Shown piece after piece: positions 1 through 15,931 of a stretch of DNA of 15,931 nucleotides. The notes beneath the pieces were generated by a model. The model had not been told where the DNA came from and did not search any database. It was given only the letters and a program-made list of their open reading frames with translations. Positions within the stretch are counted from its first letter, which is position 1; each line of letters begins with the position of its first letter. The stretch spans positions 1 to 15,931 of the forward strand of contig JANOWZ010000417.1 of assembly GCA_031418155.1 (NCBI GenBank). Direction: 5' to 3'. The translations under genes and the position numbers were made by a program. The stretch comes from Deinococcales bacterium (lineage in GTDB: Bacteria; Deinococcota; Deinococci; Deinococcales; JAAFIG01).

Positions 1-86
1 AAACTCAAACGCTCCTCGGCGGCCAAATTGTCAATCGCTTCAAGGCTCGAGGCTGCGAGCGGTGGCATTGGCTTGGCGACGGTCAT
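1..86 (-). CDS. Partial CDS (N-terminus only; continues beyond window start). Hypothetical protein, probably the next gene of the gvp operon. Translation begins MTVAKPMPPLAASSLEAIDNLAAEERLS
   Basis: The minus-strand frame is open from an ATG at 86..84 to position 1. That ATG overlaps the TGA stop of the upstream GvpL/F gene (ATGA at 83..86). The same coupling pattern recurs at four other junctions in the window. Only 28 residues are visible, which is too little to assign a family. Confidence 0.35.
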   Translation of the reverse strand, partial: MTVAKPMPPLAASSLEAIDNLAAEERLS

Positions 87-868
87 ACGATCGCCTCGAG
101 TTTCGGTTCTGCATTGGCAAACGAATACGGCGCGAACGGACCAGACAATTCTGCACGCATCGCCAAACGATCCGGCCAACCGGCAAGCTCACCCAGCAAA
201 AGCGATTCAGAAATCGAATCCAACAACACCGCACACTCGAGCAAACCCGGATTCGCAGCCTGAGACGCAGGAATTCGCTCAAGCACTTTGATTTCCGTGA
301 CCGCATCCTCGAGCCTCGAGAACGCCTCGCGGCGCAAATCGGGAAGAACTTTTTTAACCTCAACCTCGAGCGCATCTTTCAATTTGCGTTTGAACAAATA
401 CTGACGGCCCGGCGTCGAACCGTTCAACTCGGCCTGCAAATCATCCAACTCAGGATTCGCCTCGATCAAACGTGGCTCGAGTTCGTCACGGTCCACCCAA
501 ACCCGCACCGTGAATTCACGCTGACCGTGCAAGGATTTCAAACGATCAATCATGATTTGCGATTCACGCTCGAGCAAAATGTTCAAGCTTTCTAAATCCG
601 GCACGACCGAACCGAAACGCAACGGAATCACACCAGCATCAATAAAACTCGAGATCGTGCGGTCATGCAAAATCGCTTTACCAGCCACCCAATTTGGATC
701 TTCAACATTCTCGGTCAAGAGTTTTGAGAAATCATCGGCGTTCACAGCCTCACAAATTGCGCCAAGTTTCGCGTAAGAATGAACCTCGATTTTTCCACCA
801 CAAACGCCCTCAAGATTTTCTTCTCGAGCATCGGGAACGGTGAACCCATAGACGTAAAAACCCGTCAT
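83..868 (-). CDS. gvpL: Gas vesicle protein, GvpL/GvpF family
   Basis: The translation (MTGFYVYGFTVPDAREENLEGV ... VHSYAKLGAICEAV ... VIPLRFGSVV) has the conserved N-terminal YVYG and downstream RFG pattern of GvpF/L proteins. The ORF track starts it at 886 (MGGGAIMTGFYVYG). The ATG at 868..866 overlaps the gvpG TGA stop (ATGA), so it is the more likely start. Confidence 0.8.
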   Translation of the reverse strand: MTGFYVYGFTVPDAREENLEGVCGGKIEVHSYAKLGAICEAVNADDFSKLLTENVEDPNWVAGKAILHDRTISSFIDAGVIPLRFGSVVPDLESLNILLERESQIMIDRLKSLHGQREFTVRVWVDRDELEPRLIEANPELDDLQAELNGSTPGRQYLFKRKLKDALEVEVKKVLPDLRREAFSRLEDAVTEIKVLERIPASQAANPGLLECAVLLDSISESLLLGELAGWPDRLAMRAELSGPFAPYSFANAEPKLEAIV

Positions 869-1182
869 GATCGCGCCGCCGCCCATTCCGCCTTACGCGC
901 CTCAATCACTTCAATCTGCTCGAGCAACTCCGCCTCGAGGTCCATGAATTCATCCTCGGTGATGCGCCCCGCATCCAAATCCGCACCGAGCGAGGTGAGT
1001 TTGTGGATCAACGGTTTTTCATCCAGCAAGGTTTCTTCGGCCTGATCCGCGATTTGTTCCGCCACCCACAAGATCGGCCCCAGAATCAAATTCAACGGGC
1101 CGAGCAATTCCATGCCCTCGGTGCCAGCGCGAGCCATCAGCGTGAACCTCTGGAAAATGACTGTCTGGCGAGGGCTTGCCAT
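865..1182 (-). CDS. gvpG: Gas vesicle protein G (GvpG)
   Basis: A roughly 100 aa protein with the GvpG-like pattern ELLGPLNLILGPILWVAEQIADQAEETLLDEKPLIHKLTSLGADLDAGRITEDEFMDLEAELLEQI. The ATG at 1182 sits at the centre of a perfect 20 bp palindrome. An alternative internal start (MELLGPL, about 1113) is possible. Confidence 0.65.
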   Translation of the reverse strand: MASPRQTVIFQRFTLMARAGTEGMELLGPLNLILGPILWVAEQIADQAEETLLDEKPLIHKLTSLGADLDAGRITEDEFMDLEAELLEQIEVIEARKAEWAAARS

Positions 1183-1216
1183 GGCAAGCCCCTACGTACA
1201 GGGCGCTCAAGAACCA

Positions 1217-2011
1217 TCATTCCTCGTCATCCTCCCAACGCACGGTCATTTCGGAAAACGTGAATGGGGGCAATGGGCCGGTCAAACGAATCGTTAACAG
1301 GTCGTGTTGGTCGTCGAATTCGTGCAGTGCGTTTTCGACTTTCTCGAGTTCTGCTTGCGGCATCAGCACGGACAGGTTGGCGACGACCCCTTCGGGCAGC
1401 GTTCCGTTGGAGATGCCTTCGACGAGTCCGTTCAGTCGTTTCTCGAGCGCGGCTCCGACGTAATCGCGGCGTTTGAGAATCGCGTTTTCCATCATTTGTC
1501 CGAGTCGAATTCTGGCGTGATGGTCGGCGCTGGTGGCGATCTTGTCGCGCAGACTCGAGATTTCTGGGTGCTCACTTAAAACACGTTCGATGACTTCGGC
1601 CGGGTCGGTCCAGGTGGCACGAACGCTGAGTTCGACACGACCATCGACGGCATCGAGTTTGGCTTTCAACTCGTCGGCTTTTTGCGTCAAGAGTTTGCGT
1701 TCGATCACCTCTAAACTCGGACCGATGGTGTTGAAGCGCACCGGCAGAACGGGCGTGATCGCCATGATGGTTTCGACAATCGTTTTGTGGGCCAGTAAAT
1801 TCTTGCGGGCGATGCTGTAACGGTCACTCGAGTTCGCACTGAGGACCACGATCAAATCGCCGACGCGCAAGAGGAATGGTTGACCGGAATTCTCAATCGG
1901 TTTTTGCTCGAGCACGTCCGGTAAATCTGGGTGATTGCGGGCGACGGCGTAGAGATAAAACGGTCCTTCAACGGTTGCCAAATCCGGTTTTACGAGCGTC
2001 GCTTGCGTCAT
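1217..2011 (-). CDS. gvpF: Gas vesicle protein, GvpF/GvpL family
   Basis: The translation (GPFYLYAVARNHPDL ... VLPVRFNTIGPS ...) has the GvpF/L hallmarks. The ATG at 2011 overlaps the stop of the upstream gene (ATGA at 2008..2011). Confidence 0.8.
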   Translation of the reverse strand: MTQATLVKPDLATVEGPFYLYAVARNHPDLPDVLEQKPIENSGQPFLLRVGDLIVVLSANSSDRYSIARKNLLAHKTIVETIMAITPVLPVRFNTIGPSLEVIERKLLTQKADELKAKLDAVDGRVELSVRATWTDPAEVIERVLSEHPEISSLRDKIATSADHHARIRLGQMMENAILKRRDYVGAALEKRLNGLVEGISNGTLPEGVVANLSVLMPQAELEKVENALHEFDDQHDLLTIRLTGPLPPFTFSEMTVRWEDDEE

Positions 2012-2952
2012 GCGTTCACCGCTTTCGTGACGCGCACTCCGAGGCCATGCGTGCTTGCGGCCAGCAAATCTCGGGCCCAGGCGAGGTCGCGCATTTCGTC
2101 CGCCGCATTCGGGTTGTTCGGGTTGCGGTCCGGGTGACGTTCGAGCGCCAGTTTCTTGAAGGTTCGTGCGAGCGTATCGCCATCCACATCGTTATCGAGT
2201 CCGAGCGTTTTGCGGGCGCGATCCAAATCCAACGTGTTCGGCGTGATGATCTCGAGGCTGGCGAAGGCGAAGGCGGGTCCGGGGGCACCGATGCGCCAAG
2301 TGATCCGATCCTCGAGTTTCGCATCCAATTCCGTGATCGCATTTTCCATCGCTTCGAGTTGATCGCGTTTGACAAGGAGCGCCAGGTTGAAGGCGCTGTC
2401 TTCGCCGTTGCGTCCAACATTACCAACCTCGAGCACGCTGTCTTTCAGGCATTGGATTGCGAGGTTCAGCAGCGTTTCGCGTTCGCGTTCAAGTTGAGTC
2501 CCGATCATCATTCCGATTCGCGCCTGATCCTCGGTCGTGACCGTGCCACGCTCGAGCAATTCTTGACGGAACGCGCCGACATCTTCTTGAATAGCGGCGC
2601 GTGCAATCTCATCCTGAACATTCCAACGGGCCGCCAGATTGATTTGCGCCGTGTCCTGGAGCCGAGCGAGTTCGGACAAGAGCGTGTCCTCGTGCAATTC
2701 GAGTAGTTCGATCACCCGCTCACGGTTGGGCAGGTTCGCACCGAGTTTGCAGGGCAAGATGCTCGAGGCATTGACGCTGTGAATCGCGGTTTGATGCTCG
2801 AGCAGAATTTGTGTGAGTTGTGCAGGATCGGATGGCAGATTGATGCGTCCCTCACCGATCAACGCGGCGAGCGGTCCAACCCGCACGACCTCGAGCCCTG
2901 GAGACTGAATTTCTGTGGCATCGGCGCTGTAAATTCCGTAAATCGTGGTCAT
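2008..2952 (-). CDS. GvpF/L-family gas vesicle protein fused to a C-terminal DnaJ J-domain
   Basis: The N-terminal roughly 240 aa are GvpF/L-like (MTTIYGIYSADATE ... HSVNASSILPCKLG). The C-terminal roughly 70 aa (TLGLDNDVDGDTLARTFKKLALERHPDRNPNNPNAADEMRDLAWARDLL) form a canonical J-domain with the HPD tripeptide. Confidence 0.75.
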   Translation of the reverse strand: MTTIYGIYSADATEIQSPGLEVVRVGPLAALIGEGRINLPSDPAQLTQILLEHQTAIHSVNASSILPCKLGANLPNRERVIELLELHEDTLLSELARLQDTAQINLAARWNVQDEIARAAIQEDVGAFRQELLERGTVTTEDQARIGMMIGTQLERERETLLNLAIQCLKDSVLEVGNVGRNGEDSAFNLALLVKRDQLEAMENAITELDAKLEDRITWRIGAPGPAFAFASLEIITPNTLDLDRARKTLGLDNDVDGDTLARTFKKLALERHPDRNPNNPNAADEMRDLAWARDLLAASTHGLGVRVTKAVNA

Positions 2953-2968
2953 TTTGGGTTCCTCCCCA

Positions 2969-5119
2969 TCATCGCTTGCTGGCTTTAACCTCCCCGAGTG
3001 CGTTCTCGAGGTCGGATTGTGTTATCTCGAGGCTAATGCTTTCGTTGTCACCAGTTTCTTTCGTTGAATTAGGTATCGAGGCCACAATTGCGTTCTTGGC
3101 GAGGTGAGCTTGCAAGACCAGCATTGCCGCGCGTCGCACCAACCATTCGAGGTCGGCACCGCTCCAACCCTCTGTCTTTGCGGCCAGGGCATCCAGATTA
3201 AGCTCGCCAGCCGTCGCACGACCCCTCAAATGCACACCGAGGATTTCTGCCCGGTCCGATTCACTTGGCAATTTGAACTCGAGCACCTGTTCAAAGCGCC
3301 CAGGACGCAGTAAAGCCGGATCGAGCGATTCGGGCCGATTCGTTGCGCCCAAAATGATCACGTTCCCAAGACTCGAGATGCCATCCATTTCGGCCAGGAA
3401 TTGACCAATCACCCGGCTCGAGACGGCATCCGCATCGGCACGGTTCGCCAACAATGCGTCGATCTCGTCGAAGAAGACCACGCACGGGGCGCTGGCTCGG
3501 GCCTTGCGGAAGAGTTCGCGCACGGCCTTCTCGGACTCGCCGTAGTACCTCGAGAGAAATTGAGCACCACGCACGGCGATGAAATTCGCCTCGGATTCTT
3601 TGGCGACAGCCCGTGCCGTCAACGTCTTGCCGGTTCCGGGAGGACCCGCCAGCAAGATTCCACGCGGAGGCTCGAGCCGGAGTTGCGCGAACAATTCAGG
3701 GTGCTTGAGGGGAGCCTCGACCGCCTCGATCAATGCGGCTTTGACCTCAGACAAACCACCGATCTCCGTCCAACTCGCACCGGCAATATCGGATTCGGTC
3801 TCGCGGATCAAACTCGGTGAAACCTCACGCAGGGCTGCACGGAAATCCTCCACGCCAACCTCGAGTTGCAACATTTCCTGCGCACTCGGACCTCGACCTG
3901 AGGCCGTCCACGTTGGCAACTGTGAACGGACGCGGTGCATTCCAGCCTCTCGAGCCAAGGCCGCCAAATCCGCACCGACAAAGCCGTGTGTGATTCGCGC
4001 CAAGTCATCCAAATTCACGTCCGGCATCAATGGCATCGCCCGCGTGTGAACCTCAAGGATTTCGCGCCTGCCTTTTGCATCCGGCGGATTGATGACCACT
4101 TCGCGGTCAAACCGTCCGGGCCGACGCAAGGCCGGATCGAGGTTGTCCGGCAGGTTGGTCGCACCGATCACCACGACCTGACCGCGCCCGCCGAGGCCAT
4201 CCATCAACGAGAGGAGTTGCGCAACGACACGCTTCTCGACCTCGCCCTGAACCTCAGAACGCTTCGGACCAATCGCGTCGATCTCGTCCAAGAAAATAAT
4301 GCTCGGGGCTTTCGCTCGAGCCTCCTGAAAAATTTCGCGCAAACGCTTTTCCGAATCCCCATAAAACTTGCCAATGATTTCCGGGCCAGCCACCGAAATG
4401 AAATGCGCCCGTGTCTCACGCGCCACGGCTCGAGCAATCGTGGTCTTGCCGGTTCCGGGCGGGCCGTACAACAACACCCCTTTCGGAGGATCGATTCCCA
4501 ACTGCTCGAACACCTGCGGATAACGCAATGGCAACTCGACCAACTCGCGGACTCGAGCAACCTCACGCGATAAACCGCCGATGTCCTCGTAGCTTGCGCT
4601 CGAAGAAGATTGGGCTGGAGCTTGCGCCTCGCCGGAATTCTCGAGCGCCAAACGCGACTCGCCTCCGACCAACGCATGCGATCCAGGCTCGATGGATTTC
4701 ACCCGCAACTCCAATACCTTCGAGCCGAACAACTCCACGCGAACCCGATCACCCGCCGTCAACGCACGGTCCTGCAACAACGTCTTCAAATCCGAGATTG
4801 CCACGCCCGCACCAGAAATCACCTCGAGCACCACGCTCCGTGCCAAGACCGGCTCGAGTCTTGCAACACGCACTTTCGCACCGATGCTCGAACCCGCATT
4901 TTCTCGGGCCAAACCATCCAGCAACACGCCACGATCACGGTCCTCGGGTCTGGACGGCAACGCACGAACCGCCGTGCTGCGCTCACCCGTGACGACAATC
5001 ACACCACCGGCACGCACGCCCAAACGCTCGAGGTCGGCAGGGGACAGGCGGGCGAGGCCACGGCCCGCATCACGCGGCGCGGCCTCGGCGACGACGATCT
5101 CGAGGGCATCGATTACCAT
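2969..5119 (-). CDS. CDC48/VAT/p97-like AAA+ ATPase (N-domain plus two AAA modules)
   Basis: A CDC48-type N-domain ([21 protein letters not shown]) is followed by two complete AAA cassettes. D1 has [16 protein letters not shown] and [23 protein letters not shown]2 has [18 protein letters not shown] and [21 protein letters not shown]. The ORF track begins at a TTG (5131). The first ATG is at 5119. Confidence 0.85.
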
Positions 5120-5233
5120 GTTGGGTTCCAATTGCGGTTCTGTCGTAGGGGCATCGTGTAATGCACGCTGTTGCGTGACGCATGCCTCGCCCCTACATTC
5201 GCGTTCGCCGAATCAACAACTTGCATCAAACCC

Positions 5234-5725
5234 TCAACCCGCGAACGGAACCATCAACTCGAGGATTCCGTTCTGATAAGACTTCGTGAATTCACCTTTG
5301 ACGGCTTTGGAAAGCTCGAGCGTCTTCGCGTACTTGCGTGCCGCTGCACCGTTCGCTTCAAGCTTCAAGGTTTGTCCCTCGAGCGTGACTTGAATGCTGC
5401 TTTCAACCGCGCCTGGAAGTTCGGCAATCACGCTGTAATGTCCGGTTTCCTCTAGCACGTCAACCATCGGTTCGCGCACGGGTTCGACGCTGGGGTTGCC
5501 ACCGTTGTTCGCCATGTTGCCGAATGTGGAGACGGTCGGTTCACCATTTAAGTTCGTGCGAATGTTGACCCCGATCACACCCTCGAGTCCAGATTTTGTC
5601 GTGAAATTCTGCGTGCCGCCTTCAGCGTTTCCCGCCTGTTTTTGCAATTCTTGAACGACCTCGAGAAGATTGTTGATACCGGAAAAAATTCCGCCAAGTC
5701 CGCTGTTGTCGTTGGTTTTCGCCAT
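5234..5725 (-). CDS. Hsp20/alpha-crystallin family small heat-shock protein (GvpH-like)
   Basis: The alpha-crystallin domain is recognisable: VDVLEETGHYSVIAELPGAVESSIQVTLEGQTLKLEA ... KSYQNGILELMVP. An AGGAGA ribosome-binding site lies about 9 nt upstream of the ATG. The N-terminal region is Gly/Asn-rich. Confidence 0.75.
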   Translation of the reverse strand: MAKTNDNSGLGGIFSGINNLLEVVQELQKQAGNAEGGTQNFTTKSGLEGVIGVNIRTNLNGEPTVSTFGNMANNGGNPSVEPVREPMVDVLEETGHYSVIAELPGAVESSIQVTLEGQTLKLEANGAAARKYAKTLELSKAVKGEFTKSYQNGILELMVPFAG

Positions 5726-5756
5726 TGTGTTGTCTCCTGTTTTGTTGGGGATGTTG

Positions 5757-5812
5757 TGCGAAAAGGGCGAACGTCATGTGATACATGCTGAGCATGCTGA
5801 GTTCGCCCCTAC
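5757..5812 (-). terminator. Terminator-like or attenuator hairpin between the small ORF and the hsp20-like gene
   Basis: On the minus-strand transcript an 8 bp GC-rich stem GGGCGAAC...GTTCGCCC encloses a loop containing the palindrome AGCATGCT and the tandem CATGCTGAG x2. It is followed directly by TTTTCGC. Confidence 0.35.
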
Positions 5813-5830
5813 GGATTCAAAATTCTGGGT

Positions 5831-6121
5831 TCAGTACTCGAGCACCATTGATCCGCCTGATCCCATCGACCCCCGCTTTGGTGCGACCCGAGGGGAAATC
5901 ACTTCGGTTTCGTTTTGCAATTCAATGATTCGCGCTTCAAGTTTCGCCAGCGTTTTTTCACCGTCACTCACGCGCTGCCGCCAGTCGGCCAATCCTCGCT
6001 CGAGGCGCTTGCGTTCGGCGGTGAGTTGGTAGATTTGCAGGTACGTGCGGCTTTCAGATTTGGGCAAGGCCGAACGTCGCAAGCTCGAGGGTGCCAAAGC
6101 AGTTTTGCGTGGGGTGGTCAT
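5831..6121 (-). CDS. Hypothetical small protein (96 aa, basic N-terminus, predicted coiled-coil), gvp-operon member of unknown family
   Basis: A strong AAGGAG ribosome-binding site sits 7 nt upstream of the ATG. Its position between gvpN and hsp20 is consistent with operon membership. No family is recognisable by eye. Confidence 0.55.
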   Translation of the reverse strand: MTTPRKTALAPSSLRRSALPKSESRTYLQIYQLTAERKRLERGLADWRQRVSDGEKTLAKLEARIIELQNETEVISPRVAPKRGSMGSGGSMVLEY

Positions 6122-6137
6122 TGGGGCTCCTTCGGAG

Positions 6138-6229
6138 AGAGGAAAGTAAAAGCAGAGAAAAGAGGAAAGTAAGTTCAGATCAAGGTTTTAGGCTGTTACT
6201 TTCCTCTTTTCTCTTTAATCTTTCCTCTT
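6138..6229 (-). terminator. Long hairpin (perfect 19 bp stem AGAGAAAAGAGGAAAGTAA / TTACTTTCCTCTTTTCTCT, about 23 nt loop) immediately downstream of gvpN; possible intrinsic terminator or attenuator
   Basis: The perfect inverted repeat lies at 6154..6172 and 6196..6214. The outer flanks extend it to about 35 bp imperfect. On the minus-strand transcript it is followed by GCUUUUACUUUCC. Confidence 0.45.
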
Positions 6230-6235
6230 GTTTTT

Positions 6236-7240
6236 TTACAACGTCATGGCGCGTGATGGTTTGCGTTCACCACCGGCAAGCACGGGCTCGCGGATCTCGA
6301 GGATTTCCGTGCGTTCTGCTGTACGCTCGAGTGGTTTGATGGTGCGGGCTTTCGGCAAGAGGTGCAGCATTTTGGCAACCGCTTGGCTCGAGACGGTATG
6401 GCGTTCGTGTTCGTCGCTGATGCTGCCGGTCAGGACATCCAAAACCACGCGCTCGAACTCAAGGTTTCCGGCGCTGACTTCAAGGTTGCGGACGCTGGCT
6501 ACTCGAGCGATTTGCAGTGCGGCGCGAACGCTGTGTTTGATTTTCAGTTTGCTTTCGCCACGCACGCTGGCGACCAGTTCGGTGATGGCGAGCGCATCTT
6601 CGAGTTGCAATCCTGATCGGGCGGCAACAATTCCGCCTTGCGTCTCGAGGTCGAATCCCTCTAAACGCATGGTCACTAGGCGATCACGCAAGGCTTCTTG
6701 CGCGAGGTGCACTCCGGCGTAATCTTCCGGGTTGCTGGTGAAAATCGCTCGGAAGTCCGGGTGAACTTTCATGTACCCGCCCTTGCCCGCCGCGCTCGGG
6801 TAGATCAAAATACCTTCCTCGAGCACCGGCAACAGGACGTTGTTCGCTTCGGCTTTGGAGCGTGTGAACTCGTCATAAACGAGCGTGTAACCGTTCTTGC
6901 AGGCAATCGTCAGTCGTTCATCGACCCAGGAATTGCTGGAATCTTCGTCCACTTTCAAAACGCTGTGGATGTAGTTGTCCACGACTTTGCGGCGGCGAAA
7001 TCCGTTGTTCGCGCCCAGCAAATTGCTGGAACCAAACTCGTTGTCACCGGCGATCAGCACCATCGGGCGGCCCAGTTTCGTGGCGACATGCAACGCGAGT
7101 GTGGTTTTTCCGGTGCCGCTCGCGCCTTCAAAGTTCACGCCGAGGCCAGCCTCGAGATATCCCAAAGCGCGTTTGGTCAGGTCTTTGACCTGCGCGGTTT
7201 CAACGAAATCTTCGCGCTGTTTGGTGCTGATTTGACTCAT
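6236..7240 (-). CDS. gvpN: Gas vesicle protein GvpN (MoxR-like AAA+ ATPase)
   Basis: FVETAQVKDLTKRALGYLEAGLGVNFEGASGTGKTTLALHVATKLGRPMVLIAGDNEF matches the conserved GvpN N-terminus and Walker A closely. Walker B VYDEFTRS is present. The ATG overlaps the upstream stop (ATGA at 7237..7240). Confidence 0.9.
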   Translation of the reverse strand: MSQISTKQREDFVETAQVKDLTKRALGYLEAGLGVNFEGASGTGKTTLALHVATKLGRPMVLIAGDNEFGSSNLLGANNGFRRRKVVDNYIHSVLKVDEDSSNSWVDERLTIACKNGYTLVYDEFTRSKAEANNVLLPVLEEGILIYPSAAGKGGYMKVHPDFRAIFTSNPEDYAGVHLAQEALRDRLVTMRLEGFDLETQGGIVAARSGLQLEDALAITELVASVRGESKLKIKHSVRAALQIARVASVRNLEVSAGNLEFERVVLDVLTGSISDEHERHTVSSQAVAKMLHLLPKARTIKPLERTAERTEILEIREPVLAGGERKPSRAMTL

Positions 7241-7983
7241 GCGCCACTCGAGACGTAACCGTTATCGGAAAGTTTGATTTTGCCGCTGGCGACAAGGCGT
7301 TTGAGCATCGTGGCAACTTCGCTTTGATCGAGTTTCAAGCCTTGTGCGAGGTCCTCGAGTGACAATCCTGGAACGCTCGAGATGGTGCGCAAGACGATGT
7401 GCTCGCGGCGTTTCTCGACTGGGTTCAGCACGGCAACGCCGACGGAAAGAGCGCCCTGCGGCATTGGTTTGGCGGCAGGCTTGCTGGCTGGACGGGCCGC
7501 ACGCACGACTGGTTTGACATCCGATCCGCGCATTTGACGGGCGAATCCCTCGAGTTGTTCACGCATGACCGCACGTGCGGTGGCGTGAGCCTCGAGCAAT
7601 TGACCTGTTTCGGCACTGAGCGTTTCGCGTTCACTGGCGCGTTTGCTGGCATCACGGCGGGCGCTCGAGATTCGTTTTGCACCTTGAGCGGCAAGTGTTT
7701 CTTGCACCGTGGCTTTGCGTTGGTTGTTTTCGTGTGCGCGATCAGTTGCGCGTTGAGCGCCCTGGGTGCTGCGAATCTCCGCGATAATCTCGAGCTTCGC
7801 ATGAACGGCTTGCGCTTGGGTTGCAACCTCGTTTGCACGGGCGATGTGTTCAACGGCGCGGATGGTACTTGCCGCCACGAATTCTTCGCGGCGTTCCTGA
7901 TCAAAATTCAGGCGGTCGCTGGCGGATTTGTTCAGTTTCTCGCGCAGTGCGGCTCCAGCCTGGTCATCTAATGTCATCGGCAT
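7237..7983 (-). CDS. Hypothetical coiled-coil protein with KPAAKP-type linker and C-terminal winged-helix-like domain; gene directly downstream of gvpA (possible GvpC-like structural or regulatory role)
   Basis: It is Ala/Glu/Arg/Gln-rich and predicted helical over roughly the first 150 aa. A VKPVVRAARPASKPAAKPMP linker follows. The C-terminus HIVLRTISSVPGLSLEDLAQGLKLDQSEVATMLKRLVASGKIKLSDNGYV resembles a winged-helix (LexA/ArsR-like) fold. The ribosome-binding site is AAAGGTGA. Confidence 0.55.
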   Translation of the reverse strand: MPMTLDDQAGAALREKLNKSASDRLNFDQERREEFVAASTIRAVEHIARANEVATQAQAVHAKLEIIAEIRSTQGAQRATDRAHENNQRKATVQETLAAQGAKRISSARRDASKRASERETLSAETGQLLEAHATARAVMREQLEGFARQMRGSDVKPVVRAARPASKPAAKPMPQGALSVGVAVLNPVEKRREHIVLRTISSVPGLSLEDLAQGLKLDQSEVATMLKRLVASGKIKLSDNGYVSSGA

Positions 7984-8087
7984 GATTTCACCTTTTTGGA
8001 TGTGTCATTGGGTACTGGATGGATACGGGATATGGTTATCGAATAGGGCTTGAACTCGAGGTTTGGGCGGTAGGTGAGGTGTTGAGG

Positions 8088-8118
8088 CTTTTACTTTCCT
8101 CTTTTCTCTTTCCTCTCG
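8088..8118 (-). repeat. Second copy of the purine-rich intergenic element (19-mer TTACTTTCCTCTTTTCTCT identical to 6196..6214) in the gvpA-downstream intergenic region
   Basis: There is an exact 19 nt match to the gvpN-downstream hairpin arm, with similar flanks (GGCTnTTACTTTCCTCTTTTCTCTTT..CCTCT). On the sense (minus) strand it reads GAGAGGAAAGAGAAAAGAGGAAAGTAAAAGCC. Confidence 0.6.
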
Positions 8119-8164
8119 CCCCCAAGCAATTCGGGCGGGCCGAGCGTGATGCCCGACCCACCCG

Positions 8165-8180
8165 CAAGACCTGTGTCTTG
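8165..8180 (-). terminator. Small hairpin CAAGACctgtGTCTTG 17 nt downstream of the gvpA stop, followed by a second GC-rich stem (CGGGC...GCCCG); possible partial terminator or attenuator after gvpA
   Basis: There is a perfect 6 bp inverted repeat with a 4 nt loop. No U-tract follows, so termination is uncertain. Confidence 0.25.
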
Positions 8181-8196
8181 GCCTGAATCTAAAAGA

Positions 8197-8415
8197 TCAG
8201 ACTGCTGGTGCGGCGACCGTCGAGGTCAAACCGATGGCTTCGGCGTACTTCAAGTACGTCTCGACCGATGCAGCAACGACGCGGGCTTCGATGGCGATCA
8301 ATTCGATGCCGACCAGTGAGACGCGGGCGAATGCGTCGATGACGATGCCTTTGTCCAGGATGCGGTCCACAACTTCGCCGAGGCTCGAGGAGTTCATGCT
8401 TTTTTCGACTGCCAT
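8197..8415 (-). CDS. gvpA: Gas vesicle structural protein GvpA
   Basis: [64 protein letters not shown] is a near-consensus GvpA (72 aa). The ATG at 8415 is preceded by a GGAGGT ribosome-binding site. The ORF-track entry 8197..8592 is an in-frame upstream extension with no support. Confidence 0.95.
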
Positions 8416-8840
8416 ATGTACCTCCGTAAAATTTGAATTCTTGGTTCTTGCCCAGGGATAAATGGGGCGATGTTGGGAAAAGAGGTTCAAGAATTCTTTT
8501 GGGTGTTTTTCCGGTTCTTGCCGGTGTGTGAATGGTGCACCCTCGAGCAAGGTTTGAGTAAGCCTCTTCTGGGTATTGGGTATACCCCCCATTTGGGTAT
8601 GCCCGTTTGGGGCTGGTCAAGTTGCGGTCTCGCGCCTACTTTGTTTGGACTCGGAACTGTGGCAAAACTTGTGTGATGCACAGTATTTGTGGGTTCCGCT
8701 ACAGTTTGGTGGTTTGAAAGAATTTTGCAAGAGATGGTTCGGCAAACTGAAGCTCTGGCAAGGGCGAAAAGTTGAACAGGGCTTCTACAAGTTCAGGCCG
8801 ATAAGTTCCAGGCCAGCAGCACAACGAAAGGGGGCGTGAG
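8416..8840. promoter_or_regulatory. About 425 bp divergent regulatory region between gvpA (-) and the acidic E2-like gene (+)
   Basis: It holds no convincing ORF. It contains the GGGTATACCC palindrome plus two more GGGTAT half-sites (about 8570..8606), direct repeats GGTTCTTGCC (8443..8452 and 8513..8522) each near GAATTCTT, and TTGAAC hexamers on both divergent sense strands. Confidence 0.5.
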
Positions 8841-10661
8841 TTGAGTACACGAGGATTCGGCGACACAGACTGGACCGACGGGTTTTCTCGACCGTGGGAT
8901 GTTTCCGTGGCATCATTTGAAGCCATCGAAACCGACCTGGACGAGTTGATCGACCCGGACGGGATCGAGTCTGCATTGGCCATCGACGATCAGGGGAATT
9001 TCCTCGCCTGGATGGATTCGGAACGCGGGATGGCTCCAGTGCCGCTCGCGGCTTCAGAGTTCGAGGCTCCGGTGGCGCAAGATTTGAACGCGCCAGCGGC
9101 GAAAGTGTCTAAGGGTTTCAAACGGTTCACGCCGCCAGTTCCGGTGGTTGAGCCCAGCGAACCGACGACCTATCAGGCCAGCAGCGAGGCGATTGATGCG
9201 GTGTTTGCCGAACTCGAGGCGAGCGCCAAAGCCAGCACAGAACAGTCAGATGCACCCGAGGTTGAGGCGCAGGCAGATGTTCAGGTTCAGGCCGATTCGG
9301 ACATTTATGCTGAGGTCCATTCTGAAGATCAAGACGATCAGGGTGCGGTTGAAGCAAAGGCCAAGAAGCCAAAAATTGATCCGATGGCGCTCGAGGATGC
9401 GTTCGAGAGTGTGCCGTTTGACCTTCCAGAGTTGATGGGCGAACAGTCTGGCACTGTACTCAGTGAGCAACCTGTCGCGCTCGAGGGTGAAGCGGAGGCG
9501 GTCGAAGCTCAGGCAGAAGTTGAACTCCCAGCAGTTGAAGCTCAGGCAGAAGTGGTCGAGGTTGAAGTTCCAGCAATCGAAGCTCAGGTTGAAGTTGTTG
9601 AGGCCGAAGCAATTGTCATTCCCGAGGGCGAACCGGTCGAACCCGTCGCCGCCTGGAAGAAGCCCGTCAAACCCAAAAAGCAACCCAGCGAATTTGGCAT
9701 CGACGAAGTTCCACTCGAAGCGCTGCTCGAGATTGCGAATACCGAGGCCGAAGACGAAGAGAATCATGCCGAGGCCGAAGCCGTCACGATTGACCTGCAA
9801 CCCGAGGCGGATGCGCTTGCCGCAGTTGGCTTGGGCGAAGCAAGCCTTCAGGAAGGCATCATGGCCGCTTACGAGATGGAGGGTGCGCCAATCACCGATT
9901 TGAGCGCATTGATCGAGAGCAGCAAAGCACTCGAGGTTTCAACCGCCCGTGAAGCGGTCAACGAACCGGTCGCCACACCCGTTCATGCCGGATTTGTTGC
10001 TACTGCTGAAAGCAATGAATCGCCAGAGGCCGTGCTCCAGGCGCTCGAGACCAGCGTGCTCGGATTTGAAACACCAGAGATTCAACCGCTCGATGCAGAA
10101 CTCGAAACGGATTCCAGCGTCGCGGCAGTGCTGGCCCCAGAAATCATGAATGTCCCGATGATGCCCGCGACGACCACGTTGCGCCGTCACTTCGACGCGA
10201 CCGACCTGATCGAAGCGCAGATTCGTTTGCGTCACGCACTGCGCCCATTGGACGTTTCGATGGTCTCGCTCTTGGGTCGCGCCGCCGAACGTTGCGCCCT
10301 CGAGTTGCCGGGAATCAAAACGATTGCACTCGCCGAACTCGGCGACAATGGGATTGCAGTCACCGCCAAGATCAAAGCCGTCGAAAGCTTCCGCGAGATG
10401 CTTGCGGGCATCAGCGAGGGCTCGAGCGGCGTTCGTGGCGACCTGAGCGTCGTTGACATCAGCGACCTCGGCTTGGATGAAGTGGTCTTGCCACTCGCCG
10501 GACCGCACCTCTTGCTGACCCGTCTTTCGCCACACCCGGACAAACCGGGTCGCATGCGCGGCACGGTCTCTCTCTCTGGCCTCGTGAACCTTCGCGCTGG
10601 CGCATCATTCCTCGATCAGGTCGTCTCGAAACTCGAGGCTCCGATCACGCTGATGGTCTGA
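8841..10661 (+). CDS. Acidic tandem-repeat protein with a C-terminal 2-oxoacid dehydrogenase E2 acyltransferase (CAT-like) catalytic-domain homologue lacking the catalytic His/Asp
   Basis: A TTG start is preceded by an AAAGGGGG ribosome-binding site. The N-terminal roughly 430 aa are highly acidic and low-complexity with EAQAEV-type repeats. The C-terminal roughly 170 aa align to the E2 catalytic domain: RRHFDATDLIEAQIRLRH against HFDKTDITELEAFRK, VVDISDLGLDEV against FTISSIGGLG, and TVSLSGLVNLRAGASFLDQVVSKLEAP against ISLSFDHRVIDGADGARFI. In that alignment DHR is replaced by LVN. Confidence 0.7.
   Translation: MSTRGFGDTDWTDGFSRPWDVSVASFEAIETDLDELIDPDGIESALAIDDQGNFLAWMDSERGMAPVPLAASEFEAPVAQDLNAPAAKVSKGFKRFTPPVPVVEPSEPTTYQASSEAIDAVFAELEASAKASTEQSDAPEVEAQADVQVQADSDIYAEVHSEDQDDQGAVEAKAKKPKIDPMALEDAFESVPFDLPELMGEQSGTVLSEQPVALEGEAEAVEAQAEVELPAVEAQAEVVEVEVPAIEAQVEVVEAEAIVIPEGEPVEPVAAWKKPVKPKKQPSEFGIDEVPLEALLEIANTEAEDEENHAEAEAVTIDLQPEADALAAVGLGEASLQEGIMAAYEMEGAPITDLSALIESSKALEVSTAREAVNEPVATPVHAGFVATAESNESPEAVLQALETSVLGFETPEIQPLDAELETDSSVAAVLAPEIMNVPMMPATTTLRRHFDATDLIEAQIRLRHALRPLDVSMVSLLGRAAERCALELPGIKTIALAELGDNGIAVTAKIKAVESFREMLAGISEGSSGVRGDLSVVDISDLGLDEVVLPLAGPHLLLTRLSPHPDKPGRMRGTVSLSGLVNLRAGASFLDQVVSKLEAPITLMV
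9500..9620 (+). repeat. Imperfect tandem DNA repeat (about 3 units of 33 to 42 nt, core GAAGCTCAGGCAGAAGT) encoding VEAQAEV(V/E) repeats
   Basis: GAAGCTCAGG(C/T)(A/T)GAAGT recurs at about 9506, 9540 and 9582. Confidence 0.6.
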
Positions 10662-10689
10662 TGATGACGAACTTTCATCAATTCTCGGC

Positions 10690-10758
10690 TGTGCTAGACG
10701 CGAACAAGAATTTCTCGAGCAATATTTTAAAAATTATCATGCAGTGGAAAGGAAACAT
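10690..10758 (+). promoter_or_regulatory. AT-rich segment (TTTCTCGAGCAATATTTTAAAAATTATCATG) upstream of the HD-GYP gene; candidate promoter
   Basis: The local AT-richness is unusual in a window of roughly 58% GC. It lies directly upstream of the GGAAAGGAAA ribosome-binding site and the ATG at 10759. No exact -35/-10 assignment is made. Confidence 0.3.
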
Positions 10759-11403
10759 ATGAGTGATCTCTTCAGAGACGGTTTCATTGACGAGATCGTT
10801 GATGCCTACGTCAAGGACTTCGGCGACCGCGTGGAAAACACCGACCGCTTCGAGCACTACTCCCCAGGACATGCCCGTCGTGTAGCCGAAACCAGCGTCG
10901 CCATCTGCGAAGGTTTGGATTTCGAGGAAGAAGACATTCGCGTCGTCAAAACCGCCGGGTTGCTCCACGACATCGGCGAGGTCATTCAAAAGCACGCCTT
11001 CTACGGCGCACCTCGAGTCTTGACCCCAGAAGAAACCGTTGAGATGTGGCAACACAGCCTGATCGGTGAACGCGAAGTGGCACGTCGCGGTTTTGGACGC
11101 AAAGAACAGTTGCTGGTGCGTTGGCATCACGAACGCTGGAACGGTCAGGGCTACCCGGACATGCTGTTCGGACCCGACTTGCCGCTCGGTGCTCGCATCA
11201 TCCGTTTGGCGGACACCTGGGATGCGCTGACAAACGACCGTCCGTGGCGTTTGGCGATGTCTGAAGCCGATGCGCTCGAGGAGATCAAACTCGGTGCAGG
11301 CATGGAGTTCGATCCAGAACTCGTCGGCTTGTTCCTCGAGTTGCACCAATGCGGAGCCTTGATCCCAAGTGAAAACTTCGCCATCTCAGGAGGCAAACGA
11401 TGA
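10759..11403 (+). CDS. HD-GYP domain protein (stand-alone cyclic-di-nucleotide phosphodiesterase-like)
   Basis: The HD motif (LLHDIGEV) and the HD-GYP signature WHHERWNGQGYPD are both present. The start is assigned to the ATG at 10759, 5 nt after the GGAAAGGAAA ribosome-binding site. The ORF track begins at a GTG at 10744. Confidence 0.8.
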   Translation: MSDLFRDGFIDEIVDAYVKDFGDRVENTDRFEHYSPGHARRVAETSVAICEGLDFEEEDIRVVKTAGLLHDIGEVIQKHAFYGAPRVLTPEETVEMWQHSLIGEREVARRGFGRKEQLLVRWHHERWNGQGYPDMLFGPDLPLGARIIRLADTWDALTNDRPWRLAMSEADALEEIKLGAGMEFDPELVGLFLELHQCGALIPSENFAISGGKR

Positions 11404-12338
11404 GTGGCGTCAAAGAATACGTCGGCGCAGAAGTCATGCTGCTCTCAAAAGTCCTCAAGCTCGAGAGTGTCGCCGTACCCTTCGGTGGACGCAACCCAAT
11501 GTGGCTCGGCTGGTGGATGAAGACTTTGGGCAAGAGCGTGCACATGAACGACCTGTTGCACTTTTCATACATGGACTCGGTCGGCCTGATCGAAAACGAA
11601 GGCTTCTTGTTGGACGGCGACACCCTCGGCGAACTGACCAAAGACATCGGCGACGGCAAGCAACTGACCAACCCAGAACTCGCCCGTCTCGTCCCAATGC
11701 AAGACGCATACTTCTTTGATCAACTTCGTCCACGCATCGAAAAACTGCCAGCCCGTCAAAAAGGTATCGCCATTCGAGCCGGATACAACACCATGCGATA
11801 CGCCCAAGTCATGGACTCCTCGAGATTCGTGAACCTGCGCGTCTCCCTCGACAAAGTCTTCGCCCGTGAAGTCGAAGAGATCAACAAGCGCATCACCTCG
11901 AGCGGCAAAGGCCAAGCGTACATGGAAGAGGCCGGAAGCTTCGTCGGCAACGTTCGCGCCAGCGCCCTGTACATGCAACTGCCAAGCATGGGCGGCTTCA
12001 GCACCGAATACGCTGCGGGCGCACGTCCACGCGGACCACTCGGACGCGAAATCTGGGCACGCGGCCCAAGCAAAACCTGGATGCCAGAACTGAAGGCCGC
12101 CACCAAAGGCACCTTCGGCGACCGCTTCACCTCACGCGAAGCGTACTTCAAAATGGTCTCGGAATTCCTCGAGAAAGCCAACGATTACCCAGTCTGGGTG
12201 TTCAACCTCGAAGAAAGCGAATACCCCGATGTCCTGCGTGCCGTGATGCAGTTCCGTAAGCCAAAAGCCGTGCATCGTTTTGACACACGCGAAGCGAGCG
12301 GCGGGTACATGAGCTACTTCTTGATCGCAGAGAAATAA
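11400..12338 (+). CDS. Dam-like (D12-class N6-adenine methyltransferase fold) protein with a non-canonical motif IV (MQLPS in place of DPPY); translationally coupled to the HD-GYP gene
   Basis: An ATGA overlap with the HD-GYP stop spans 11400..11403. Residue patterns parallel E. coli Dam: KEYVGAEVMLLSKVL against KWAGGKYPLLDDI, VPFGGR against PFVGAG, HMNDLLHFSYM against ADINSDLISLY, and RAGYNTMRYA against NRYGYNGLCRYN. The position expected for DPPY reads YMQLPSMGG. No [DNS]PP[YFW] occurs anywhere in the protein. Confidence 0.5.
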   Translation: MSGVKEYVGAEVMLLSKVLKLESVAVPFGGRNPMWLGWWMKTLGKSVHMNDLLHFSYMDSVGLIENEGFLLDGDTLGELTKDIGDGKQLTNPELARLVPMQDAYFFDQLRPRIEKLPARQKGIAIRAGYNTMRYAQVMDSSRFVNLRVSLDKVFAREVEEINKRITSSGKGQAYMEEAGSFVGNVRASALYMQLPSMGGFSTEYAAGARPRGPLGREIWARGPSKTWMPELKAATKGTFGDRFTSREAYFKMVSEFLEKANDYPVWVFNLEESEYPDVLRAVMQFRKPKAVHRFDTREASGGYMSYFLIAEK

Positions 12339-12365
12339 GCTCGAGAATTTAACAAGCTGAATCAT

Positions 12366-12399
12366 TTCCCGCTCGAGGTTTGGGCGGGGAATTTTGTTG
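12366..12399 (+). terminator. Putative rho-independent terminator after the Dam-like gene
   Basis: The stem TTCCCGC..GCGGGGAA with loop TCGAGGTTTGG is followed by AATTTTGTT. Confidence 0.4.
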
Positions 12400-12509
12400 G
12401 TCTCAAGGCGGTAAGCCATTGAACGCATTGCCGTAGATGCCCGCGCTGAATATGCTTTCCCGAATGATTCAACCCACACTGATTCGGAAATCTGTCTCGA
12501 GCCTCGGGG

Positions 12510-14291
12510 ATGTTTGTGCCCGTAGATAGAGTGCCCGCTCCGGCGAATGGATTTTTCGGAACTCGAAGCAGAACATTTTTTTCGTATTACAAACCTTATC
12601 GGCGCTTGCTCTATACCGACCTGGCTTGCGCATTCGTTGTCTCGGCGATCACCCTGATCCTGCCATTGTGCGCAAGTTACGTCACCAAGAACGTGCTCGA
12701 GGGAAATCATCCCGATGCGCTCGGGCAAATTTTACTGGTGGGTGCTTTGATGCTGGCGCTGGTTATGGCTTACACGTTTTGCAACACCTTCGTTTCTTAC
12801 CAAGGTCACATGATGGGAACCCTGATGGAAGCAGACATGCGCCGCGACCTGTTTGCGCAGTACCAAACGTTATCGTTTGGTTTTTACGATGGGCAACGAA
12901 CGGGACAGTTGATGTCGCGCCTGACCAACGACCTTTACAACATCGGTGAGTTTGCGCACCACGGCCCAGAAGACCTCGCCATTGCCGTGGTGAAATTCGC
13001 CGGGGTCTTCGCCATTCTCTTGAGTGTGAATGTCCAGTTGACTGCGGTGGTGTTCTTGCTTTTCCCAGTGATGCTGCTCTGGGCATTGTATTTTAATCGC
13101 AAAATGAATCAGGCGCTGCGAGCCATGCGGCAACGCATCGGCGATGTCAATGCACAGGTGGAGGACACGCTTGCAGGGATTCGCGTGGCGCAGTCGTTCA
13201 GCAACGAACAGCAGGAACAAGCAAAGTTTGACCTTCAGAACCACCGTTTCGTTGAAAGTATGCGTGAAGGTCACAAAAGCGAGGCGTACTTCTCGAGTGG
13301 CATAACGGCTTTCAGTCAACTCTTGACGGTGGTGATCGTGGTTTTTGGTGGCCTTGCCATCGCCAATGTTTCGTTGGGTTTGCCAGATTTGGTGACATAC
13401 CTGCTGTACGTTGCCGTTCTGGTCGATCCGATTCAGCGGTTCGTGAATTTTGCCAGGGTCTTTCAGGAGGGCAGCACTGGTTTTGAGCGCTTCATGGAAA
13501 TCATGGAACTCGAGCCAGAGATTCAAGATGCCGACAACACGAGAGAACTCACTCAGGTTAGAGGGCAGGTACAATTTCAGGCGGTCAGTTTCAAATACGC
13601 CGAGGATTCTGAGAATGTGCTCGAGCAGCTTTCCTTGGACATCAAGGCTGGCGAGTTCGTCGCGCTGGTTGGGCCTTCTGGTGTTGGCAAGACCACACTC
13701 TGTTCGTTGATTCCACGGTTTTACGACGTGACTGAGGGACAAATTCTGCTCGATGGTCAGGACATCAAAGGCATTGCGTTGCAATCGCTCAGGCGGCAGA
13801 TCGGCGTGGTTCAGCAAGATGTCTACCTATTCGCCGGGACCGTCTTGGAAAATATTCGCTACGGTAAGCTCGAGGCCAGTCTGGAAGAGGTCATGGAGGC
13901 GGCCAAAAAAGCCAACGCCCACGGTTTCATCATGGCGCTGCCGAACGGATACGACACCGATGTTGGGCAGCGCGGCGTAAAACTTTCGGGCGGACAGAAG
14001 CAACGCCTGAGCATCGCTCGAGTCTTTTTGAAGAATCCACCGATCATCATTTTTGACGAGGCGACAAGCGCCCTGGACAACGAGAGCGAAAAGGCGATCC
14101 AGGATTCCCTCGAGACCCTGAGCAACAACCGCACCACCCTGGTCATCGCGCACCGGTTGTGCACTGTGCGAAACGCGCAACGAATCCTGGTCCTGACCGA
14201 TGGCGGCATTGCTGAACAGGGCACACACGCGGAACTGATCGCGGCGGGTGGGACGTATGCGAATTTGTACAACACGCGACTCAGCATGTAA
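12510..14291 (+). CDS. ABC transporter, fused permease/ATP-binding protein (MsbA/exporter type)
   Basis: The N-terminal transmembrane region begins YYKPYRRLLYTDLACAFVVSAITLILP. The C-terminal NBD carries Walker A GPSGVGKTT, signature LSGGQKQRLSIAR, Walker B IIIFDEATSALD and H-loop IAHRL. A GTG at 12516 is an alternative start with better ribosome-binding-site spacing. Confidence 0.9.
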   Translation: MFVPVDRVPAPANGFFGTRSRTFFSYYKPYRRLLYTDLACAFVVSAITLILPLCASYVTKNVLEGNHPDALGQILLVGALMLALVMAYTFCNTFVSYQGHMMGTLMEADMRRDLFAQYQTLSFGFYDGQRTGQLMSRLTNDLYNIGEFAHHGPEDLAIAVVKFAGVFAILLSVNVQLTAVVFLLFPVMLLWALYFNRKMNQALRAMRQRIGDVNAQVEDTLAGIRVAQSFSNEQQEQAKFDLQNHRFVESMREGHKSEAYFSSGITAFSQLLTVVIVVFGGLAIANVSLGLPDLVTYLLYVAVLVDPIQRFVNFARVFQEGSTGFERFMEIMELEPEIQDADNTRELTQVRGQVQFQAVSFKYAEDSENVLEQLSLDIKAGEFVALVGPSGVGKTTLCSLIPRFYDVTEGQILLDGQDIKGIALQSLRRQIGVVQQDVYLFAGTVLENIRYGKLEASLEEVMEAAKKANAHGFIMALPNGYDTDVGQRGVKLSGGQKQRLSIARVFLKNPPIIIFDEATSALDNESEKAIQDSLETLSNNRTTLVIAHRLCTVRNAQRILVLTDGGIAEQGTHAELIAAGGTYANLYNTRLSM

Positions 14292-14430
14292 GGCTCGAGC
14301 CCTGTACGACGCGGGGCGTTTCAAATCGTCCGGCTGACTGATTTCGATGGCCCGGAGCGGGCAGTGCCGATTGTGCAATGATGCTGCAAGATGTTGTCCC
14401 AAGCTGAACCGCTGGGAGAGAGGCACAATC

Positions 14431-15732
14431 ATGGCTCACGCCTTTCCCCGACCGCAACGGCCAAATGCTGACACGAAACTTGCCGCAAGACCGTTGACAC
14501 TCGAGTTGTACGGCCCACCGGGAGGTCTGCCCGAAGTGGCACTCGAGGCTGAACGCATCGTGGCGAACCCTTGGAAACCGCACAAGTTTGCGGCGAACAT
14601 CATCGCGGGTCGAGGTTTCGTGCGGGTGCGCAACGCCTCGTGGGAACTCGCCTGCGAACTCGCGTCACGGTTGAGCACGGTTCACGATGTCCGCTTGATG
14701 CTGATCGACACCCGAGTGCAACACTGGCATGACCTCGAGCTTGCCTTGAAACGTTCCACTTGGGCGGACGTGCTGCCCGATGGGGTCAACCTGAAATTAC
14801 ACGCCAAAGCCGGGCCGGGAACTTGCCCGCACGCGGGGCACCTCGAGGAGATCGCGCAAAAGTTTTTTGAATCTCGAGGCTTCACGGTGATCGAGGATGA
14901 ACCGAGCATTCGCGTGGACCTCGAGACGTTTGCCGATCATTTTCGCGTTCGGGTCAGTTTGGGCAACGATGCGCTGCACAAACGCGGCTGGCGGGCCGTG
15001 ACGGGAACACTCGCCACCCTACGCGAAGACATCGCCTGTGCCGCCCTGATGCGACTCTCCGTGTTTGAACCTCGAGCGTTGCAGGCGAGTCAGATCAGCG
15101 TTCCGTTCGCGGGCAGTGGCACGCTCGGGATCGAAACTTGGCACGCTTTGAACGGACTGCCGCCCGCAGTTTGGGATGTGGAACGCCCGTGGCAATACTT
15201 GCTCGAGCCGAAAGAAACAACGATCTCATGGTGGCGCAAACGCACCTTGCGGGCCGCACTTGAGGCGAAACTACCAACAATCAAATTTGTTGAACGCGAT
15301 GCACGACAGGCCGAGGAACTGACGGCGAACATGGTTTTTGCGCAGGCGAAACTCGAGGAATTCGGCCTGGTCTTTGCCGATGTCGAACTGATCGAGGAAG
15401 ATGTCTTCAAACTGCCGAACGAGGAAATGGCCCCGGCGGGTCAAGTCACCTTGCTGCCGTTGCATCCACCGTATGGCCTGCGCCTCGGCAGCCAGGATGA
15501 GGCGGTCACGATTTACTCGAGGCTCGGGCGTTCCGTGCAGGCTTGGGGCGAAAACGCGACTCGAGCCAAAATCCAGGTGGACGGTGGTGCGCTGATTGGG
15601 TTCTGTTTGTGCGGCGATGAAGCCTCATGGCGGGCGTTCATGGGTGGACTCAAAACAGCCCGATCTGAAACGAGTCACATCACCCAAGGTGGTTTGGACG
15701 TGCGCGTGGTCTGTTTCGAGTTCTCAATGTAA
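14431..15732 (+). CDS. THUMP-domain class I SAM-dependent RNA methyltransferase (RlmL/Trm14-like, COG0116 family)
   Basis: The N-terminal ferredoxin-like/THUMP region is followed by SAM-binding motif I (VPFAGSGTLGIE) and motif IV LLPLHPPYGLRLG. The start is assigned to the ATG at 14431, after a GGGAGAGAGG ribosome-binding site. The ORF track begins at 14347 with no ribosome-binding site. Confidence 0.75.
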   Translation: MAHAFPRPQRPNADTKLAARPLTLELYGPPGGLPEVALEAERIVANPWKPHKFAANIIAGRGFVRVRNASWELACELASRLSTVHDVRLMLIDTRVQHWHDLELALKRSTWADVLPDGVNLKLHAKAGPGTCPHAGHLEEIAQKFFESRGFTVIEDEPSIRVDLETFADHFRVRVSLGNDALHKRGWRAVTGTLATLREDIACAALMRLSVFEPRALQASQISVPFAGSGTLGIETWHALNGLPPAVWDVERPWQYLLEPKETTISWWRKRTLRAALEAKLPTIKFVERDARQAEELTANMVFAQAKLEEFGLVFADVELIEEDVFKLPNEEMAPAGQVTLLPLHPPYGLRLGSQDEAVTIYSRLGRSVQAWGENATRAKIQVDGGALIGFCLCGDEASWRAFMGGLKTARSETSHITQGGLDVRVVCFEFSM

Positions 15733-15742
15733 AGCTCGAGAA

Positions 15743-15931
15743 TTACCGTGCGGCTCGAGGATCAAGCGCGTCACGCAACGCATCACCAATCAAATTGAAT
15801 GACAGCACCGAAATCAGAATCGCCATTGCAGGCGCACTCGAGGCCCAGGGTGCGTTTGAAATGTAATTGCGGGTCAGGCTGACGGTTGCGCCCCATTCGG
15901 GAATCGGTGGTTGCGCCCCGAAGCCGATGAA
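15743..15931 (-). CDS. Partial CDS (C-terminus only): ABC transporter permease of the OppC/DppC/NikC family
   Basis: The minus-strand translation is ...QPPIPEWGATVSLTRNYISNAPWASSAPAMAILISVLSFNLIGDALRDALDPRAAR*. This is the characteristic C-terminal signature of BPD-type oligopeptide permeases (FNLLGDGLRDALDPR). The stop TAA lies at 15745..15743. The gene is convergent with the THUMP gene across a 10 nt gap. It is absent from the ORF track because it has no in-window start. Confidence 0.8.
   Translation of the reverse strand, partial: FIGFGAQPPIPEWGATVSLTRNYISNAPWASSAPAMAILISVLSFNLIGDALRDALDPRAAR

Follow-up and report, generated by a model that had tools for sequence, protein, structure and literature searches.

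The USS of Haemophilus and the DUS of Neisseria are asymmetric words of 9-12 nucleotides that occur about once per kb. They are genome-wide and lineage-specific, lie in all reading frames at tolerant positions of genes, affect the proteome and are spaced more regularly than at random. An uptake receptor has been demonstrated, and their explanation as self-tags for DNA uptake is established. Cultured members of Deinococcus and Thermus are naturally competent. In E. coli, VSP repair distorts the frequencies of CCWGG-related words. For the cyanobacterial octamer HIP1 (GCGATCGC), a periodicity of 10-90 kb has been reported.

HIP1 sites are conserved, and selection on them has been argued for (Xu, Lawrence and Durand 2018 PMC5861425). 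Orphan methylases recognise the word, and a role as an uptake signal, i.e. a tag for DNA exchange, has now been proposed (10.64898/2026.06.24.733823). Other HIPs of cyanobacteria include GGGATCCC, GGCGCC, GCsGC and rCCGGy (Elhai 2015 PMC4390886; Xu et al. 2018 PMC5861425). Orphan methyltransferases that recognise CTCGAG are known, for example from Nocardia, with clusters at replication origins, so natural enzymes of this specificity occur without a partner nuclease (Blow et al. 2016 PMC4752239).

Here we analyse CTCGAG in a gas-vesicle cluster of an uncultured Deinococcales lineage. The window, i.e. the whole stretch of DNA analysed, comprises 15,931 bp.

Results

Abundance of CTCGAG in the window

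An exact count found 108 copies of CTCGAG, which corresponds to 6.8 per kb and a mean spacing of 148 bp (Table 1). The preliminary description had estimated about 105 copies by eye and a roughly 20-fold over-representation. Both estimates hold, as 5.7-5.8 copies are expected from dinucleotides (5.8 in dinucleotide shuffles) and the largest of 200 such shuffles contained 14. Expectations were 4.8 at order 0, 11 at order 2, 32.5 at order 3 and 86.5 at order 4. The observed count also exceeds the last two, which come out too high, since CTCGA and TCGAG (132-133 copies, 108 of them within CTCGAG) are sub-words that derive mostly from CTCGAG itself. The GC content is 56.4%, rather than the ~58% given initially. 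CTCGAG is the top-ranking hexamer of the window, followed by hexamers that overlap it. The flanks contain no extended consensus and are near background composition from -6 to +6. The excess in the window is confirmed as real.

The gas-vesicle cluster encodes three gvpF/L genes, gvpG, a Cdc48-type AAA ATPase, an Hsp20-like gene, a 96-aa ORF, gvpN, a MarR-like gene and gvpA. It is followed by genes for a 584-aa ORF, an HD-domain protein, a 312-aa ORF, an ABC exporter and a 433-aa RlmL/Trm14-like RNA methylase. For the site at 15735, in the spacer before oppC, the gene calls for L329 were used. The sites at 8055 and 12372 have a 16-nt flank in common (CTCGAGgtttgggcgg).

Table 1. CTCGAG sites and associated features of the window. 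The motif is a palindrome and hence has no strand.
Feature	Position	Strand	Remarks
CTCGAG starts	46, 95, 236, 308, 315, 365, 476, 569, 648, 823, 919, 934, 1343, 1442		
CTCGAG starts	1554, 1827, 1907, 2251, 2311, 2428, 2551, 2762, 2797, 2890, 3005, 3026, 3278, 3372		
CTCGAG starts	3417, 3549, 3671, 3860, 3949, 4315, 4429, 4552, 4640, 4823, 4853, 5027, 5099, 5258		
CTCGAG starts	5315, 5378, 5582, 5660, 5837, 5999, 6084, 6296, 6326, 6387, 6502, 6644, 6818, 7151		
CTCGAG starts	7247, 7354, 7376, 7549, 7591, 7664, 7789, 8055, 8384, 8542, 9213, 9390, 9480, 9726		
CTCGAG starts	9930, 10044, 10299, 10421, 10632, 10714, 11012, 11275, 11335, 11460, 11819, 11897, 12168, 12340		
CTCGAG starts	12372, 12496, 12696, 13292, 13509, 13620, 13869, 14017, 14109, 14294, 14500, 14542, 14734, 14842		
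CTCGAG starts	14873, 14920, 15071, 15202, 15352, 15516, 15560, 15735, 15754, 15837		
Gas-vesicle gene cluster	83..8415	-	63 sites; 4.6-11.2 per kb per gene
Closest site pair	308..320	.	starts 7 bp apart
Intergenic site	8055..8060	.	MarR-like gene on one side, gvpA on the other
gvpA-internal site	8384..8389	-	xxC-TCG-AGx = Asn-Ser-Ser
Intergenic site	8542..8547	.	upstream of gvpA
Longest site-free stretch	8548..9212	.	gap 671 bp; coincides with strain-hypervariable region
Non-gvp genes	8907..15732	+	34 sites inside genes; 3.9-8.5 per kb
Intergenic site	10714..10719	.	upstream of HD-domain gene
Intergenic site	12340..12345	.	1 nt past stop of 312-aa gene (TAAgCTCGAG)
Intergenic site	12372..12377	.	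within terminator-like hairpin ttcccgCTCGAGgtttgggcggggaatttt, as read directly from the letters
Intergenic site	12496..12501	.	9 nt upstream of ABC transporter start codon
Intergenic site	14294..14299	.	2 nt past ABC transporter stop codon (TAAggCTCGAG)
RlmL/Trm14-like RNA methylase gene	14431..15732	+	sole methyltransferase gene of the window
Spacer site	15735..15740	.	2 nt past RNA methylase stop; 10-bp spacer, then convergent oppC

Reading frames, codons and intergenic DNA

When synonymous codons were shuffled with proteins and codon usage kept, 16.3±3.4 sites were expected in coding DNA, compared with 97 observed. All three frames contribute, one more than the two previously noted as a minimum: CTC|GAG (Leu-Glu) holds 67 sites (14.2 expected from the codon shuffle), xCT|CGA|Gxx 11 (0.6 expected) and xxC|TCG|AGx 19 (1.3 expected). 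The Leu-Glu frame thus accounts for 62% of sites, with 15-18-fold enrichment in the remaining two frames. The gvpA site described earlier in the third of these frames was located at 8384.

Eleven sites fall outside gene calls, seven of them in true intergenic DNA (1,494 bp), where 0.53 are expected (13-fold, P=1.6e-6). The non-coding sites listed in the preliminary description are real, although its positions were off by 0-26 bp; the corrected positions are 8055, 10714, 12340, 12372, 12496, 14294 and 15735.

Leu-Glu pairs are spelled CTC-GAG in 67 of 91 cases (8-14 expected). GAGCTC, which contains the same two codons reversed, is absent from the window, and all 50 Glu-Leu pairs use a codon pair other than GAG-CTC. 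There is no preference for CTC in Leu before Asp, nor for GAG in Glu after other residues. The per-frame codon shuffles, the intergenic enrichment and the GAGCTC control therefore bear out the initial view that the excess is not simply a codon or dipeptide bias and is not confined to one frame.

Lineage specificity of the CTCGAG excess

Related MAGs of 45-57% GC have similar densities of 5.7-8.5 sites/kb. The density is about constant over this range of GC and is alike in the non-gvp flanks and the opp operon (5.7-10.9 per kb). In four Deinococcales/Deinococcota MAG loci, observed and expected counts were 118 and 2.8 (L005), 146 and 4.9 (L006), 87 and 3.8 (L007), and 25 and 1.3 (L009). The relatives examined all surround the same gvp locus, plus ~40 kb of flanks. 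Identical sites were seen again in independent assemblies from different projects (ENA, NCBI, Logan).

No CTCGAG excess was found among ~70 gvpN loci of other phyla, in which the method recovered CGATCG from the cyanobacterial loci as a positive control. Plasmids of cultured Deinococcus and Thermales showed no excess of the clade type: counts were 8 versus 18.7 expected in D. radiodurans MP1, 26 versus 15.5 in Thermus pTT27, 87 versus 20.3 in Oceanithermus and 39 versus 9.9 in Allomeiothermus. In the latter two, GAGCTC is also up or near expectation, and their CTCGAG excess therefore looks codon-driven.

Conservation of sites and effect on proteins

Retention of sites was compared with that of other hexamers inside the same aligned blocks. 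CTCGAG was kept at 49/55 sites (89%) in L007 (91% identity; 59.6% for other hexamers, P=1.5e-6), at 19/38 (50%) in L006 (73% identity; 17.5%, P=5e-6) and at 10/22 in L005 (13.6%, P=3e-4). CTC codons were retained in 97% of cases inside the motif and 63% outside it in L007, and in 89% versus 30% in L006; for GAG codons in L006, the values were 94% and 51%. Across 10-28% nucleotide divergence, sites are shown to be kept far better than other hexamers and than identical codons elsewhere. Conservation extends over all six positions and is not limited to one cytosine. Between very close relatives (99-93% identity), the shortfall in lost sites was not significant. Transitions (TTCGAG, CTCAAG, CCCGAG) are the commonest site differences between relatives.

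Leu-Glu has an observed/expected ratio of 1.5-2.5 in clade proteins and of 0.7-1.2 in orthologues from other phyla. At residues that the window encodes as Leu-Glu by CTCGAG, the dipeptide is present in other phyla just 0-20% of the time. This means that the dipeptide excess results from the motif rather than giving rise to it, and that CTCGAG has roughly doubled the Leu-Glu frequency in clade proteins.

Spacing, near-matches and other palindromes

The coefficient of variation of CTCGAG gaps is 0.62-0.74 in the window, L005 and L007, compared with 0.98 for random placement; L006 and L009 did not show this even spacing. Among 500 pooled gaps, 20 measured 0-20 bp (63 expected) and 12 exceeded 480 bp (19.5 expected). 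Within the window, five gaps were below 30 bp, compared with 19 expected. Sites keep apart over short distances, and long gaps are rarer than under random placement. Blocks divergent from L004 span 8428-8870 and 8939-9188, and the edges of such strain-differing blocks, which are candidate recombination imports, do not lie at CTCGAG sites.

Under the codon null, TTCGAG/CTCGAA (21 versus 24.6 expected) and CTTGAG/CTCAAG (9 versus 9.0) are at expectation. Pooled near-matches reach 0.6-2.5 times the dinucleotide expectation, with the highest value (2.5 times) for the deamination products TTCGAG/CTCGAA. As near-match words are not depleted, the VSP-like conversion suggested initially is not supported. 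Other GC-rich palindromic hexamers are collectively depleted 4-10-fold in the same DNA. As the preliminary description anticipated, HIP1 is not over-represented: GCGATCGC is absent from the window, and its core CGATCG occurs once (11.3 expected).

Search for a CTCGAG-reading enzyme

The product of the only methyltransferase gene in the window matches Pfam UPF0020 and the NCBIfam families RlmK/RlmL (8e-19) and Trm14 (1e-8). These are families of RNA guanine methylases, and the gene was rejected as encoding a cognate DNA methylase. A motif screen that covered ~130 kb of the clade, only a small part of one genome, brought no convincing gene for a DNA methyltransferase to light. The clade may still have an orphan enzyme of this kind that reads CTCGAG.

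Discussion

CTCGAG is very probably a HIP-like word under constraint at the level of DNA. The reading of the preliminary description, a DNA-level, HIP-style signal that is the inverse of restriction avoidance, is further borne out by lineage specificity and by the conservation of sites and synonymous codons. It apparently represents a highly iterated palindrome of an uncultured, gas-vacuolate Deinococcales clade that is new to the literature. Like HIP1, it is a short, lineage-wide palindrome with strong over-representation (19-43-fold, compared with 15-300-fold for HIP1; PMC4390886, PMC5861425), which also occurs between genes and in every reading frame. In both, sites and synonymous codons are conserved between genomes beyond codon-usage expectation, and one-off variants are common, not depleted. 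Both are accompanied by strong avoidance of other palindromes, with cyanobacterial loci the sole control pool approaching the CTCGAG-rich DNA. In contrast to HIP1, CTCGAG is a hexamer, belongs to Deinococcota rather than cyanobacteria and is denser (6.8 per kb versus ~0.3-2.9 per kb). HIP1 has the cognate orphan methylases DmtA and DmtC, whereas the candidate reader here is putative. As in restriction-site avoidance, the effect is specific to palindromic hexamers and the same DNA avoids many other palindromes, but the sign is opposite for CTCGAG.

The pressure very probably falls on the DNA rather than on codons, peptides or RNA, and probably keeps about one copy per 150 bp throughout clade genomes. 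Dyad symmetry and site-by-site maintenance suggest that the simplest reader would be a clade-wide, dimeric protein that binds duplex DNA sequence-specifically. In our preferred mechanism, CTCGAG would mark DNA as belonging to the lineage. The likeliest readers are a solitary methyltransferase with the specificity of XhoI, a component of DNA uptake or recombination, or both. Site-bearing fragments may have an advantage in DNA exchange or repair among relatives, and sites would accumulate by molecular drive and selection up to a saturating spacing. CTCGAG resembles USS and DUS in being lineage-specific, over-represented and present inside genes in all frames, in its measurable effect on the proteome, in its more even than random spacing and in a host phylum whose cultured members are naturally competent. 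In contrast to these asymmetric 9-12-mers at ~1 per kb, it is a symmetric 6-mer at ~7 per kb, for which an uptake role is proposed by analogy. The screened DNA revealed no CTCGAG-specific protein, and strain-block edges do not lie at sites. We advance this mechanism of self-tagging, methylation and DNA exchange tentatively, at clearly less than an even chance. The combination of a clade-wide HIP-like word with it is our best explanation as a whole, at a little under even chances; the lack of even spacing in L006 and L009, the insignificant loss deficit among close relatives and the coverage of relatives, which comprised the shared gvp locus and ~40 kb of flanks, count against it.

The word may alternatively serve inside the chromosome, as the target of a clade-wide orphan methyltransferase or an abundant nucleoid protein, in strand discrimination during mismatch repair, replication control or nucleoid organisation. 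DNA exchange would play no part, and sites would persist because marks at a regular density are selected for. The all-frame and intergenic excess, conservation and even spacing fit this equally, and there are precedents in the methyl-directed mismatch repair and nucleoid structure proposed for HIP1 (Elhai, PMC4390886; Xu et al., PMC5861425) and in the Nocardia methylases with their origin clusters (PMC4752239). Dam GATC, CcrM GANTC and Nocardia CTCGAG are likewise palindromic words read by a solitary methylase. However, such targets are enriched only locally, e.g. at replication origins, and are not known to be enriched 20-40-fold genome-wide. Neither a methylase nor a binding protein was found in the clade DNA screened (~130 kb). 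We regard a purely chromosomal role as rather unlikely.

A functionless by-product of neutral drive, in which biased repair or gene conversion (e.g. Vsr-like very-short-patch repair coupled to an m5C methylase) turns near-matches into CTCGAG, is improbable. The VSP distortion known from E. coli and the prevalence of transitions among site differences speak for it, but VSP-type effects in known systems are ~2-fold rather than 20-40-fold, the near-match signature is absent, and six of six positions are conserved. Continual random replenishment would also not be expected to give 45-50% positional conservation at ~72% identity or sites that repel each other. A translational preference for CTC-GAG in Leu-Glu-rich proteins would explain the predominant frame, the 1.9-fold Leu-Glu enrichment (91 versus 47.9) and the mild excess that follows codon usage, together with GAGCTC, in high-GC Thermales and many high-GC viral contigs. 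It is highly improbable and, as a sufficient explanation, already refuted by the other two frames and intergenic DNA, the codon shuffle, the missing GAG-CTC spelling and the orthologues of other phyla. The chance of a dispersed REP- or MITE-like element, or an assembly or cloning artefact, carrying XhoI sites is negligible. Two intergenic sites do have a flank in common, but the lack of an extended consensus, in-frame sites within conserved proteins and recurrence across independent assemblies have already refuted this source.

Taken together, CTCGAG behaves like the long-unexplained HIP1, with a different word and in a different phylum.

The window carries a large excess of CTCGAG

The palindrome CTCGAG occurs 108 times in the window, whose GC content is 56.4%. 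Dinucleotide-preserving shuffles contain 5.8 copies on average (200 shuffles, maximum 14), and Markov models of order 0, 1 and 2 predict 4.8, 5.7 and 11. The preliminary description had put the over-representation at about 20-fold, in good agreement with the 19-fold excess that results from an expectation of 5.7-5.8. Models of order 3 and 4 predict 32.5 and 86.5 copies, figures that are not independent nulls, because the pentamers CTCGA and TCGAG (132-133 copies) stem mostly from CTCGAG. CTCGAG is the most frequent hexamer of the window, the runners-up are hexamers that overlap it, and it is alone among the palindromic hexamers in being enriched. Composition is near background over the flanking positions -6 to +6. 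The repeated unit is thus the hexamer alone, with no longer repeat around it, which excludes a dispersed element of the REP or MITE type.

As in a highly iterated palindrome (HIP), a short exact palindrome is over-represented at least about 15-fold. The word is not HIP1, the cyanobacterial type of such elements: in 78 kb of DNA from the CTCGAG-rich, uncultured, gas-vacuolate Deinococcales lineage (hereafter the clade), the HIP1 octamer GCGATCGC has 0 copies, and its core CGATCG occurs 3 times against 32.5 expected. The earlier impression that HIP1 is not enriched here therefore holds.

The window comprises a gas-vesicle cluster followed by non-gvp genes (see the table of features). Two accessory genes are unusual for a gvp cluster, one encoding a Cdc48-type double AAA+ ATPase with a CDC48 N-domain and the other a GvpF/L fused to a DnaJ J-domain. 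Several independent metagenome assemblies contain the window DNA at 93-99.8% identity; an assembly or cloning artefact is excluded as the cause of the excess. The genomes closest to the window are MAGs of uncultured Deinococcales, and megablast returned no plasmid match to it.

Features of the window
Feature	Position	Strand	Content
Gas-vesicle cluster	83-8415	minus	three gvpF/L, gvpG, Cdc48-type double AAA ATPase, Hsp20-like, 96-aa ORF, gvpN, MarR-like, gvpA
GvpF/L-DnaJ fusion	2008-2952	minus	
Cdc48-type double AAA+ ATPase	2969-5131	minus	
Hypervariable block	5992-6237		
Intergenic site with common flank	8055-8076		flank CTCGAGgtttgggcgg
Hypervariable block	8428-9188		
Longest site-free stretch	8548-9212		
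Non-gvp genes	8907-15732	plus	584-aa ORF, HD-domain protein, 312-aa ORF, ABC exporter, 433-aa RlmL/Trm14-like RNA methylase
Post-stop site	12336-12345	plus	TAAgCTCGAG
Intergenic site with common flank	12365-12400		flank CTCGAGgtttgggcgg
Post-stop site	14289-14299	plus	TAAggCTCGAG
433-aa methylase gene	14431-15732	plus	
Post-stop site	15730-15740	plus	TAAagCTCGAG

The excess acts at the level of DNA

Codon usage does not account for the excess. Under a codon null, in which synonymous codons are shuffled while proteins and codon usage are kept, coding DNA of the window contains 16.3±3.4 copies (maximum 27), and 97 are observed. The excess extends to all three frames, with 67 copies read as CTC|GAG (Leu-Glu; 14.2 under the null), 11 as xCT|CGA|Gxx (0.6) and 19 as xxC|TCG|AGx (1.3). 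True intergenic DNA (1,494 bp) carries a further 7 copies against 0.53 expected (P=1.6e-6). CTC-GAG spells 67 of the 91 Leu-Glu pairs in the window, where codon usage predicts 8-14. GAGCTC, a control word made of the same two codons in reverse order, is absent, and GAG-CTC spells none of the 50 Glu-Leu pairs. Neither Leu before Asp nor other residues before Glu show a preference for CTC or GAG in the window. Codon-pair bias is therefore excluded, since the excess is neither limited to one frame nor reproduced by codon or dipeptide usage, and the proposal that the signal is no simple codon or dipeptide bias is borne out. CTCGAG is enriched in all frames and in intergenic DNA beyond codon usage, as is characteristic of the HIP class.

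Distribution among relatives and other genomes

The evidence is drawn from a single locus and its surroundings, about 130 kb in all, compared across several relatives. A survey of 80 gvpN loci taken from genome collections shows the CTCGAG excess only in loci of Deinococcota MAGs and in one unclassified locus (L024). The same set recovers the CGATCG excess of cyanobacterial loci, which validates the method. In the related Deinococcales MAGs L005, L006 and L007, the excess reaches 23-43-fold, and 484 copies stand against 18.4 expected in the clade pool. It is present in all clade loci and in about 40 kb of non-gvp flanks. Since the same density (5.7-10.9 per kb) recurs in these flanks in L005, L006 and L007, and also to the right of the window in the opp operon, the excess is not a property of the gvp cluster. 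Density is also nearly constant across 45-57% GC. The deeper relatives L009 (a Deinococcota MAG) and L024 have a 12-19-fold excess at a lower density of 1.7-2.5 per kb, and the trait may have a greater age or a wider distribution than the core clade.

CTCGAG in relatives of the window and in cultured Deinococcota, and conservation of window sites
DNA	GvpN identity to window	CTCGAG observed/expected	GAGCTC observed/expected	Nucleotide identity	Window sites kept	Other hexamers kept	P	CTC kept inside/outside motif
L007	94%	87/3.8		90.6%	49/55 (89%)	59.6%	1.5e-6	97/63%
L006	76%	146/4.9		73%	19/38 (50%)	17.5%	5e-6	89/30%
L005 (46% GC)	76%	118/2.8		72%	10/22 (45%)	13.6%	3e-4	75/23%
L009	58%	25/1.3						
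L008 (Trueperaceae MAG)	52%	2.8-fold						
L024 (unclassified)		14/1.2						
D. radiodurans MP1		8/18.7						
Thermus pTT27		26/15.5						
Oceanithermus		87/20.3	45/18.6					
Allomeiothermus		39/9.9	12/13.2					

Cultured Deinococcota, sampled via plasmids, lack an excess of the clade type. The excess in Oceanithermus and Allomeiothermus is only 4-fold; GAGCTC is raised as well in Oceanithermus and close to expectation in Allomeiothermus, as high-GC codon usage would predict.

We also scanned viral and metagenome contigs for further clade DNA with the pattern CTCGAG-N(105-135)-CTCGAG-N(105-135)-CTCGAG. Most of the matches listed are contigs of high GC content with a joint rise of CTCGAG and GAGCTC, a sign of codon usage. 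In several high-GC IMG/VR viral loci (L108, L170, L093, L188 and others), CTGGAG/CTCCAG is absent despite many Leu-Glu pairs spelled CTCGAG, which looks like avoidance of BpmI/GsuI-type sites; these loci contain GAGCTC and CTCGAG in equal abundance, and their CTCGAG excess is therefore codon-driven. Among the matches listed, the clade signature is confined to L251 and L271, two short metagenome loci in which CTCGAG stands at 9 copies (0.3 expected) and 10 copies (0.6 expected) and GAGCTC, TCGCGA and GTCGAC are all absent. Judged without alignment, they do not surface as homologues of the window locus, and they hint, as small independent pointers, at a genome-wide pattern.

Sites are conserved and have reshaped the proteins

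Retention of the window's sites was compared with that of all other hexamers in the same aligned blocks. CTCGAG is kept far more often in L007, L006 and L005 (see the table of relatives), and retention is at background (1 of 13 sites) against Trueperaceae, which lack the clade's excess. A synonymous-codon control, as used for HIP1 sites by Xu et al. (PMC5861425), gives the same picture: where the amino acid is conserved, the CTC codon is retained more often inside the motif than outside it, and GAG behaves alike. The sites are therefore conserved beyond both control words and the same codons elsewhere, a further hallmark of HIP elements. Turnover between the window and L007 is roughly balanced, with 6 sites found only in the window and 8 only in L007, mostly through transitions.

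The word has also left its mark on the encoded proteins. Window proteins contain 91 Leu-Glu pairs against 47.9 expected, and 50 Glu-Leu pairs. For GvpN, Cdc48 and two GvpF/L proteins, observed/expected Leu-Glu is 1.5-2.5 in the clade versus about 0.7-1.2 in orthologues of other phyla. Positions coded by CTCGAG in the window are Leu-Glu in 54-89% of cases in clade relatives and in only 0-20% in other phyla, where LQ, FE, IE, VE or LK are typical. The Leu-Glu excess and its absence in other phyla indicate that the DNA word has pulled amino-acid sequences towards itself.

Spacing and position of the sites

In the window, L005 and L007, site spacing has a coefficient of variation of 0.74, 0.74 and 0.62, below the value of about 0.98 for random placement (P≤0.001), and is thus locally more even than chance; L006 and L009 do not reproduce this regularity. 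For HIP1, a periodicity of 10-90 kb has been reported. Among 500 pooled gaps, 20 measure 0-20 bp (63 expected) and 12 exceed 480 bp (19.5 expected). The median distance from a CTCGAG site to its nearest neighbour is 82 bp. Leu-Glu pairs spelled otherwise lie at a median of 44 bp from the nearest site, the same as random positions.

In three of the five plus-strand genes, CTCGAG stands 1-2 nt past the TAA stop codon, with about 0.3 such cases expected among 15 genes (post-hoc P about 0.004) and none in minus-strand genes. Two intergenic sites have a common flank, and the one at 12365-12400 lies inside a putative terminator-like hairpin, recognised by sequence, that is followed by a T run.

Differences from the near-identical strains L002, L003 and L004 cluster in a few short hypervariable blocks, which suggests recombination imports or fast-evolving segments. 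One block surrounds the 5' end of the 96-aa ORF, with 69 differences in 170 bp; the second region covers the gvpA upstream DNA and the 5' end of the 584-aa ORF, and the longest site-free stretch falls in a hypervariable block.

Other palindromes are strongly avoided

The other 63 palindromic hexamers total 88 copies in the window against 283 expected. GCGCGC (18.6 expected), TCGCGA (12.6), TTCGAA (10.0), CCGCGG (9.7), GGCGCC (8.5) and GTCGAC (7.0) do not occur at all, nor do GCCGGC, GACGTC, ACGCGT, GAGCTC or GGATCC. This avoidance persists under the codon null in the window and is also found in L005, L006, L007 and L329, a metagenome locus that continues past the window's right end. In the clade pool, 17 of the 48 palindromes with at least 10 copies expected fall below 0.15 of expectation, versus 6 of 2,001 non-palindromic words. 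Comparably sized pools drawn from other phyla as controls contain 0-1 palindromes as scarce as this; cyanobacteria come nearest (10/54), and D. radiodurans has 3/30. Taken jointly, the 31 other GC-rich palindromes reach 0.09-0.25 of expectation in the core clade, compared with 0.46-1.03 elsewhere. The CTCGAG excess of L009 and L024 is accompanied by only mild avoidance, and the two traits are thus separable. The broad avoidance is likely due to many putative restriction systems.

Discussion

Taken together, our data establish CTCGAG as a HIP-like element, a word of duplex DNA that is maintained site by site. It shares with HIP1 the DNA-level excess in all frames, conservation at synonymous sites, proteome remodelling, non-random spacing in the window, L005 and L007, and the strong avoidance of palindromes alongside, and differs in the word itself, the phylum and its higher density. 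Like the uptake signals USS and DUS, CTCGAG is over-represented, evenly spaced, tolerated in coding DNA and accompanied by a proteome effect. Those signals are asymmetric, 9-12 nt long and have an extended flank consensus, whereas CTCGAG is an exact 6-nt palindrome without one. A dedicated receptor and the preferential uptake of word-bearing DNA also define that class of signals.

We infer that CTCGAG is read by a putative dimeric, sequence-specific protein common to the clade, and we prefer a model in which the word tags self-DNA. Here, the reader would be a solitary methylase of XhoI specificity, an uptake or recombination factor, or both, and sites would accumulate by drive and selection until a saturating spacing is reached. 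Such a tag would account at once for sites in every frame, for even spacing and site conservation, for the enrichment of one-off variants, and for a remodelled proteome and GC-independent density. Cultured Deinococcota are naturally competent, which the model fits. Current ideas on HIP1 are consistent with it as well (10.64898/2026.06.24.733823; PMC4390886; PMC5861425). Several points speak against a self-DNA tag. A regex screen for DNA methylases ([DNS]PP[YFW]; PCQ + ENV) in about 130 kb of clade loci gave no convincing match and no reader protein; the lone hit was SPPF in a 211-aa ORF of L007. The 433-aa methylase of the window was rejected as the cognate enzyme, being an RlmL/Trm14-type RNA methylase. 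Known uptake signals lack the symmetry of CTCGAG, exceed it in length and occur more sparsely, and the edges of the strain-divergent blocks, possible recombination imports, do not coincide with CTCGAG sites. A purely chromosome-internal role of CTCGAG, epigenetic or architectural, is nearly as likely as the self-DNA tag. Orphan CTCGAG methylases with site clusters at the origin are described in Nocardia (PMC4752239), and CTCGAG and TCGA methylation is described as common to one hot-spring host-phage group.

A neutral repair bias that makes CTCGAG abundant is unlikely. Conversion of near-matches into the palindrome by a process like very-short-patch repair, as suggested in the preliminary description, predicts their depletion, in particular of the T:G-derived words relative to the target, and this is not seen. 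Under the codon null, the window contains 21 TTCGAG/CTCGAA against 24.6 expected and 9 CTTGAG/CTCAAG against 9.0, the remaining near-matches standing at 0.4-1.6 times expectation. Pooled over 78 kb, near-matches occur at 0.6-2.5 times the dinucleotide expectation (TTCGAG/CTCGAA 2.5, CTTGAG/CTCAAG 1.4), with variants at the outer positions most enriched. Decay of abundant sites would give this pattern, and similar behaviour of HIP1 near-matches was reported by Elhai (PMC4390886).

Our searches of the open literature turned up neither a description of CTCGAG hyper-abundance nor a HIP from outside cyanobacteria, and nothing on gas-vesicle Deinococcota that describes the CTCGAG pattern. A study of HIP1 likewise notes no comparable abundance beyond cyanobacteria (PMC5861425). 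In practice, the word offers a strong marker for the binning and taxonomy of the clade, and it distorts statistics of codon usage, dipeptides and selection that are computed from clade genomes.

The full proposition, in which CTCGAG evolved independently as a counterpart of HIP1 and, methylated, serves DNA exchange as a tag for self-recognition or uptake in a restriction-rich clade of Deinococcota capable of natural transformation, is put forward tentatively, and we consider it rather doubtful as a whole. The presence of HIP1 in cyanobacterial genomes has been unexplained for three decades. As an independent second case, CTCGAG turns the HIP from a single oddity into a class open to comparison, and makes it possible to look for methylases, competence or recombination proteins and restriction systems that HIP-bearing lineages share and their HIP-poor relatives lack. 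If the proposition is true, a second, unrelated instance would provide the comparison needed to settle the purpose of HIP elements, and the hyper-abundance of CTCGAG and the removal of almost every other GC-rich palindrome would belong to one lifestyle, in which DNA is exchanged intensely under the control of many restriction systems.

Follow-up and report, generated by a model that had tools for sequence, protein, structure and literature searches.

Gas-vesicle cluster and its protein-handling genes

The stretch of DNA analysed here (15,931 nucleotides, hereafter the window) carries a gas-vesicle cluster of an uncultured Deinococcales-like bacterium, in which three protein-handling genes lie together: a small heat-shock protein (sHsp), a CDC48 ATPase and a GvpF/L paralogue fused to a J-domain (GvpF/L::J). 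All three were found on the minus strand where the initial annotation had placed them (Table 1), and domain searches support the assignments that it had proposed. The trio had been located between gvpN and the gvpF/gvpG/gvpL block; this holds for the block, but a conserved 96-aa open reading frame separates the sHsp gene from gvpN, so that the trio does not directly abut the latter. The same frame was recovered by tblastn in the relatives L003 and L004 (58-59% identity), in the same place, where no gene had been called. Between gvpA and gvpN sits the gene of a 248-aa winged-helix protein, whose stop overlaps the gvpN start and which has a 33% identical counterpart in the same position in L003.

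Table 1. Genes, domains and intergenic features of the gas-vesicle cluster in the window.
Feature	Position	Strand	Basis
GvpL/F paralogue, 267 aa	83..886	-	Pfam GvpL_GvpF 121.7 bits
GvpG	865..1182	-	Pfam GvpG 55 bits
GvpF, 264 aa	1217..2011	-	Pfam; start overlaps fusion stop (ATGA)
GvpF/L paralogue with C-terminal J-domain, 314 aa	2008..2952	-	Pfam, structural matches
J-domain of the fusion, residues 249-298	2059..2208	-	Pfam DnaJ 32.9 bits (gathering score 27.8)
GvpF/L domain of the fusion, residues 4-231	2260..2943	-	Pfam PF06386, 87.4 bits
CDC48/VAT-type double-ring AAA+ ATPase, 716 aa	2969..5119	-	Pfam, TIGR01243, motifs
Stable hairpin between sHsp and CDC48 genes (GTAGGGGC...GCCCCTAC), without U-tract	5144..5196	-	Folding
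GvpH-like small heat-shock protein, 163 aa	5234..5725	-	HSP20, archaeal Hsp20 and 4rzk matches
Conserved 96-aa ORF between gvpN and sHsp gene	5831..6121	-	No known family matched
gvpN, MoxR-type AAA+ ATPase	6236..7240	-	TIGR02640 312.6 bits (cutoff 266.8)
248-aa protein with C-terminal winged-helix (MarR-like) domain	7237..7983	-	MarR_2 27.2 bits
gvpA, major shell protein	8197..8415	-	Pfam Gas_vesicle 53 bits; NF006874 126.8 bits

The ATG at 5119 gives CDC48 the 716 aa of its homologues, the open reading frame itself reaching to a TTG at 5131 (2969-5131). Its stop lies 16 nt from the ATG of the fusion, with GGGGAGG in between, and the gap from the sHsp gene to CDC48 is 102-114 nt. The 116-nt intergenic region folds at -40.4 kcal/mol (z = -2.6 versus shuffles); no terminator-like site was found on the minus strand inside 2008-5725. 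Judged from this spacing, co-transcription of the trio with the structural genes is plausible.

The sHsp, whose alpha-crystallin domain is truncated and whose N-terminal segment is conserved, scores 17.2 bits against Pfam HSP20 (under the gathering score of 20.8) and 101.9 bits, E=2.7e-29, against the NCBIfam 'archaeal Hsp20' model NF041800 (under the cutoff of 140), and matches the solved sHsp structure 4rzk (E=6.5e-7). All 14 aligned orthologues match Pfam HSP20 at E<=0.1, the best at 7.8e-10, and that of locus L043 passes the NF041800 cutoff. Pfam GvpH is matched by 11 of the 14 members of this family and, at E<=0.1, not by the window's own protein; the Methylosinus counterpart is named GvpH in RefSeq. 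The sHsps form one orthologous family, found upstream of CDC48 wherever both were seen and, in most loci, directly upstream, within ~260 nt.

Pfam domains and motif inspection confirmed that the ATPase is a full CDC48 with N-domain, D1, D2 and intact motifs: CDC48_N (68 bits), CDC48_2 (28 bits), AAA in two stretches (308 bits) and two AAA lids were detected, together with two Walker A and two Walker B motifs and one aromatic pore loop per ring (KFYG and RYYG). Against the TIGR01243 CDC48 model it scores 788.7 bits, under the cutoff of 802.65. It is 48-53% identical to other CDC48s linked to gas-vesicle (gvp) genes and 44-51% to archaeal ones, and a neighbour-joining tree did not recover the gvp-linked proteins as a single clade. 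A C-terminal HbYX motif is absent from the window's protein and was found in none of 19 gvp-linked CDC48s, unlike several archaeal CDC48s, in which the penultimate Tyr is present; docking onto a 20S proteasome is therefore unlikely.

The third protein was also as announced, a GvpF/L paralogue with a C-terminal HPD J-domain, according to Pfam, the position of the intact HPD motif (2128-2136) and structural matches to the AlphaFold model (pLDDT 84.5). Foldseek aligned this model with the GvpF crystal structures 6l5d and 4qsg (E about 1e-11) and, at probability 1.0 and rmsd 1.1-2.1 A, with many J-domains, among them the DnaK-bound one in 5nro; NCBIfam TopJ models match the J-domain weakly. The fusion belongs to a family with 290 representatives at E<=1e-10. 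Pfam DnaJ was detected in 42 of 46 sampled members, and at least 90% of the 46 aligned sequences keep HPD. Members occur in Deinococcales, Chloroflexota, Thermoleophilia, Alpha- and "Delta"-proteobacteria (source names comprise Thermoleophilia, Chloroflexota, Xanthobacteraceae and Deltaproteobacteria MAGs), and Octadecabacter arcticus 238, an isolate with gas vacuoles, also has one; the fusion was not resolved as having a single origin. The names given to these proteins in databases do not go beyond 'GvpL/GvpF family gas vesicle protein' and, at JGI, 'GvpL/GvpF/DnaJ domain', and we found no paper describing the family.

An SHP-box-like motif in the sHsps

In eukaryotes the SHP box, with consensus F-x-G-x-G-x-x-h, binds the Cdc48 N-domain (PMC8181520). 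The strict form is present in 15 of 21 CDC48-adjacent sHsps, always at one aligned N-terminal position, and a relaxed form in 19 of 21, the expectation from shuffles being 0.56 per 21 proteins and the background rate 2 matches in 130,339 residues. None of nine other gvp-cluster sHsps has it. The window's version is degenerate (FSGINNLL, residues 14-21), without the second glycine. This resemblance, which consists of eight residues and a eukaryotic precedent, suggests that the sHsp may act as a CDC48 adaptor through this N-terminal motif.

Recurrence of the trio in gas-vesicle clusters

The order gvpN, sHsp, CDC48, GvpF/L::J, GvpF, GvpG, GvpL is the same in relatives whose CDC48s are 67-70% and fusions 40-41% identical to those of the window, and the same components recur in far more divergent gvp clusters, found in metagenomes and in a 'Deltaproteobacteria' MAG. 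The trio is thus not a chance insertion: conserved gene order in diverged relatives and recurrence in distant clusters rule this out, and the possibility of an unrelated insertion, raised with the initial annotation, was not borne out. Clusters of the relatives also contain, downstream, a histidine kinase and a GerE-type response regulator, and those of L003 and L004 a ParA/ArsA-like ATPase in a divergent operon, which the window does not have.

In the fetched loci, GvpF/L::J lies within gvp clusters that have the same sHsp-CDC48 pair. Our co-occurrence survey started from the fusion, so that its counts cover fusion-bearing loci, with no control gvp clusters devoid of it: 17 of the metagenome loci reached in this way span 15 kb or more, and among these CDC48 is present in 10, Hsp70 in 10, either in 13 and the sHsp in 12. 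CDC48 and the fusion are both present in 29 loci, window included, in two layouts. In 17 of them, as in the window, CDC48 immediately precedes the fusion, with a gap of at most 207 nt, and no Hsp70 gene was found within the locus sequence examined, which exceeds 13 kb in 7 loci. In the other 12, CDC48 stands at the cluster end, at least 1 kb from the fusion, and every one encodes a full-length Hsp70 (702 bits in L043). A 'CDC48 family AAA ATPase' (RefSeq) likewise ends the gvp clusters on plasmids of Methylosinus sp. C49 and Methylocella tundrae.

One might ask whether the sHsp-CDC48 pair is a general heat-shock unit that travels with gvp genes and has no vesicle-specific role. The best scores of both proteins are indeed with families of archaeal heat-shock type (NF041800 and TIGR01243), and CDC48 genes are also found on alphaproteobacterial plasmids, of Rhizobium and Methylobacterium, with no gvp genes nearby. 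We nevertheless regard this as extremely unlikely, as the pair keeps its place in gvp clusters across lineages in which the proteins are only about 50% identical, and lies between gvpN and gvpF among overlapping or tightly spaced genes; moreover, the third member is fused to a gas-vesicle domain and therefore cannot be a generic stress gene. The recurrence of the trio in gvp clusters of several phyla suggests that it is probably a dedicated helper for aggregation-prone shell proteins.

A proposed proteostasis module for shell proteins

GvpF, a proposed chaperone of GvpA, binds the monomeric form of that protein; GvpH keeps GvpM from aggregating; and proteins of the A/J/M family end up in inclusion bodies when chaperones are lacking (PMC9501494; PMC11445434). 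Cells that express gas vesicles heterologously come under proteotoxic stress (PMC12848028). Our preferred reading, to which we give a probability of roughly 0.6, is that the trio acts as a gas-vesicle-dedicated proteostasis module handling the very hydrophobic, aggregation-prone GvpA/J/S/M-family proteins during biogenesis. The GvpF/L domain of the fusion would take a GvpA-family protein, as GvpF does in haloarchaea and Bacillus, a targeting role that fits the published GvpF-GvpA binding. Its J-domain would then, via HPD, trigger ATP hydrolysis by Hsp70 and so capture the client. The window's cluster does not encode the Hsp70, and the partner in the Deinococcales lineage would be the housekeeping DnaK; in 12 other fetched clusters an Hsp70 gene is part of the cluster itself. 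The GvpH-like sHsp would keep off-pathway shell protein rescuable. Subunits that have aggregated or been misassembled, or assembly complexes that have stalled, would be threaded by the CDC48 hexamer through its aromatic pore loops. The subunits would go back to the soluble pool rather than be degraded, because CDC48 has no tail for docking onto the 20S proteasome.

To our knowledge, the well-studied clusters of Halobacterium, Anabaena, Bacillus megaterium and Serratia make vesicles without CDC48, J-domain or dedicated Hsp70, and the module would therefore be accessory, not core. An accessory status would also be expected of an optional turnover function, in which CDC48, directed by the fusion and the sHsp, would pull GvpA out of vesicles that are collapsed or surplus, so that a very stable shell protein is reused or buoyancy is actively lowered. 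Extraction is an established activity of CDC48-family rings; the pore loops of both rings are aromatic, like those of processive unfoldases, with no proteasome-docking tail; and in the window's layout the position of CDC48 immediately upstream of the fusion, with spacing like that of translational coupling, fits a CDC48-adaptor pair. We consider this rather unlikely, as rescue of off-pathway aggregates is equally compatible with these data, and the genes stand in the middle of the biogenesis block, apparently co-expressed with it and under no separate control. GvpF, furthermore, is reported to bind the GvpA monomer and the N-terminal helix of GvpA (PMC9501494, PMC11445434), which is more in keeping with nascent subunits than with assembled ribs. 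The chaperone or disassembly pathway suggested by the initial annotation, itself a functional inference, has gained support from domain searches and comparative genomics, neither of which refuted it.

Regulated proteolysis is a common job of AAA+ unfoldases, and CDC48 could instead pass Gvp regulators or assembly factors to a protease and so set the amount or timing of vesicles, by analogy with the GvpD-dependent removal of GvpE in haloarchaea. Candidate regulators are the winged-helix protein encoded between gvpA and gvpN, and the histidine kinase and GerE-type regulator of the relatives. The absence of the HbYX tail from all the gvp-linked CDC48s checked argues against such a hand-over, the annotated clusters showed no gene for a protease, and the partners (sHsp, J-domain, Hsp70) are a refolding rather than a degradation set; we thus hold it to be very unlikely.

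Comparison with known systems

That gvp clusters can encode Hsp20 proteins, of the GvpH-related sHsp family, is already known (PMC2963123). Castillo and Saier (2010) reported Hsp20 with an ArsA-like ATPase in the clusters of Polaribacter, Pelodictyon and Geobacter uraniireducens, proposed a chaperone role for the former and suggested that the latter energises a biogenic step (PMC2963123). GvpN is hence not the only ATPase reported in gvp clusters; the initial annotation had named it as the only one usually present. The extra ATPase of the window differs in being a CDC48, and CDC48, the J-domain fusion and Hsp70 are unmentioned in that study; we found no paper on any of these as components of gvp clusters. 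Haloarchaeal GvpH, which is non-essential and prevents GvpM aggregation, is a similar Hsp20-like accessory protein, but it pairs with GvpI (PMC9501494), whereas the partner of the window's sHsp family is CDC48, and the conserved N-terminal segment of this family is peculiar to it.

The window's ATPase has the N, D1 and D2 architecture of archaeal CDC48/VAT and eukaryotic Cdc48/p97 and is about 50% identical to archaeal CDC48; its host, however, is bacterial, it lacks the HbYX tail, and no ubiquitin-like system is implied. The motif of the upstream sHsps has the same form as that of the SHP-box cofactors Ufd1 and p47/Shp1, although the putative adaptor is an sHsp and the motif is degenerate in the window's lineage. 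Specialised class C / type III J-proteins (auxilin, HscB, the Mycoplasma terminal-organelle protein TopJ), which bind Hsp70 to a single client or site, likewise combine a bare HPD J-domain with a targeting domain that dictates the client; in the fusion GvpF/L plays this part, and the J-domain stands at the C-terminus.

The trio resembles the bacterial disaggregation system of IbpAB, DnaK-DnaJ-GrpE and ClpB in its division of labour between an sHsp holdase, a J-protein bringing Hsp70 to the client and an AAA+ threading motor that has two rings and aromatic pore loops. The window's motor, however, is of CDC48/VAT type, with a double-psi-barrel N-domain, belongs to the classical AAA clade and not to Hsp100, and has no M-domain, the part through which Hsp70 activates ClpB. 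The fusion has a GvpF/L domain instead of the Gly/Phe region, zinc finger and C-terminal client-binding domains of DnaJ, and the genes belong to an organelle operon, not to a heat-shock regulon. By analogy, the trio appears to parallel the logic of that bi-chaperone system, with CDC48 in place of ClpB and a J-protein hard-wired to one class of client.

Gene order and operon structure

The initial annotation had described a proteostasis module inside a gas-vesicle operon, made up of a small heat-shock protein (sHsp), a CDC48 ATPase and a GvpF/L paralogue with a C-terminal J-domain (the fusion). Its coordinates and domain calls for this trio proved correct by Pfam and NCBIfam, the sHsp being the weakest call. 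The window holds gvpA, gvpN, three gvpF/L paralogues and gvpG, the gene content of a gas-vesicle cluster, and the cluster continues on the contig of a relative (L001) with gvpJ/S-like genes, gvpK and a fourth gvpF. The order of transcription, all on the minus strand, is gvpA, the 248-aa gene, gvpN, the 96-aa ORF, sHsp, CDC48, fusion, GvpF, GvpG and GvpL/F.

The stop codon of the fusion overlaps the start of GvpF (ATGA), 16 nt containing the sequence GGGGAGG separate the CDC48 stop from the ATG of the fusion, and the start of gvpN is overlapped by the stop of the 248-aa ORF, while gaps of about 100 nt lie around the 96-aa ORF and the sHsp gene. A scan found no terminator-like site on the minus strand inside 2008-5725. 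Because of these overlaps and short gaps, and of this lack of a terminator-like site, co-transcription of the trio with the gvp genes is plausible. Promoter and terminator scans of the window gave nothing above shuffle expectation. The spacer between sHsp and CDC48 contains a stable hairpin with an 8-bp GC-rich outer stem (GTAGGGGC/GCCCCTAC), in a region that folds with z = -2.6 relative to shuffles and with no U-tract following; this hairpin might set the ratio of sHsp to CDC48 expression.

The 96-aa ORF matches no Pfam or NCBIfam family. It has counterparts of 58-59% identity at the same position in two relatives (L003 and L004), both missed by the gene callers, and probably encodes a genuine small accessory protein for gas vesicles in the window's lineage. 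The 248-aa protein, which carries a C-terminal MarR-like winged helix, has a 33% identical counterpart at the same place in L003, and could be either a regulator specific to the cluster or a structural protein, whether GvpC-like or not. Facing gvpA is a divergent set of genes. At the matching divergent positions L003 and L004 encode a protein of about 410 aa (no Pfam match), then a 213-aa HD protein and one of about 312 aa. Next in the relatives come PAS proteins and a ParA/ArsA-like ATPase; the window's own divergent set is followed instead by an ABC exporter and a methyltransferase.

Coordinates of the features discussed, the genes of the gas-vesicle cluster being listed in order of transcription
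Feature	Sequence	Coordinates	Strand	Family match
gvpA	window	8197-8415	-	Pfam, NCBIfam
248-aa protein, C-terminal MarR-like winged helix, between gvpA and gvpN	window	7237-7983	-	
gvpN	window	6236-7240	-	Pfam, NCBIfam
96-aa ORF between gvpN and sHsp gene	window	5831-6121	-	none
sHsp	window	5234-5725	-	Pfam, NCBIfam (below cutoff in both)
hairpin in sHsp-CDC48 spacer	window	5144-5196	-	
CDC48 ATPase	window	2969-5119	-	Pfam, NCBIfam (TIGR01243 just below cutoff)
GvpF/L::J-domain fusion	window	2008-2952	-	Pfam, NCBIfam
HPD of the fusion (residues 273-275)	window	2128-2136		
GvpF	window	1217-2011	-	Pfam, NCBIfam
GvpG	window	865-1182	-	Pfam, NCBIfam
GvpL/F paralogue	window	83-886	-	Pfam, NCBIfam
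divergent gene set facing gvpA	window	8841-12338	+	
acidic 606-aa protein	window	within 8841-12338	+	no Pfam match
HD-domain protein	window	10744-11403	+	
312-aa protein	window	within 8841-12338	+	none
95-aa DnaJ-type zinc-finger protein	L043	6371-6658	+	
~190-aa protein between GvpH/Hsp20 and CDC48	L096 (Methylosinus)	11080-11661		none in NCBIfam
~190-aa protein between GvpH/Hsp20 and CDC48	L097 (Methylocella)	11385-11942		

Recurrence of the module in two layouts

The trio is not an unrelated insertion, as relatives whose CDC48 is 67-70% and whose fusion is 40-41% identical to those of the window keep the gene order, their clusters continuing with GvpS/J, a fourth GvpF, GvpK, GvpJ, a histidine kinase and a response regulator; a stress cassette merely hitch-hiking with the gas-vesicle genes is the less likely explanation. 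No Hsp70 gene was found within 10 kb in these relatives' loci. A metagenome scan with an alignment of the fusion family (A5, tighter than A4) gave more than 592 confirmed stretches, and 80 loci were kept and labelled by tblastn/blastp; being seeded on the fusion, the survey covers loci found through the fusion family. Most long loci of this set carry the sHsp-CDC48 pair. Among the 17 loci of at least 15 kb, CDC48 is encoded in 10, Hsp70 in 10 and at least one of the two in 13, and at least some of those without them are truncated on the side where these genes lie. In the long loci that were mapped, gvp genes surround the fusion. Two of these 17, loci of 18-21 kb with a member of the fusion family (L069 and L081), gave no match to the gvp, CDC48, Hsp70 and sHsp queries; either the queries are too dissimilar to find their gvp genes, or members of the fusion family exist away from gvp clusters as well.

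Two layouts can be distinguished. The first, found in 17 loci including the window, has CDC48 directly upstream of the fusion, with a gap of up to 207 nt, and none of these 17 has an Hsp70 gene within the available locus DNA, which exceeds 13 kb in 7 of them. The second has CDC48 at the far end of the cluster (12 loci), and here Hsp70 is encoded in all 12, with a full-length example in L043 (702 bits). One possible reason for this split is that clusters with the adjacent layout depend on the housekeeping DnaK; another is a complex between CDC48 and the fusion in that layout. The same gene content was seen, by precomputed Pfam labels, in a groundwater metagenome (L008) and a Deltaproteobacteria MAG (L011). 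Adjoining gvpN in L043 is a 95-aa protein that consists of the DnaJ-type CXXCXGXG zinc-finger domain alone (37.3 bits) and would be a second, separately encoded piece of a DnaJ-like toolkit; the window showed nothing comparable.

A "CDC48 family AAA ATPase" of RefSeq also ends the gvp clusters on plasmids of Methylosinus sp. C49 and Methylocella tundrae, where it is preceded by a GvpH/Hsp20 protein and a conserved hypothetical protein of about 190 aa, the Methylosinus copy of which has no NCBIfam match. Because the sHsps of these two clusters are without the SHP-like motif described below, the hypothetical protein may be a CDC48 adaptor.

The CDC48 ATPase

The ATPase of the window has the N-domain of CDC48 (double-psi barrel and beta-clam), with 68.4 bits for CDC48_N (cutoff 35.1) and 28.2 for CDC48_2 (cutoff 22.4), followed by AAA matches totalling 308 bits over two stretches and two AAA_lid_3 domains. 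Its 720-aa ORF contains Walker A motifs (GPPGTGKT) at residues 223 and 496, Walker B motifs (IIFLDEID and VVFFDEID) and an aromatic pore loop in each ring (KFYG and RYYG). With the TIGR01243 model it scores 788.7 bits (cutoff 802.65), model positions 3-713 of 733 being aligned; the gvp-linked CDC48 of Methylosinus passes, with 866.6 bits. Since the protein of the window ends in ...EVKASKR, it lacks the C-terminal HbYX motif that docks onto the 20S core. A penultimate Tyr, present in several archaeal CDC48s, is found in 0 of 19 gvp-linked ones, and regulatory proteolysis as the purpose of the module is less likely.

A neighbour-joining tree separated CDC48 into Deinococcales, other gvp-linked and archaeal groups, without resolution between the groups. 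CDC48 also occurs beyond gvp clusters, in other contexts on Rhizobium and Methylobacterium plasmids. In Pyrococcus furiosus the Phr regulon includes both hsp20 and an AAA+ ATPase. We found no Hsp20 adjoining CDC48 in three archaeal loci (a Pyrococcus abyssi-type paralogue, a Baldrarchaeota homologue and Thermococcus kodakarensis); a possible borrowing of the sHsp-CDC48 pair from an archaeal heat-shock operon is a lead.

The sHsp and an SHP-like motif

For the window's own sequence, the sHsp is the weakest identification of the trio: it scores 17.2 bits with Pfam HSP20 (cutoff 20.8) and 101.9 bits with NF041800 (cutoff 140; E=2.7e-29), and matches a solved sHsp (PDB 4rzk) at E=6.5e-7. All 14 aligned orthologues match HSP20 at E<=0.1, and that of L043 passes NF041800 with 167 bits. 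No I-x-I/V C-terminal oligomerisation motif is visible in the sHsp of the window, which ends in ...NGILELMVPFAG directly after the last strand of the alpha-crystallin domain, or in its close relatives. With Pfam GvpH (PF05455) the window's protein gives no match at E<=0.1, and 11 of the 14 orthologues do match (best 1.6e-5), the L043 protein reaching 21.2 bits (cutoff 22) over model positions 11-170 of 177.

The sHsps upstream of CDC48 form one orthologous family, with the common blocks GLGGlFKGlG.L, FGNI, REPLVDVFDE, RKY.K and NGILE. The N-terminal block contains F-x-G-x-G-x-x-h, which is the consensus of the SHP box that binds the N-domain of Cdc48/p97 in eukaryotes (PMC8181520). The strict motif is present in 15 of the 21 CDC48-adjacent sHsps and the relaxed motif in 19, compared with a mean of 0.56 per 21 in shuffles of the same sequences and 2 matches in 130,339 residues of other labelled ORFs. 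None of nine other gvp-cluster sHsps has even the relaxed motif; these include the protein of Octadecabacter (without CDC48) and those of two methanotrophs (another protein in between). In the window the motif reads FSGINNLL, the second Gly being replaced by Asn. This pattern is a lead for the motif as the site by which the sHsp might act as an adaptor for the CDC48 N-domain.

In four loci (L015, L026, L035 and L058) the longest ORFs for the CDC48-adjacent sHsp continue upstream through a helix-turn-helix segment of XRE type, LGLSQE.FA.LLGVSLQTVRRWE.G, which is either a separate small regulator gene read through by ORF calling or part of a real HTH-sHsp fusion.

The GvpF/L::J-domain fusion

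The N-terminal part of the fusion is a GvpL_GvpF domain (PF06386, 87.4 bits, cutoff 23.6), and Foldseek aligns the AlphaFold model of the fusion (pLDDT 84.5) with 6l5d and 4qsg, both crystal structures of GvpF (E 7e-12 to 4e-11). The J-domain scores 32.9 bits with Pfam DnaJ, above the gathering score of 27.8, over residues 249-298. The model shows its helices at 240-249, 258-272 and 283-302, and this part superposes on many solved J-domains (probability 1.0, rmsd 1.1-2.1 A, 52-59 columns), among them the DnaK-bound J-domain in 5nro. Helix IV is not evident in the model, a short beta strand standing in its place. This predicted strand lies past the J-domain at residues 305-310 (GVRVTKAV), and most of the distant family members in alignment A4 have a similar C-terminal pattern, ending in Arg, after a variable linker.

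The HPD tripeptide, in the loop that joins helices II and III, is at least 90% conserved among 46 aligned family members, and is present in all checked fusions of the adjacent layout (L001 being left out, as the wrong ORF had been picked there) and in 10 of 12 of the second. That all 12 second-layout clusters encode a full-length Hsp70 lends indirect support to the J-domain as a putative stimulator of the Hsp70 ATPase. Binding to the GvpA family is known for haloarchaeal and Bacillus GvpF/L (PMC9501494, PMC11445434).

An exhaustive search gave 934 representatives of the fusion family at E<=0.001 and 290 at E<=1e-10, most of them 340-370 aa long and with alignments extending through the J-domain; Pfam DnaJ is found in 42 of the 46 aligned members. 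A word-indexed search had returned only relatives of at least 90% identity, and only three further usable distant members when run with the 46-sequence alignment; the impression of rarity that it gave was overturned by the exhaustive search. Members carry names from Thermoleophilia, Chloroflexota, Xanthobacteraceae and Deltaproteobacteria MAGs, and the annotation of all named ones goes no further than "GvpL/GvpF family gas vesicle protein". A fusion of 360 aa (DnaJ 28.0 bits) is encoded in a plasmid gvp cluster of the gas-vacuolate isolate Octadecabacter arcticus 238, with an adjoining Hsp20-like gene. A neighbour-joining tree built on GvpF domains groups the non-Deinococcales fusions as one clade and puts those of Deinococcales on a separate long branch.

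Because its patterns were specific to the Deinococcales clade, a scan of a genome collection returned only two species, a number that does not reflect the true spread of the family. The only matches, L006 and L007, are MAGs labelled Deinococcales. We found no paper reporting gas vesicles in this order. The taxonomic label of the window depends on binning as well; if the binning is right, a complete gvp cluster is present in a lineage for which none had been reported.

Discussion

It is an open question how, with the help of about ten accessory proteins, a very hydrophobic protein becomes an ordered, gas-filled shell. GvpF binds monomeric GvpA and has recently been proposed as its chaperone, GvpL binds GvpJ and GvpM, GvpH prevents the aggregation of GvpM, and members of the A/J/M family aggregate when chaperones are missing (PMC9501494, PMC11445434). 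In E. coli, expressing gas vesicles is proteotoxic (PMC12848028). Judged from gene content and sequence, a proteostasis function dedicated to gas vesicles is likely for the module (probability about 0.8), and quality control of biogenesis would be the best single mechanism, one that we rather favour. The GvpF paralogue with its J-domain would most simply be read as a client-specific recruiter of Hsp70 for shell proteins, the sHsp would be a holdase, and the proteasome-independent CDC48 would be the motor that remodels stalled or off-pathway material. The main rival, in which the same components would serve active recycling of the shell, seems unlikely to us. A similarly small chance attaches to an unrecognised bacterial machine dedicated to the organelle, in which CDC48, an SHP-docked sHsp adaptor and a client-specific J-protein/Hsp70 arm would extract GvpA from the shell; if true, no enzymatic pathway for dismantling or recycling gas vesicles would have been known before it, and the machine would also be an Hsp70-CDC48 disaggregase that works without ClpB.

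Parts of this picture have been reported. Hsp20 and ArsA-like ATPases in gvp clusters were described in 2010 (PMC2963123), a 2020 paper mentions hsp20 close to gvp genes (PMC7325909), and the individual domains of the trio are already labelled by automated annotation; we found no paper in the open-access literature describing CDC48, the GvpF::J fusion or a cluster-encoded Hsp70 in gas-vesicle clusters. A natural fusion of a GvpF paralogue with a J-domain, kept across phyla alongside Hsp70, an sHsp and a CDC48 motor, offers independent genetic evidence for GvpF as a GvpA chaperone, and the module can be put to the test as a defined pathway, clear mutants being those in HPD, in Walker B and in the SHP-like motif. 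Gas vesicles have practical value as acoustic and MRI reporter genes; proteotoxic stress limits how well foreign hosts express them (PMC12848028), and clusters with their own chaperones are obvious candidates for improving the yield and host range of such reporters. To our knowledge, few functions are known for bacterial CDC48, whose biology the module extends; if the SHP-like motif binds the N-domain, a mode of cofactor docking thought to be eukaryotic would be much older. Model gvp clusters make vesicles without the module, which must therefore be accessory. The set that it encodes mirrors the triad of sHsp, Hsp70-J and ClpB.

Follow-up and report, generated by a model that had tools for sequence, protein, structure and literature searches.

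A GvpF/L-type gas-vesicle protein fused to a J-domain: a widespread architecture and a candidate Hsp70 co-chaperone

Why would a gas-vesicle protein carry the module with which co-chaperones activate Hsp70? The role of the GvpF/L proteins is debated in gas-vesicle biology, where they are seen as nucleators, scaffolds or chaperones. In the window, a stretch of 15,931 nucleotides from a Deinococcales bacterium that was analysed as a whole, one of three gvpF/L genes had appeared, from its letters only, to encode a GvpF/L protein with a J-domain at its C-terminus; this sequence-only reading took the fusion to be undescribed and supposed that it would couple the Hsp70 system to gas-vesicle assembly. 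We asked whether the fusion, here called gvpF/L-J, is real, how far it extends beyond this lineage, and what its J-domain might do.

The gene is a single uninterrupted ORF of 314 codons on the minus strand, and the peptide KTLGLDNDVDGDTLARTFKKLALERHPDRNPNNPNAADEMRDLAWARDLL that had drawn attention to it is present in the minus-strand translation of 2008-2952, a strand that the sequence-only reading had left unstated; a plus-strand reading of the same interval was rejected, as it contains an internal stop and matches nothing. The gene for a Cdc48-like ATPase ends 16 nt before gvpF/L-J, and the TGA of gvpF/L-J (2008-2010) shares an ATGA overlap with the start codon of the following gvpF/L gene. 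The surrounding gvp cluster is listed in Table 1. Two further paralogues without a J-domain had also been announced, and indeed both match GvpL_GvpF only, with gvpG lying between them. The Cdc48-like ATPase reaches 788.7 bits with NCBIfam TIGR01243, slightly under the cut-off of 802.65; the Hsp20-like gene adjoins Cdc48 in related clusters too, and the position of the MarR-like gene between gvpA and gvpN is kept in the related loci L007, L090 and L091. For gvpA, the mechanical ORF runs to 8592, the PRK09371 match begins at ORF residue 60, and relatives are called as 72 aa. The cluster of the near relative L090 is complete and additionally contains a gvpJ-like gene, gvpK and a fourth gvpF/L; no Hsp70 gene was found within the window or in this complete cluster.

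Table 1. Features of the gvp cluster and of gvpF/L-J, in window coordinates, with the evidence for each.
Feature	Position	Strand	Evidence and remarks
Third gvpF/L paralogue (GvpL-like), no J-domain	83..886	minus	Pfam GvpL_GvpF 121.7 bits; best NCBIfam match GvpL
gvpG	865..1182	minus	Pfam GvpG 55 bits
Second gvpF/L paralogue, no J-domain	1217..2011	minus	Pfam GvpL_GvpF 169 bits only; start overlaps gvpF/L-J stop
gvpF/L-J gene	2008..2952	minus	314 aa: GvpF/L body, J-domain, C-terminal strand; ORF, Pfam, AF2, Foldseek
C-terminal tail (residues 300-314)	2011..2055	minus	Beta-strand predicted at 304-309 replacing J-domain helix IV; AF2 pLDDT 84-94
J-domain helices I-III (residues 240-299)	2056..2235	minus	Pfam PF00226, PDB sequence matches, AF2, Foldseek
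HPD tripeptide H273-P274-D275, Hsp70-activating loop	2128..2136	minus	Sequence
GvpF/L body (residues 1-236)	2245..2952	minus	Pfam PF06386, Foldseek
Shine-Dalgarno-like GGGGAGG	2961..2967	minus	8 nt upstream of gvpF/L-J ATG at 2952; direct sequence reading
Cdc48-like double-ring AAA+ ATPase	2969..5131	minus	Pfam CDC48_N, CDC48_2, 2x AAA, AAA_lid_3
Hsp20-like small heat-shock protein	5234..5725	minus	NCBIfam NF041800 Hsp20 2.7e-29, below cut-off; weak Pfam HSP20
96-aa conserved cluster protein	5831..6121	minus	No Pfam/NCBIfam match; kept in L001, L007, L090
gvpN (AAA+)	6236..7240	minus	NCBIfam TIGR02640 GvpN 312.6 bits, cut-off 266.8
248-aa protein, C-terminal MarR-like winged helix	7237..7983	minus	Pfam MarR_2 27.2 bits, residues 192-236
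gvpA, 72 aa	8197..8415	minus	Pfam Gas_vesicle; NCBIfam PRK09371 GvpA 124 bits

The N-terminal part is a GvpF/L protein, as had been claimed for its first ~240 residues: Pfam GvpL_GvpF (PF06386) matches residues 4-231 with E=2e-24 and 87.4 bits (cut-off 23.6), covering profile positions 4-244 of 245. An AlphaFold2 (AF2) model built from 149 diverse homologues (pLDDT 96.6, pTM 0.88) contains the GvpF fold with its two alpha+beta lobes, and Foldseek matches it to the GvpF crystal structures 6L5D (Anabaena) and 4QSG (Microcystis) with E-values of 1e-11 to 1e-10 and target-normalised TM-scores of 0.65-0.72. With these and the haloarchaeal GvpF/GvpL proteins it has fold and Pfam family in common, and its gene likewise sits in a gvp operon, with gvpG and other gvpF/L paralogues as neighbours. 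It is, however, only 17-18% identical in sequence to the crystallised GvpFs, and in the NCBIfam scan none of the NCBI GvpF/GvpL equivalog cut-offs was reached. Whereas characterised GvpF/L proteins have about 230-280 aa and no J-domain, gvpF/L-J adds a J-domain of ~60 residues and a terminal strand.

This J-domain is genuine and maintained. Pfam DnaJ (PF00226) matches residues 249-298 with E=7.2e-8 and 32.9 bits against a curated cut-off of 27.8, which places both domains above their cut-offs on one polypeptide; the last 84 residues alone match, among PDB sequences, DNAJC5 (4e-10), ERdj5 (2e-6) and E. coli DnaJ (4e-3). The AF2 model has helices at 240-249, 258-272 and 283-299, and Foldseek aligns it with many solved J-domains at an rmsd of 1.0-1.8 Å over ~53 residues, the DnaK-bound 5NRO_B included. 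The HPD tripeptide falls between the second and the third of these helices and is invariant across 9 close homologues. In an HPD-to-HPD alignment with E. coli DnaJ, F265/K266/K267 in helix II and R276/N277 stand opposite Y25/K26/R27 and R36/N37 of DnaJ, respectively. Of the four-helix topology, helices I-III are found and helix IV is absent from the model; the Pfam match ends at profile position 54 of 63, and the wider family has an analogous conserved strand motif after the J-domain. The assignment of the C-terminal ~70 residues to a J-domain thus stands as to Pfam score, HPD and fold, but the domain is not strictly terminal, as a predicted strand follows its three helices. The high pTM suggests that in the model the J-domain packs onto the body.

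Only the modest Pfam DnaJ score speaks for an artefact, in which a frameshifted or chimeric assembly would have merged gvpF/L with the beginning of an independent dnaJ-like gene, or HPD would occur by chance in a helical tail. Against this, the contiguous ORF recurs on many independent contigs and samples, the same two-domain architecture being present in eight independent cluster representatives on other contigs at 90-97% identity; hundreds of distant homologues share it, and the fold match of the AF2 model is confident. The J part is moreover under purifying selection: compared with a 92%-identical relative, it shows 11 synonymous and 3 non-synonymous differences (dN/dS ~0.08, vs 0.13 in the GvpF/L body). 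The HPD segment is therefore not a frame-shifted remnant of another gene, and an artefact or pseudogene, which we rejected on the close-homologue alignment together with this selection, has practically no chance of being the explanation.

A genome-collection scan with the single protein returned only the 92% relative, from a MAG labelled Deinococcales, and one match to the J-domain only; word-indexed searches, whether started from the full protein or from the full-length alignment, gave almost only close relatives, perhaps because J-domain words attracted unrelated DnaJ candidates. A body-only profile reached a wide family, with at least 290 clusters (50% identity) matching at E<=1e-10, and its fusion members span many phyla. 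Among 149 representatives, only 21-46% identical, the HPD is kept in 136 and lost in 13 (~9%); an orphan subgroup without HPD exists outside gvp clusters. The cultured, gas-vacuolate Octadecabacter arcticus 238 has a RefSeq fusion protein (WP_015497776.1), encoded on a plasmid (pOA238_160), which, along with many MAG proteins, has the same GvpL_GvpF + DnaJ architecture, HPD and position in a gvp cluster as gvpF/L-J, at 22-46% identity. Most members of the main family are 340-370 aa long, and their J-domain is followed by a GPLPPYSF motif and a longer tail, whereas the window's subclade has 312-329 aa and IGAPGPAFAF in place of that motif.

The fusion of the GvpF fold to a J-domain is natural, ancient and widespread; it is neither rare nor organism-specific but forms a large family, already present in public databases and unremarked there. 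In neighbour-joining trees of the bodies, a single clade unites all J-fused proteins under BLOSUM62 and Kimura distances and not under p-distance, with a bootstrap of only 15-30% for this grouping. The J-domain alone of gvpF/L-J resembles human DNAJC5 no less than it does most main-family members, so that its comparison is compatible with single and multiple fusion alike. Databases label the fusion members plainly as 'GvpL/GvpF family gas vesicle protein', and the Octadecabacter genome paper describes the gvp cluster without noting the J-domain. Neither the fusion nor Hsp70 genes in gvp clusters are mentioned in the literature that we searched on gas vesicles or Gvp proteins in combination with J-domain, DnaJ, DnaK, Hsp70, Cdc48 or Hsp20, and the J-protein literature searched does not describe a GvpF-fold targeting domain. 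The supposed novelty of the fusion hence holds for this literature, but the architecture itself is already in databases, and the JGI pipeline even names some members 'GvpL/GvpF/DnaJ domain'.

The gene neighbourhoods of related fusions bear directly on Hsp70. Of the 15 HPD-intact loci having at least 8 kb downstream, 11 have a DnaK-type Hsp70 gene (6.8e-161 vs 2V7Y) within their gvp cluster. This count is not an unbiased frequency, because the 80 metagenome loci are relatives of one another and their ranking followed their similarity to a single cluster that contains Hsp70. These loci were found with an alignment of the GPLPPYSF subset, a choice that favours the main family over the subclade of the window. 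In L009 the cluster Hsp70 gene lies at 14089-15597. Clusters with Hsp70 usually also carry Hsp20 and a Cdc48-like AAA+ ATPase, the gene order being Hsp70, Hsp20, Cdc48 in 6 of the 10 loci with all three; within the Hsp70-carrying clusters no J-protein other than the fusion is encoded, and in 10 loci other than the window Cdc48 is directly upstream of it. Four loci without HPD (L038, L053, L059 and L066) still have a cluster Hsp70, so a functional HPD is not a strict requirement for the co-location, and the Octadecabacter fusion cluster has neither Cdc48 nor Hsp70. The suggested coupling of Hsp70 to gas-vesicle assembly is independently supported, by evidence beyond the reach of the sequence-only reading, through the DnaK-type genes embedded in related fusion clusters. 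This lineage's cluster has none, which would leave the housekeeping DnaK as the putative partner here.

Class C (type III) J-proteins have a dedicated client-binding domain, as in HscB, which brings IscU to HscA, auxilin, which brings clathrin to Hsc70, and Mycoplasma TopJ, which acts in terminal organelle assembly. Like these, gvpF/L-J joins an HPD-bearing J-domain to a non-DnaJ targeting domain, and likewise it is without a G/F region, zinc finger or DnaJ C-terminal domain; it differs from them by the position of its J-domain near the C-terminus and by the absence of helix IV. The class A/B proteins DnaJ and CbpA have an N-terminal J-domain, a G/F region, a zinc finger in some, and C-terminal client-binding domains, an arrangement that gvpF/L-J does not match. 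It is not a DnaJ orthologue, because Pfam finds neither PF01556 nor PF00684 in the protein, its J-domain is placed towards the C-terminal end, and every NCBIfam DnaJ model stays far below its cut-off (19-29 bits vs 338-619), the weak matches to DnaJ and TopJ being confined to the J-domain.

By analogy, recruitment of Hsp70 to one specific structure or client may be the logic that gvpF/L-J has in common with the class C proteins. We consider it reasonably probable that gvpF/L-J is a specialised class C/III J-domain co-chaperone, with the GvpF/L fold as a client-binding module that delivers GvpA-type proteins to Hsp70. The body would bind the hydrophobic, aggregation-prone shell proteins of the GvpA family, or the assembly complex on them, and the HPD loop and basic helix II would dock on ATP-bound Hsp70 and bring about ATP hydrolysis; Hsp70 would then capture the client at the site of gas-vesicle assembly, keep it soluble and pass it to the growing shell. 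The housekeeping DnaK might serve in this way in the window's lineage, and the clusters' own DnaK paralogue in many relatives. Its probable partners in this task are the Hsp20 and the Cdc48-like AAA+ ATPase whose genes lie just upstream. Among unfused homologues, the haloarchaeal GvpF is the sole direct partner of GvpA (PMC7688916), and GvpF of the B. megaterium cluster has been proposed as a chaperone of GvpA2 (PMC11445434); E. coli suffers proteotoxicity when shell protein is overproduced (PMC12848028).

The same genes could also be read as a machine that clears faulty shell material. Here the fusion would be the subunit that targets a disaggregase or recycling system encoded by the cluster (Hsp20, Hsp70 and Cdc48-like AAA+), and the substrates would be GvpA sheets that have collapsed or been mis-assembled, to be extracted or unfolded, instead of newly made GvpA in need of a chaperone. 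The Hsp20 and the two-ring unfoldase directly upstream in the window, the recurrence of Cdc48 next to the fusion and the prevailing gene order in relatives all fit, and the set resembles the sHsp / DnaK-DnaJ / ClpB bi-chaperone system, to which it is parallel, as far as genes alone can tell, in its Hsp20, J-protein, Hsp70 (in relatives) and two-ring AAA+ ATPase. The AAA+ protein, however, is Cdc48-like (CDC48_N + CDC48_2 N-domains) and not ClpB, Cdc48-like ATPases are not known to cooperate with Hsp70 as ClpB does, and no GrpE was seen in the gvp clusters. Since gvpF/L-J furthermore lies in the middle of an assembly operon, overlapping the next gvpF/L gene, and some fusion clusters such as that of Octadecabacter have neither Cdc48 nor Hsp70, we regard such a clearing role as rather unlikely.

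J-like domains such as that of Pam16 bind partners without stimulating Hsp70, and the module of gvpF/L-J might similarly have ceased to engage Hsp70 and serve as a structural or interaction module in the Gvp assembly complex, contacting for example the adjacent Cdc48-like ATPase or another Gvp. Several observations, most of them also counted against the co-chaperone mechanism, would suit this: there is no Hsp70 gene in the window or in L090; ~9% of representatives have lost HPD and retained the domain, even in clusters with Hsp70, and the HPD-less orphan subgroup persists outside gvp clusters; and a strand replaces helix IV, with the domain seemingly packed on the body and rigidly integrated, in the model, between it and this final strand. 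Yet HPD and the basic/aromatic residues of helix II are kept here and in 91% of representatives over very deep divergence, which would be difficult to account for if Hsp70 were not the agent of selection, and the neighbourhood linkage with Hsp70 is strong. We give Hsp70 independence only a slim chance.

The co-chaperone reading can be extended from the protein to its cluster. We speculate, as a possibility that falls short of probable, that many gvp clusters from uncultivated bacteria specify a proteostasis machine that is self-contained and dedicated to this organelle, consisting of an sHsp, a DnaK paralogue of its own, an unfoldase of the Cdc48-like type and a J-protein whose GvpF fold gives specificity for GvpA. 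Such a machine would enable the assembly, and perhaps the recycling, of an extremely hydrophobic shell. What limits heterologous expression of gas vesicles as ultrasound or MRI reporters is the proteotoxicity of GvpA together with the chaperone capacity of the host (PMC12848028), and clusters with their own J-protein, Hsp70, sHsp and AAA+ ATPase are candidate parts for sturdier expression. For the J-protein field, the GvpF fold would be a new client-targeting domain in the class C repertoire. For gas-vesicle biology, the fusion provides independent comparative evidence for the view, derived from interaction screens, of GvpF/L as a chaperone adaptor (PMC11445434), to which the frequent presence of a DnaK gene in the same operon adds; if the proteostasis machine exists as proposed, GvpF/L proteins would generally be chaperone adaptors and not structural nucleators.

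The gene at 2008-2952 on the minus strand, here called gvpF/L-J, is a single unbroken ORF of 314 codons, and the peptide quoted for it in the sequence-only reading matches the minus-strand translation exactly; a plus-strand reading has an internal stop and zero matches. Its ATG at 2952 lies 8 nt from the ribosome-binding site GGGGAGG and 16 nt after the stop codon (2969-2971) of the gene upstream, and its TGA overlaps the ATG of the following gene (ATGA); with such tight packing, gvpF/L-J is an ordinary operon gene. The two J-less GvpF/L paralogues expected after it are indeed present, with gvpG between them. The remainder of the cluster, past the window end, is seen in a near relative (L090, 26-kb contig): a gvpJ-like gene, a fourth gvpF/L, a 200-aa unknown, gvpK and a second gvpA-like gene, followed by a large HD/PAS/GAF sensor and then a response regulator. 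In this complete cluster the J-domain is confined to the first of four gvpF/L paralogues, and there is no Hsp70 gene.

Genes of the gvp cluster in the window
Feature	Coordinates	Strand	Remark
gvpA	8197-8415	-	72 aa by calls in relatives
248-aa protein, MarR-like winged helix	7237-7983	-	
gvpN	6236-7240	-	
96-aa unknown	5831-6121	-	
Hsp20-like	5234-5725	-	
Cdc48-like two-ring AAA+ ATPase	2969-5131	-	
gvpF/L-J	2008-2952	-	
gvpF/L	1217-2011	-	
gvpG	865-1182	-	
gvpF/L	83-886	-	last gene before window end

The mechanical ORF for gvpA, 8197-8592 (-), has 131 aa with the GvpA match beginning at residue 60, and translation most likely begins at the ATG at 8415. The 248-aa protein has a sole domain, the C-terminal winged helix (residues 192-236), and its gene, between gvpA and gvpN, shares 4 nt with the start of gvpN; a similar-sized unnamed gene holds the same position in three related loci (L007, L090 and L091; at least that of L007 is homologous by tblastn), and possible roles for the protein are regulation of the cluster or a structural part next to GvpA. 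Divergent from gvpA runs a conserved unit (window 8841-12338 (+); L090 15507-20563) comprising a 606-aa protein, which has no Pfam match and varies from 459 to 724 aa across relatives, an HD_5 (HD-GYP-type) protein and a 312-aa unknown; at the opposite cluster end, relatives carry a 1,400-aa HD/PAS/GAF sensor and a response regulator. These flanking units suggest that vesicle formation is under signal-dependent control, which may be linked to cyclic-di-GMP.

Pfam places GvpL_GvpF at residues 4-231 (87.4 bits, E=2e-24) and DnaJ at residues 249-298 (32.9 bits, E=7.2e-8, above the curated cut-off of 27.8). The last 84 residues alone, compared with all PDB sequences, match only J-domains (DNAJC5 at 4e-10, ERdj5 at 2e-6, DNAJB1 and E. 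coli DnaJ at ~1e-3). AlphaFold2 with nine near-identical sequences gave a pLDDT of 40 and was of no use; with 149 diverse homologues it reached a pLDDT of 96.6 and a pTM of 0.88. The top Foldseek PDB matches of this model are the GvpF crystal structures 6L5D and 4QSG (E ~1e-11), so that the GvpF/L body proposed earlier holds in both profile and fold, and next come many J-domains at 1.0-1.8 Å rmsd across ~53 residues, including the DnaK-bound 5NRO. The modelled helices span 240-249, 258-272 and 283-299, the latter two joined by the H273-P274-D275 (HPD) loop. Aligned HPD to HPD with E. coli DnaJ, F265/K266/K267 stand opposite the Hsp70-contacting Y25/K26/R27 (DnaJ numbering), and R276/N277 opposite R36/N37.

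In a correction of detail to the sequence-only reading, the J-domain is not strictly C-terminal: helix IV is absent in the model and a beta-strand (304-309) closes the chain, so the domain is better called an insertion before the final strand than a free C-terminal appendage. Family-wide, in the 149-homologue alignment and in L010-L089, the segment after the J-domain is a short hydrophobic strand and then a basic stretch (LLINIRR, LLIAIRRQE); the window version, in the tail at 2011-2055 (-), is GLGVRVTKAV. The conserved strand and the pTM of the model suggest an insertion held against the GvpF body, not a flexible tail. Profile scans of the protein found neither a G/F region nor a zinc finger nor a DnaJ C-terminal domain, which places it among the class C J-proteins and not with the DnaJ orthologues.

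An assembly or frame-shift artefact is ruled out by the same architecture on other contigs and by purifying selection. The exact protein occurs on three contigs (NCBI, Logan and ENA), and eight cluster representatives that are 90-97% identical, found on other contigs and in other sources, share the two-domain architecture, with an invariant J-domain core and indels solely in the helix I-II loop. Compared with a 92%-identical relative (L001), the J part and tail carry 11 synonymous and 3 non-synonymous changes (dN/dS ~0.08), and the GvpF body has a dN/dS of 0.13; the HPD segment is thus no frame-shifted remnant.

The search for further GvpL_GvpF plus DnaJ architectures returned a large family. 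HMMER, run exhaustively over 1.84 billion representatives, gave 934 matches at E<=1e-3, of which 290 reach E<=1e-10; the best 150 are nearly all of 330-390 aa, with one alignment spanning the GvpF body through the J-domain. H273, P274 and D275 are each kept in 136 of the 149 aligned homologues (21-46% identity to the query). With the J-domain removed, the body profile still matched 748 proteins at E<=1e-20, and PF06386 and PF00226 both occur on 118 of the best 120; a metagenome scan added 589 relatives. Named members belong to Bacteroidales, Ignavibacteriae/Ignavibacteriales, Chloroflexota (Anaerolineae, Dehalococcoidia), Thermoleophilia, Nanopelagicales, Nitrospirota, Thermodesulfovibrionales, Coprothermobacterota and Lentisphaerota. 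The genome nearest the window in the genome-collection scan is a Deinococcales-labelled MAG with a 92%-identical relative (L003, JAYURE010000522.1); the MAG is a CONCOCT bin, and its label is tentative. We know of no description of gas vesicles in Deinococcota. One member is cultured: Octadecabacter arcticus 238, a gas-vacuolate sea-ice bacterium, encodes on plasmid pOA238_160 a 360-aa protein (WP_015497776.1) with GvpL_GvpF, DnaJ (28.0 bits, barely over the cut-off) and an intact HPD.

The window subclade (312-329 aa) has IGAPGPAFAF where the main fusion family has GPLPPYSF. Neighbour-joining of the bodies alone with BLOSUM62 or Kimura distances unites all J-fused proteins, including that of the window, in one clade apart from unfused paralogues; p-distances give no single J-fused clade, bootstrap for the clade is only 15-30%, and the J-domain alone does not discriminate between single and multiple origin. 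Gene order is shared (fusion, unfused gvpF/L, gvpG), with a second unfused gvpF/L ahead of gvpG in L005. A single ancient fusion event is plausible.

Beyond the sequence-only reading, the chaperone neighbourhood is the most informative result. In a Chloroflexota MAG (L009) the gvp cluster closes with an Hsp70 gene (14089-15597) overlapping the last gvpA-like gene by 8 nt; residues 1-468 align with Geobacillus DnaK 2V7Y (6.8e-161) across the nucleotide-binding domain, LLDV linker and beta substrate-binding domain, which by sequence marks a genuine DnaK-type Hsp70. A tblastn search of all fetched loci placed such a gene inside the gvp cluster in 15, and of the 15 loci that have HPD intact and 8 kb or more of sequence downstream, 11 have Hsp70 and 13 Hsp70 or Cdc48, counts to be read in the light of the 80 loci being mutually related and picked by similarity to one Hsp70-bearing cluster. 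The fusion is the sole J-protein within Hsp70-bearing clusters; L009 has one canonical dnaJ outside its cluster. Two layouts recur: Hsp20 and Cdc48 immediately upstream of the fusion (window, L001, L005, L007, L008, L090, L091 and seven further metagenome loci), or Hsp70, Hsp20 and Cdc48 all downstream at the far cluster end (9 of the 10 loci bearing all three, six in that order).

Further in-cluster Hsp70 genes include L011 14846-16288, L013 16008-17447, L035 15074-16516 and L049 12895-14466; their stop-to-stop ORFs have ~520-630 codons (502 aa for the called L009 gene), their usual cluster-mates are Hsp20 and a Cdc48-like ATPase, and their hosts are uncultivated bacteria. In a Thermoleophilia genome (L008), the 2.5 kb without a called gene directly upstream of the fusion (7500-10000) encodes a Cdc48-like ATPase (tblastn, 759 bits). 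An M48-type peptidase after Hsp20 in three clusters (L008 4790-5836, L028, L082) is a protease added to the chaperone set. ArsA/Get3-like ATPases also recur in gvp clusters with the fusion (L005 6873-7826, between Hsp20 and Cdc48; L022, L024, L027, L040, L076, L081-L084), extending an ArsA-gvp association reported in 2010 (PMC2963123).

J-domains contact ATP-bound Hsp70 through the HPD loop and helix II; this docking triggers hydrolysis, whereupon Hsp70 clamps the client that the other domain of the J-protein presents. In haloarchaea, GvpA has a single direct partner, GvpF, which binds its N-terminal half (PMC7688916), and in the B. megaterium cluster GvpF is the primary GvpA2 partner and proposed chaperone (PMC11445434); GvpF/L also binds the GvpA homologue GvpM (PMC6107691), and surplus shell protein has proteotoxic effects in E. 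coli (PMC12848028). Combining the partner data for unfused GvpF with J-domain biochemistry, we infer client presentation: the fusion probably, though by no means certainly, presents clients of the GvpA type, or else the assembly complex, to Hsp70, which would be housekeeping DnaK in the window lineage and the cluster's own paralogue in others. In a close variant, the fusion would act with Hsp20 and the Cdc48-like unfoldase to disaggregate or recycle mis-assembled or collapsed shell.

The main dissenting reading gives the J-like module an Hsp70-independent structural role, which would suit the missing helix IV and the existence of HPD-less members but sits poorly with the deep conservation of HPD. 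One HPD-less subgroup consists of ~332-aa GvpF/L proteins that keep the J-like helices and final strand and have lost HPD (e.g. AAESNADQR; L050 10001-10999, also L046, L057, L061, L062, L064, L065, L068). The L050 gene stands by itself, flanked by a two-component system and birA; within 10 kb there is neither gvpA nor gvpN, and the gene product is a GvpF-fold orphan lying apart from any gas-vesicle cluster. A cluster Hsp70 is still present in four HPD-less loci (L038, L053, L059, L066).

Literature searches across ~8 million full texts, with much of the subscription literature outside their coverage, found no mention of a GvpF/L J-domain fusion, in agreement with the earlier remark that none is described, nor of Hsp70 genes in gvp clusters. 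The Octadecabacter genome paper covers that gvp cluster and leaves the J-domain unremarked (PMC3646047). NCBI labels all members 'GvpL/GvpF family gas vesicle protein', the JGI pipeline sometimes 'GvpL/GvpF/DnaJ domain', and domain-architecture databases surely list the combination; given these and the subscription gap, the fusion is undescribed in the searched literature rather than unseen. Both component families were already known, and the logic of a class C J-protein that has its own targeting domain is familiar. The fusion nonetheless bears directly on the question of what GvpF/L proteins do, is relevant for engineering gas-vesicle reporters, and has in Octadecabacter arcticus 238 a cultured member that makes a clean experiment possible.

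Follow-up and report, generated by a model that had tools for sequence, protein, structure and literature searches.

A CDC48/VAT-type AAA+ ATPase of bacterial gas-vesicle gene clusters and its possible role as a vesicle-dedicated unfoldase

In current models of gas-vesicle formation, the AAA+ protein GvpN is the only energy source (PMC9501494). The shell proteins of the GvpA/J/M family end up in inclusion bodies when they are made without chaperones, and GvpA is bound by GvpF (PMC9501494). In E. coli, an overload of GvpA leads to proteotoxic stress, and this shell-protein proteotoxicity limits heterologous gas-vesicle expression (PMC12848028). There is one precedent for an additional, non-GvpN ATPase in gvp clusters. 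Castillo and Saier (2010) described an ArsA-type ATPase and Hsp20 as conserved in the gvp clusters of several phyla and proposed that the former energises a step of biogenesis; CDC48 is not mentioned in their work (PMC2963123). Neither is CDC48 on the published core and model-organism gvp gene lists, by which Halobacterium, Anabaena, B. megaterium and Serratia make their vesicles without it (PMC9501494). Since these model systems assemble without CDC48, the protein cannot be universally required. A full-text literature search found no description of a gvp-linked CDC48, or of an unfoldase role of this kind in gas-vesicle clusters, and the few co-mentions of gas vesicles and Cdc48 all concerned unrelated haloarchaeal proteins.

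The CDC48 family itself is better known from other settings. Archaeal VAT/Cdc48 feeds the 20S proteasome, and eukaryotic p97, which has no aromatic pair in the pore loop of D1, works via ubiquitin adaptors. In Euryarchaeota, the Phr/HSR1 heat-shock regulons include genes for both a small heat-shock protein and an AAA+ ATPase (PMC10653856). The same two gene families are linked in the locus described here, with the difference that the pair lies inside a gvp operon and is joined to a gene for a GvpF/L protein fused to a J domain.

The DNA analysed (the window) is the whole of a 15,931-nucleotide stretch from a Deinococcales bacterium (assembly GCA_031418155.1, contig JANOWZ010000417.1). A preliminary description of it had proposed a second AAA+ machine besides GvpN, a CDC48/VAT-type ATPase at 2969-5131, placed between hsp20 and gvpF/L with short gaps. 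Both points hold, with GvpN encoded separately at 6236-7240 and the gaps measuring 114 nt and 16 nt. The features are as follows:

83-886, minus strand: gvpL/F paralogue (Pfam GvpL_GvpF, 6.9e-35)
865-1182, minus strand: gvpG (Pfam GvpG, 9.5e-15)
1217-2011, minus strand: gvpF/L paralogue (Pfam GvpL_GvpF, 2.3e-49)
2008-2952, minus strand: gvpF/L whose product carries a fused J domain at its C terminus (Pfam GvpL_GvpF, 2e-24; DnaJ, 7.2e-8)
2969-5119, minus strand: gene for a cdc48/VAT-like AAA+ ATPase of 716 aa, taking ATG 5119 as its start
3062-3658, minus strand: D2 AAA cassette and lid (motif coordinates and conservation across the clade), with Walker A at 3620-3646, pore loop RYYG at 3539-3550, Walker B at 3458-3475 and sensor-1/SRH at 3290-3346
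3911-4477, minus strand: D1 AAA cassette and lid (same basis), with Walker A at 4439-4465, pore loop KFYG at 4358-4369, Walker B at 4277-4294 and sensor-1/SRH at 4106-4162
4652-5095, minus strand: N-domain (CDC48_N and CDC48_2), residues 13-160 in the 720-aa numbering (Pfam; AlphaFold2 model)
5234-5725, minus strand: gene for an hsp20-like small heat-shock protein, directly upstream of cdc48
5831-6121, minus strand: 96-aa ORF between gvpN and hsp20, conserved only in Deinococcales relatives
6236-7240, minus strand: gvpN, the canonical single-cassette gas-vesicle AAA+ ATPase (TIGR02640; Pfam AAA_5)
7237-7983, minus strand: 248-aa ORF that lies between gvpN and gvpA and has a MarR-like winged helix at the C terminus
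8197-8415, minus strand: gvpA, the major shell protein, 72 aa (Pfam Gas_vesicle, 3.2e-14)

The product had been put at 720 aa, which is correct for the open frame (2969..5131 on the minus strand in the ORF list, with TTG 5131 at its far end) and probably not for the protein. Database gene models of the identical protein P0001 begin four codons further on, at ATG 5119, which is the likely start codon and gives 716 aa. The N-domain and two intact Walker A/B/SRH cassettes that had been proposed agree with both the Pfam domains and the motif alignment, and at the level of sequence the protein is confirmed as an intact N-D1-D2 ATPase of the CDC48/VAT type. Pfam places CDC48_N at residues 13-93 (E 6.3e-19; 68.4 bits against a cut-off of 35.1) and CDC48_2 at residues 114-160 (E 1.4e-6; 28.2 bits against 22.4), followed by AAA (E 7.7e-93) and AAA_lid_3 (E 3.8e-26), each of which is found twice. 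The Walker A motif GPPGTGKT occurs at residues 223 and 496, and the Walker B motif (DEID), the sensor-1 Asn and the SRH arginine fingers are intact in D1 and D2, where they form invariant alignment columns. In the D2 pore loop, the Deinococcales members have YYG, not WVG. Because the pore loops of D1 and D2 are aromatic, both rings are predicted to be able to thread substrate. The family model TIGR01243 scores 788.7 bits, narrowly below its cut-off of 802.65, and is covered from 3 to 713 of its 733 positions; close relatives carry the NCBI name "CDC48 family AAA ATPase." The AlphaFold2 model (pLDDT 83.6) has an all-beta N-terminal region (pLDDT about 85-90). Judged from a dN/dS of 0.056 between the window's cdc48 and that of L001, the gene is under purifying selection.

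Among solved structures, the best match is Thermoplasma VAT (5g4f; E 7.7e-188, 629.4 bits). VAT and archaeal Cdc48 have the same N-D1-D2 layout, and many archaeal CDC48 proteins are about 50% identical to the window ATPase. The D1 aromatic pore loop reads KFYG in the window and KYYG in VAT, and the D2 loop is aromatic too. What sets the window ATPase apart is that it is bacterial and embedded in a gas-vesicle operon. It also ends differently: the archaeal homologues finish in ..YYR, the HbYX tail, which is missing in all of the gvp-linked ATPases (..VKASKR in the window), so a role with the proteasome is not expected, and that of a proteasome activator was ruled out on this ground. No 20S proteasome is known from the host lineage. 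The match to p97/VCP/Cdc48 of eukaryotes extends over the full length of the fold (about 720 columns superposed on the AlphaFold2 model; Foldseek E 9e-73, TM 0.71-0.73, about 40% identity), and the catalytic motifs are likewise intact in both rings; the ubiquitin adaptors of p97 have no counterpart here. The actinobacterial Cdc48-like protein Msm0858 (PDB 5e7p) is also a bacterial type-II AAA of the Cdc48 kind, but its match is much weaker (465.7 bits versus 629.4 for VAT), which rules out the Msm0858/Cpa-type lineage. The anti-phage ATPase IteA was rejected as well, since its model NF042959 reaches 225.9 bits against a cut-off of 510 and covers the D2 half only. In the ArsA precedent, the extra ATPase is a P-loop enzyme of the Get3/ParA type and does not belong to the ring-shaped AAA+ unfoldases.

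The genes on both sides of cdc48 point toward protein folding. The fused GvpF/L carries its J domain at 2059-2208, with the HPD motif at 2128-2136; this domain is absent from the preliminary description. Its gene starts 16 nt past the cdc48 stop, and its ribosome-binding site, GGGGAGG, overlaps that stop codon, so that the two genes are probably translationally coupled. The Hsp20 protein has as its best model the archaeal Hsp20 NF041800 of NCBIfam (E 2.7e-29, below the cut-off of that model) and matches Pfam HSP20 weakly (E 0.0055). GvpN scores 312.6 bits against TIGR02640 (cut-off 266.8), and GGAGG precedes the gvpA start, ATG 8415. Of the two unnamed ORFs, that of 96 aa has neither a Pfam nor an NCBIfam match and is 56-94% identical in L001, L003 and L004, and that of 248 aa matches Pfam MarR_2 at residues 192-236 (4.4e-6) and is 29-33% identical in L003 and L004. 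A comparison of each with the unannotated ORF in the corresponding position of the Desulfotignum cluster found no similarity.

For the 114 nt between hsp20 and cdc48, a regulatory RNA and a terminator were considered and set aside. The spacer folds only modestly better than its shuffles (z -2.1), Rfam has no match in the window, and a terminator scan gave fewer sites than expected by chance and, on the minus strand, none between operon genes. Apart from a short GTAGGGGCGA motif, the spacers of relatives align poorly.

The arrangement recurs well beyond the window. Among 80 genomic loci that encode relatives of the ATPase, 16 bacterial and 64 archaeal, the gene is embedded in gvp clusters at 14 of the bacterial loci and at none of the archaeal ones; five of five further Desulfobacterota homologues, including that of the cultured Desulfotignum balticum, are also gvp-embedded. 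The reverse test was seeded with GvpA and counted only metagenomic loci with at least 8 kb downstream (n=22). In this set, cdc48 was present at 17 loci and missing from five. It is co-oriented with gvpA in 23 of 23 CDC48-bearing metagenomic loci, and GvpN accompanies it in every cluster complete enough for judgement. All of these frequencies are biased, since the loci were collected through their resemblance to proteins of the window. The position of cdc48 inside gvp clusters is conserved across at least four bacterial phyla, and it is not a core gene of all gas-vesicle clusters. The exceptions include L005 (Thermomicrobiales), a member of the clade of gvp-linked ATPases that has kept its hsp20 neighbour and has no gvp gene within 10 kb. 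There is no gvp gene at L018 either, an archaeal locus on a 5-kb contig.

In most of the gvp-linked genomic loci, the gene immediately before cdc48 encodes an Hsp20 homologue. The next gene downstream, often with a 4-nt overlap of the cdc48 stop, usually encodes a GvpF/L whose fused J domain has the HPD motif (L001-4, L011, L012, L015, L026, L041, L051, L061, L081, L082 and L086-88). The conserved unit is larger than first described and consists of hsp20, cdc48 and the J-domain gvpF/L fusion. In the metagenomes, the micro-synteny around cdc48 is variable, with Hsp20 as the immediate upstream neighbour at only 8 of 23 loci and a J-domain GvpF/L seen downstream at 7 of 23. The Desulfobacterota clusters additionally contain Hsp70 paralogues, DnaJ-type zinc-finger proteins and ArsA genes alongside CDC48; ArsA is found in 14 of the 22 metagenomic loci.

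The ATPase also shares its history with the vesicle genes. The preliminary description had called for phylogeny and synteny, and both support its suggestion that the association with gvp is functional and not accidental, as do the GvpA-seeded loci. In a neighbour-joining (not maximum likelihood) tree, the gvp-linked ATPases form one clade with a bootstrap of 100/100. The window member is nearer to VAT than to the actinobacterial Cdc48-like protein, and the archaeal hsp20-linked CDC48s are not the branch next to this clade. The pairwise identities of the ATPase correlate with those of GvpN (r 0.96), the J-domain GvpF/L (0.93) and Hsp20 (0.97), which shows that it has co-diverged with all three. 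A recent lineage-specific insertion, named beforehand as the refuting case, is ruled out by this co-divergence with GvpN and by synteny over four phyla: the ATPase sits within the gvp clusters of Deinococcales, Chloroflexota, Planctomycetota and Desulfobacterota, and the relatives show no pattern of ATPase genes elsewhere with contiguous gvp genes.

Judging from sequence and gene context, the most likely role of the ATPase would be that of an unfoldase or disaggregase. We put at a little over one half (roughly 0.55) the probability that it belongs to the gvp cluster as a VAT-like, hexameric unfoldase of the type-II AAA+ class and acts in this way within a chaperone module dedicated to gas vesicles. 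In such a module, Hsp20 would hold the GvpA/J/M shell proteins, which are hydrophobic, rich in beta structure and prone to aggregate, and the J-domain GvpF/L would bind clients through its GvpF/L part and recruit DnaK/Hsp70 through its HPD motif. As the ATP-driven remodelling engine of the module, the CDC48-like ring would engage these clients by its N-domain and thread them through the aromatic pore loops of both rings. Subunits could thereby be pulled from aggregates, misassembled ribs or collapsed vesicles, and be refolded and reused. The ring would work beside GvpN, not as its replacement, and with no proteasome involved. The same logic is seen in ClpB/Hsp104 with DnaK-DnaJ and small heat-shock proteins, which combine a holdase, J-domain targeting of Hsp70 and threading by a two-ring AAA+ protein. 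The window ATPase is not of the ClpB/Hsp104 family: it lacks an M-domain, carries the N-domain of CDC48 and falls in the classical AAA clade. Its clients and its cooperation with Hsp20, the J-domain protein and DnaK are things we infer, as is the view that it rescues and recycles them instead of destroying them; for DnaK, the adjoining J domain is the sole basis.

The ATPase may instead act on the assembly factors. It would then strip scaffold proteins such as GvpF/L, GvpG and GvpK from growing ribs or the nucleation complex, or recycle them, in an NSF- or p97-like disassembly step that permits the turnover of assembly factors and does not rescue shell proteins. Such segregase activity of the p97/NSF type is the classical function of the matched fold, several GvpF/L paralogues always co-occur with cdc48 (one of them probably translationally coupled), and nearly all accessory Gvp proteins are contacted by GvpL and GvpN (PMC9501494). 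We consider the segregase unlikely, given that the Hsp20, J-domain, Hsp70 and zinc-finger neighbours are better suited to misfolding and aggregation than to the cyclic disassembly of complexes, and that no adaptor-type genes (UBX-, SNAP- or Npl4-like) were seen in the inspected clusters.

It seems quite doubtful that the ATPase hands Gvp proteins or a regulator to a protease, removing vesicles or their precursors when buoyancy must fall. The proteasome partnership of its archaeal relatives would fit this, and so would the sensor kinases and response regulators that flank the inspected gvp clusters, from which it follows that buoyancy is regulated. The lost HbYX tail in every gvp-linked member speaks against it, together with neighbours that are holdase and foldase components rather than proteolytic ones and the absence of protease genes from every gvp cluster inspected. 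There is an equally slim chance that hsp20-cdc48 is an ordinary heat-shock pair, transferred along with gvp clusters and having no vesicle-specific job. The two genes do adjoin outside gvp clusters, in L005 and the archaeal loci L010, L032 and L048, and their families share the euryarchaeal regulons mentioned above. A mere passenger is hard to reconcile with an intra-operon position kept over four phyla and always on the gvpA strand in the metagenomes, with the 4-nt overlap or 16-nt gap to the gvpF/L gene, with a divergence equal to that of GvpN, and with an operon in which no terminator-like sites were found.

The recurrence of cdc48, Hsp20 and the J-domain GvpF/L in at least four phyla suggests that gas vesicles have their own chaperone system. 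A second AAA+ machine, mechanistically different from GvpN and always together with it, is present in a large share of environmental gvp clusters, usually with holdase and J-domain partners, which points to a testable quality-control step. It bears on the question of how the very hydrophobic GvpA stays soluble and enters the growing gas-filled shell. A chaperone module would also be of practical weight in the development of gas vesicles as acoustic reporter genes. Many gvp clusters are non-functional in E. coli, and a 23.5-kb cluster of Desulfobacterium vacuolatum (FWXY01000008:1268-24724) gave vesicles there (PMC10344784).

For AAA+ biology, the finding adds a bacterial VAT/Cdc48 that lacks a proteasome and probably has a defined client. 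More tentatively, at somewhat less than even odds, one could consider a mobile, self-contained proteostasis system that travels with a large class of bacterial gvp clusters, made up of Hsp20, the VAT-like unfoldase and the J-domain GvpF/L and joined in some lineages by Hsp70 paralogues, ArsA and zinc-finger proteins. Its CDC48-like ring would keep the amyloid-like subunits of the GvpA family assembly-competent or dismantle collapsed vesicles for reuse. If this is true, it would account for the failure or toxicity of many such clusters when they are transferred to other hosts without the full set, and a proteasome-free bacterial VAT would gain a defined physiological client.

The gene cdc48 (2969-5131, minus strand) encodes a VAT-like member of the CDC48 family that lacks the HbYX tail. 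Pfam finds CDC48_N, CDC48_2, two AAA cassettes and two AAA_lid_3 domains, and the NCBIfam CDC48 model is covered end to end at 788.7 bits, narrowly missing its cut-off of 802.65. Both rings, D1 and D2, keep Walker A, Walker B, sensor-1 and the arginine fingers intact, and pore loop 1 is aromatic in each (the VAT-like KFYG in D1, RYYG in D2). These domains and motifs confirm the preliminary description of a 720-aa CDC48-like protein with an N-domain and two intact cassettes; database gene models start at ATG 5119 and give 716 aa. Among solved structures, Thermoplasma VAT is the closest match (E 7.7e-188), with the mycobacterial Cdc48-like protein matching far less strongly, and the whole chain of an AlphaFold2 model (pLDDT 83.6) superposes on p97/Cdc48 (E 9e-73, TM up to 0.73). 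The HbYX motif that closes the archaeal homologues (..YYR) is missing from every gvp-linked protein. The closest genomes are Deinococcales MAGs with 97, 73, 70 and 65% identity; selection on the gene is seen in a dN/dS of 0.056 against the 97% relative, and an identical protein is present on a 23.5-kb ENA metagenome scaffold.

The gene is part of a gas-vesicle operon on the minus strand, running from gvpA to a third GvpL/F.

8197-8415, minus strand: gvpA
7237-7983, minus strand: 248-aa ORF with a C-terminal MarR-like winged helix
6236-7240, minus strand: gvpN (TIGR02640 score above cut-off)
5831-6121, minus strand: 96-aa ORF
5234-5725, minus strand: Hsp20-like gene
2969-5131, minus strand: cdc48, 720-aa ORF
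2008-2952, minus strand: GvpF/L with a C-terminal J domain (GvpF/L::J)
1217-2011, minus strand: second GvpF/L
865-1182, minus strand: gvpG
83-886, minus strand: third GvpL/F

The operon thus carries two different AAA+ machines, GvpN and CDC48, encoded by separate genes, as had been proposed. The short gaps reported on either side of cdc48 measure 114 nt (to hsp20) and 16 nt from its stop codon to the GvpF/L::J gene, whose GGGGAGG ribosome-binding site overlaps that stop codon. A terminator scan found no terminator-like site between the operon genes on the minus strand. The true gvpA gene encodes 72 aa from ATG 8415, with a GGAGG ribosome-binding site ahead of it; the mechanical ORF (8197-8592, minus strand, 131 aa) is longer.

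Several other features of the operon deserve mention. The 248-aa ORF occupies the usual place of gvpC, between gvpA and gvpN; its N-terminal part, ahead of the winged helix, is rich in Ala, Glu and Arg. Its conservation in Deinococcales relatives is weak, and it shows no similarity to the Desulfotignum ORFs at the same position. The 96-aa ORF, between gvpN and hsp20, has no family match and is not called as a gene in one public annotation; its identity in Deinococcales relatives is 56-94%. The motif GTAGGGGCGA has three matches in the operon spacers against 0.53 expected (5187-5196, 5803-5812 and, with one mismatch, 8630-8639, minus strand), and occurs also in the hsp20-cdc48 spacers of two Deinococcales loci, L001 and L003. 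It opens a hairpin in two spacers, and a T-run comes behind the copy that lies after the 96-aa ORF (GGGCGAAC-N28-GTTCGCCCTTTT). The motif may act as a partial terminator setting expression ratios, or be a repeat element. Three plus-strand genes (8841-12338) diverge from gvpA. One product is a very acidic protein of 606 aa whose repeats are rich in Glu, Ala and Val and which matches no family; another has an HD domain and resembles c-di-GMP phosphodiesterases; the remaining one, of 312 aa, has no assigned function. Because the same trio adjoins gvpA in L003 and L004, it may be part or a regulator of the gvp cluster. The gas-vesicle cluster is complete in this uncultured Deinococcales lineage (the window; L001-L004, L083-L085), and a full-text literature search, judged by titles and abstracts, found no paper on gas vesicles in Deinococcales.

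How often cdc48 sits among gvp genes was surveyed by scanning one genome per species with the CDC48 protein and searching the best 80 loci with the window's Gvp proteins. The gene lies inside a gvp cluster in 14 of the 16 bacterial-labelled loci: Deinococcales (L001-4), Planctomycetota (L007, L020, L031), Chloroflexota (L011) and Desulfobacula-type (L012, L015, L026, L041, L051, L061). None of the 64 archaeal loci among these 80 has gvp genes near the homologue. Of the two bacterial-labelled exceptions, L079, which falls with Nitrososphaeraceae, is probably archaeal rather than bacterial, and L005 (Thermomicrobiales) retains hsp20 alone of the neighbours. A second protein search, seeded with the Desulfobacula copy, recovered a large Desulfobacterota family annotated as "CDC48 family AAA ATPase," and all five contigs examined, including that of cultured Desulfotignum balticum, have cdc48 in a gvp cluster. 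In the reverse test, metagenome contigs were scanned with GvpA; gvpA was followed downstream by 8 kb or more in 22 loci, all of which carry gvpN, while 17 carry a CDC48 homologue and five lack one. The gene is co-oriented with gvpA in 23/23 CDC48-bearing metagenomic loci, with variable micro-synteny around it. The synteny comparison called for in the preliminary description therefore favors association, and a lineage-specific insertion of cdc48 is excluded by the genomic, Desulfobacterota and GvpA-seeded samples, even though the sampling favours relatives of the window's own proteins.

The ATPase phylogeny agrees. In a neighbour-joining tree of 702 columns, all gvp-linked CDC48s, together with L005 and L018 (a short archaeal contig), form a single clade (bootstrap 100/100) separate from the bulk of archaeal CDC48, and the Deinococcales proteins form a subclade within it (100/100). 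Across 14 clusters, CDC48 pairwise identity correlates with that of GvpN (r 0.96), GvpF/L::J (0.93) and Hsp20 (0.97), and the absolute identities of the four are nearly equal; cdc48 and the gvp genes therefore share a long history.

An Hsp20 homologue lies immediately upstream of cdc48 in most genomic loci, and GvpF/L::J immediately downstream, often with a 4-nt overlap with the stop codon and with an HPD in its J domain. This fusion is common to Deinococcales, Chloroflexota and Desulfobacterota (the window, with HPD at residue 273; L001-4, L011, L012, L015, L026, L041, L051, L061, L081, L082, L086-88); in Planctomycetota the downstream gene is a plain GvpF/L without a J domain. Its conservation implies recruitment of Hsp70 to a gas-vesicle assembly factor. 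In Desulfobacterota the CDC48-bearing clusters hold a whole chaperone suite, encoding between one and three Hsp70 paralogues as well as a two-domain ArsA-type ATPase and CXXCXGXG DnaJ-type zinc-finger proteins.

L081, 17568-22109: chaperone-suite genes
L082, 1-4049 and 19333-21045: the same
L086, 798-1151, 9442-9936 and 13013-13957: the same
L087, 17419-22130: the same
L088, 19212-22133: the same

Hsp20 also directly precedes the CDC48 gene where gvp genes are absent, in L005 (9547-9780) and in archaeal L010 (9594-9923), L032 (9576-9893) and L048 (1991-2311). A euryarchaeal heat-shock regulon includes an AAA+ ATPase of the CDC48 type. In that regulon the ATPase gene is found with an sHSP gene (PMC10653856). 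The pairing therefore appears to be an older unit recruited into gvp clusters, and hsp20-cdc48 looks like a holdase-unfoldase unit predating its gas-vesicle use.

What might such a unit do there? GvpA, GvpJ and GvpM aggregate when chaperones are absent, and GvpA is bound by GvpF (PMC9501494); E. coli suffers proteotoxic stress from surplus shell protein (PMC12848028). In the best-supported reading, Hsp20 would hold shell subunits, GvpF/L::J would bring DnaK to them, and the CDC48-like ring would unfold subunits that it pulls out of aggregates, collapsed vesicles or faulty ribs, with GvpN retaining its own separate role. Architecture, motifs, synteny and selection are what the analysis shows; the clients, and the cooperation of these proteins, are inferred. 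A rival is that the ring acts as a segregase for gas-vesicle assembly factors. The case for an unfoldase in degradation or regulation loses strength because the HbYX tail is missing and no protease gene appears in the clusters inspected; that for a stress module hitch-hiking with the cluster is weakened by the position within the operon, the coupling to the downstream gvpF/L gene and the co-divergence with gvp genes. Cluster membership, operon position and co-divergence with GvpN likewise support the original suggestion that the association is functional rather than accidental. Any strong claim for CDC48 is tempered because model organisms form vesicles without a CDC48-like protein, because of the CDC48-free metagenomic clusters and the variable micro-synteny, and because one clade member lies outside gvp clusters.

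A full-text literature search, with most subscription journals outside its coverage, found no description of a gvp-linked CDC48/VCP. The nearest published precedent at the system level is the association of ArsA and Hsp20 with gvp clusters (PMC2963123), and GvpN is the sole ATPase named in current reviews (PMC9501494). The gvp-linked CDC48 renders one step of gas-vesicle assembly directly testable.

Follow-up and report, generated by a model that had tools for sequence, protein, structure and literature searches.

A gas-vesicle (gvp) operon, recognized from gene calls and Pfam matches, lies on the minus strand of the 15,931-nt stretch of DNA analyzed here (hereafter, the window), and two of its genes, one hsp20-like and one CDC48-like, are each preceded by a hairpin with the same 10-mer at its head. 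An initial annotation of this DNA had offered two alternatives for such hairpins: a common promoter, operator or processing site for the chaperone genes, or a short dispersed repeat. Which of the two applies is the question raised by this locus.

Read along the minus strand, on which all of the following genes lie, gvpA (ATG at 8415, 72 aa as called) is followed by a MarR-like winged-helix gene identified in the Pfam scan (7237-7983), a gvpN-type AAA_5 gene (6236-7240), a 96-aa ORF without a Pfam family (5831-6121), the hsp20-like gene of 163 aa (5234-5725, ATG at 5725), the gene for a CDC48-like double AAA+ ATPase of 716 aa (2969-5119; Pfam CDC48_N, two AAA domains and AAA_lid_3), a GvpF-DnaJ fusion (2008-2952), a gvpF/L gene (1217-2011; Pfam GvpL_GvpF, 2.3e-49), gvpG (865-1137, 90 aa; Pfam GvpG) and a second gvpF/L gene (83-886). 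The ATG at 5119 is also the start called for the CDC48-like gene on L001 and others. The hsp20-like protein has no Pfam match at 1e-3; its homologues carry the JGI name HSP20, and PF00011 is found on more distant ones.

The closest genome record is the MAG GL116_DN_concoct_233 (L218), labeled Deinococcales bacterium at NCBI, whose hsp20-like protein is 98% identical to that of the window. A second MAG, GL73_DN_metabinner_10 (L131, the same as L219), stands at 57%. Gaps were compared among close strains (L218, L134, L251 and L252, with hsp20-like proteins 92-98% identical to the window's) and against a more distant set of relatives at 57-60% identity. A metagenome scan with the hsp20-like protein returned distant relatives only (46% identity or less), which were of little use for comparing sites.

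Shared hairpins in the gvp operon

The 10-mer GTAGGGGCGA has two exact matches in the window, at 5187-5196 and 5803-5812 on the minus strand, and three matches when one mismatch is allowed (0.53 expected). The 8-mer GTAGGGGC occurs four times (0.10 expected), a count that was reached in none of 200 shuffles. Upstream of gvpA, at 8630-8639 on the minus strand, the 10-mer recurs with one mismatch (GTAGGCGCGA); no hairpin partner was seen there, and the match is probably due to chance. The two 10-mer-headed hairpins reported upstream of the CDC48-like and hsp20-like genes are present as originally quoted (GTAGGGGCGAGGCATGCGTCACGCAACAGCGTGCATTACACGATGCCCCTAC, 5196-5145, and GTAGGGGCGAACTCAGCATGCTCAGCATGTATCACATGACGTTCGCCCTTTT, 5812-5761, both on the minus strand), and both contain the GCATGC palindromes ascribed to them. 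Both also fold, with energies of -28.2 kcal/mol (z -2.2 against shuffles) for the former, hereafter copy 1, and -24.7 kcal/mol (z -3.5) for the latter, copy 2.

A third copy of the core had been noted near gvpG. It is indeed there (copy 3), although at 1188-1195 rather than 1189-1196, but its reported location 5 nt upstream of the gvpG ATG did not hold, as the ATG in question (1182) lies inside a palindrome, CCATGG, and is probably not the start of gvpG. The gene callers and L218 both point to the ATG at 1137, and in L218 stop codons occur directly upstream of the matching ATG. Since these observations favor ATG 1137, the false start codon inside the palindrome can be corrected, and copy 3 is intergenic, 58 nt upstream of gvpG. 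All three elements therefore lie in intergenic gaps of the gvp operon. The GTAG head lies 77 nt from the start of the CDC48-like gene, 87 nt from that of the hsp20-like gene and 58 nt from that of gvpG; this range of 58-87 nt in the window is not conserved in relatives, contrary to the idea of a similar distance to the downstream start.

Anatomy of the repeat unit and its copies

The unit of this species consists of GTAG and the two arms GGGCGAAC and GTTCGCCC, separated by a loop of 4-6 nt; the arms give an 8-bp, G+C-rich stem with three G-C pairs at its base. Units occur singly or as inverted pairs, with single units only in the window. In every unit with a GGG[CT]GANC...GNTC[GA]CCC stem from the window, L218, L134, L251 and L252, GTAG was present on exactly one strand, and the stems vary in a compensatory manner (GGGCGAAC/GTTCGCCC and GGGCGACC/GGTCGCCC). 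Unit length is 24-26 nt in L218, L251 and L252, and 24 nt for copy 3 of the window, and the plain unit folds with -16.2 kcal/mol (z -5.0). REP units were taken to be short palindromes (20-40 bp) whose G+C-rich stem measures 6-13 bp. The elements described here have this short palindromic form, carry GTAG at one end of the hairpin and are extragenic, being located between ORFs of the same direction and near the 3' end of the upstream ORF.

Copy 2 (5765-5812, minus strand) begins 18 nt past the stop codon of the 96-aa ORF and comprises GTAG (5812-5809), the stem arm GGGCGAAC (5808-5801), a 28-nt loop (5800-5773) and the stem arm GTTCGCCC (5772-5765). Since L251 has a plain unit, GTAGGGGCGAAC-ATGAC-GTTCGCCC, at the same site, copy 2 corresponds to a plain unit with a 23-nt loop insert. 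This comparison delimits the insert as the CATG-rich sequence TCAGCATGCTCAGCATGTATCAC (5778-5800, minus strand), which includes GCATGC. The insert resembles the interior of copy 1, with an equal or higher score in 33 of 2000 shuffles, and a related 29-nt insert fills the loop of the left REP of L251 at the site between the hsp20-like and CDC48-like genes. The copy 2 stem is directly followed by TTTT (5761-5764, minus strand) and then CGCAC, a weak terminator-like site, and GCCCTTTT is kept at this site in L218, L134, L251 and L252.

Copy 1 (5145-5196, minus strand) begins 37 nt past the stop of the hsp20-like gene and ends 25 nt short of the CDC48-like ATG. It is a "double-foot" hairpin made up of GTAGGGGC, 36 nt and GCCCCTAC, so that GTAG can be read on both strands, and it is without a clean REP stem, pairing only at the GTAGGGGC/GCCCCTAC foot. 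Compared with L218, L251 and L252, copy 1 represents the left unit, its loop enlarged by a CATG-rich insert, and the right unit is missing; judging from this arrangement, it looks like the remnant of a rearranged inverted REP pair. Copy 3 (1172-1195, minus strand) begins 21 nt past the gvpF/L stop and has a different stem, with GTAG followed by GGGCTTGC, CATG and GCAAGCCC. It folds with -18.4 kcal/mol (z -2.75), and its tail, TCGCCAG (1171-1165), is common to REP units in L218, L134, L251 and L252.

Operon gaps without GTAG hairpins contain a second repeat family. A perfect 19-nt inverted repeat, AGAGAAAAGAGGAAAGTAA / TTACTTTCCTCTTTTCTCT, occupies the gap between the gvpN-type gene and the 96-aa ORF (6154-6214), and a third copy (89% over 35 nt) occurs between gvpA and the MarR-like gene (8082-8116). 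In L218, the related repeat AGTGAAAAGTGGAAGG is found at 669-717 and beside a REP at ~9112-9135. A G+C-rich hairpin, GCGGGTGGGTCGGGC-ATCAC-GCTCGGCCCGCCCG, is also present on the minus strand at 8132-8165, ~30 nt past the gvpA stop and without a T run; from its sequence and position, it might serve as an attenuator behind this major structural gene.

Variation among related strains

Flanking sequences are conserved at the three REP sites among the strains at 92-98% identity, and the content of all three differs between these related strains. Between the 96-aa ORF and the hsp20-like gene, loop lengths are 5 nt in L251, 28 nt in the window and 83 nt in L218 and L134, where a second module, present twice in tandem, makes up the 83-nt insert. 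At the site between the hsp20-like and CDC48-like genes, L218, L251 and L252 have inverted pairs, L134 has a pair carrying a loop insert of 44 nt, and the window has the single double-foot hairpin. The tags of these inverted pairs face inwards, with spacers of 11 nt (L218), 9 nt (L251 and L252) and 27 nt (L134). Inverted pairs of the kind known from BIMEs and REPINs (HH or TT dimers) are thus present in these four relatives, and the pair in L218 forms a perfect 26-bp stem of -56.5 kcal/mol (z -12.5). The gap between gvpF and gvpG has a 24-nt unit in the window and a different element of ~110 nt in L218; it is absent from L131, whose gvpF and gvpG genes overlap. Loci L001-L010, in which the hsp20-like protein is 100% identical, are the same as the window, and the relatives at 57-60% identity have no element before hsp20. 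In these comparisons, the hairpins are unstable, recently changing repeats at fixed gaps and not conserved regulatory sequence.

Several further sequences were observed at or near these sites. A nested module, AAGCCCGyTAGGTGCTG.T.TGGGrTCAAGA, of 33-44 nt occurs singly or in tandem in the REP loops of relatives (L218, 1059-1165; L134, 757-863 and 1510-1577; L131, ~10800-10860; L252, 1-40). A separate, CATG-rich module of 23-29 nt occupies the loop of copy 2 and that of the left unit of L251, and it resembles the interior of copy 1. In addition, a MITE-like element of ~110-200 nt with inverted ends, CCCCTGCGAAGTAGG...CTACTTCGCAGGGGG, was seen in L218 (~5780-5905), where it fills the gvpF-gvpG gap that holds copy 3 in the window, and in L254 (~4210-4400), where it takes up some of the gap preceding the CDC48-like gene. 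The relatives at 57-60% identity also encode a conserved coiled-coil ORF of 60-66 aa between the hsp20-like and CDC48-like genes (L131, 10538-10720; L137, 3004-3204; L254, 3868-4050). This ORF is absent from the window, which has a REP hairpin in its place, and the "60-aa ORF" called at the same position in L134 and L135, where it overlaps the REP pair, is probably spurious.

Distribution within and beyond the lineage

All copies seen in this lineage are inside the gvp cluster, with three copies in the window and four units in L218. No copy was found in ~14 kb of DNA from this species outside gvp, made up of window positions 8.8-15.9 kb and L239 (reached via an ABC transporter and providing ~7 kb extra), or in ~10 kb of flanking DNA in L131. 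Counted by intergenic gap, copies occur in 3/5 gvp gaps and 0/~8 non-gvp gaps (Fisher's exact p ~0.035, from a hand count and hand calculation on very small numbers), which is suggestive of local enrichment in the gvp cluster.

When a protein database was searched with REP-encoded peptides, the sole match was L218's own 42-aa ORF. No gene for a REP-associated tyrosine transposase (RAYT / TnpA-REP) was detected when 1.9 Mb of loci were searched by tblastn with an E. coli RayT query, and the motif [ND]H.H...Y[IV]..[NQ]P (HUH...Y, subclass 2.4) had no match across the same loci; these loci are not the genome itself, about which the result is hardly informative. The best tblastn matches to RayT were at chance level and were rejected, the underlying ORFs being phage terminase, portal or protease genes.

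The DNA of this lineage has a signature of its own in the hexamer CTCGAG, which occurs 108 times in the 15.9 kb of the window, or ~7 per kb (4.8 copies expected). The excess is common to all relatives down to 57% protein identity (L131, L137, L218 and L134) and is absent from unrelated loci. Coding DNA holds 97 of the copies, spread over all three frames (67/19/11), and non-coding DNA holds 11. Since CTCGAG occurs in all frames as well as in non-coding DNA, it is a DNA-level signal, reminiscent of the cyanobacterial HIP1 palindrome.

Outside the lineage, the tagged hairpin GTAGGGGCGAAC-N5-GTTCGCCC was found on 12 IMG/VR contigs without the CTCGAG signature. When IMG/VR was searched for the stem without its tag, GGGCGAAC-N5-GTTCGCCC, GTAG/CTAC was present on 13/24 hairpins, as compared to 0.8% by chance. 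A looser hairpin scan (one mismatch, loops up to 95 nt) had a 7% background and was uninformative for tag statistics. The 28-nt double-foot form, GTAGGGGC-N12-GCCCCTAC, occurred in at least 120 stretches, whereas a rearranged control foot of the same composition, GATGGGGC...GCCCCATC, was found in 17 over the entire collection. The length distribution of GTAGGGGC...GCCCCTAC hairpins peaked at 28 nt and 47 nt, the 47-nt form being two hairpins. L213 and L202, which are from other organisms, have several copies each, including one pair in which the CTAC end is 1 nt from the GTAG of the next unit. Three IMG/VR contigs with GTAGGGGC...GCCCCTAC palindromes (L036, L087 and L109) have terminase-, portal- or protease-like ORFs, as judged by eye from their translations, and REP-type hairpins thus seem to be present in real phage genomes as well.

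Alternative explanations

The main rival to a dispersed repeat is a cis-regulatory RNA private to this operon (an attenuator, processing site or mRNA-stability element), selected for the chaperone/structural ratio and spread by local duplication or gene conversion. Such an element would be in keeping with the restriction of all lineage copies seen to gvp gaps and their absence from ~24 kb of flanking DNA, and with the stem and TTTT upstream of hsp20, which are kept in five strains despite the turnover of the loop. It would also suit the presence in L131, the relative at 57% identity, of a GTAG hairpin with the same TTTTCGCACAA behind it, and the G-T mismatches of the stems, which still pair as G-U in RNA. 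However, an identical tagged core is found on many unrelated contigs, phage contigs included, and near-identical strains differ site by site as whole units come and go. Furthermore, there is no element before hsp20 in the 57-60% relatives or before gvpG in L131, and no Rfam family matched the hairpins of the window, L134, L251, L252 or L218 at E values up to 1, with chance, miRNA-like matches on long hairpins only. On balance, we consider an operon-private element unlikely.

Internal promoters or operators would require that GTAGGGGCGA and the palindromes be bound by a regulator, e.g., the operon's MarR-like protein, or that they mark transcription starts of the hsp20 and AAA+ genes. The motif does stand on the sense strand 58-87 nt upstream of three starts, and a MarR-like winged-helix protein is encoded within the operon at 7237-7983. 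Nevertheless, neither the fixed spacing nor the fixed start distance of a sigma-70 promoter or palindromic operator was found; the arms are separated by 4-83 nt at orthologous sites, their inner sequence varies, and the end of the element is 35 nt from the start in the window and ~70 nt in L251. In addition, a promoter scan gave no sigma-70-like match near either site, one of the sister strains' two units is missing in the window, and the same hairpin occurs in unrelated genomes without a gvp context. We therefore regard this explanation as very improbable. The proposal of a common promoter, operator or processing site for the chaperone genes is not borne out, given the same variability and the lack of an element before hsp20 in the 57-60% relatives, which removes a tempting reading of a shared promoter/operator over the gas-vesicle chaperone genes. 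The TTTT after the copy 2 stem might suggest a chance resemblance among ordinary G+C-rich terminator hairpins, but this is excluded by the number of GTAGGGGC copies relative to expectation and shuffles, by the GTAG tag on over half of the 24 independent IMG/VR hairpins, and by the perfect repeated units in relatives. Integron attC sites and CRISPR repeats were likewise rejected, since the core sites are not of the attC type and the copies form no regular array.

The other alternative of the initial annotation, a short dispersed repeat, is backed by the GTAG REP anatomy, the inverted pairs in sister strains, the differences in content between conserved flanks and the copies on unrelated contigs. 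The best explanation is thus that the three hairpins are most likely GTAG-tagged REP elements in the gaps of the gvp operon and not a dedicated promoter/operator. A secondary, RNA-level role as stabilizing or attenuating stem-loops is plausible.

Possible spread and effects on gvp mRNA

As GTAG-tagged REPs, and by analogy to the named families, the hairpins would be non-autonomous elements that spread as single-strand DNA through a RAYT / TnpA-REP enzyme, which would recognize the hairpin with GTAG as a guide. Cleavage by TnpA-REP needs GTAG (PMC8266576). Gene conversion and deletion between neighboring copies may add to the turnover, with loop insertion occurring later.

All three hairpins would presumably be transcribed within the polycistronic gvp mRNA and form stable stem-loops just past the stop codon of the upstream gene. 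These stem-loops could block 3'-5' exonucleases and partly attenuate read-through, such that the distal hsp20-like, CDC48-like and gvpG genes would be expressed at levels unlike those of the proximal genes. REP stem-loops are reported, from work on E. coli malEFG, to affect the stability of the upstream message or to attenuate read-through. Both stabilization of the upstream message and attenuation of read-through have been proposed for REPs in general (background of PMC3733652).

Copy 2 would be the best candidate for a real effect, because its stem is followed by UUUU and this arrangement is kept in all five strains. Its stem of 8-9 bp, 28-nt loop and TTTT have a counterpart in L251, with the same stem, a 5-nt loop and TTTT, and GCCC+TTTT is kept at the hsp20 site in five strains. 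A terminator scan, which needs at least five T and a loop of up to 8 nt, made no call at any hairpin; copy 2 was not called because its loop is too long and it has four T only. In L131, a GTAG hairpin in another gap is also followed by a 13-nt match, CCTTTTCGCACAA. Together, the kept GCCC+TTTT and the CCTTTTCGCACAA match may point to a terminator-like site kept by selection instead of a passive repeat. The natural series at this one site (a plain unit and units with loop inserts of 23 nt and 83 nt) could serve to determine the effect of a REP on read-through within an operon.

A more far-reaching possibility, which we think quite doubtful, is that the hairpins are concentrated in the gvp operon with their loops serving as landing pads for smaller nested repeats, and that the turnover of these inserts from strain to strain retunes attenuation and mRNA stability between structural and chaperone genes, so that the hairpins would be more than passive passengers. 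The nested repeats seen are the CATG-rich module of 23-29 nt and the AGGTGCTGG...TCAAGA module of 33-44 nt, the latter also as a tandem pair. If this were true, it would amount to a REP-based, rapidly evolving control of relative expression within an operon.

Comparison with known systems

The general phenomenon of GTAG REPs is already well described. The present results extend it to a lineage without cultured members, known from metagenomes of glacier-fed streams and labeled Deinococcales at NCBI, a group for which the surveys consulted list no REPs. REPs of the GTAG superfamily (REP/BIME/REPIN; Di Nocera, De Gregorio and Rocco 2013, PMC3733652) are characterized by a GTAG tag, stems of 6-13 bp, loops of 2 to ~27 nt and inverted pairs 1-100 bp apart, and they are located between same-direction ORFs, near the 3' end of the upstream ORF (PMC3733652). 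The hairpins described here share the terminal GTAG beside a short, G+C-rich stem-loop, with an 8-bp stem that is inside the published range and loops that are likewise variable and sometimes long. Dimers of the "TT" type, with the tags inside, are found 9-27 nt apart in L218, L251, L252 and L134, and the location between same-direction ORFs near the upstream stop is shared, as are the differences between strains. Unlike the published REPs, the copies reported here were seen in the gvp cluster only, their host is labeled as a member of a phylum absent from that survey's list, and their loops contain nested, repeated inserts of 23-83 nt that vary from strain to strain. Many copies dispersed over the genome and a cognate RAYT gene, typically with REPs on either side, are further defining features of the family.

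Copy 2 also resembles intrinsic terminators and the REP attenuators of E. coli (Espeli et al. 2001; Higgins et al. 1988), as the latter are cited in PMC3733652, in having a G+C-rich stem and a T run between cistrons, and an effect on read-through and upstream mRNA stability would be expected here as well. In contrast to intrinsic terminators, it has just four T and a 28-nt loop, and copies 1 and 3 are without a T run.

There is also agreement with the REPs of TnpA-REP subclass 2.4 (Quentin et al. 2018, PMC6006769), which have three G-C pairs at the base of the stem and include "double foot" forms, bounded by GTAG on one side and CTAC on the other (PMC6006769). The sequences examined showed no tnpA-REP gene next to or near any copy, and assignment to this subclass is by REP shape only. 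The hairpins of this lineage likewise have GTAG at the foot of a GTAG-GGG...CCC stem, and the double foot, with a 5' GTAG and a 3' CTAC, is matched by copy 1 of the window and by the 28-nt palindromes of IMG/VR. It has been suggested that a double foot could come from a deletion within an inverted pair (PMC6006769), and an origin by such a central deletion fits the single hairpin of the window as compared to the inverted pairs of L218, L251 and L252.

Follow-up and report, generated by a model that had tools for sequence, protein, structure and literature searches.

A heptanucleotide-repeat hairpin in a Deinococcales gas-vesicle operon, probably a local instance of a dispersed and fast-evolving intergenic repeat family

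The long hairpin that separates gvpN from the following gene in a Deinococcales gas-vesicle operon is very probably one local member of a family of heterogeneous heptanucleotide tandem repeats that is dispersed and evolves fast. Arrays of the unit G-NNN-AAA occupy intergenic gaps either singly or as an array accompanied by its inverted complement, purine arm first, and change through the gain and loss of whole heptads; the family is not conserved, nor is it confined to gvp loci. The sequence family is new, and its kind (the intergenic heterogeneous heptamer repeat) is already known. Taking identity, origin and effect on the operon together as a single explanation, we favour the whole on balance. 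An initial annotation of this DNA had described a purine-rich repeat in two gaps of the operon and proposed that it serves gas-vesicle gene control, an interpretation that is supported in part: its account of place and structure holds, its claim of specificity does not.

The stretch analysed (15,931 nt, referred to hereafter as the window) carries all of its gvp genes on the minus strand. Gene and family calls agree in placing the repeats in two intra-operon gaps of this minus-strand gvp operon, and the names gvpA and gvpN stand, both proteins scoring above the cutoffs of their family models. The placement of the copies after gvpA and after gvpN likewise holds, with the refinement that the two genes are not directly adjacent, a further reading frame (ORF248) lying between them. 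The genes around the two gaps are as follows.

8197–8415, minus strand: gvpA, 72 aa (NF006874, 126.8 bits against a cutoff of 100; Pfam Gas_vesicle).
7237–7983, minus strand: ORF248, 248 aa, between gvpA and gvpN, with a borderline C-terminal MarR-like winged helix.
6236–7240, minus strand: gvpN, 334 aa (TIGR02640, 312.6 bits against a cutoff of 266.8).
5831–6121, minus strand: ORF96, 3′ of the hairpin, a 96-aa gene that is also called in L001, L003, L004, L109, L110 and L125.

The winged-helix match of ORF248 sits at the cutoff (PF12802, 27.2 bits against 27) and this protein has no NCBIfam match; ORF96 matches neither Pfam nor NCBIfam. Further downstream the operon encodes an Hsp20-like ORF, a CDC48-type AAA+ ATPase, GvpF/L paralogues and GvpG, and the GvpL of the window has no exact match on record.

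The window contains 108 copies of the hexamer CTCGAG, where 3.9 are expected. The hexamer reaches 4–7 per kb in all syntenic relatives, in L120 and in two Deinococcales MAG contigs, and at most 1 per kb at every other locus; a literature search for CTCGAG over-representation in Deinococcus returned nothing relevant. The closest named protein to the ABC transporter of the window comes from a Thermaceae MAG (73 %). These signs make it likely that the host belongs to the Deinococcota.

Sequence search recovered the 19-mer TTACTTTCCTCTTTTCTCT exactly as first reported, on the plus strand at 6196–6214 and 8091–8109 and as its exact reverse complement at 6154–6172. With up to three mismatches allowed, these are the only three matches in the window (0 expected by chance, 0 in 200 shuffles). 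A 12-mer core of the same sequence recurs as a fourth copy at 6138–6149 (minus strand), and a degenerate block of units at 6215–6229 makes a fifth. The original description of an element of about 30 nt in three copies was sound as to the repeats themselves but not as to a single 30-mer, the underlying object being a tandem array with a 7-nt unit. Long purine or pyrimidine runs in the window are confined to the gaps after gvpN and after gvpA.

The inverted pair of 19-mers after gvpN is 100 % complementary over 19 nt, its arms lying 23 nt apart, and the presence of a long perfect hairpin directly 3′ of gvpN is borne out by folding: together with the outer partial copies, the hairpin of the gvpN–ORF96 gap spans 6137–6229 and folds at −44.4 kcal/mol (z −6.87), with none of 200 shuffled sequences as stable. 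Its parts are listed below.

6193–6227, minus strand: 5′ purine arm of five heptads, GAGGAAA GATTAAA GAGAAAA GAGGAAA GTAACAG, starting 8 nt past the gvpN stop (regular-expression match at 6200–6227).
6173–6192, minus strand: loop region of 20 nt, CCTAAAACCTTGATCTGAAC (sequence and fold).
6154–6172, minus strand: 3′ pyrimidine arm, TTACTTTCCTCTTTTCTCT on the sense strand, the perfect complement of 6196–6214.
6137–6149, minus strand: outer 3′ arm, the partial copy TTACTTTCCTCTC, which pairs with GAGGAAAGA at about 6219–6228 and lengthens the stem.
6137–6229, minus strand: complete stem-loop (allele A, below) filling the gvpN–ORF96 gap, by fold; identical in L001.
6127–6133, minus strand: Shine-Dalgarno sequence GAAGGAG of ORF96, lying 3 nt beyond the 3′ end of the hairpin, with the ATG (6119–6121) 5 nt further on.

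Read along the sense strand, the gap thus comprises the gvpN stop codon TAA, AAAAACAA, the five heptads and the 20-nt loop, followed by TTACTTTCCTCTTTTCTCT, GCTT, TTACTTTCCTCTC, TCC, GAAGGAG, CCCCA and the ATG of ORF96. The first bases of the loop together with positions 6193–6194 read AGCCTAAA, which is common to the flank of the copy after gvpA.

A consensus terminator scan of the minus strand from 5000 to 9500 gave no site. The hairpin has a loop of 23 nt, a stem of about 40 % GC and the tail GCUUUUACUUUCC with no canonical U-tract, and hence falls outside the canonical intrinsic terminator. A consensus promoter scan found nothing on the sense strand in either gap. Searching all families of Rfam 15 at E ≤ 1 produced no match reaching a gathering score; the sub-threshold matches were to eukaryotic miRNA-precursor models only (25–34 bits against gathering scores of 70–211), which is generic hairpin similarity.

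Tandem Repeats Finder (TRF) assigns a period of 7 to both sites, with 4.4 copies at 6199–6229 and 3.3 copies at 8094–8116. The unit is G-NNN-AAA, arranged head-to-tail, with the local forms GAGGAAA, GAGAAAA and GTAAAA. In 24 heptads taken from five arrays, G is invariant at position 1 (2.0 bits) and A prevails at positions 5–6 (1.5 and 1.3 bits), with positions 2–4 variable (0.3–0.9 bits). Both sites accordingly show, by TRF and by regular expression, the head-to-tail 7-nt units in at least three copies that define a long heptamer simple-sequence repeat. Three further ideas about sequence of this kind were set aside. A second repeat family in the window, GTAGGGGCG, had five matches against two expected and was equalled in 13 of 200 shuffles, which is non-significant. 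A diversity-generating retroelement as the source of variation was rejected on the reasoning that adenines 5–7 are the conserved ones and that the window holds no reverse transcriptase. A-tract bending of the DNA was dropped on reasoning alone, since units repeated every 7 bp do not keep in phase with the helical turn.

The gap after gvpA holds a single array, preceded by three hairpins of which the third is a GC-rich 14-bp stem.

8088–8115, minus strand: post-gvpA singlet array, GAGGAAA GAGAAAA GAGGAAA GTAAAAG (sequence, regular expression and TRF).
8080–8119, minus strand: extent of similarity between this copy and the 5′ arm after gvpN (6187–6231), flank AGCCT included.
8132–8164, minus strand: GC-rich 14-bp hairpin after gvpA, followed by GAAUUGCUU; by fold, and outside the repeat family.

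This array lies 81 nt past the gvpA stop and 104 nt ahead of the ORF248 start, and has no complementary arm. Its similarity to the post-gvpN arm runs to about 40 nt on the sense strand, including 21 exact bases and the non-repeat flank GTAA-N-AGCCT; compared as direct repeats, the two sites agree at 89 % over 35 nt. Their main difference is one additional GATTAAA heptad at the post-gvpN site. The window, L001, L002, L004 and L122 share the post-gvpA array at 100 % identity, and it is missing from L109, L110 and L125, which belong to the same species complex; L110 and L125 have the GC hairpin GGGCGAGGCAAGCCTCGCCCCTAC in its place, L109 yet another sequence. A small plus-strand ORF at 8019–8186, called as 55 aa in L002 and L003 and overlapping this array, is spurious, because the segment is replaced in L109 and L110. 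The GC-rich hairpin at 8132–8164 is conserved in L002, L004, L109, L110 and L125, and the equivalent position after gvpA in L112 holds a classical terminator hairpin with a T8 run. We consider this conserved GC hairpin a better candidate for a gvpA attenuator or terminator than the repeat array.

Comparison of close strains reveals the mode of change. The strain set consists of independent metagenome contigs, collected through exact matches to the GvpN of the window and through cluster members of >90 % identity. Over 11.2 kb, 27 SNPs separate L001 from the window, and the gap is identical in the two. The flanks of L002 and L003 are 99.6–99.7 % identical to the window, yet in them a different sequence occupies the space between the gvpN stop and the ORF96 start, with BLAST breakpoints at 6235 and 6121, i.e., at the stop and start codons themselves. 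In all, the gap exists as six alleles in one species complex, between flanks of 99.6–99.8 % identity.

Allele A (window, L001): GAGGAAA GATTAAA GAGAAAA GAGGAAA GTAACAG; perfect 3′ arm; −44.4 kcal/mol, z −6.9.
Allele B (L002, L003, L124): GTGAAAA GTGGAAG GTGGAAA GTTCAAA GTAAACC; 3′ arm CTTTCAACTTTCCACC; −22.4 kcal/mol, z −1.7.
Allele C (L004): allele B minus one heptad (GTGGAAG); −19.4 kcal/mol, z −2.4.
Allele D (L110): GAAGAAA GTTGAAA GTGCAAA GTTCAAA GTAAATC; 3′ arm CTTTTCA CTTTCAA CTTTGCA CTTTCCA; −25.8 kcal/mol, z −4.8.
Allele E (L109): GTGGAAA GTTAGAC GCGCAAA GTTCAAA GTAAACC; without a complementary arm, no hairpin; −11.6 kcal/mol, z +0.83.
Allele F (L125, L126): GTGAAAA GTTCAAA GTGAAAA GTTCAAA GCAACCC; weak 3′ arm; −13 kcal/mol.

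The heptad register and the AAGGAG Shine-Dalgarno sequence are kept across the alleles; the content of the heptads, their number and the presence of a complementary arm all vary. Alleles A, B, C and D retain complementarity between the arms despite their differences in sequence. Copy number therefore changes by whole units between close strains (allele C relative to B, and likewise the post-gvpA site relative to the post-gvpN site), as is expected of long heptamer repeats. Three assemblies break exactly at this gap (an N-run in L122 and contig ends in L123 and L124), which is what co-occurring alleles would cause within one sample.

More distant relatives argue against an element tied to gas vesicles. 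The syntenic gvp clusters L111–L119 (GvpN identity 67–75 %) contain 0 arrays in 79 kb, and in L116 gvpN overlaps the next ORF and leaves no gap at all. A background set of 436 kb from metagenome gvpN loci, with GvpN 50–57 % identical, holds three arrays only, of the GTCCAAA type. Array density per 100 kb is 16 in the species set of the window and 13 in loci that were selected for holding the 19-mer, as compared with 0 for the 79 kb of syntenic relatives and 0.7 for the 436 kb from unrelated gvpN loci. The sample of the host lineage amounted to about 30 kb of unique sequence.

The exact 19-mer was found in 24 stretches of the species-representative genome collection. It lies inside an extended array in GC-rich MAGs labelled as Deinococcales (L005, L016), Acidiferrobacterales (L011), Gammaproteobacteria (L022) and Schlesneria (L009), and seven times in a MAG labelled Saccharibacteria (L010, L019, L026–L028). 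The extended array in these GC-rich MAGs takes the form GCA GAGGAAA GAGAAAA ... GTAAAA, with a complementary pyrimidine arm usually coming after it, and near-identical arrays of 33–35 nt occur in different phyla. Two Deinococcales MAG contigs carry five arrays in 6 kb. Neighbouring genes are unrelated to gas vesicles and to one another (ahcY–metF, GGDEF–MFS, ftsW, cysS, a class-I tRNA synthetase, an aminotransferase, a T2SS F protein and a GH1 glycosidase), so that the intergenic position, the many loci and the unrelated neighbours of a long heptamer repeat are all present. The comparison that the initial annotation had proposed, dispersed family against gvp-specific sequence, hence comes out in favour of a dispersed family.

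The arrays start 2–9 nt past a stop codon, mostly between co-directional genes. The purine arm comes first in every inverted pair (7 of 7 found by regular expression and, with the window's own, 8 of 8), giving the convergent inverted pairs that are familiar from Xanthomonas; since this purine-first polarity reads alike on both strands, a transcript from either direction would have purines in its 5′ arm and be U/C-rich in its 3′ arm. The lineage relative L120 has no G-NNN-AAA arrays and instead carries heptad hairpins built of GGTCAGA units, one of which is followed by UUUU (−33.5 kcal/mol, z −4.4), so that heptad hairpins whose units change are characteristic of the lineage.

The nearest published parallel is the set of heterogeneous intergenic heptamers in Xanthomonas, (GGGAATC)n/(GGGANTN)n, and in Nostoc, GGGGA(C/T)T, which mostly comprise four units (Rehm et al. 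2015, PMC4692102). These are 89–93 % intergenic at a mean of 28 nt from the upstream ORF, include 70–75 convergent inverted pairs, are rare between divergent genes, and vary in length and sequence between close relatives (PMC4692102). The gvp element resembles them in its partly fixed 7-nt unit, its approximately four units, its intergenic position near the end of the upstream ORF, its convergent arrays able to form stem-loops, its neighbours of all functional classes and its variability between relatives. It differs in being A-rich (G-NNN-AAA), in its Deinococcota-like host and in a unit vocabulary that recurs in several phyla; as G-NNN-AAA contains no G-tracts, G-quadruplex formation is inapplicable.

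A second parallel is offered by the abundant, direct TAACTGA heptamers of marine Beggiatoaceae, Cyanobacteria and Bacteroidetes, which are present in 2–6 copies with a scattered phylogeny and no evident transfer mechanism, sit just upstream of start codons beside genes of all functions, and include one indirect set among 170 (MacGregor 2015, PMC4679880). In the summary of Mrazek (2007) given in that paper (PMC4679880), heptamers are the commonest long simple-sequence repeat unit in most genomes examined, and polymerase slippage is proposed as their source. The G-NNN-AAA heptamers are similarly intergenic, scattered across phyla and placed beside genes of varied function; unlike the TAACTGA arrays, they start just past stop codons and are often paired as hairpins. 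Tandem heptanucleotides also occupy intergenic regions of operons in the cyanobacterial STRR sequences of Calothrix PCC 7601 (cited in PMC4692102), in which both the units and the phylum differ from ours. A literal literature search for GAGGAAAGAGAAAAG found no paper.

As a stable stem-loop placed right past a stop codon, with a purine-first polarity that yields a U/C-rich 3′ arm from either strand, the hairpin is also reminiscent of intercistronic stabiliser hairpins and bidirectional intrinsic terminators, and the L120 heptad hairpin with its UUUU resembles an intrinsic terminator. The gvp stem departs from bidirectional intrinsic terminators in its GC content of about 40 %, its 23-nt loop, its want of a discrete U-tract and its failure in the consensus scan. 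Overall, the element displays every testable feature of intergenic heptamers, and it does not qualify as a REP/REPIN unit, a MITE, a canonical terminator, an Rfam family or a conserved gvp element.

Of the alternatives, a miniature mobile element of the REPIN or MITE type fares best, and we still regard it as unlikely. It would make the post-gvpN doublet (6154–6214) the mobile form and the post-gvpA singlet (8091–8109) a decayed or immobile one, with a transposase acting in trans and occasional spread between phyla. REPINs, as described by Bertels and Rainey, reportedly form long hairpins from inverted doublets alongside singlets, and are said to lie scattered between genes; mRNA segments upstream of a REP can be stabilised by it. 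The doublet and singlet arrangement observed here fits that picture, as do copies scattered beside unrelated genes in several phyla and presence or absence that differs between close strains at both sites; REP-like palindromes are moreover found in other gaps of the window and in L120, so that such elements do occur in the lineage. However, no empty site exists among the alleles, which are all homologous arrays of heptads sharing one register and vary by whole heptads and by substitutions within them. Replacement extends from the stop codon as far as the start codon and shows no target-site duplication of the kind expected for a MITE. The REP unit is an imperfect palindrome headed by GTAG, whereas the gvp unit is a non-palindromic polypurine tract with heptad periodicity and neither GTAG nor palindrome. 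REPs and REPINs are expected to have a cognate RAYT transposase and tens to hundreds of copies per genome; the window encodes no transposase or RAYT gene, and a scan of viral contigs for the 19-mer gave one match, to a phage of 28–31 % GC, which is a chance match.

Three regularities are not predicted by neutral slippage alone, namely the conservation of G1 and A5–7, the constant polarity and the near-identical arrays in separate phyla. A functional module shared between phyla, GCA-(GAGRAAA)n-GTAAAA, acting as a 7-nt-periodic recognition platform or as a strand-symmetric terminator or processing hairpin, would account for G1 and A5–7, for the 8 of 8 polarity, for the starts 2–9 nt past stop codons and for the cross-phylum arrays; it is a slim prospect in our estimation. 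Slimmer again, by analogy with known regulators, is a periodic binding platform for an oligomeric protein, whether at the RNA level (HutP/TRAP-like) or the DNA level (omega-repressor-like), in which a protein bound to the purine arm might block the hairpin and so switch termination or translation. HutP (through UAG-N4 repeats) and TRAP recognise NAG triplets that recur at a set distance along the 5′ arm of a terminator hairpin, and the omega repressor reads contiguous 7-bp heptads, both direct and inverted. Such a platform would suit the strict 7-nt register with its invariant G1, conserved A5–7 and variable positions 2–4, as well as the constant polarity and the near-identical arrays in unrelated phyla, but no candidate partner gene is conserved beside the arrays, whose neighbours are unrelated housekeeping genes; furthermore, heptads change between strains of 99.7 % identity, one allele lacks the arm, and close gvp relatives have no arrays.

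The reading with which this locus was first presented, a gvp-specific cis-regulatory element, Shine-Dalgarno-like and a candidate binder of ribosomes, a polypurine-binding protein or a small RNA that sets gvpA expression relative to the downstream genes, is now highly improbable. Both copies do lie in intra-operon gaps after gvpA and gvpN, the heptads have GAGG cores and the hairpin is very stable. Against this, the claimed link to gvp control fails on conservation within the species complex and its relatives (six alleles of one gap, the post-gvpA copy missing in L109, L110 and L125, no arrays in L111–L119) and on specificity, as the same arrays flank unrelated genes in other phyla and occur mostly outside gvp loci; the conserved structure after gvpA is a different one, the GC-rich hairpin at 8132–8164, and the GAGG motifs have no start codon at the distance that suits a Shine-Dalgarno sequence. 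An explanation by coincidence in low-complexity DNA or by faulty assembly, in favour of which one could cite the low-complexity sequence, the matches in low-GC organisms that look like chance and the assemblies that are unstable at the site, is already refuted by the shuffles (0 of 200), by the occurrence of allele A in two independent assemblies 27 SNPs apart and of allele B in two others, and by the restriction of long purine and pyrimidine runs to the two gaps.

Returning to the dispersed heptanucleotide family, we propose that its arrays, besides gaining and losing heptads, may also be copied between sites. The post-gvpA array is found in strains whose gvpN gap carries allele A, B or C and is for that reason older than allele A, and the 5′ arm of allele A would have been copied from it or from another member of the family; because the non-repeat flank is shared, we infer the post-gvpA array as the source. 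The perfect 19-bp stem would then most likely have been produced when one arm was corrected with the other as its template.

In the polycistronic gvp mRNA, a very stable stem-loop would fill the gvpN–ORF96 gap and end 3 nt before the Shine-Dalgarno sequence of ORF96. We tentatively suggest, with more doubt than belief, that it might act as a barrier to 3′-to-5′ decay and/or as a partial terminator or pause site, favouring gvpA–ORF248–gvpN over the downstream genes. Given that allele E has no hairpin and L116 no gap, any such function would be dispensable and may be nil.

For annotation of the locus, the hairpin should not be taken as a conserved gas-vesicle control element; where over-expression of gvpA is at issue, the conserved GC hairpin at 8132–8164 is the feature worth testing. 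The purine-first polarity and the conservation within the heptads are checkable regularities that lie outside a pure slippage model. The six alleles, carried by near-identical strains, form a natural series from a perfect hairpin of −44 kcal/mol to no hairpin, and so resemble a ready-made experiment on how intergenic heptamer arrays affect operon expression.

The gap between gvpN and ORF96, where the heptamer-array hairpin lies, is exactly where three independent assemblies of close strains break off, either in an N-run within the scaffold or at the end of the contig (L122, 4007-4100; the ends of L123 and L124), breaks which are consistent with co-occurring alleles or with an assembly failure tied to the hairpin. 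The remaining long intra-operon gaps of the window hold hairpins with GTAGGGGCG...CGCCCCTAC-like arms:

5132-5233, minus strand, gap with GTAGGGGCG...CGCCCCTAC-like hairpin
5726-5830, minus strand, gap with GTAGGGGCG...CGCCCCTAC-like hairpin

The same motif occurs in the post-gvpA gap of two further close strains (L110 and L125), exactly at the place of the window's post-gvpA heptad array; its count in the window, five versus two expected, is not significant. A REP-like palindrome, GAACACCGTC-N-GACGGTGTTC, is present once or twice in nearly every intergenic gap of a related MAG (GCA_965190885.1, locus L120; for example at 1338-1406, 8968-9152, 20676-20788 and 21539-21642); the window lacks this palindrome.

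The gvp cluster also carries unusual accessory genes, a set kept in the relatives L109-L119; the last entry below is an ORF transcribed divergently from gvpA:

within 2008-5725, minus strand, two-domain CDC48-type AAA+ ATPase, 720 aa
within 2008-5725, minus strand, GvpF/L protein with a fused DnaJ J-domain, 314 aa
within 2008-5725, minus strand, ORF163, Hsp20-like
8841-10661, plus strand, divergent ORF of 606 aa

The divergent ORF matches no family in Pfam or NCBIfam, and repeats of 33-42 nt lie inside it (9483-9599); the called lengths of its counterparts in relatives vary widely (584, 724, 466, 409 and 370 aa).

The palindromic hexamer CTCGAG is present in 108 copies across the 15.9 kb of the window, against ~3.9 expected; 11 copies are intergenic, and of the 97 genic ones 67 fall in the reading frame as the codon pair CTC-GAG (Leu-Glu). 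Its density is 4-7 per kb in all relatives (L001-L004, L109-L126) and in two Deinococcales MAG contigs (L005, L016), and ≤1 per kb in every other locus. The hexamer resembles a lineage-wide highly iterated palindrome, of which a single literature search found no published description.

Heptamer arrays are also found in other genomes. Distant gvpN loci carry a different array, GTCCAAA/GTCCAAG, likewise matching G-NNN-AAA (L076, 1079-1099; L080, 1105-1125; L088, 21-55). The MAG SRP173033_co2_258 (L010, L019, L026-L028) is very rich both in GAGAAAA/GAGGAAA arrays, with 13 in ~38 kb, and in long perfect hairpins (to -82 kcal/mol); its GC content is 56-62 %, yet it is labelled Candidatus Saccharibacteria, a taxonomic assignment that may be worth checking. 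For counting the members of the GAGAAAA/GAGGAAA heptamer family across a whole genome, this MAG would be the best choice.

Follow-up and report, generated by a model that had tools for sequence, protein, structure and literature searches.

A protein encoded between gvpA and gvpN in a Deinococcales genome is probably a highly divergent GvpC with a C-terminal winged helix

Introduction

The locus studied here raises the question of what kind of protein is encoded in the place where gvpC would be expected. We analysed a stretch of 15,931 nucleotides from a Deinococcales bacterium (the window), in which an open reading frame, here called X, lies directly 3' of gvpA and is flanked by gvpA and gvpN. 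GvpC, a rod-like protein strapped around the outer side of gas vesicles, is considered identifiable from its repeats, and is an engineering handle for the mechanics of gas vesicles and for surface display in ultrasound reporters.

Results

The reading frame of X begins behind a ribosome-binding site (AGGTGA, 7-12 nt 5' of the ATG), and its stop shares four nucleotides (ATGA) with the start of gvpN, which suggests translational coupling of the two genes. The same 4-nt overlap recurs in L001, L002, L009, L011 and L012. The window has the order gvpA-X-gvpN, and so have all other loci with readable flanks (L001, L002/L007, L009, L011, L012 and L013), among homologues that are only 28-35% identical; L008 has it as well, judged from ORF positions alone and without a family-model check of the flanking ORFs. 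A gene for GvpC adjoins gvpA, typically as gvpA-gvpC-gvpN, and X agrees with this cyanobacterial order, which in our reference locus L015 reads gvpA-gvpA-gvpC-gvpN. The RNA fold of the region between gvpA and X (z = -3.27, with no shuffle folding as well) contains a hairpin, and hairpins are visible at the equivalent place in L002, L011 and L012. It is likely a partial terminator or a stabiliser of the mRNA, and would keep the ratio of X to GvpA low. The features are collected in Table 1.

Table 1. Features of the gvpA-X-gvpN region, in positions of the window.
Feature	Positions	Strand	Basis or remark
gvpN, AAA+ ATPase	6236-7240	-	TIGR02640, 313 bits
ORF X, 248 aa, probable GvpC-like protein with C-terminal winged helix	7237-7983	-	ORF list, homologues, AlphaFold2
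Minimal winged helix, residues 188-245	7249-7422	-	Pfam, Foldseek, PDB profile search
Linker and winged-helix lead-in, residues 153-187	7423-7527	-	pLDDT 36-57, alignment
Partial last repeat and end of long helix, residues 137-152	7528-7575	-	AlphaFold2, alignment
Clear 33-residue repeat, residues 104-136	7576-7674	-	hhalign
Clear 33-residue repeat, residues 71-103	7675-7773	-	hhalign, profile offset test
Weak 33-residue repeat, residues 38-70	7774-7872	-	hhalign against 71-103
N-terminal head, residues 1-37	7873-7983	-	Alignments; helical
Single GTACCCAAT half-site	8007-8015	-	About 25-30 nt upstream of the X ATG
Hairpin, 14-bp G+C-rich RNA, just 3' of the gvpA stop	8132-8164	-	RNA fold of 7984-8200
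gvpA, 72 aa, shell protein proposed as partner of X	8197-8415	-	NF006874, 124 bits
Palindromic GGGTAT/ATACCC element, candidate operator	8571-8600	.	Roughly 156-185 nt 5' of the gvpA start codon

The family of X is tiny. An exhaustive HMM search among 1.84 billion representatives gave nine clusters, and word-index searches returned close relatives only. The homologues are 28-99% identical, have the architecture in common and are annotated only as 'MarR family' or 'hypothetical protein'. Two of the family are Deinococcales MAGs, which were found when a genome collection was scanned with a sub-alignment of the family; the same kind of scan with an alignment of close relatives confirmed no loci. 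Whole X had no meaningful match among PDB sequences.

AlphaFold2 predicts a single continuous helix at residues 5-152 of X (pLDDT >90), followed by a disordered segment at 155-183 and a winged helix at 188-245, and gives an equal architecture for a homologue of 28% identity (long helix at 3-161), so that a single long helix is predicted in two distant members of the family. A sequence-only reading of the window had seen the same layout of helical region, linker and winged helix, and in this it was right. The conservation spectrum of the helix peaks at a period of 3.63 residues (power 71, against a permutation maximum of 29), which means that the helix has one conserved face, as a GvpC would. 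We rejected a canonical coiled coil because the conservation power is not significant at a period of 3.5 residues and is significant at 3.63-3.67.

The family profile compared with itself puts offset 33 first among 77 offsets, with a score of 0.32 against 0.21 for the 99th percentile of the permutation maximum, and the other in-phase offsets (11, 22, 44 and 55) score -0.15 or lower. Alignments of repeat against repeat with hhalign scored 39.3, 28.0 and 16.8, at offset 33 every time, against 7-8 (sd about 1.6) for column-shuffled and 6.5-9.5 for reversed targets. The score of 28.0 belongs to residues 71-103 against 104-136 (probability 93.6%; shuffled 7.2±1.6), and that of 16.8 to residues 38-70 against 71-103 (shuffled 7.8±1.7, maximum 12.4). 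Tested as single sequences, six of eight divergent members have offset 33 in ranks 1-3, and the X of the window alone has no significant repeat in a self-diagonal BLOSUM scan. The tandem repeats of about 33 residues that mark a GvpC are thus present at the level of profiles and not detectable from the single sequence of the window, and the earlier statement that X has no 33-aa GvpC repeats is wrong for the family. They are degenerate, two of them strong and one or two weak. The first strong one has R71 and R82 invariant and L97 in eight of nine sequences, the second has R104, R115, R119 and T126 invariant together with L129/L130, and in the partial last repeat R137, R141, L144 and F147 are conserved. 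The head has its own conserved residues (M1, L5, G10, L13, R14, L17, D/N18, S20 and R24), and since hhalign of residues 5-37 against the 33-residue repeats was insignificant it is not detectably a repeat.

Compared with the repeats of cyanobacterial GvpC, X aligns over 85 ungapped columns with a score of 22.3 (P = 0.003) and an HH-suite probability of only about 11%, for which reason we regard homology as suggestive. The nulls were 9.0±1.7, or 13.1±2.5 with the 33-residue period and the helical phase kept, and about 8 for reversed sequences; none of 60 phase-preserving shuffles reached the observed score. In the best alignment the invariant R71, R104 and R137 fall on Arg19 of GvpC, and L64, L97 and L130 on Leu12. 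These two GvpC residues are among those that are more than 90% conserved, and both were mutated in collapse-pressure experiments (PMC9994262). The local motif QLLEAHATAR in the repeat at residues 104-136 of X resembles QFLSATAQAR of cyanobacterial GvpC. The second invariant arginine of X (R82/R115) aligns with Leu30 of GvpC, and the face of X is therefore more basic and less hydrophobic than that of the cyanobacterial protein. It is also possible that the likeness is a convergence on the period of the GvpA lattice. The putative partner has changed little: GvpA of the window is 79% identical to that of Dolichospermum, with an identical docking stretch in α2 and a nearly unchanged helix.

X thus shares with the GvpC of Anabaena and Dolichospermum the place of its gene between gvpA and gvpN, an α-helical rod with a 33-residue period, a single conserved face of about 11/3 periodicity, and a GvpA partner with a virtually identical α2. 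It differs in that the cyanobacterial proteins match Pfam PF01304 (Gas_vesicle_C), which is carried by all the bona fide GvpCs that we retrieved for comparison, whereas none of 11 members of the X family matches it at E<=10. No other Gvp family model in Pfam or NCBIfam matches X even at E<=10, and GvpO or another Gvp identity was ruled out on this ground. X also differs in its degenerate repeats, in a face richer in arginine, in a conserved N-terminal head that is distinct from cyanobacterial GvpC, and in the basic linker and winged helix that the latter lacks. What counts against reading X as a GvpC is, besides the lack of a Gvp family match, the low HH-suite probability and the more basic face, that only two repeats are strong and that a protein of the shell should carry a winged helix.

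The linker of X reads ...RAARPASKPAAKPMPQ..., is Pro/Ala-rich and disordered at residues 153-176, and continues into a conserved lead-in to the winged helix (G-A-L/M...P-V/M...RRRE). Throughout the family it is 21-57 aa long with a net charge of +3 to +7 in every member. X had been called phasin/PhaF-like on account of its helical region, a histone-H1-like AKP/KPA stretch and the C-terminal module, and could then be a tether that holds vesicles to the nucleoid through this stretch and the winged helix, in the manner of PhaF or PhaM. A constantly basic linker would suit a tether, non-specific contacts of the winged helix with DNA are conceivable, and a shell-binding N-terminus would complete such an architecture. 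However, what is conserved in the linker is the positive charge only; AKP, KPA and PAK words number 0-3 per linker, two of them in the X of the window, and most homologues lack them, whereas tails of the PhaF and AlgP type have many AKP/KPA repeats. No phasin family in Pfam or NCBIfam matches at E<=10, and with neither a phasin domain nor an extended AKP/KPAA repeat tail X was rejected as a phasin of PhaF, PhaM or PhaP type. What is left is a loose architectural analogy to PhaR, PhaF and PhaM of PHA granules, namely the concept of one protein that combines surface binding with a basic or DNA-binding part. X is unrelated to them in sequence and family and lacks an array of AKP repeats; the organelle is another one, and so is the chemistry of binding. 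We know of no precedent for gas vesicles attached to the nucleoid, and a tether appears to us very improbable.

The winged helix is the only Pfam domain of X. MarR_2 reaches 27.2 bits here (cut-off 27), MarR with 23.3 bits stays below its cut-off of 24.6, and HTH_24 scores 20.6 bits; of 11 family members only six match. Foldseek finds CggR, MarR, IclR and MntR together with winged helices that do not bind DNA (best E = 1.9e-3), and superposes 59 residues on the DNA-binding domain of CggR with an rmsd of 0.8 Å. The first hit of the PDB profile search was Z-alpha (7c0i, E = 6e-4), followed by SelB and MarR. Membership in Z-alpha was rejected from the alignment to 7c0i: the recognition helix of Z-alpha has a conserved Asn and a conserved Tyr (N173 and Y177 of ADAR1), whereas X is variable in the column of the former and has Lys in that of the latter. 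The winged helix of X is a generic one. In the model it has three helices (188-203, 209-216 and 220-233) and a β-hairpin, with the disordered linker before it and about three residues after it. R192, R193, E194 and E222 are invariant, basic residues predominate at positions 199, 228, 229 and 235, the domain has a pI of 9.3, and the tip of the wing is D-G/N-G and not basic. Three helices and a β-hairpin are what it has in common with small winged-helix regulators, those of MarR type among them (MarR_2, PF12802; CggR/SorC, IclR, MntR). Unlike these it has no basic wing motif, it stands C-terminal behind a rod of 150 residues, and dimerisation helices of MarR type are absent around it in the AlphaFold2 models of X and the homologue.

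The core of the palindrome, TACCCA-N2-TGGGTA, stands between -108 and -198 relative to gvpA in every locus compared, and it is almost absent elsewhere in these loci (up to 20 kb). Apart from the window, the close relative L001 alone has the GTACCCAAT half-site 5' of X. The winged helix of X is the sole recognisable domain of DNA-binding type in the conserved cluster; as candidates for another regulator the neighbours of 606 and 312 aa had no Pfam or PDB matches, and a 219-aa neighbour is an HD-GYP-like protein with an HD_5 domain.

These elements would fit a protein that regulates the gvp operon away from the vesicle, with the long helix serving only as a sensor or for dimerisation by a coiled coil, and so would the annotation of the family as 'MarR family' or 'hypothetical protein'. 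The conserved stripe, though, has a period of 3.63, where a canonical coiled coil would have 3.5, and its invariant positions are arginines, which is not the chemistry of a coiled-coil core. A dimerisation rod gives no reason for 33-residue repeats or a match to the GvpC register, a disordered linker of the length seen here would uncouple the geometry of the dimer from the DNA-binding heads, and the gene position and translational coupling are those of a structural GvpC. We find it improbable that X is purely a regulator.

The conserved palindrome does make it conceivable that X is a shell protein and a regulator at the same time, which we consider possible though rather unlikely. In that case the rod would bind to the surface of the vesicle, with the winged helix recognising the palindromes upstream of gvpA. 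While free, X would regulate the operon, and binding of the rod to new GvpA ribs would titrate it away. Transcription of gvpA and X would thereby be set by the uncoated area of the shell, a structure-sensing feedback comparable to PhaR, which matches expression to the available surface of PHA granules. The constant place and near uniqueness of the palindrome in the compared loci argue for such a double role, as do the lack of another recognisable DNA-binding-type domain among the conserved genes, the MarR, CggR, IclR, MntR and Z-alpha proteins among the best matches, and the basic and invariant residues of the domain together with a linker that is always basic. On the other hand, the sites are palindromic, yet no dimerisation element adjoins the winged helix; positions 224 and 225 of the recognition helix vary while the DNA core is invariant; the tip of the wing is not basic; the matches of the domain all lie at or below the family thresholds; and the gene for the regulator could sit elsewhere in the genome.

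Discussion

Taken together, we think that X is probably a highly divergent outer gas-vesicle protein of the GvpC type. Of the scaffold, tether and regulator that the sequence-only reading had offered, a scaffold binding to the vesicle surface is the best supported, and the premise of that reading that X is not GvpC-like is contradicted by the repeats, the conserved face and the GvpC register. By analogy with the GvpC of Anabaena, the helix of X (about 150 residues or 22 nm, with three to four degenerate 33-residue repeats and one conserved face of Arg, Leu and Ala) would lie along the GvpA rib, across the exposed α2 helices. One 33-residue repeat of GvpC corresponds to four GvpA subunits along the rib (PMC9994262, PMC10185304), and each repeat of X (33 x 1.5 Å = 49.5 Å) would likewise cover four subunits (about 50.8 Å). 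Bound in this way, X would be expected to stiffen the shell.

The flexible basic linker would keep the small winged helix off the shell, and this added module would most likely serve for docking, for example to GvpN, whose gene seems translationally coupled to that of X, to a neighbouring X, or to nucleic acid. There is a parallel in the haloarchaea, where the zinc-finger domain at the C-terminus of GvpC is a docking hub of this kind. This globular domain stands behind helical repeats, forms dimers, and has GvpN, O, F, H, I and L as binding partners (PMC9372576). In Halobacterium it is bound to GvpN, to GvpO and to accessory Gvps, and mediates contacts between GvpC molecules (PMC9372576, PMC9501494). 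The GvpC of Halobacterium salinarum resembles X in layout, with helical repeats in its N-terminal part and a small globular domain behind them, and both C-terminal domains belong to fold classes usually linked to nucleic-acid binding. It differs in being an acidic protein with six to seven repeats of 32-40 aa, and in having a zinc-finger motif where X has a winged helix. The parallel between the two domains suggests that a C-terminal docking or regulatory domain is a recurring solution in GvpC proteins.

If X is what we think, a protein of the GvpC type can escape the Pfam model and yet retain the period of 33 residues imposed by the lattice of GvpA, and this period would be of use as a rule when the "missing" GvpC of other clusters is sought. 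X would also be a natural GvpC to which a flexible linker joins a folded module, the winged helix at its C-terminus. Should the winged helix bind the conserved operator of gvpA, this would be an organelle whose shell governs the expression of its own genes, and a simple case that can be tested directly.

Gene neighbourhood and family of X

The 248-aa protein X is encoded between gvpA and gvpN, at the coordinates that the sequence-only reading had correctly given it according to the ORF list. The gene is preceded by a ribosome-binding site, AGGTGA, and its stop codon overlaps the start of gvpN in an ATGA, which suggests that the two are translationally coupled. Wherever the flanks of a homologue can be read, the genes again stand as gvpA-X-gvpN, with X and gvpN overlapping by these 4 nt (in L008, from a Deinococcales MAG, the order is read from ORF positions only); this arrangement matches the order gvpA-gvpC-gvpN of the cyanobacterial reference locus retrieved here. 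Searching by word index brought up no more than ten close relatives, at 85-99% identity, and when 1.84 billion cluster representatives were searched exhaustively with an HMM, the family came to nine clusters. Eight of these match X over nearly its full length, and the N-terminal part is missing from the ninth (P0012, 197 aa); two members come from MAGs labelled Deinococcales.

Genes and sequence elements around X in the window, with the corresponding palindromes of other X loci
Feature	Position	Strand	Remarks
GvpF/L paralogue, C-terminal J-domain	2008-2952	-	DnaJ, 33 bits
CDC48-type double AAA ATPase	2969-5131	-	TIGR01243, 789 bits
Hsp20-like protein	5234-5725	-	
Coiled-coil ORF, 96 aa	5831-6121	-	directly after gvpN; no family match
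Purine-rich ~35-nt element AGAGGAAAGAGAAAAGAGGAAAGTAAAAGCC (gene strand)	8082-8116; 6187-6221; inverted copy 6138-6172		first copy after gvpA
gvpN	6236-7240	-	downstream of X; TIGR02640, 313 bits
X	7983 to 7237	-	248 aa
TACCCAA(T/A) single half-site	8007-8015		25-46 nt upstream of X start (L001: ~46 nt)
gvpA	8197-8415	-	upstream of X, same strand; NF006874, 124 bits
Palindrome GGGCATACCCAAATGGGGGGTATACCCAATACCC	8571-8600		~156-185 nt upstream of gvpA ATG
Very acidic 606-aa protein	8841-10661	+	E/A/V-rich repeats; no Pfam or PDB match
HD_5 (HD-GYP-like) protein	10744-11403	+	
312-aa protein	11400-12338	+	no match
GGGTA/TACCC palindromes, other loci	L002 9569-9629; L008 9511-9563; L012 4803-4841; L011 700-738		

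By Pfam and NCBIfam scans, the cluster continues with a 96-aa coiled-coil ORF, an Hsp20-like protein, a CDC48-type double AAA ATPase, three GvpF/L paralogues, one of them with a J-domain, and GvpG. Chaperone-type genes (J-domain GvpF/L, CDC48-type ATPase, Hsp20-like) are unusually many, and they hold the same positions in the homologue loci L001 and L002, where the 163-aa protein at the Hsp20 position has no precomputed Pfam match. The 96-aa ORF recurs in L001, L008 and L012 and, in a shorter form, in L003, but was not called in L002; its place corresponds to that of gvpV in Serratia, where the genes run gvpA1-gvpC-gvpN-gvpV. The genes diverging from gvpA (an unknown protein, 606 aa in the window, an HD_5 protein and one of ~312 aa) are shared by L001, L002 and L012, the loci long enough to be read, and their position is kept in these and in L008. 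A large HD-PAS-GAF signalling protein is encoded at the far cluster end in L001 and L002, a hint that gas-vesicle formation may be under second-messenger control.

Architecture of X

The only family-model match in X is to the C-terminal winged helix (MarR_2 on residues 192-236, 27.2 bits, just above the cut-off of 27), and the Pfam and NCBIfam scans gave no match to a GvpC, GvpO or phasin family. AlphaFold2 predicts a single unbroken helix over residues 5-152 (pLDDT >90), disorder over 155-183 and a winged helix of three helices and a beta-hairpin over 188-245. In P0018, a homologue from a Deinococcales MAG that is 28% identical to X, the prediction is a helix over 3-161, disorder over 163-202 and a winged helix over 208-265, and the domain layout proposed from the sequence was therefore right. 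The linker was also described as a histone-H1-like KPAAKP stretch; that stretch is present in the window, but it consists of two words only and forms no H1-like repeat array. Across the family the linkers have 21-57 Pro/Ala-rich residues, zero to three AKP-type words and a net charge of +3 to +7 in all members, and the X linker is a basic flexible tether. Since there is neither an H1-like array nor a phasin family match, the comparison with PhaF and PhaM is an analogy only.

Cryptic 33-residue repeats

It had been stated that X has no 33-aa GvpC repeats. This is true for the single sequence, where a self-diagonal scan shows nothing significant, in line with that reading, but profiles of divergent members do show them. 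Arginine is invariant at 71, 82, 104, 115 and 137 in their alignment, and column-profile self-comparison peaks at an offset of exactly 33 (mean 0.32 over residues 56-156; 99th percentile of the permutation maximum 0.21). The helix-phase-compatible offsets 11, 22, 44 and 55 give -0.15 or less, so that the signal is not mere helical periodicity. In an alignment-free test on single sequences, offset 33 comes among the best three of the 77 offsets in six of eight divergent members, and it was chosen in every repeat-against-repeat hhalign of sub-alignments: 60-103 against 93-136 scored 39.3 (probability 96%), 71-103 against 104-136 scored 28.0, and 38-70 against 71-103 scored 16.8, with column-shuffled controls at 7-8 (sd ~1.6, maximum 14) and reversed ones at 6.5-9.5. 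Residues 5-37 are conserved, yet no repeat is detectable there.

The spectrum of conservation over residues 5-155 peaks sharply at a period of 3.63 residues, where its power is 71 and permutations reach at most 29. This describes a nearly straight stripe of Arg, Leu and Ala on an ordinary alpha-helix. Power at a period of 3.5 is low, and the pattern is not that of a heptad coiled-coil seam. The long helix has only two indels across the family, both 7-residue insertions (P0018 ~46-52, against X residue 46, and P0013, another homologue, ~139-145, against X residue 131); each adds about two turns to the helix and so leaves the conserved face pointing roughly as before.

Relation to GvpC

In Anabaena GvpC, nine positions per 33-residue repeat (4, 11, 12, 15, 19, 23, 26, 30, 33) form one conserved face, and mutants of Arg19, Leu4/12/30 and Phe11/33 were assayed by collapse pressure; one repeat (49.5 Å) corresponds to four GvpA subunits (50.8 Å) along the rib, over alpha2 (Huber et al., PMC9994262). 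Dutka et al. (PMC10185304) report the same binding geometry. Against a small repeat profile made from the consensus in PMC9994262 and retrieved cyanobacterial GvpCs, hhalign placed X 53-137 in one ungapped alignment of 85 columns, in which R71/R104/R137 fall on Arg19, L64/L97/L130 on Leu12, and QLLEAHATAR of the third X repeat on QFLSATAQAR. The alignment is modest (score 22.3, P = 0.003, HH probability 11%). Reversed sequences score ~8 and shuffles keeping only the 33-residue period 9.0±1.7, while those that preserve the 11/3 phase as well give 13.1±2.5 (maximum 21.2), none of 60 reaching 22.3. In this register X is more conserved at the nine residues of the GvpC face than elsewhere (2.33 against 0.75, p = 4e-5), a partly circular comparison as the register was chosen by score. 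The GvpA of the window is 79% identical to that of Dolichospermum, with an identical 10-residue stretch of alpha2, and the partner surface is conserved.

X is most likely a GvpC-type protein. It is probably related to GvpC by very distant homology, and at the least it is an equivalent that has converged on the same lattice. A helix of 148 residues, as predicted for X, would measure ~22 nm and cover roughly 17 GvpA subunits (taking 1.5 Å for each residue and 12.7 Å for each GvpA). The sequence-only reading stands in its coordinates and domain layout, but the repeats overturn its ground for excluding GvpC; among its interpretations, a surface-binding scaffold is the best supported. X is best described as a rare new GvpC variant in which cryptic 33-residue repeats are joined by a basic linker to a winged helix.

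Behind the gvpA stop codon lies a G+C-rich hairpin of 14 bp (intergenic fold z = -3.3), other loci have hairpins at the corresponding place, and this fits the usual stoichiometry of high GvpA and low GvpC. The purine-rich element after gvpN is a perfect 19-bp inverted repeat, and a similar GAGGAAAGAGAAAAGG...CTCTTTCCTCTTTT hairpin lies in the gvpA-X intergenic region (9852-10000) of L008, a Deinococcales MAG locus. The element could be an RNA stabiliser, a terminator or a small repeat element.

The winged helix and a possible regulatory role

The predicted winged helix of X and P0018 is minimal, without flanking dimerisation helices. Foldseek against the PDB matched DNA-binding domains (CggR, rmsd 0.8 Å over 59 residues, MarR, IclR, MntR) as well as winged helices that do not bind DNA (O-methyltransferase dimerisation domains, RPA32C, SelB), all with E of at least 1.9e-3. 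The best match of the family profile was Z-alpha (7c0i, E = 6e-4), followed by SelB and MarR; a Z-alpha identity was rejected, as the Asn and Tyr of Z-alpha are not retained. R192, R193, E194, G206, L212, L216, E222 and L230 are invariant, positions 199, 228, 229 and 235 mostly basic and recognition-helix positions 224/225 variable, with D-G/N-G at the wing tip. Fold, profile and residues fit nucleic-acid binding and protein docking alike. For docking, the C-terminal globular zinc-finger domain of haloarchaeal GvpC, which binds GvpN, GvpO, GvpF, H, I and L and mediates GvpC-GvpC contacts (PMC9372576, PMC9501494), offers a precedent by analogy.

The GGGTAT sites, which X had been proposed to bind as a regulator, are real and conserved upstream of gvpA in every locus. 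Palindromes of the type TACCCA-N2-TGGGTA lie at -108 to -198 from gvpA in all other loci, even where X is only ~30% identical, and in most of them a CCCC-N4-GGGGCT palindrome follows ~24 nt further downstream; in loci of up to 20 kb the core is essentially unique to this spot. The single half-site before X, which could be an internal promoter or operator, is confined to the lineage of the window, which has a gvpA-X spacer of 213-221 nt, longer than the 49-182 nt of the other loci.

Family and PDB scans recognised no DNA-binding domain in the other conserved cluster genes, so that the winged helix of X is the only candidate in the cluster to bind this putative operator. The operator is however a palindrome with an invariant core, whereas the winged helix lacks a dimer interface and its recognition helix varies; the true regulator may also be encoded elsewhere. 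For these reasons we regard such a dual role as unlikely. If the winged helix were nevertheless the operator-binding module, X would be both a shell protein and a regulator, an attractive possibility that is directly testable.

Follow-up and report, generated by a model that had tools for sequence, protein, structure and literature searches.

A candidate composite operator array between the divergent gvpA and acidic-protein genes of a Deinococcales-like gas-vesicle locus

The spacer between gvpA and a divergently transcribed acidic-protein gene contains a conserved 54-bp element (8561-8614) that, judged from sequence comparison, probably serves as a composite double-stranded operator array shared by two divergent promoters. 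The window, by which we mean the whole 15,931-nt stretch of Deinococcales DNA that was analysed, carries this element as three pseudo-palindromic cores, each built from a C-rich and a G-rich arm. To our knowledge, gas-vesicle regulation is understood in few organisms only, namely in haloarchaea (GvpD/GvpE), in Serratia (GvrA-C) and in some cyanobacteria. The array would offer a compact, testable control element, defined to its exact bases, for the gas-vesicle cluster of an uncultured Deinococcales-like clade. Its sequence could be used as bait for the regulator, and the array could tie buoyancy to the neighbouring HD-GYP and PAS signalling genes. The case also illustrates that a promoter-region palindrome, even a perfect one, can be misleading, as the conserved unit here consists of the same half-sites in the opposite arrangement.

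The features on which the analysis draws are as follows (coordinates are those of the window).

7237-7983, minus strand: gene after gvpA, 248-aa protein with a predicted winged-helix C-terminus, candidate binder
8197-8415, minus strand: gvpA, 72-aa major gas-vesicle protein (Pfam Gas_vesicle, E = 3.2e-14)
8415, minus strand: ATG start of gvpA, with a GGAGG ribosome-binding site
8511-8524, minus strand: small inverted repeat CCGG-CAAGAA-CCGG where the gvpA mRNA would begin, without variation in the window group (defined below)
8532-8537, minus strand: putative gvpA -10 hexamer CACCAT, 23 bp outside the gvpA-side edge of the array
8561-8614, no strand: whole array of three pseudo-palindromic cores, 54 bp, roughly two-fold symmetric about 8592
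8561-8576, no strand: core 1, AGCCTC-TTCT-GGGTAT, degenerate outer core beside the putative gvpA promoter
8578-8587, no strand: palindrome GGGTATACCC of the first-pass annotation, composed of a lineage-specific spacer GGGTAT and the ACCC of the core 2 left arm
8582-8600, no strand: core 2, ATACCCCCC-ATTT-GGGTAT, central and best palindromic box
8599-8614, no strand: core 3, ATGCCC-GTTT-GGGGCT, outer core beside the putative acidic-protein operon promoter
8637-8642, plus strand: putative acidic-protein operon -10 hexamer TACTTT, 22 bp outside the opposite edge of the array
8841-10661, plus strand: divergent acidic-protein gene, 606 aa, TTG start at 8841, first in its operon

Architecture and conservation of the array

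The genes on both sides of the spacer define a gas-vesicle locus. On the minus strand, gvpA is followed 3' by genes for the 248-aa protein, a GvpN-type AAA protein, and 96-aa and 163-aa proteins, the latter Hsp20-like, and further genes on this strand encode a CDC48-type AAA protein and three GvpF/L proteins, of which one is fused to a DnaJ domain. Public assemblies contained the exact GvpA protein on at least 93 blocks, and homologues of GvpD/GvpE were absent from the window ORFs. On the divergent side, the acidic-protein operon further contains genes for an HD-GYP-like protein and a protein of 312 aa, and in addition to these genes there are an ABC transporter and a methyltransferase. An assignment of the acidic protein C-terminus to a 2-oxoacid dehydrogenase acyltransferase domain was dropped, being unsupported by Pfam or PDB sequence searches.

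The locus was compared with its relatives at several distances. The 248-aa protein had only ten close homologues, all metagenomic; the contigs carrying these homologues, together with the exact-GvpA contigs, gave a window group of eight distinct lineages, within which GvpN was 96-97% identical. Loci with 74-81% GvpN identity were taken as sister loci (L016-L020 and L028-L029), and more distant loci had 67% (L023-L025) or 57-58% identity (L026 and L030). Seven groups were examined, and five of them carried the array: the window's own, L016, L017, L019 with L028, and L023. In the four further groups (GvpN identity 67-81%), the array cores again lay upstream of gvpA, and the orthologue of the 248-aa protein followed gvpA at 30-33% identity. 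The rest of the spacer was unalignable between the window group and the sister groups, and the array was the sole intergenic segment common to them besides the gvpA start (blastn, 63 nt, E = 6e-5). The regulatory element that the first-pass annotation had placed in the divergent gvpA spacer is thus borne out by conservation, as the only other intergenic sequence that the diverged groups share.

The presence of the array followed that of the divergent operon. All array-bearing groups also had the acidic-protein operon, while L026 and L030 had neither the array nor the operon, yet kept the winged-helix orthologue, which was found in all seven groups. Because of these two loci, the array can be said to co-occur with the divergent operon and not with the 248-aa protein.

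The cores follow the consensus (A)TACCC-N4-GGGTA(T), with ATACCC-ATTT-GGGTAT as the best form, in which a 4-nt A/T-rich centre separates the C-rich arm from the G-rich arm. Each of 13 lineages carried two or three such cores. The CCC-N4-GGG distance was constant, the exception being a 5-nt centre (ATTGT) in core 1 of L019 and L028, and the centre-to-centre spacings in these 13 lineages were solely 14 or 22-24 bp, with 24 and 14 bp in the window. Equivalents of core 1 were present in every lineage of the window group (for example ACCCTC-TTTC-GGGTAT) as well as in L016 and L017. In core 2, which reads ATACCC-ATTC/ATTT-GGGTAT in the sister groups, all of the 11 lineages compared kept the inner arms ACCC and GGGT unchanged; changes at the two outer positions were one-sided only, without a single compensatory pair. 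Core 3 shares 2 bp with core 2, the two centres lying 14 bp apart, and was the most conserved part of the array (12-13 of 15 positions invariant); a matching CCCC-NNTT-GGGGCT was found in L016, L017, L019 and L028. The L016 array, for example, reads CCCTC-ATTT-GGGTAT GGCGCGT ATACCC-ATTC-GGGTAT ... CCCC-AGTT-GGGGCT. The TAC-GTA spacing was X8 in L016, L019 and L028, X10 in L004, L007, L011, L017 and L023, and X11 in the window. In approximately 130 kb of non-redundant locus sequence, the array occurred once per locus and only upstream of gvpA. A strict DNA pattern for it matched one of 185,579 species genomes, a sister-group MAG labelled Deinococcales, on which the assignment of the window to this clade was based, and gave one unrelated match in the metagenome collection.

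As a neutral baseline we used the 4-fold degenerate columns, 43% of which were invariant across seven window-group lineages. Against this baseline, the array arms were invariant or nearly so, and the spacers between the cores were free to vary. The bases conserved in the window group were CCTC and GGGTAT (8563-8576), the C-run (8586-8590) and TGGGTA (8594-8599), together with CCC (8602-8604) and TTTGGGGCT (8606-8614), at 10-13 invariant positions of 15. The clade compared is narrow, and part of this conservation could reflect inheritance and not selection, which the neutral invariance of 43% and the unalignable flanks argue against.

The cluster of GGGTAT hexamers within the array is non-random. 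On the plus strand the hexamer occurs at 8571-8576, 8578-8583 and 8595-8600, and its complement ATACCC lies at 8582-8587, which places four hexamers within 30 bp, compared with a maximum of one in 1000 first-order Markov simulations. Counting both strands of the 15.9-kb window, GGGTAT was found five times against 1.03 expected, a number reached in 0 of 200 shuffles. The sole copy outside the cluster (12221) and an ACCC...GGGT at 12187 were rejected as extra boxes, as they represent Tyr-Pro codons of the 312-aa gene. The plus strand of 8570-8606 reads T GGGTAT T GGGTATACCC CCCATTT GGGTATGCCC. The three hexamers and the perfect palindrome GGGTATACCC at 8578-8587 are therefore present as first described, and the distances given for them were also right (163-172 nt from the gvpA ATG at 8415 and 254 nt from the TTG at 8841); a further copy, GGGTATGCCC at 8595-8604, which has a single mismatch, had been overlooked.

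The palindrome itself is, on the comparative evidence, incidental, a by-product of a spacer variant beside the core 2 left arm. The window contained 16 perfect 10-bp palindromes, compared with 20.5 ± 4.7 in simulated sequence, and another one, AAGAATTCTT, lay 90 bp off in the same spacer; because 10-bp palindromes occur at chance frequency, the palindrome alone is no evidence of function. Across seven related lineages, 8578-8585 were the least conserved bases of the region, and 15-nt windows over 8571-8590 had 5-6 of 15 positions invariant, which equals the neutral level of 43%. At the palindrome position, relatives with 96% identical GvpN had GGGTGTCAGA, GGGTGTCTTC, GGGTATCGGT, GGGTATCGGC or GGGTATTGGC. 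Of the other gvp loci, at which the first-pass annotation had proposed to look for the same palindrome, L017 contains GGGTATACCC where two cores 14 bp apart meet, and L028 contains it as a spacer variant; the other lineages of the window group differ there. The anatomy proposed in the first-pass annotation, a dimeric operator with a central 10-bp palindrome and auxiliary half-sites, did not survive these comparisons, since the palindrome lies mostly in variable spacer and is lineage-specific, whereas the conserved unit is arranged the other way round, as ACCC-N4-GGGT, in three cores at fixed spacings.

Putative flanking promoters and a proposed shared-operator mechanism

Candidate -10 hexamers were located at nearly constant distances from both edges of the array. 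Beyond the gvpA-side edge, CAYNAT was found at 22-23 bp in 13 of 13 lineages (CACTAT or CACGAT in the window group, CATGAT in L016 and L017, CAAAAT in L019, and CACAAT in L028 and L023); this hexamer starts with C, not T, and is contained in the strongest footprint block (8506-8545). Beyond the acidic-protein-side edge, TANNNT was found at 22-23 bp in 12 of 13 lineages, with L023 as the exception (TACGTT or TACGGT in the window group, TAAACT in L016, TAGATT in L017, TAACAT in L019 and TAGCAT in L028), and in L017 and L019 it was followed, after approximately 35-45 nt, by a good ribosome-binding site and the start codon of the acidic-protein gene. The 6-bp stretches beside the array, in the place of a -35 element, were poor matches to TTGACA on both sides, and a simple scan for the sigma-70 consensus and for terminators returned nothing at the array or the putative promoters.

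These positions point to two back-to-back promoters, with starts near 8525 (minus strand) and 8649 (plus strand). The outer cores would then be centred at about -43.5 on the gvpA side and -42.5 on the acidic-protein side, and the central core would lie at -67.5 from the gvpA start and at -56.5 from the acidic-protein start. The inverted repeat at 8511-8524 has counterparts of other sequence at the same place in L016 (CCGGG-AAAAAC-CCCGG) and L017 (CCCGAA-ATAAAA-TTCGGG). As a separate observation, the annotated start of the acidic-protein gene in L016 is probably too long.

A sigma-54 promoter with an upstream enhancer, the type that underlies Serratia GvrA/GvrC gas-vesicle control, was considered and rejected. 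A conserved GG-N10-GC was absent from the gvpA strand in every window-group lineage, an enhancer-binding-protein gene was absent from the window ORFs, and a sigma-54-like GGGCATGAT...GCA was found in L016 and L017 only, where it overlapped the CATGAT hexamer.

In the mechanism that we propose, the array would sit exactly between the two promoters, with gvpA and the gas-vesicle operon transcribed leftward and the acidic-protein operon rightward. A putative multimeric, sequence-specific transcription factor that reads the ACCC/GGGT arms would occupy the cores; the degenerate outer cores, approximately 43 bp upstream of each presumed start, would touch the weak -35 regions, and the occupancy of the cores would set the activity of both promoters together. 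Class-II-like activation is slightly favoured over repression, because the -35 hexamers appear poor on both sides and the outer cores would be placed at -43, and repression by occlusion would be compatible with the data and fit them equally. The comparison shows the conservation, the geometry and the flanking hexamers directly; where transcription starts, that a protein binds and which one, and whether it activates or represses are inferred. The operator reading is the most economical one, because of the fixed geometry, the invariant arms without covariation, the position upstream of both putative promoters and the approximate two-fold symmetry.

Candidate binders and alternative explanations

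The 248-aa protein was examined as a candidate binder, and the winged-helix C-terminus that had been read from its sequence was supported by three predictions. Pfam MarR_2 matched with 27.2 bits against a cut-off of 27. AlphaFold2 modelled one helix (residues 5-152), a disordered linker (155-183) and a C-terminal winged helix at 188-245 (H188-203, H209-216, H220-233, E236-239 and E242-245; pLDDT about 80). Foldseek aligned the model to the CggR DNA-binding domain (rmsd 0.8 Å over 59 columns) and also to IclR, MarR and MntR (E ~2e-3). A sequence search of the PDB gave weak matches to MarR proteins (E ~0.2), and the MarR dimerisation helices (alpha1, alpha5 and alpha6) were absent from the model, in which nothing follows the wing. 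The family is small: an exhaustive search recovered only 9 clusters among 1.84 billion representatives, with no annotated relatives, a profile search with the winged-helix domain alone returned one near-identical fragment only, and protein-pattern scans of the genome and metagenome collections gave no match. In the L026 and L030 orthologues, the long helix was enlarged into Q/E/R-rich repeats. That the 248-aa protein is the array binder is possible but doubtful.

The full model of the first-pass annotation, in which GGGTATACCC is a dimer operator, the other GGGTAT hexamers are half-sites and the 7237-7983 winged-helix protein binds them, is distinctly unlikely. It draws on the predicted winged helix at residues 188-245, on the position of the gene within the regulated operon, on orthologues in every array-bearing group and on the recurrence of GGGTATACCC in L017 and L028, and the long helix and flexible linker could tolerate varied half-site arrangements. 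However, the palindrome occurs at chance frequency, bases 8578-8585 are conserved at the neutral level and differ in all other window-group lineages, and the two recurrences are a core junction and a spacer variant. Moreover, L026 and L030 keep the orthologue without a GGGTAT array, the putative recognition helix varies among groups sharing the box (SEVATMLKRL, NELRELLRKL, SELRVLLNAL and ADFESSIRRL), and the Foldseek matches include winged helices that do not bind DNA. It is very unlikely that the protein is bifunctional, with its helix bound to the vesicle surface in the manner of GvpC, which binds gas-vesicle surfaces, and its winged helix bound to the ACCC-N4-GGGT cores; if this were true, sequestration on growing vesicles would feed the state of assembly back to transcription, acting on gvpA and on the divergent operon of the HD-GYP-like signalling protein. 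A different protein is invoked if the cores are operators of a tetrameric repressor of the CsoR/RcnR/CstR family (DUF156) encoded elsewhere in the genome, which we regard as unlikely and which would place the expression of gas vesicles under a copper, sulfide or redox signal. Core 2, a G/C-tract pseudo-palindrome with a TAC/GTA inverted repeat, closely resembles published family boxes, which include the Streptomyces box ATATACCCCTNAGGGGTATAT, where the TAC/GTA inverted repeat is essential (PMC3902906), the B. liaoningense csoR-cueA box TATACCCnnnnnGGGTATA, which lies in a divergent promoter (PMC5057107), the S. mitis CstR box ATATACCCTTATGGGGTATAT (PMC8643695) and, in C. glutamicum, ATACCCCnnnGGGGTAT. 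In this family two tetramers bind per site, and Thermus has two family members (PMC10318464). The canonical box, however, is ATACCC-N5-GGGTAT (TAC-X9-GTA), compared with N4 (X8) in the cleanest boxes of the array and N7 in the window; spacing is critical in Thermus TTHA1953, where a change of ±1 bp lowered the affinity 10-15 fold (PMC10318464), and the two Thermus sites look unlike the array box. The window ORFs gave 0 matches to PF02583, and six-frame translations of 197 kb of loci contained no CsoR signature motif. We also know of no link between the CsoR family and gas vesicles.

If the element acted as RNA or single-stranded DNA, 5'-leader hairpins (GGGUAU-loop-AUACCC and CCCC-GUUU-GGGG) would affect stability, attenuation or translation, and both strands do fold stably: the plus strand of the window forms one long imperfect hairpin centred on the array (-25.2 kcal/mol, 11-bp stem), and the CCC-N4-GGG cores could make tetraloop hairpins. 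Such a role is nonetheless highly improbable. The fold z-scores of the relatives were unremarkable (-1.1 to -2.3), the array seems to change its orientation with respect to gvpA from one group to another, and Rfam covariance models gave no family match in 8400-8860 at E ≤ 1, with weak matches only at 6138-6229. The array lies upstream of both putative -10 hexamers and so would not be transcribed, and recognition by a protein is favoured over an RNA stem because the inner arms are invariant, the changes are one-sided and compensatory pairs numbered 0 in 11 lineages. Least probable of all, and only barely credible, is a mobile or recombination palindrome (REP/MITE-like or an invertible switch) or a neutral relic without regulatory function. 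The array is indeed a large imperfect palindrome, a 14-bp deletion between CCCAAA repeats has removed one core in L002 and L003, and the arrays of L016, L019 and L028 align best when flipped (scores 21-26, compared with 11-12 unflipped). Yet it is present in a single copy per locus, at a constant place and at constant distances from the flanking hexamers, its strict pattern is as rare as the single genome match and the single unrelated metagenome match indicate, and its arms are conserved above the neutral level. A dispersed REP/MITE-like repeat was accordingly rejected, given one copy per locus upstream of gvpA only, and so was an invertible promoter switch, as a recombinase or transposase gene is absent from the window and the orientation is uniform inside each group: one orientation in all eight window-group lineages and the other in L016, L019 and L028, the near symmetry of the array leaving the call ambiguous in L017 and L023. 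A clean inversion of the array between groups was likewise rejected, as the scores support it only for L016, L019 and L028 and not for L017 or L023. Between the window group and L016, L019 and L028, the T-rich centres and the GGGGCT end change sides.

Comparison with known regulatory systems

The proposed shared operator array was compared with four known systems, each of which it resembles in part. Like CsoR/CstR boxes, it has ATAC...GTAT ends around C/G tracts, a divergent promoter setting and sites of approximately 16-20 bp that would be bound by several proteins. Unlike them, it has an arm spacing of N4, or of N6-7 with a longer C-run, in place of N5, and its three cores form a fixed array with putative centres near -43, -57/-67 and -81, not over the -10/-35 region; moreover, the genes concerned make gas vesicles and do not serve metal or sulfur detoxification, and a DUF156 gene is not nearby. 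The likeness to MarR systems lies in a winged helix with weak MarR similarity and in several 16-bp pseudo-palindromes within a divergent spacer, whereas the place of the MarR dimerisation helices is taken by one helix of 150 residues with a disordered linker, and the 248-aa gene is located inside the putatively regulated operon and not divergent from it.

In LysR-type divergent layouts, the strong recognition site is found near -65, and the activation site, near -40, is weaker. The array offers a comparable layout, with its strong palindrome at approximately -67 and a degenerate site at approximately -43 from the putative gvpA start, and a footprint of approximately 55 bp; it differs in that its box is T-N12-A in place of T-N11-A and in that the layout is mirrored for the second promoter, and a LysR-type gene is absent from the window. 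In haloarchaea, GvpE-responsive upstream activating sequences are located between the divergent gvpA and gvpD promoters. That system differs from the array in its archaeal promoters, its leucine-zipper-type activator and its unrelated sequences, but its sites likewise lie centrally between back-to-back gas-vesicle promoters and serve both directions, as we propose for the array.

Conserved blocks flanking the array

In the spacer between gvpA and the divergent operon, a strongly conserved block lies on each side of the three-core array.

Conserved blocks of the spacer and elements within them
8506-8545, gvpA strand: conserved block reading GGTGCAC(N)ATTCACACACCGGCAAGAACCGGAAAAACACCC
Within 8506-8545: putative -10 hexamer, palindrome GGTGCACC and a CCGG-N6-CCGG inverted repeat at the predicted mRNA 5' end
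8716-8765, - strand reading CCTTGCCAGAGCTTCAGTTTGCC...TCTCTTGCAAAAT: conserved block inside the predicted 190-nt leader of the acidic-protein gene

The block at 8506-8545 was better conserved than any other part of the spacer: as many as 15 of 15 columns were invariant among seven lineages. The block at 8716-8765 was the second strongly conserved one (11-13 of 15 invariant). Within the putative gvpA leader, a 9-bp long-range stem was observed between GAATTCTTG and CAAGAATTC (window 8435-8443 and 8488-8496), close to the ribosome-binding site. In the related lineage L001 this pairing was preserved with both sides changed (TTCTGA with TCAGAA); the single-sequence fold was not significant (z = -0.3).

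Variation of the array and matches elsewhere

In a natural variant of the array, seen with the same sequence in L002 (5390-5425) and L003, 14 bp between two CCCAAA repeats had been deleted. Cores 2 and 3 were thereby fused, so that only two cores remained, spaced 24 bp apart. The left arm of core 2 contains a run of C residues (window 8585-8590) that numbered 6 in the window, 8 in L014, and 5 in L004, L007 and L011. These length differences arose mostly via substitution, with the core spacing kept at 23-24 bp.

The metagenome collection yielded a single match to the strict array pattern, located in an unrelated setting (L022, 727-764), with a metal ABC permease-like gene on one side and a gene for a secreted protein on the other. 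The match reads CCCCATTTGGGTA CTCCATTTGGCAA CCCATTTGGGGCT, with TTGACG immediately after it, and may reflect either chance or membership of a wider CCATTTGG motif family. In the window itself, TGCTCGAGCA or GGCTCGAGCC accounted for 6 of the 16 perfect 10-bp palindromes (at 917, 1905, 2795, 3669, 13618 and 14292), every one within genes. CTCGAG was also found adjoining the array in several lineages, at variable positions.

Repeats and hairpins in the operon spacers

Two copies of a 35-nt element with 89% identity were present in the gas-vesicle operon, one in the spacer after gvpN (6187-6221) and one in the spacer after gvpA (8082-8116). The element is pyrimidine-rich on the + strand and purine-rich on the gene strand (AGAGGAAAG...). 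The spacer after gvpN additionally contained a perfect 19-nt inverted copy (6154-6172), which gives rise to a long hairpin of very high stability (6138-6229; folding: -43 kcal/mol, z = -7.0); this hairpin was the source of weak microRNA-like Rfam matches. Approximately 30 nt past the gvpA stop codon, we observed a GC-rich 14-bp hairpin (8132-8164, - strand), and its region folded at -60.7 kcal/mol (z = -4.9). No U-tract followed this hairpin, which could serve as terminator, attenuator or mRNA stabiliser and set the ratio of gvpA to the genes downstream.

Distant clusters and the divergent operon

The array and the divergent operon were both absent from two more distant Deinococcota-type gas-vesicle clusters (L026, 2300-2789, and L030, 1696-2053), whose GvpN proteins were 57-58% identical. 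Both clusters retained the protein after gvpA with a winged helix at its end, and its N-terminal part had grown into long Q/E/R-rich repeats (348-440 aa). The L026 spacer contained a repeated motif of its own (TAGGCACAA-like, about four copies).

The divergent operon (at window 10744-12338) encodes an HD-GYP-like domain protein. In more diverged loci that carry the array, PAS-domain or PatA_N plus HD proteins adjoin the HD-GYP-like gene (upstream ends of L016 and L017; L023, 1-1057). Together, these proteins hint that second-messenger signalling may be tied to gas-vesicle control; the best NCBIfam similarity of the HD-GYP-like protein was to a c-di-GMP phosphodiesterase response regulator.

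Follow-up and report, generated by a model that had tools for sequence, protein, structure and literature searches.

The acidic gene beside gvpA

The window, that is, the entire analysed stretch of 15,931 nucleotides from a Deinococcales bacterium, encodes a 606-residue acidic protein (pI 4.09) at positions 8841 to 10661 of the forward strand, from a TTG start to a stop codon at 10659-10661. This protein, referred to below as the pseudo-E2, comes from a genuine reading frame and has homologues in 39 clusters. Its TTG start is backed by homologues that begin with ATG, with MSTQGFDGTDW aligned to MSTRGFGDTDW, and database entries of 584 residues (P0001) place the start 22 codons further in. Reverse-strand reading frames inside the gene (9246-9800 and 9939-10535) were dismissed, as both the amino acid conservation and the in-frame insertions and deletions track the forward frame. 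The principal genes and signals of the region are as follows.

8197 to 8415, reverse strand: gvpA, the divergent neighbour (Pfam PF00741, E 3.2e-14)
8570 to 8600, no strand assigned: operator-like block of three TGGGTAT copies in the gvpA/pseudo-E2 intergenic region, with the palindrome GGGTATACCC among them
8827 to 8834, forward strand: Shine-Dalgarno-like AAAGGGGG, with a 6-nucleotide spacer to the TTG, by direct reading of the sequence
8841 to 10661, forward strand: acidic pseudo-E2 gene, the first gene of a three-gene unit
10744 to 11403, forward strand: stand-alone HD-GYP domain protein with HHERWNGQGYP (Pfam HD_5, E 5e-26), the second cassette gene
11400 to 12338, forward strand: 312-residue protein with a weak class-I methyltransferase-like fold, the third cassette gene
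12364 to 12402, forward strand: terminator-like hairpin (13-bp stem and T-run) that closes the three-gene unit

The product of the second gene also matches an NCBIfam c-di-GMP phosphodiesterase domain, and its stop codon overlaps the start of the third (ATGA); no family match to the 312-residue protein was found in Pfam or NCBIfam. The pseudo-E2 and gvpA genes are divergent, as an earlier note on this DNA had stated, and lie 425 bp apart, and the operator-like motif that lies between them is conserved.

Architecture of the protein

The pseudo-E2 consists of a short N-terminal motif, a long acidic linker and a C-terminal core domain, within which the following features were distinguished.

8916 to 9023, forward strand: acidic N-terminal motif FEAIETDLDELIDPDGIESALAIDDQGNFLAWMDSE (residues 26-61), at the position that the PSBD occupies in PSBD-bearing relatives
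9024 to 10148, forward strand: acidic linker rich in Ala, Glu, Val and Pro, of differing length between homologues
residues 175-194: conserved island KKPKIDPMALEDAFESVPFD, short, in an otherwise variable linker
residues 279-297: a second such short island, KKQPSEFGIDEVPLEALLE
9488 to 9603, forward strand: short tandem repeats (two DNA repeats) coding for VEAQAEV-type peptides
10149 to 10658, forward strand: degenerate E2/CAT-fold core domain of about 170 residues (437-606), from the AF2 model, Foldseek, hhalign and the domains of relatives
10443 to 10493, forward strand: best-conserved family segment LSVVDISDLGLDEVVLP
10569 to 10604, forward strand: dead active site, SLSGLVNLRAGA, which pairs with E2 SLSFDHRVIDGA in a gap-free alignment
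10632 to 10658, forward strand: extreme C-terminus, LEAPITLMV

The acidic repeat region of the linker (residues 76-436) has a pI of 4.05 and a composition of 17.7% alanine, 16.9% glutamate and 11.1% valine, and acidic linkers are found family-wide, with 21-26% aspartate plus glutamate, 2-4% lysine plus arginine and 24% alanine plus proline. The acidic, Glu/Ala/Val-rich character that had been reported for this region was thus borne out; its tandem repeats proved to be short (42 bp x 2.0 at 9519-9603 and 15 bp x 3.9 at 9488-9549) and form no extensive array.

The motif at residues 26-61 is common to all relatives that do not carry a PSBD, the branch to which the window protein belongs, and eleven of its positions are invariant in alignment A1 (L33, D38, P39, E43, I48, D49, G52, F54, L55, W57 and E61). 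Neither a PSBD (PF02817) nor a lipoyl domain was found by Pfam in the window protein, in agreement with what had been read from the sequence originally. The motif was also considered as a degenerate PSBD and rejected (hhalign probability 0.2%); MAFFT had merely stacked the two. The window branch has exchanged the PSBD for this acidic motif of about 35 residues, with the pattern DLxDxLDPDxLE...IDxxG.

A degenerate E2 core

The last 170 or so residues had been proposed to resemble the catalytic domain of dihydrolipoamide acyltransferases (E2), and several lines of evidence uphold that proposal. An AF2 model of residues 435-606 (pLDDT 74.8, pTM 0.76) has a CAT-like fold, and when it was compared against the PDB with Foldseek, E2 catalytic cores took ranks 1-38 and 40-49 among the first 50 matches (E 2.6e-8 to 1e-5), with the first, 8x03, labelled only 'mitochondrial soluble protein' and rank 39 occupied by a Bacteroides O-acetyltransferase. 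Profile-profile comparison of the pseudo-E2 family with E. coli AceF and SucB by hhalign gave P values of 2.6e-5 (global) and 4.3e-4 (local), with an E2 side that comprised only those two sequences (Neff 1.6), and was free of gaps from GASFL to the common C-terminus. A homologue search with the SucB catalytic domain returned only enterobacterial SucB sequences of 97-100% identity, and hence no richer E2 profile. Searching AceF and SucB with a 184-sequence family profile by hmmsearch recovered just two short fragments, in register, of 4-6 bits.

The pseudo-E2 core is only about 16% identical to E2s, and searches by sequence did not reach them. No Pfam family matched the whole protein at E<=0.1, and the Pfam check for PF00198 (2-oxoacid_dh) that had been suggested for the C-terminal region came out negative: the last 188 residues matched no family even at E<=10, and PF00198 stayed below its threshold. 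NCBIfam searches with the 606-residue protein, and searches of PDB sequences with phmmer and a 19-sequence profile, likewise gave no E2 or CAT match. In relatives, PF00198 appeared below threshold in 10 of 90 (best E 8.7e-4) and never at threshold, and for that reason the homology rests on the predicted structure, the profile-profile comparison and the architecture of the relatives. The conserved domain begins at the equivalent of E2 strand B; strand A and helix 1, which in E2 have a part in the CoA site, are absent.

The alignment also accounts for the active site. Without gaps, SLS-G-L-V-N-L-R-A-G-A lies against SLS-F-D-H-R-V-I-D-G-A of E2, so that the catalytic histidine corresponds to Val582 and the two aspartates to Leu581 and Ala586. 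The loss of the DHRxxDG motif that had been described earlier is therefore upheld, with its register moved by one residue, and across the family the histidine column holds a histidine in 1 of 184 sequences and a hydrophobic residue in the other 183. One clade (P0012-P0026) carries a histidine one position past the canonical site. Among the further motif matches that had been claimed, HFD.TD, SLS and the C-terminal block are in register; the TIS.LG match is seen by eye only, where LSVVDISDLGLDEVVLP appears to correspond to the E2 strand 'FTIS.LG...P', and hhalign aligns that segment differently. The C-terminal domain of the pseudo-E2 is an E2/CAT-fold core without its catalytic residues.

The wider family and its conserved positions

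A profile of the window clade detected 202 proteins at E<=1e-3, 104 of them at E<=1e-10, and among the 150 matches listed the domain match ended no more than two residues from the C-terminus in every one. Two positions, D539 and P601, are invariant in the family (alignments A4, n=147, and A5, n=90). Conservation of at least 90% in both alignments was found for R448, R449, A481, D546, L550, L559, R561, L576, L578, G580, L591, L598 and L604, and in A4 alone for R480. The best-conserved segment, LSVVDISDLGLDEVVLP, which contains D539, D546 and L550, has low AF2 confidence (pLDDT 44-54). At the C-terminus, LEAPITLMV, which contains L598, P601 and L604, aligns without gaps to 'LEDPxRLLL' of E2 and stops where AceF stops; in E2, the C-terminal segment forms the inter-trimer knob.

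The PSBD, which is the module that recruits E3 or E1 in 2-oxoacid dehydrogenase complexes, is present at the N-terminus of 72 of 90 relatives (PF02817), and a lipoyl domain (PF00364) in none of the 90. Deinobacterium chartae supplies a relative that carries a name, 'E3 binding domain-containing protein' (WP_246351511.1, P0089; HMM E 1e-14). It is such PSBD-bearing relatives that establish E2 ancestry. In the neighbourhoods examined they are stand-alone genes, with no linkage to HD-GYP, 312-residue or gvp genes, and the function may therefore differ between the branches.

The conserved cassette and its linkage to gvp genes

The HD-GYP gene and the 312-residue gene lie 3' of the pseudo-E2 gene in every locus that includes downstream sequence, and the cassette was seen in the window and in L001, L002, L004-L010, L015, L020, L021, L023 and L025-L027. 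The neighbours of the pseudo-E2 comprise gvp genes, the HD-GYP and 312-residue proteins, an ABC exporter and a methyltransferase, and no E1, E2 or E3 gene was present in any neighbourhood examined. The earlier note overlooked the two cassette partners as well as the PSBD-bearing relatives.

The co-occurrence with gvpA that had been put forward as a check gave a mixed picture. The pseudo-E2 gene adjoins gvpA in seven distinct Deinococcales-type loci, namely the window and six others (L004/L005, L006, L007, L008, L010 and L016/L017), five of the six being in Deinococcales metagenome-assembled genomes and L016/L017 consisting of unbinned contigs. In L023 and L025-L027 the only gvp neighbour of the same cassette is a single GvpF/L gene, and in L020 and L021 it has no gvp gene beside it. 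These counts are small, and scans of metagenome contigs added 0 and 1 usable loci. The divergent neighbour of 176-178 residues in L020 and L021 was tried as a truncated GvpF/L and rejected on testing. Because the cassette also occurs without gvpA, the invariant partners of the pseudo-E2 are the HD-GYP and 312-residue proteins, and not gvpA; synteny with gvpA is limited to a clade, and it is by synteny alone that the protein is linked to gas vesicles.

The TGGGTAT block is conserved in seven loci, and within the 15.9-kb window its three copies are the only occurrences of that heptamer (0.28 expected). A winged-helix protein of 248 residues is encoded at 7237-7983. Since the cassette stands head-to-head with gvpA across this conserved, operator-like block, it is probably co-regulated with gas-vesicle formation in those Deinococcales that bear gas vesicles, and it possibly acts on that process.

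Interpretation

The reading that we prefer, and to which we would give slightly better than even chances, is that the pseudo-E2 is a pseudoenzyme descended from a dihydrolipoamide acyltransferase of 2-oxoacid dehydrogenase complexes, which is no longer an enzyme and serves as an oligomeric hub. The protein has kept the E2 layout of an N-terminal binding module, a long flexible linker and a C-terminal CAT-fold core; it has lost the lipoyl domains, replaced the PSBD with the acidic motif and trimmed the core to about 170 residues. What appears to be most conserved is an interface-type strand (D539, D546 and L550) and the C-terminal LExPxxL segment, and these interface-type positions suggest that the domain was probably retained for oligomerisation; by analogy with E2, the core probably forms a trimer or an assembly of higher order. 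The result would be a multivalent hub whose several acidic arms each end in a binding motif. Given the conserved three-gene transcription unit, its likeliest clients or partners would be the two proteins encoded with it, namely the HD-GYP (c-di-GMP-type) phosphodiesterase and the one that resembles methyltransferases.

The conservation of charged residues can also be taken in another direction: in about 150 diverse members several of them vary little or not at all, and the P0012-P0026 clade has its displaced histidine, as might be expected of an acyltransferase or other enzyme that employs a non-canonical site (Asp539 with Arg448, Arg449 and Arg561 in place of the His-Asp dyad). Against an active enzyme of that kind stand the almost uniformly hydrophobic histidine column, the missing strand A and helix 1 and the absence of a lipoyl substrate arm, and the conserved residues would moreover sit in segments that are interfaces in E2; we regard such an activity as very improbable indeed. 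A role comparable to that of E3BP, in which the degenerate core would join the organism's real E2 core and use its new N-terminal motif to tether some partner that is not E3, draws on the PSBD kept by most relatives and on the gap-free match to the E2 C-terminus. The window protein itself has neither PSBD nor lipoyl domain, however, its core is without the N-terminal strand and helix which take part in the trimer contacts of E2, and both the low identity to E2s and the neighbourhoods devoid of E1, E2 and E3 genes weigh further against this adaptor role, which strikes us as distinctly doubtful.

More is to be said for an organising or structural protein of the gas vesicle, close to what the earlier note had in mind, with an oligomeric dead core whose arms bind the GvpA shell or GvpF/L and which, acting apart from the HD-GYP enzyme, coats, spaces or clusters vesicles as a functional counterpart of GvpC or GvpU. 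Every Deinococcales-type locus examined that has full gvp genes shows the pseudo-E2 gene head-to-head with gvpA, with the operator-like motif between them; a residual GvpF/L gene flanks the cassette in several loci that have no gvpA; and a multivalent acidic linker would suit a surface or spacing role. In the clade without gvpA, furthermore, the pseudo-E2 diverged much faster than its operon partners (46% identity to the window protein, as compared to 90% for HD-GYP and 86% for the 312-residue protein), which fits a constraint on the pseudo-E2 that is tied to the gvp genes. Against it, the pseudo-E2 matches no Gvp family in Pfam or NCBIfam, a repeat search found no 33-residue repeats of the GvpC type, and loci that have no gvpA still carry the whole cassette, two of them (L020 and L021) with no gvp gene at all, so that a gas-vesicle-specific function is not needed for its retention. 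The literature searched described no such component; no paper on gas vesicles in Deinococcota was found, and searches that combined gas vesicles with Deinococcus or Deinococcota, PSBD, HD-GYP or E3-binding-domain proteins gave nothing relevant. On balance, we think it unlikely that the protein is such a vesicle component.

The preferred reading of a non-enzymatic hub can be extended to a bolder form, in which the dead core would build an E2-style cage or large oligomer whose dozens of arms recruit the HD-GYP and methyltransferase-like proteins, or bind GvpA or GvpF/L. It would then be a new, E2-derived organising centre that in Deinococcota links the formation of gas vesicles to signalling by cyclic nucleotides, with the larger PSBD-bearing sister family as a bacterial counterpart of E3BP. 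As a whole, this is a speculative picture, and one that we would not expect to hold.

With the family, which numbers at least 202 clusters at 50% identity, the E2 acyltransferase superfamily would gain a bacterial branch of pseudoenzymes. The E2 design of a core plus a tethered arm is here seen reused outside 2-oxoacid dehydrogenases. The analysis also flags a conserved cassette (pseudo-E2, HD-GYP and methyltransferase-like proteins) that stands head-to-head with gvpA in an uncultured Deinococcales lineage, and offers gas-vesicle researchers a concrete candidate for a regulator or organiser, and protein engineers a possible E2 scaffold that has been 'emptied' naturally.

Comparison with known systems

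E2 catalytic cores (PF00198; AceF and SucB; PDB 4n72, 1scz and 1eaa) and the pseudo-E2 share the same order of secondary structure from strand B onward, the HFD.TD, RAA..A, SLS and GA.FL....LE.P..L motifs in register, and the placement of the core at the extreme C-terminus after a long Ala/Pro/acidic linker. They differ in that the pseudo-E2 core has about 170 residues rather than about 230, with strand A and helix 1 gone and its loops shortened, and in that the protein has no lipoyl domain or PSBD, carries V, L and A in place of the DHRxxDG histidine and aspartates, yields no match at Pfam threshold and has no E1 or E3 genes alongside.

To our knowledge, the textbook example of an inactive E2 has so far been the eukaryotic E3BP (protein X), which co-assembles into a real E2 core. 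Like that E2 paralogue of eukaryotic PDH (PDB 6h60), the pseudo-E2 core has no catalytic histidine, whereas E3BP, an integral part of a real PDH core, possesses both a lipoyl domain and a PSBD, and the window protein lacks the two and lies outside any PDH gene context. The bacterial 'E3 binding domain-containing proteins', as exemplified by P0089, are closer: they occur in the same phylum too and have the same histidine-less end of about 170 residues and a long acidic linker, but are stand-alone and mostly (72/90) bear an N-terminal PSBD that the window protein does not have. With GvpC, GvpU and other such gas-vesicle proteins, finally, the pseudo-E2 has in common a gvpA neighbour, a repetitive or low-complexity sequence and a possible external or organising role; it shows no kinship to them in sequence or fold, and unlike them it is found in some genomes without gvpA.

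Gene arrangement and the start of the target

The minus-strand gas-vesicle cluster to the left of gvpA encodes a 248-aa protein with a C-terminal winged-helix domain, GvpN, a 96-aa coiled-coil protein, an Hsp20-like protein, a CDC48-type double AAA+ ATPase, a GvpF/L-DnaJ fusion, two further GvpF/L proteins and GvpG. The gene considered here (the target) lies 425 bp from gvpA on the opposite strand, which bears out the divergent transcription described in the earlier note; to its right follow genes for an HD_5/HD domain protein, a 312-aa protein, an ABC exporter and a methyltransferase, of which the last two are not conserved neighbours.

2008-2952, minus: GvpF/L-DnaJ fusion (PF06386, E 2e-24; C-terminal J domain PF00226, E 7e-8)
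2969-5131, minus: CDC48-type double AAA+ ATPase with CDC48_N, 720 aa, inside the gvp cluster
5234-5725, minus: Hsp20-like protein, inside the gvp cluster
7237-7983, minus: 248-aa winged-helix protein
8197-8415, minus: gvpA (PF00741, E 3.2e-14)
8570-8600 (block 8560-8614), gvpA/target intergenic: TGGGTAT inverted-repeat cluster, including the palindrome GGGTATACCC
8841-10661, plus: target, 606 aa, TTG start, with AAAGGGGG just upstream
10744-11403, plus: stand-alone HD-GYP protein (signature HHERWNGQGYP; matches a c-di-GMP phosphodiesterase domain model)
11400-12338, plus: 312-aa protein
12364-12402, plus: strong terminator-like hairpin (13-bp stem, 12364-12392) and T-run, 3' of the 312-aa gene

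Publicly called versions of the target (P0001/P0002, 584 aa) begin at GTG 8907, 22 codons past TTG 8841. The longer N-terminus, MSTRGFGDTDW, aligns to the MSTQGFDGTDW of ATG-starting homologues, and conservation of the 22 upstream residues (8841-8906) in those homologues marks TTG 8841 as the real start, the database versions being probably 22 codons too short. Downstream, the HD-GYP and 312-aa genes overlap, stop on start, and the hairpin follows, so that the target, HD-GYP and 312-aa genes (the cassette) look like one transcription unit. The 312-aa protein matched no family; its predicted fold is weakly methyltransferase-like.

Within the gvp cluster, the GvpF/L-DnaJ fusion is kept in the other Deinococcales loci and suggests recruitment of Hsp70 to gas-vesicle assembly, and the CDC48-type ATPase and Hsp20-like protein are both kept in five of five loci from metagenome-assembled genomes (MAGs).

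Layout of the target protein

A word-indexed search returned 39 homologue clusters, in none of which was a Pfam domain found. Their alignment resolves three parts: an acidic N-terminal motif (aa 26-61, with invariant L33, D38, P39, E43, I48, D49, G52, F54, L55, W57 and E61), an acidic linker that varies in length and contains short conserved islands, and a C-terminal domain, some 170 aa long, in which conservation is strong. With a pI of 4.05, the linker (aa 76-436) is rich in Ala (17.7%), Glu (16.9%) and Val (11.1%), and carries small tandem repeats at 9488-9603 (42 bp x 2, 15 bp x 3.9), much as the earlier reading of the sequence had described it. Across the family, linkers are acidic and Ala/Pro-rich (D+E 21-26%, K+R 2-4%) and look like exaggerated versions of the inter-domain linkers of E2, the dihydrolipoamide acyltransferase of 2-oxoacid dehydrogenase complexes.

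E2 ancestry of the C-terminal domain

The domain is beyond the reach of direct searches: the Pfam comparison that had been proposed (2-oxoacid_dh, PF00198) gave no family for the C-terminal region even at E<=10, NCBIfam gave none for the target, and neither phmmer nor a 19-sequence profile found an E2 or chloramphenicol acetyltransferase (CAT) among PDB sequences. Four independent lines nevertheless agree, and because of that agreement E2 descent of the target family is near-certain. In structure, Foldseek was run against the PDB with an AlphaFold model covering aa 435-606 (pLDDT 74.8, pTM 0.76): among the first 50 matches, E2 catalytic cores fill ranks 1-38 and 40-49 (E 2.6e-8 to 1e-5) and CAT I comes 50th. 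In profile-profile comparison, hhalign matched a 184-sequence family alignment to a thin E2 profile built from the E. coli AceF and SucB catalytic domains (P 2.6e-5 global, 4.3e-4 local), and recovered the register proposed from inspection (HFD.TD helix, RAA..A helix, SLS strand and GA.FL...LE.P..L); HMMER placed the same two helices in register, at 4-6 bits only. In an exhaustive search, the HMM of the window clade matched 202 proteins at E<=1e-3 (104 at E<=1e-10); in each of the 150 listed, the matched region covers about 170 aa and stops no more than two residues short of the C-terminus. Finally, the peripheral subunit-binding (E3-binding) domain, PSBD, is known from E2 proteins and from E3BP, their inactive eukaryotic paralogue; it occurs (as PF02817) at the N-terminus of 72 of 90 relatives scanned, one relative (from Deinobacterium chartae) being annotated 'E3 binding domain-containing protein'. 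Ten of the 90 also gave PF00198 matches below threshold (best E 8.7e-4), and none had a lipoyl domain.

The branch of the window lacks the PSBD, which is missing from roughly 17 of the closest representatives and from 39/39 close homologues; the claim that the target has neither PSBD nor lipoyl domain holds. These PSBD-less relatives share the motif DLxDxL(D/E)PDx(L/F)Ex..(I/L)x(I/L)Dx.G, and the possibility that the N-terminal motif is related to the PSBD was rejected (hhalign probability 0.2%). Median linker length is 234 aa in PSBD-less types versus 350 aa in PSBD types. The PSBD-bearing proteins (P0051-P0185; loci L018 and L019), to which the D. chartae protein belongs, form a large uncharacterised family in which a PSBD precedes a 300-500-aa acidic linker and a His-less E2 core of about 170 aa. 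They have no HD-GYP or gvp neighbours at L018 and L019, and may represent a bacterial E3BP-like family.

A dead catalytic site and the pattern of conservation

The stretch from SLS to GA is equal in length in the window and in E2s, which places SLS-G-L-V-N-L-R-A-G-A against SLS-F-D-H-R-V-I-D-G-A without gaps. The catalytic His falls on Val582, and the Asp residues on Leu581 and Ala586, confirming the loss reported earlier. Among 184 family members the His column holds V, L, F or I, with His in one; the preceding column retains D or E in 86. The domain starts level with E2 strand B, so it lacks strand A and helix 1; several loops are also shortened, this last as first described. With the catalytic residues replaced, that strand and helix missing and no lipoyl arm present, canonical acyl transfer by the target is excluded to the extent that sequence evidence allows.

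Conservation was scored in two alignments of diverse members (147 and 90 sequences). D539 and P601 are invariant in both; R448, R449, A481, D546, L550, L559, R561, L576, L578, G580, L591, L598 and L604 are at least 90% conserved in both, and R480 at least 90% in the 147-sequence alignment. One conserved patch is the strand-loop LSVVDISDLGLDEVVLP, which by visual comparison matches the E2 'FTIS.LG...P' segment, is placed differently by hhalign, and has low pLDDT (44-54) in the monomer model. The other is the extreme C-terminus, LEAPITLMV, which aligns gaplessly with AceF ...LSDIRRLVM and SucB ...LEDPTRLLL and ends level with AceF; in E2 cores this stretch forms the hydrophobic 'knob' by which trimers assemble into 24- or 60-mers. 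Since conservation of a catalytically dead domain concentrates in interface-type elements, we infer that the core has been kept for oligomerisation.

The intergenic region and genomic context

TGGGTAT occurs three times in the 15.9-kb window (0.28 expected), always within 8570-8600, and seven loci share the ATACCC-N4-GGGTAT block together with the TGGG half-sites on its flanks. The block is plausibly an operator for the divergent promoters, and the 248-aa winged-helix protein is a candidate for binding it. The spacer itself (425 bp) is some 170-230 bp longer than in six other loci (192-252 bp); the extra sequence (8640-8820), just upstream of the target, has no counterpart there.

All five genome-collection matches were Deinococcales MAGs. 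Loci L004, L006, L007, L008 and L010 repeat the order of the window (gvp cluster, gvpA, then the divergent target, HD protein and 312-aa protein), and gvpA is also divergent from the target in L016/L017. For co-occurrence with gvpA, a check suggested earlier, the counts are small: seven distinct arrangements are gvpA-adjacent; one arrangement, on several contigs (L023, L025-L027), has only a lone 223-aa GvpF/L gene beside the cassette, neither gvpA nor gvpN being found within 10 kb; and two loci (L020, L021) are gvp-free, the divergent neighbour being an unrelated 176-178-aa protein. In L015, from a Deinococcota MAG, the cassette sits at a contig end. The cassette is more constant than its link to gvp genes. 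Within it the HD-GYP protein (83-90%) and 312-aa protein (66-86%) are far better conserved than the target (40-58%). Because L023 is 90% and 86% identical to the window in these partners versus 46% in the target, the sequence constraints on the target have changed where gvpA is absent; this agrees with a gvp-related role without being proof of one.

The loci with the lone GvpF/L gene (L023 8991-13136, L025-L027) form a sister clade in which the gvp cluster is down to that gene; its target is shorter, at 456-476 aa when counted from its own start (two entries use a start further upstream and so measure 506-507 aa), and has a His one position past the canonical catalytic site (SLCGLEHSQAGA). PatA_N/DUF4388 (PATAN) domain proteins lie directly downstream of the cassette in L004 (13194-15527, plus PAS domains) and L020 (5390-6985), two otherwise different contexts, which hints at a wider signalling neighbourhood.

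Interpretation and comparison with known systems

In the target, a dead, truncated E2-derived core is joined to an acidic linker and a new acidic motif at the N-terminus, the lipoyl domain and PSBD having been lost; the gene resides in a conserved cassette and, in one clade, head-to-head with gvpA across a conserved motif. We favour, by a little over even chances, an E2-derived pseudoenzyme whose core is retained to oligomerise, making the target a multivalent hub whose clients would most likely be its operon partners and/or Gvp proteins; the hub and its partners are much less certain than the pseudoenzyme.

A dedicated gas-vesicle surface or organising protein, close to the role first proposed, would fit the seven gvpA-adjacent arrangements but sits poorly with the gvp-free loci, and we consider it unlikely. 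An E3BP-like subunit, incorporated into genuine E2 cores, would suit the ancestry and the PSBD-bearing relatives; the target itself has no PSBD, and this reading appears more doubtful still. A non-canonical enzyme, for which the invariant or nearly invariant charged residues of the family might speak, faces the lost catalytic residues and is very improbable.

A search of the library of papers at hand returned none linking gas vesicles to Deinococcota, E2/PSBD proteins or HD-GYP, and a 2022 review of Gvp proteins does not mention an acyltransferase-like component. For the favoured hub, the model is the E2/E3BP logic of a core plus tethered binding modules. E3BP is the nearest known concept, relative to which the target is new in that it is bacterial, has no lipoyl domain, carries an exchanged module at its N-terminus and keeps new genomic partners.
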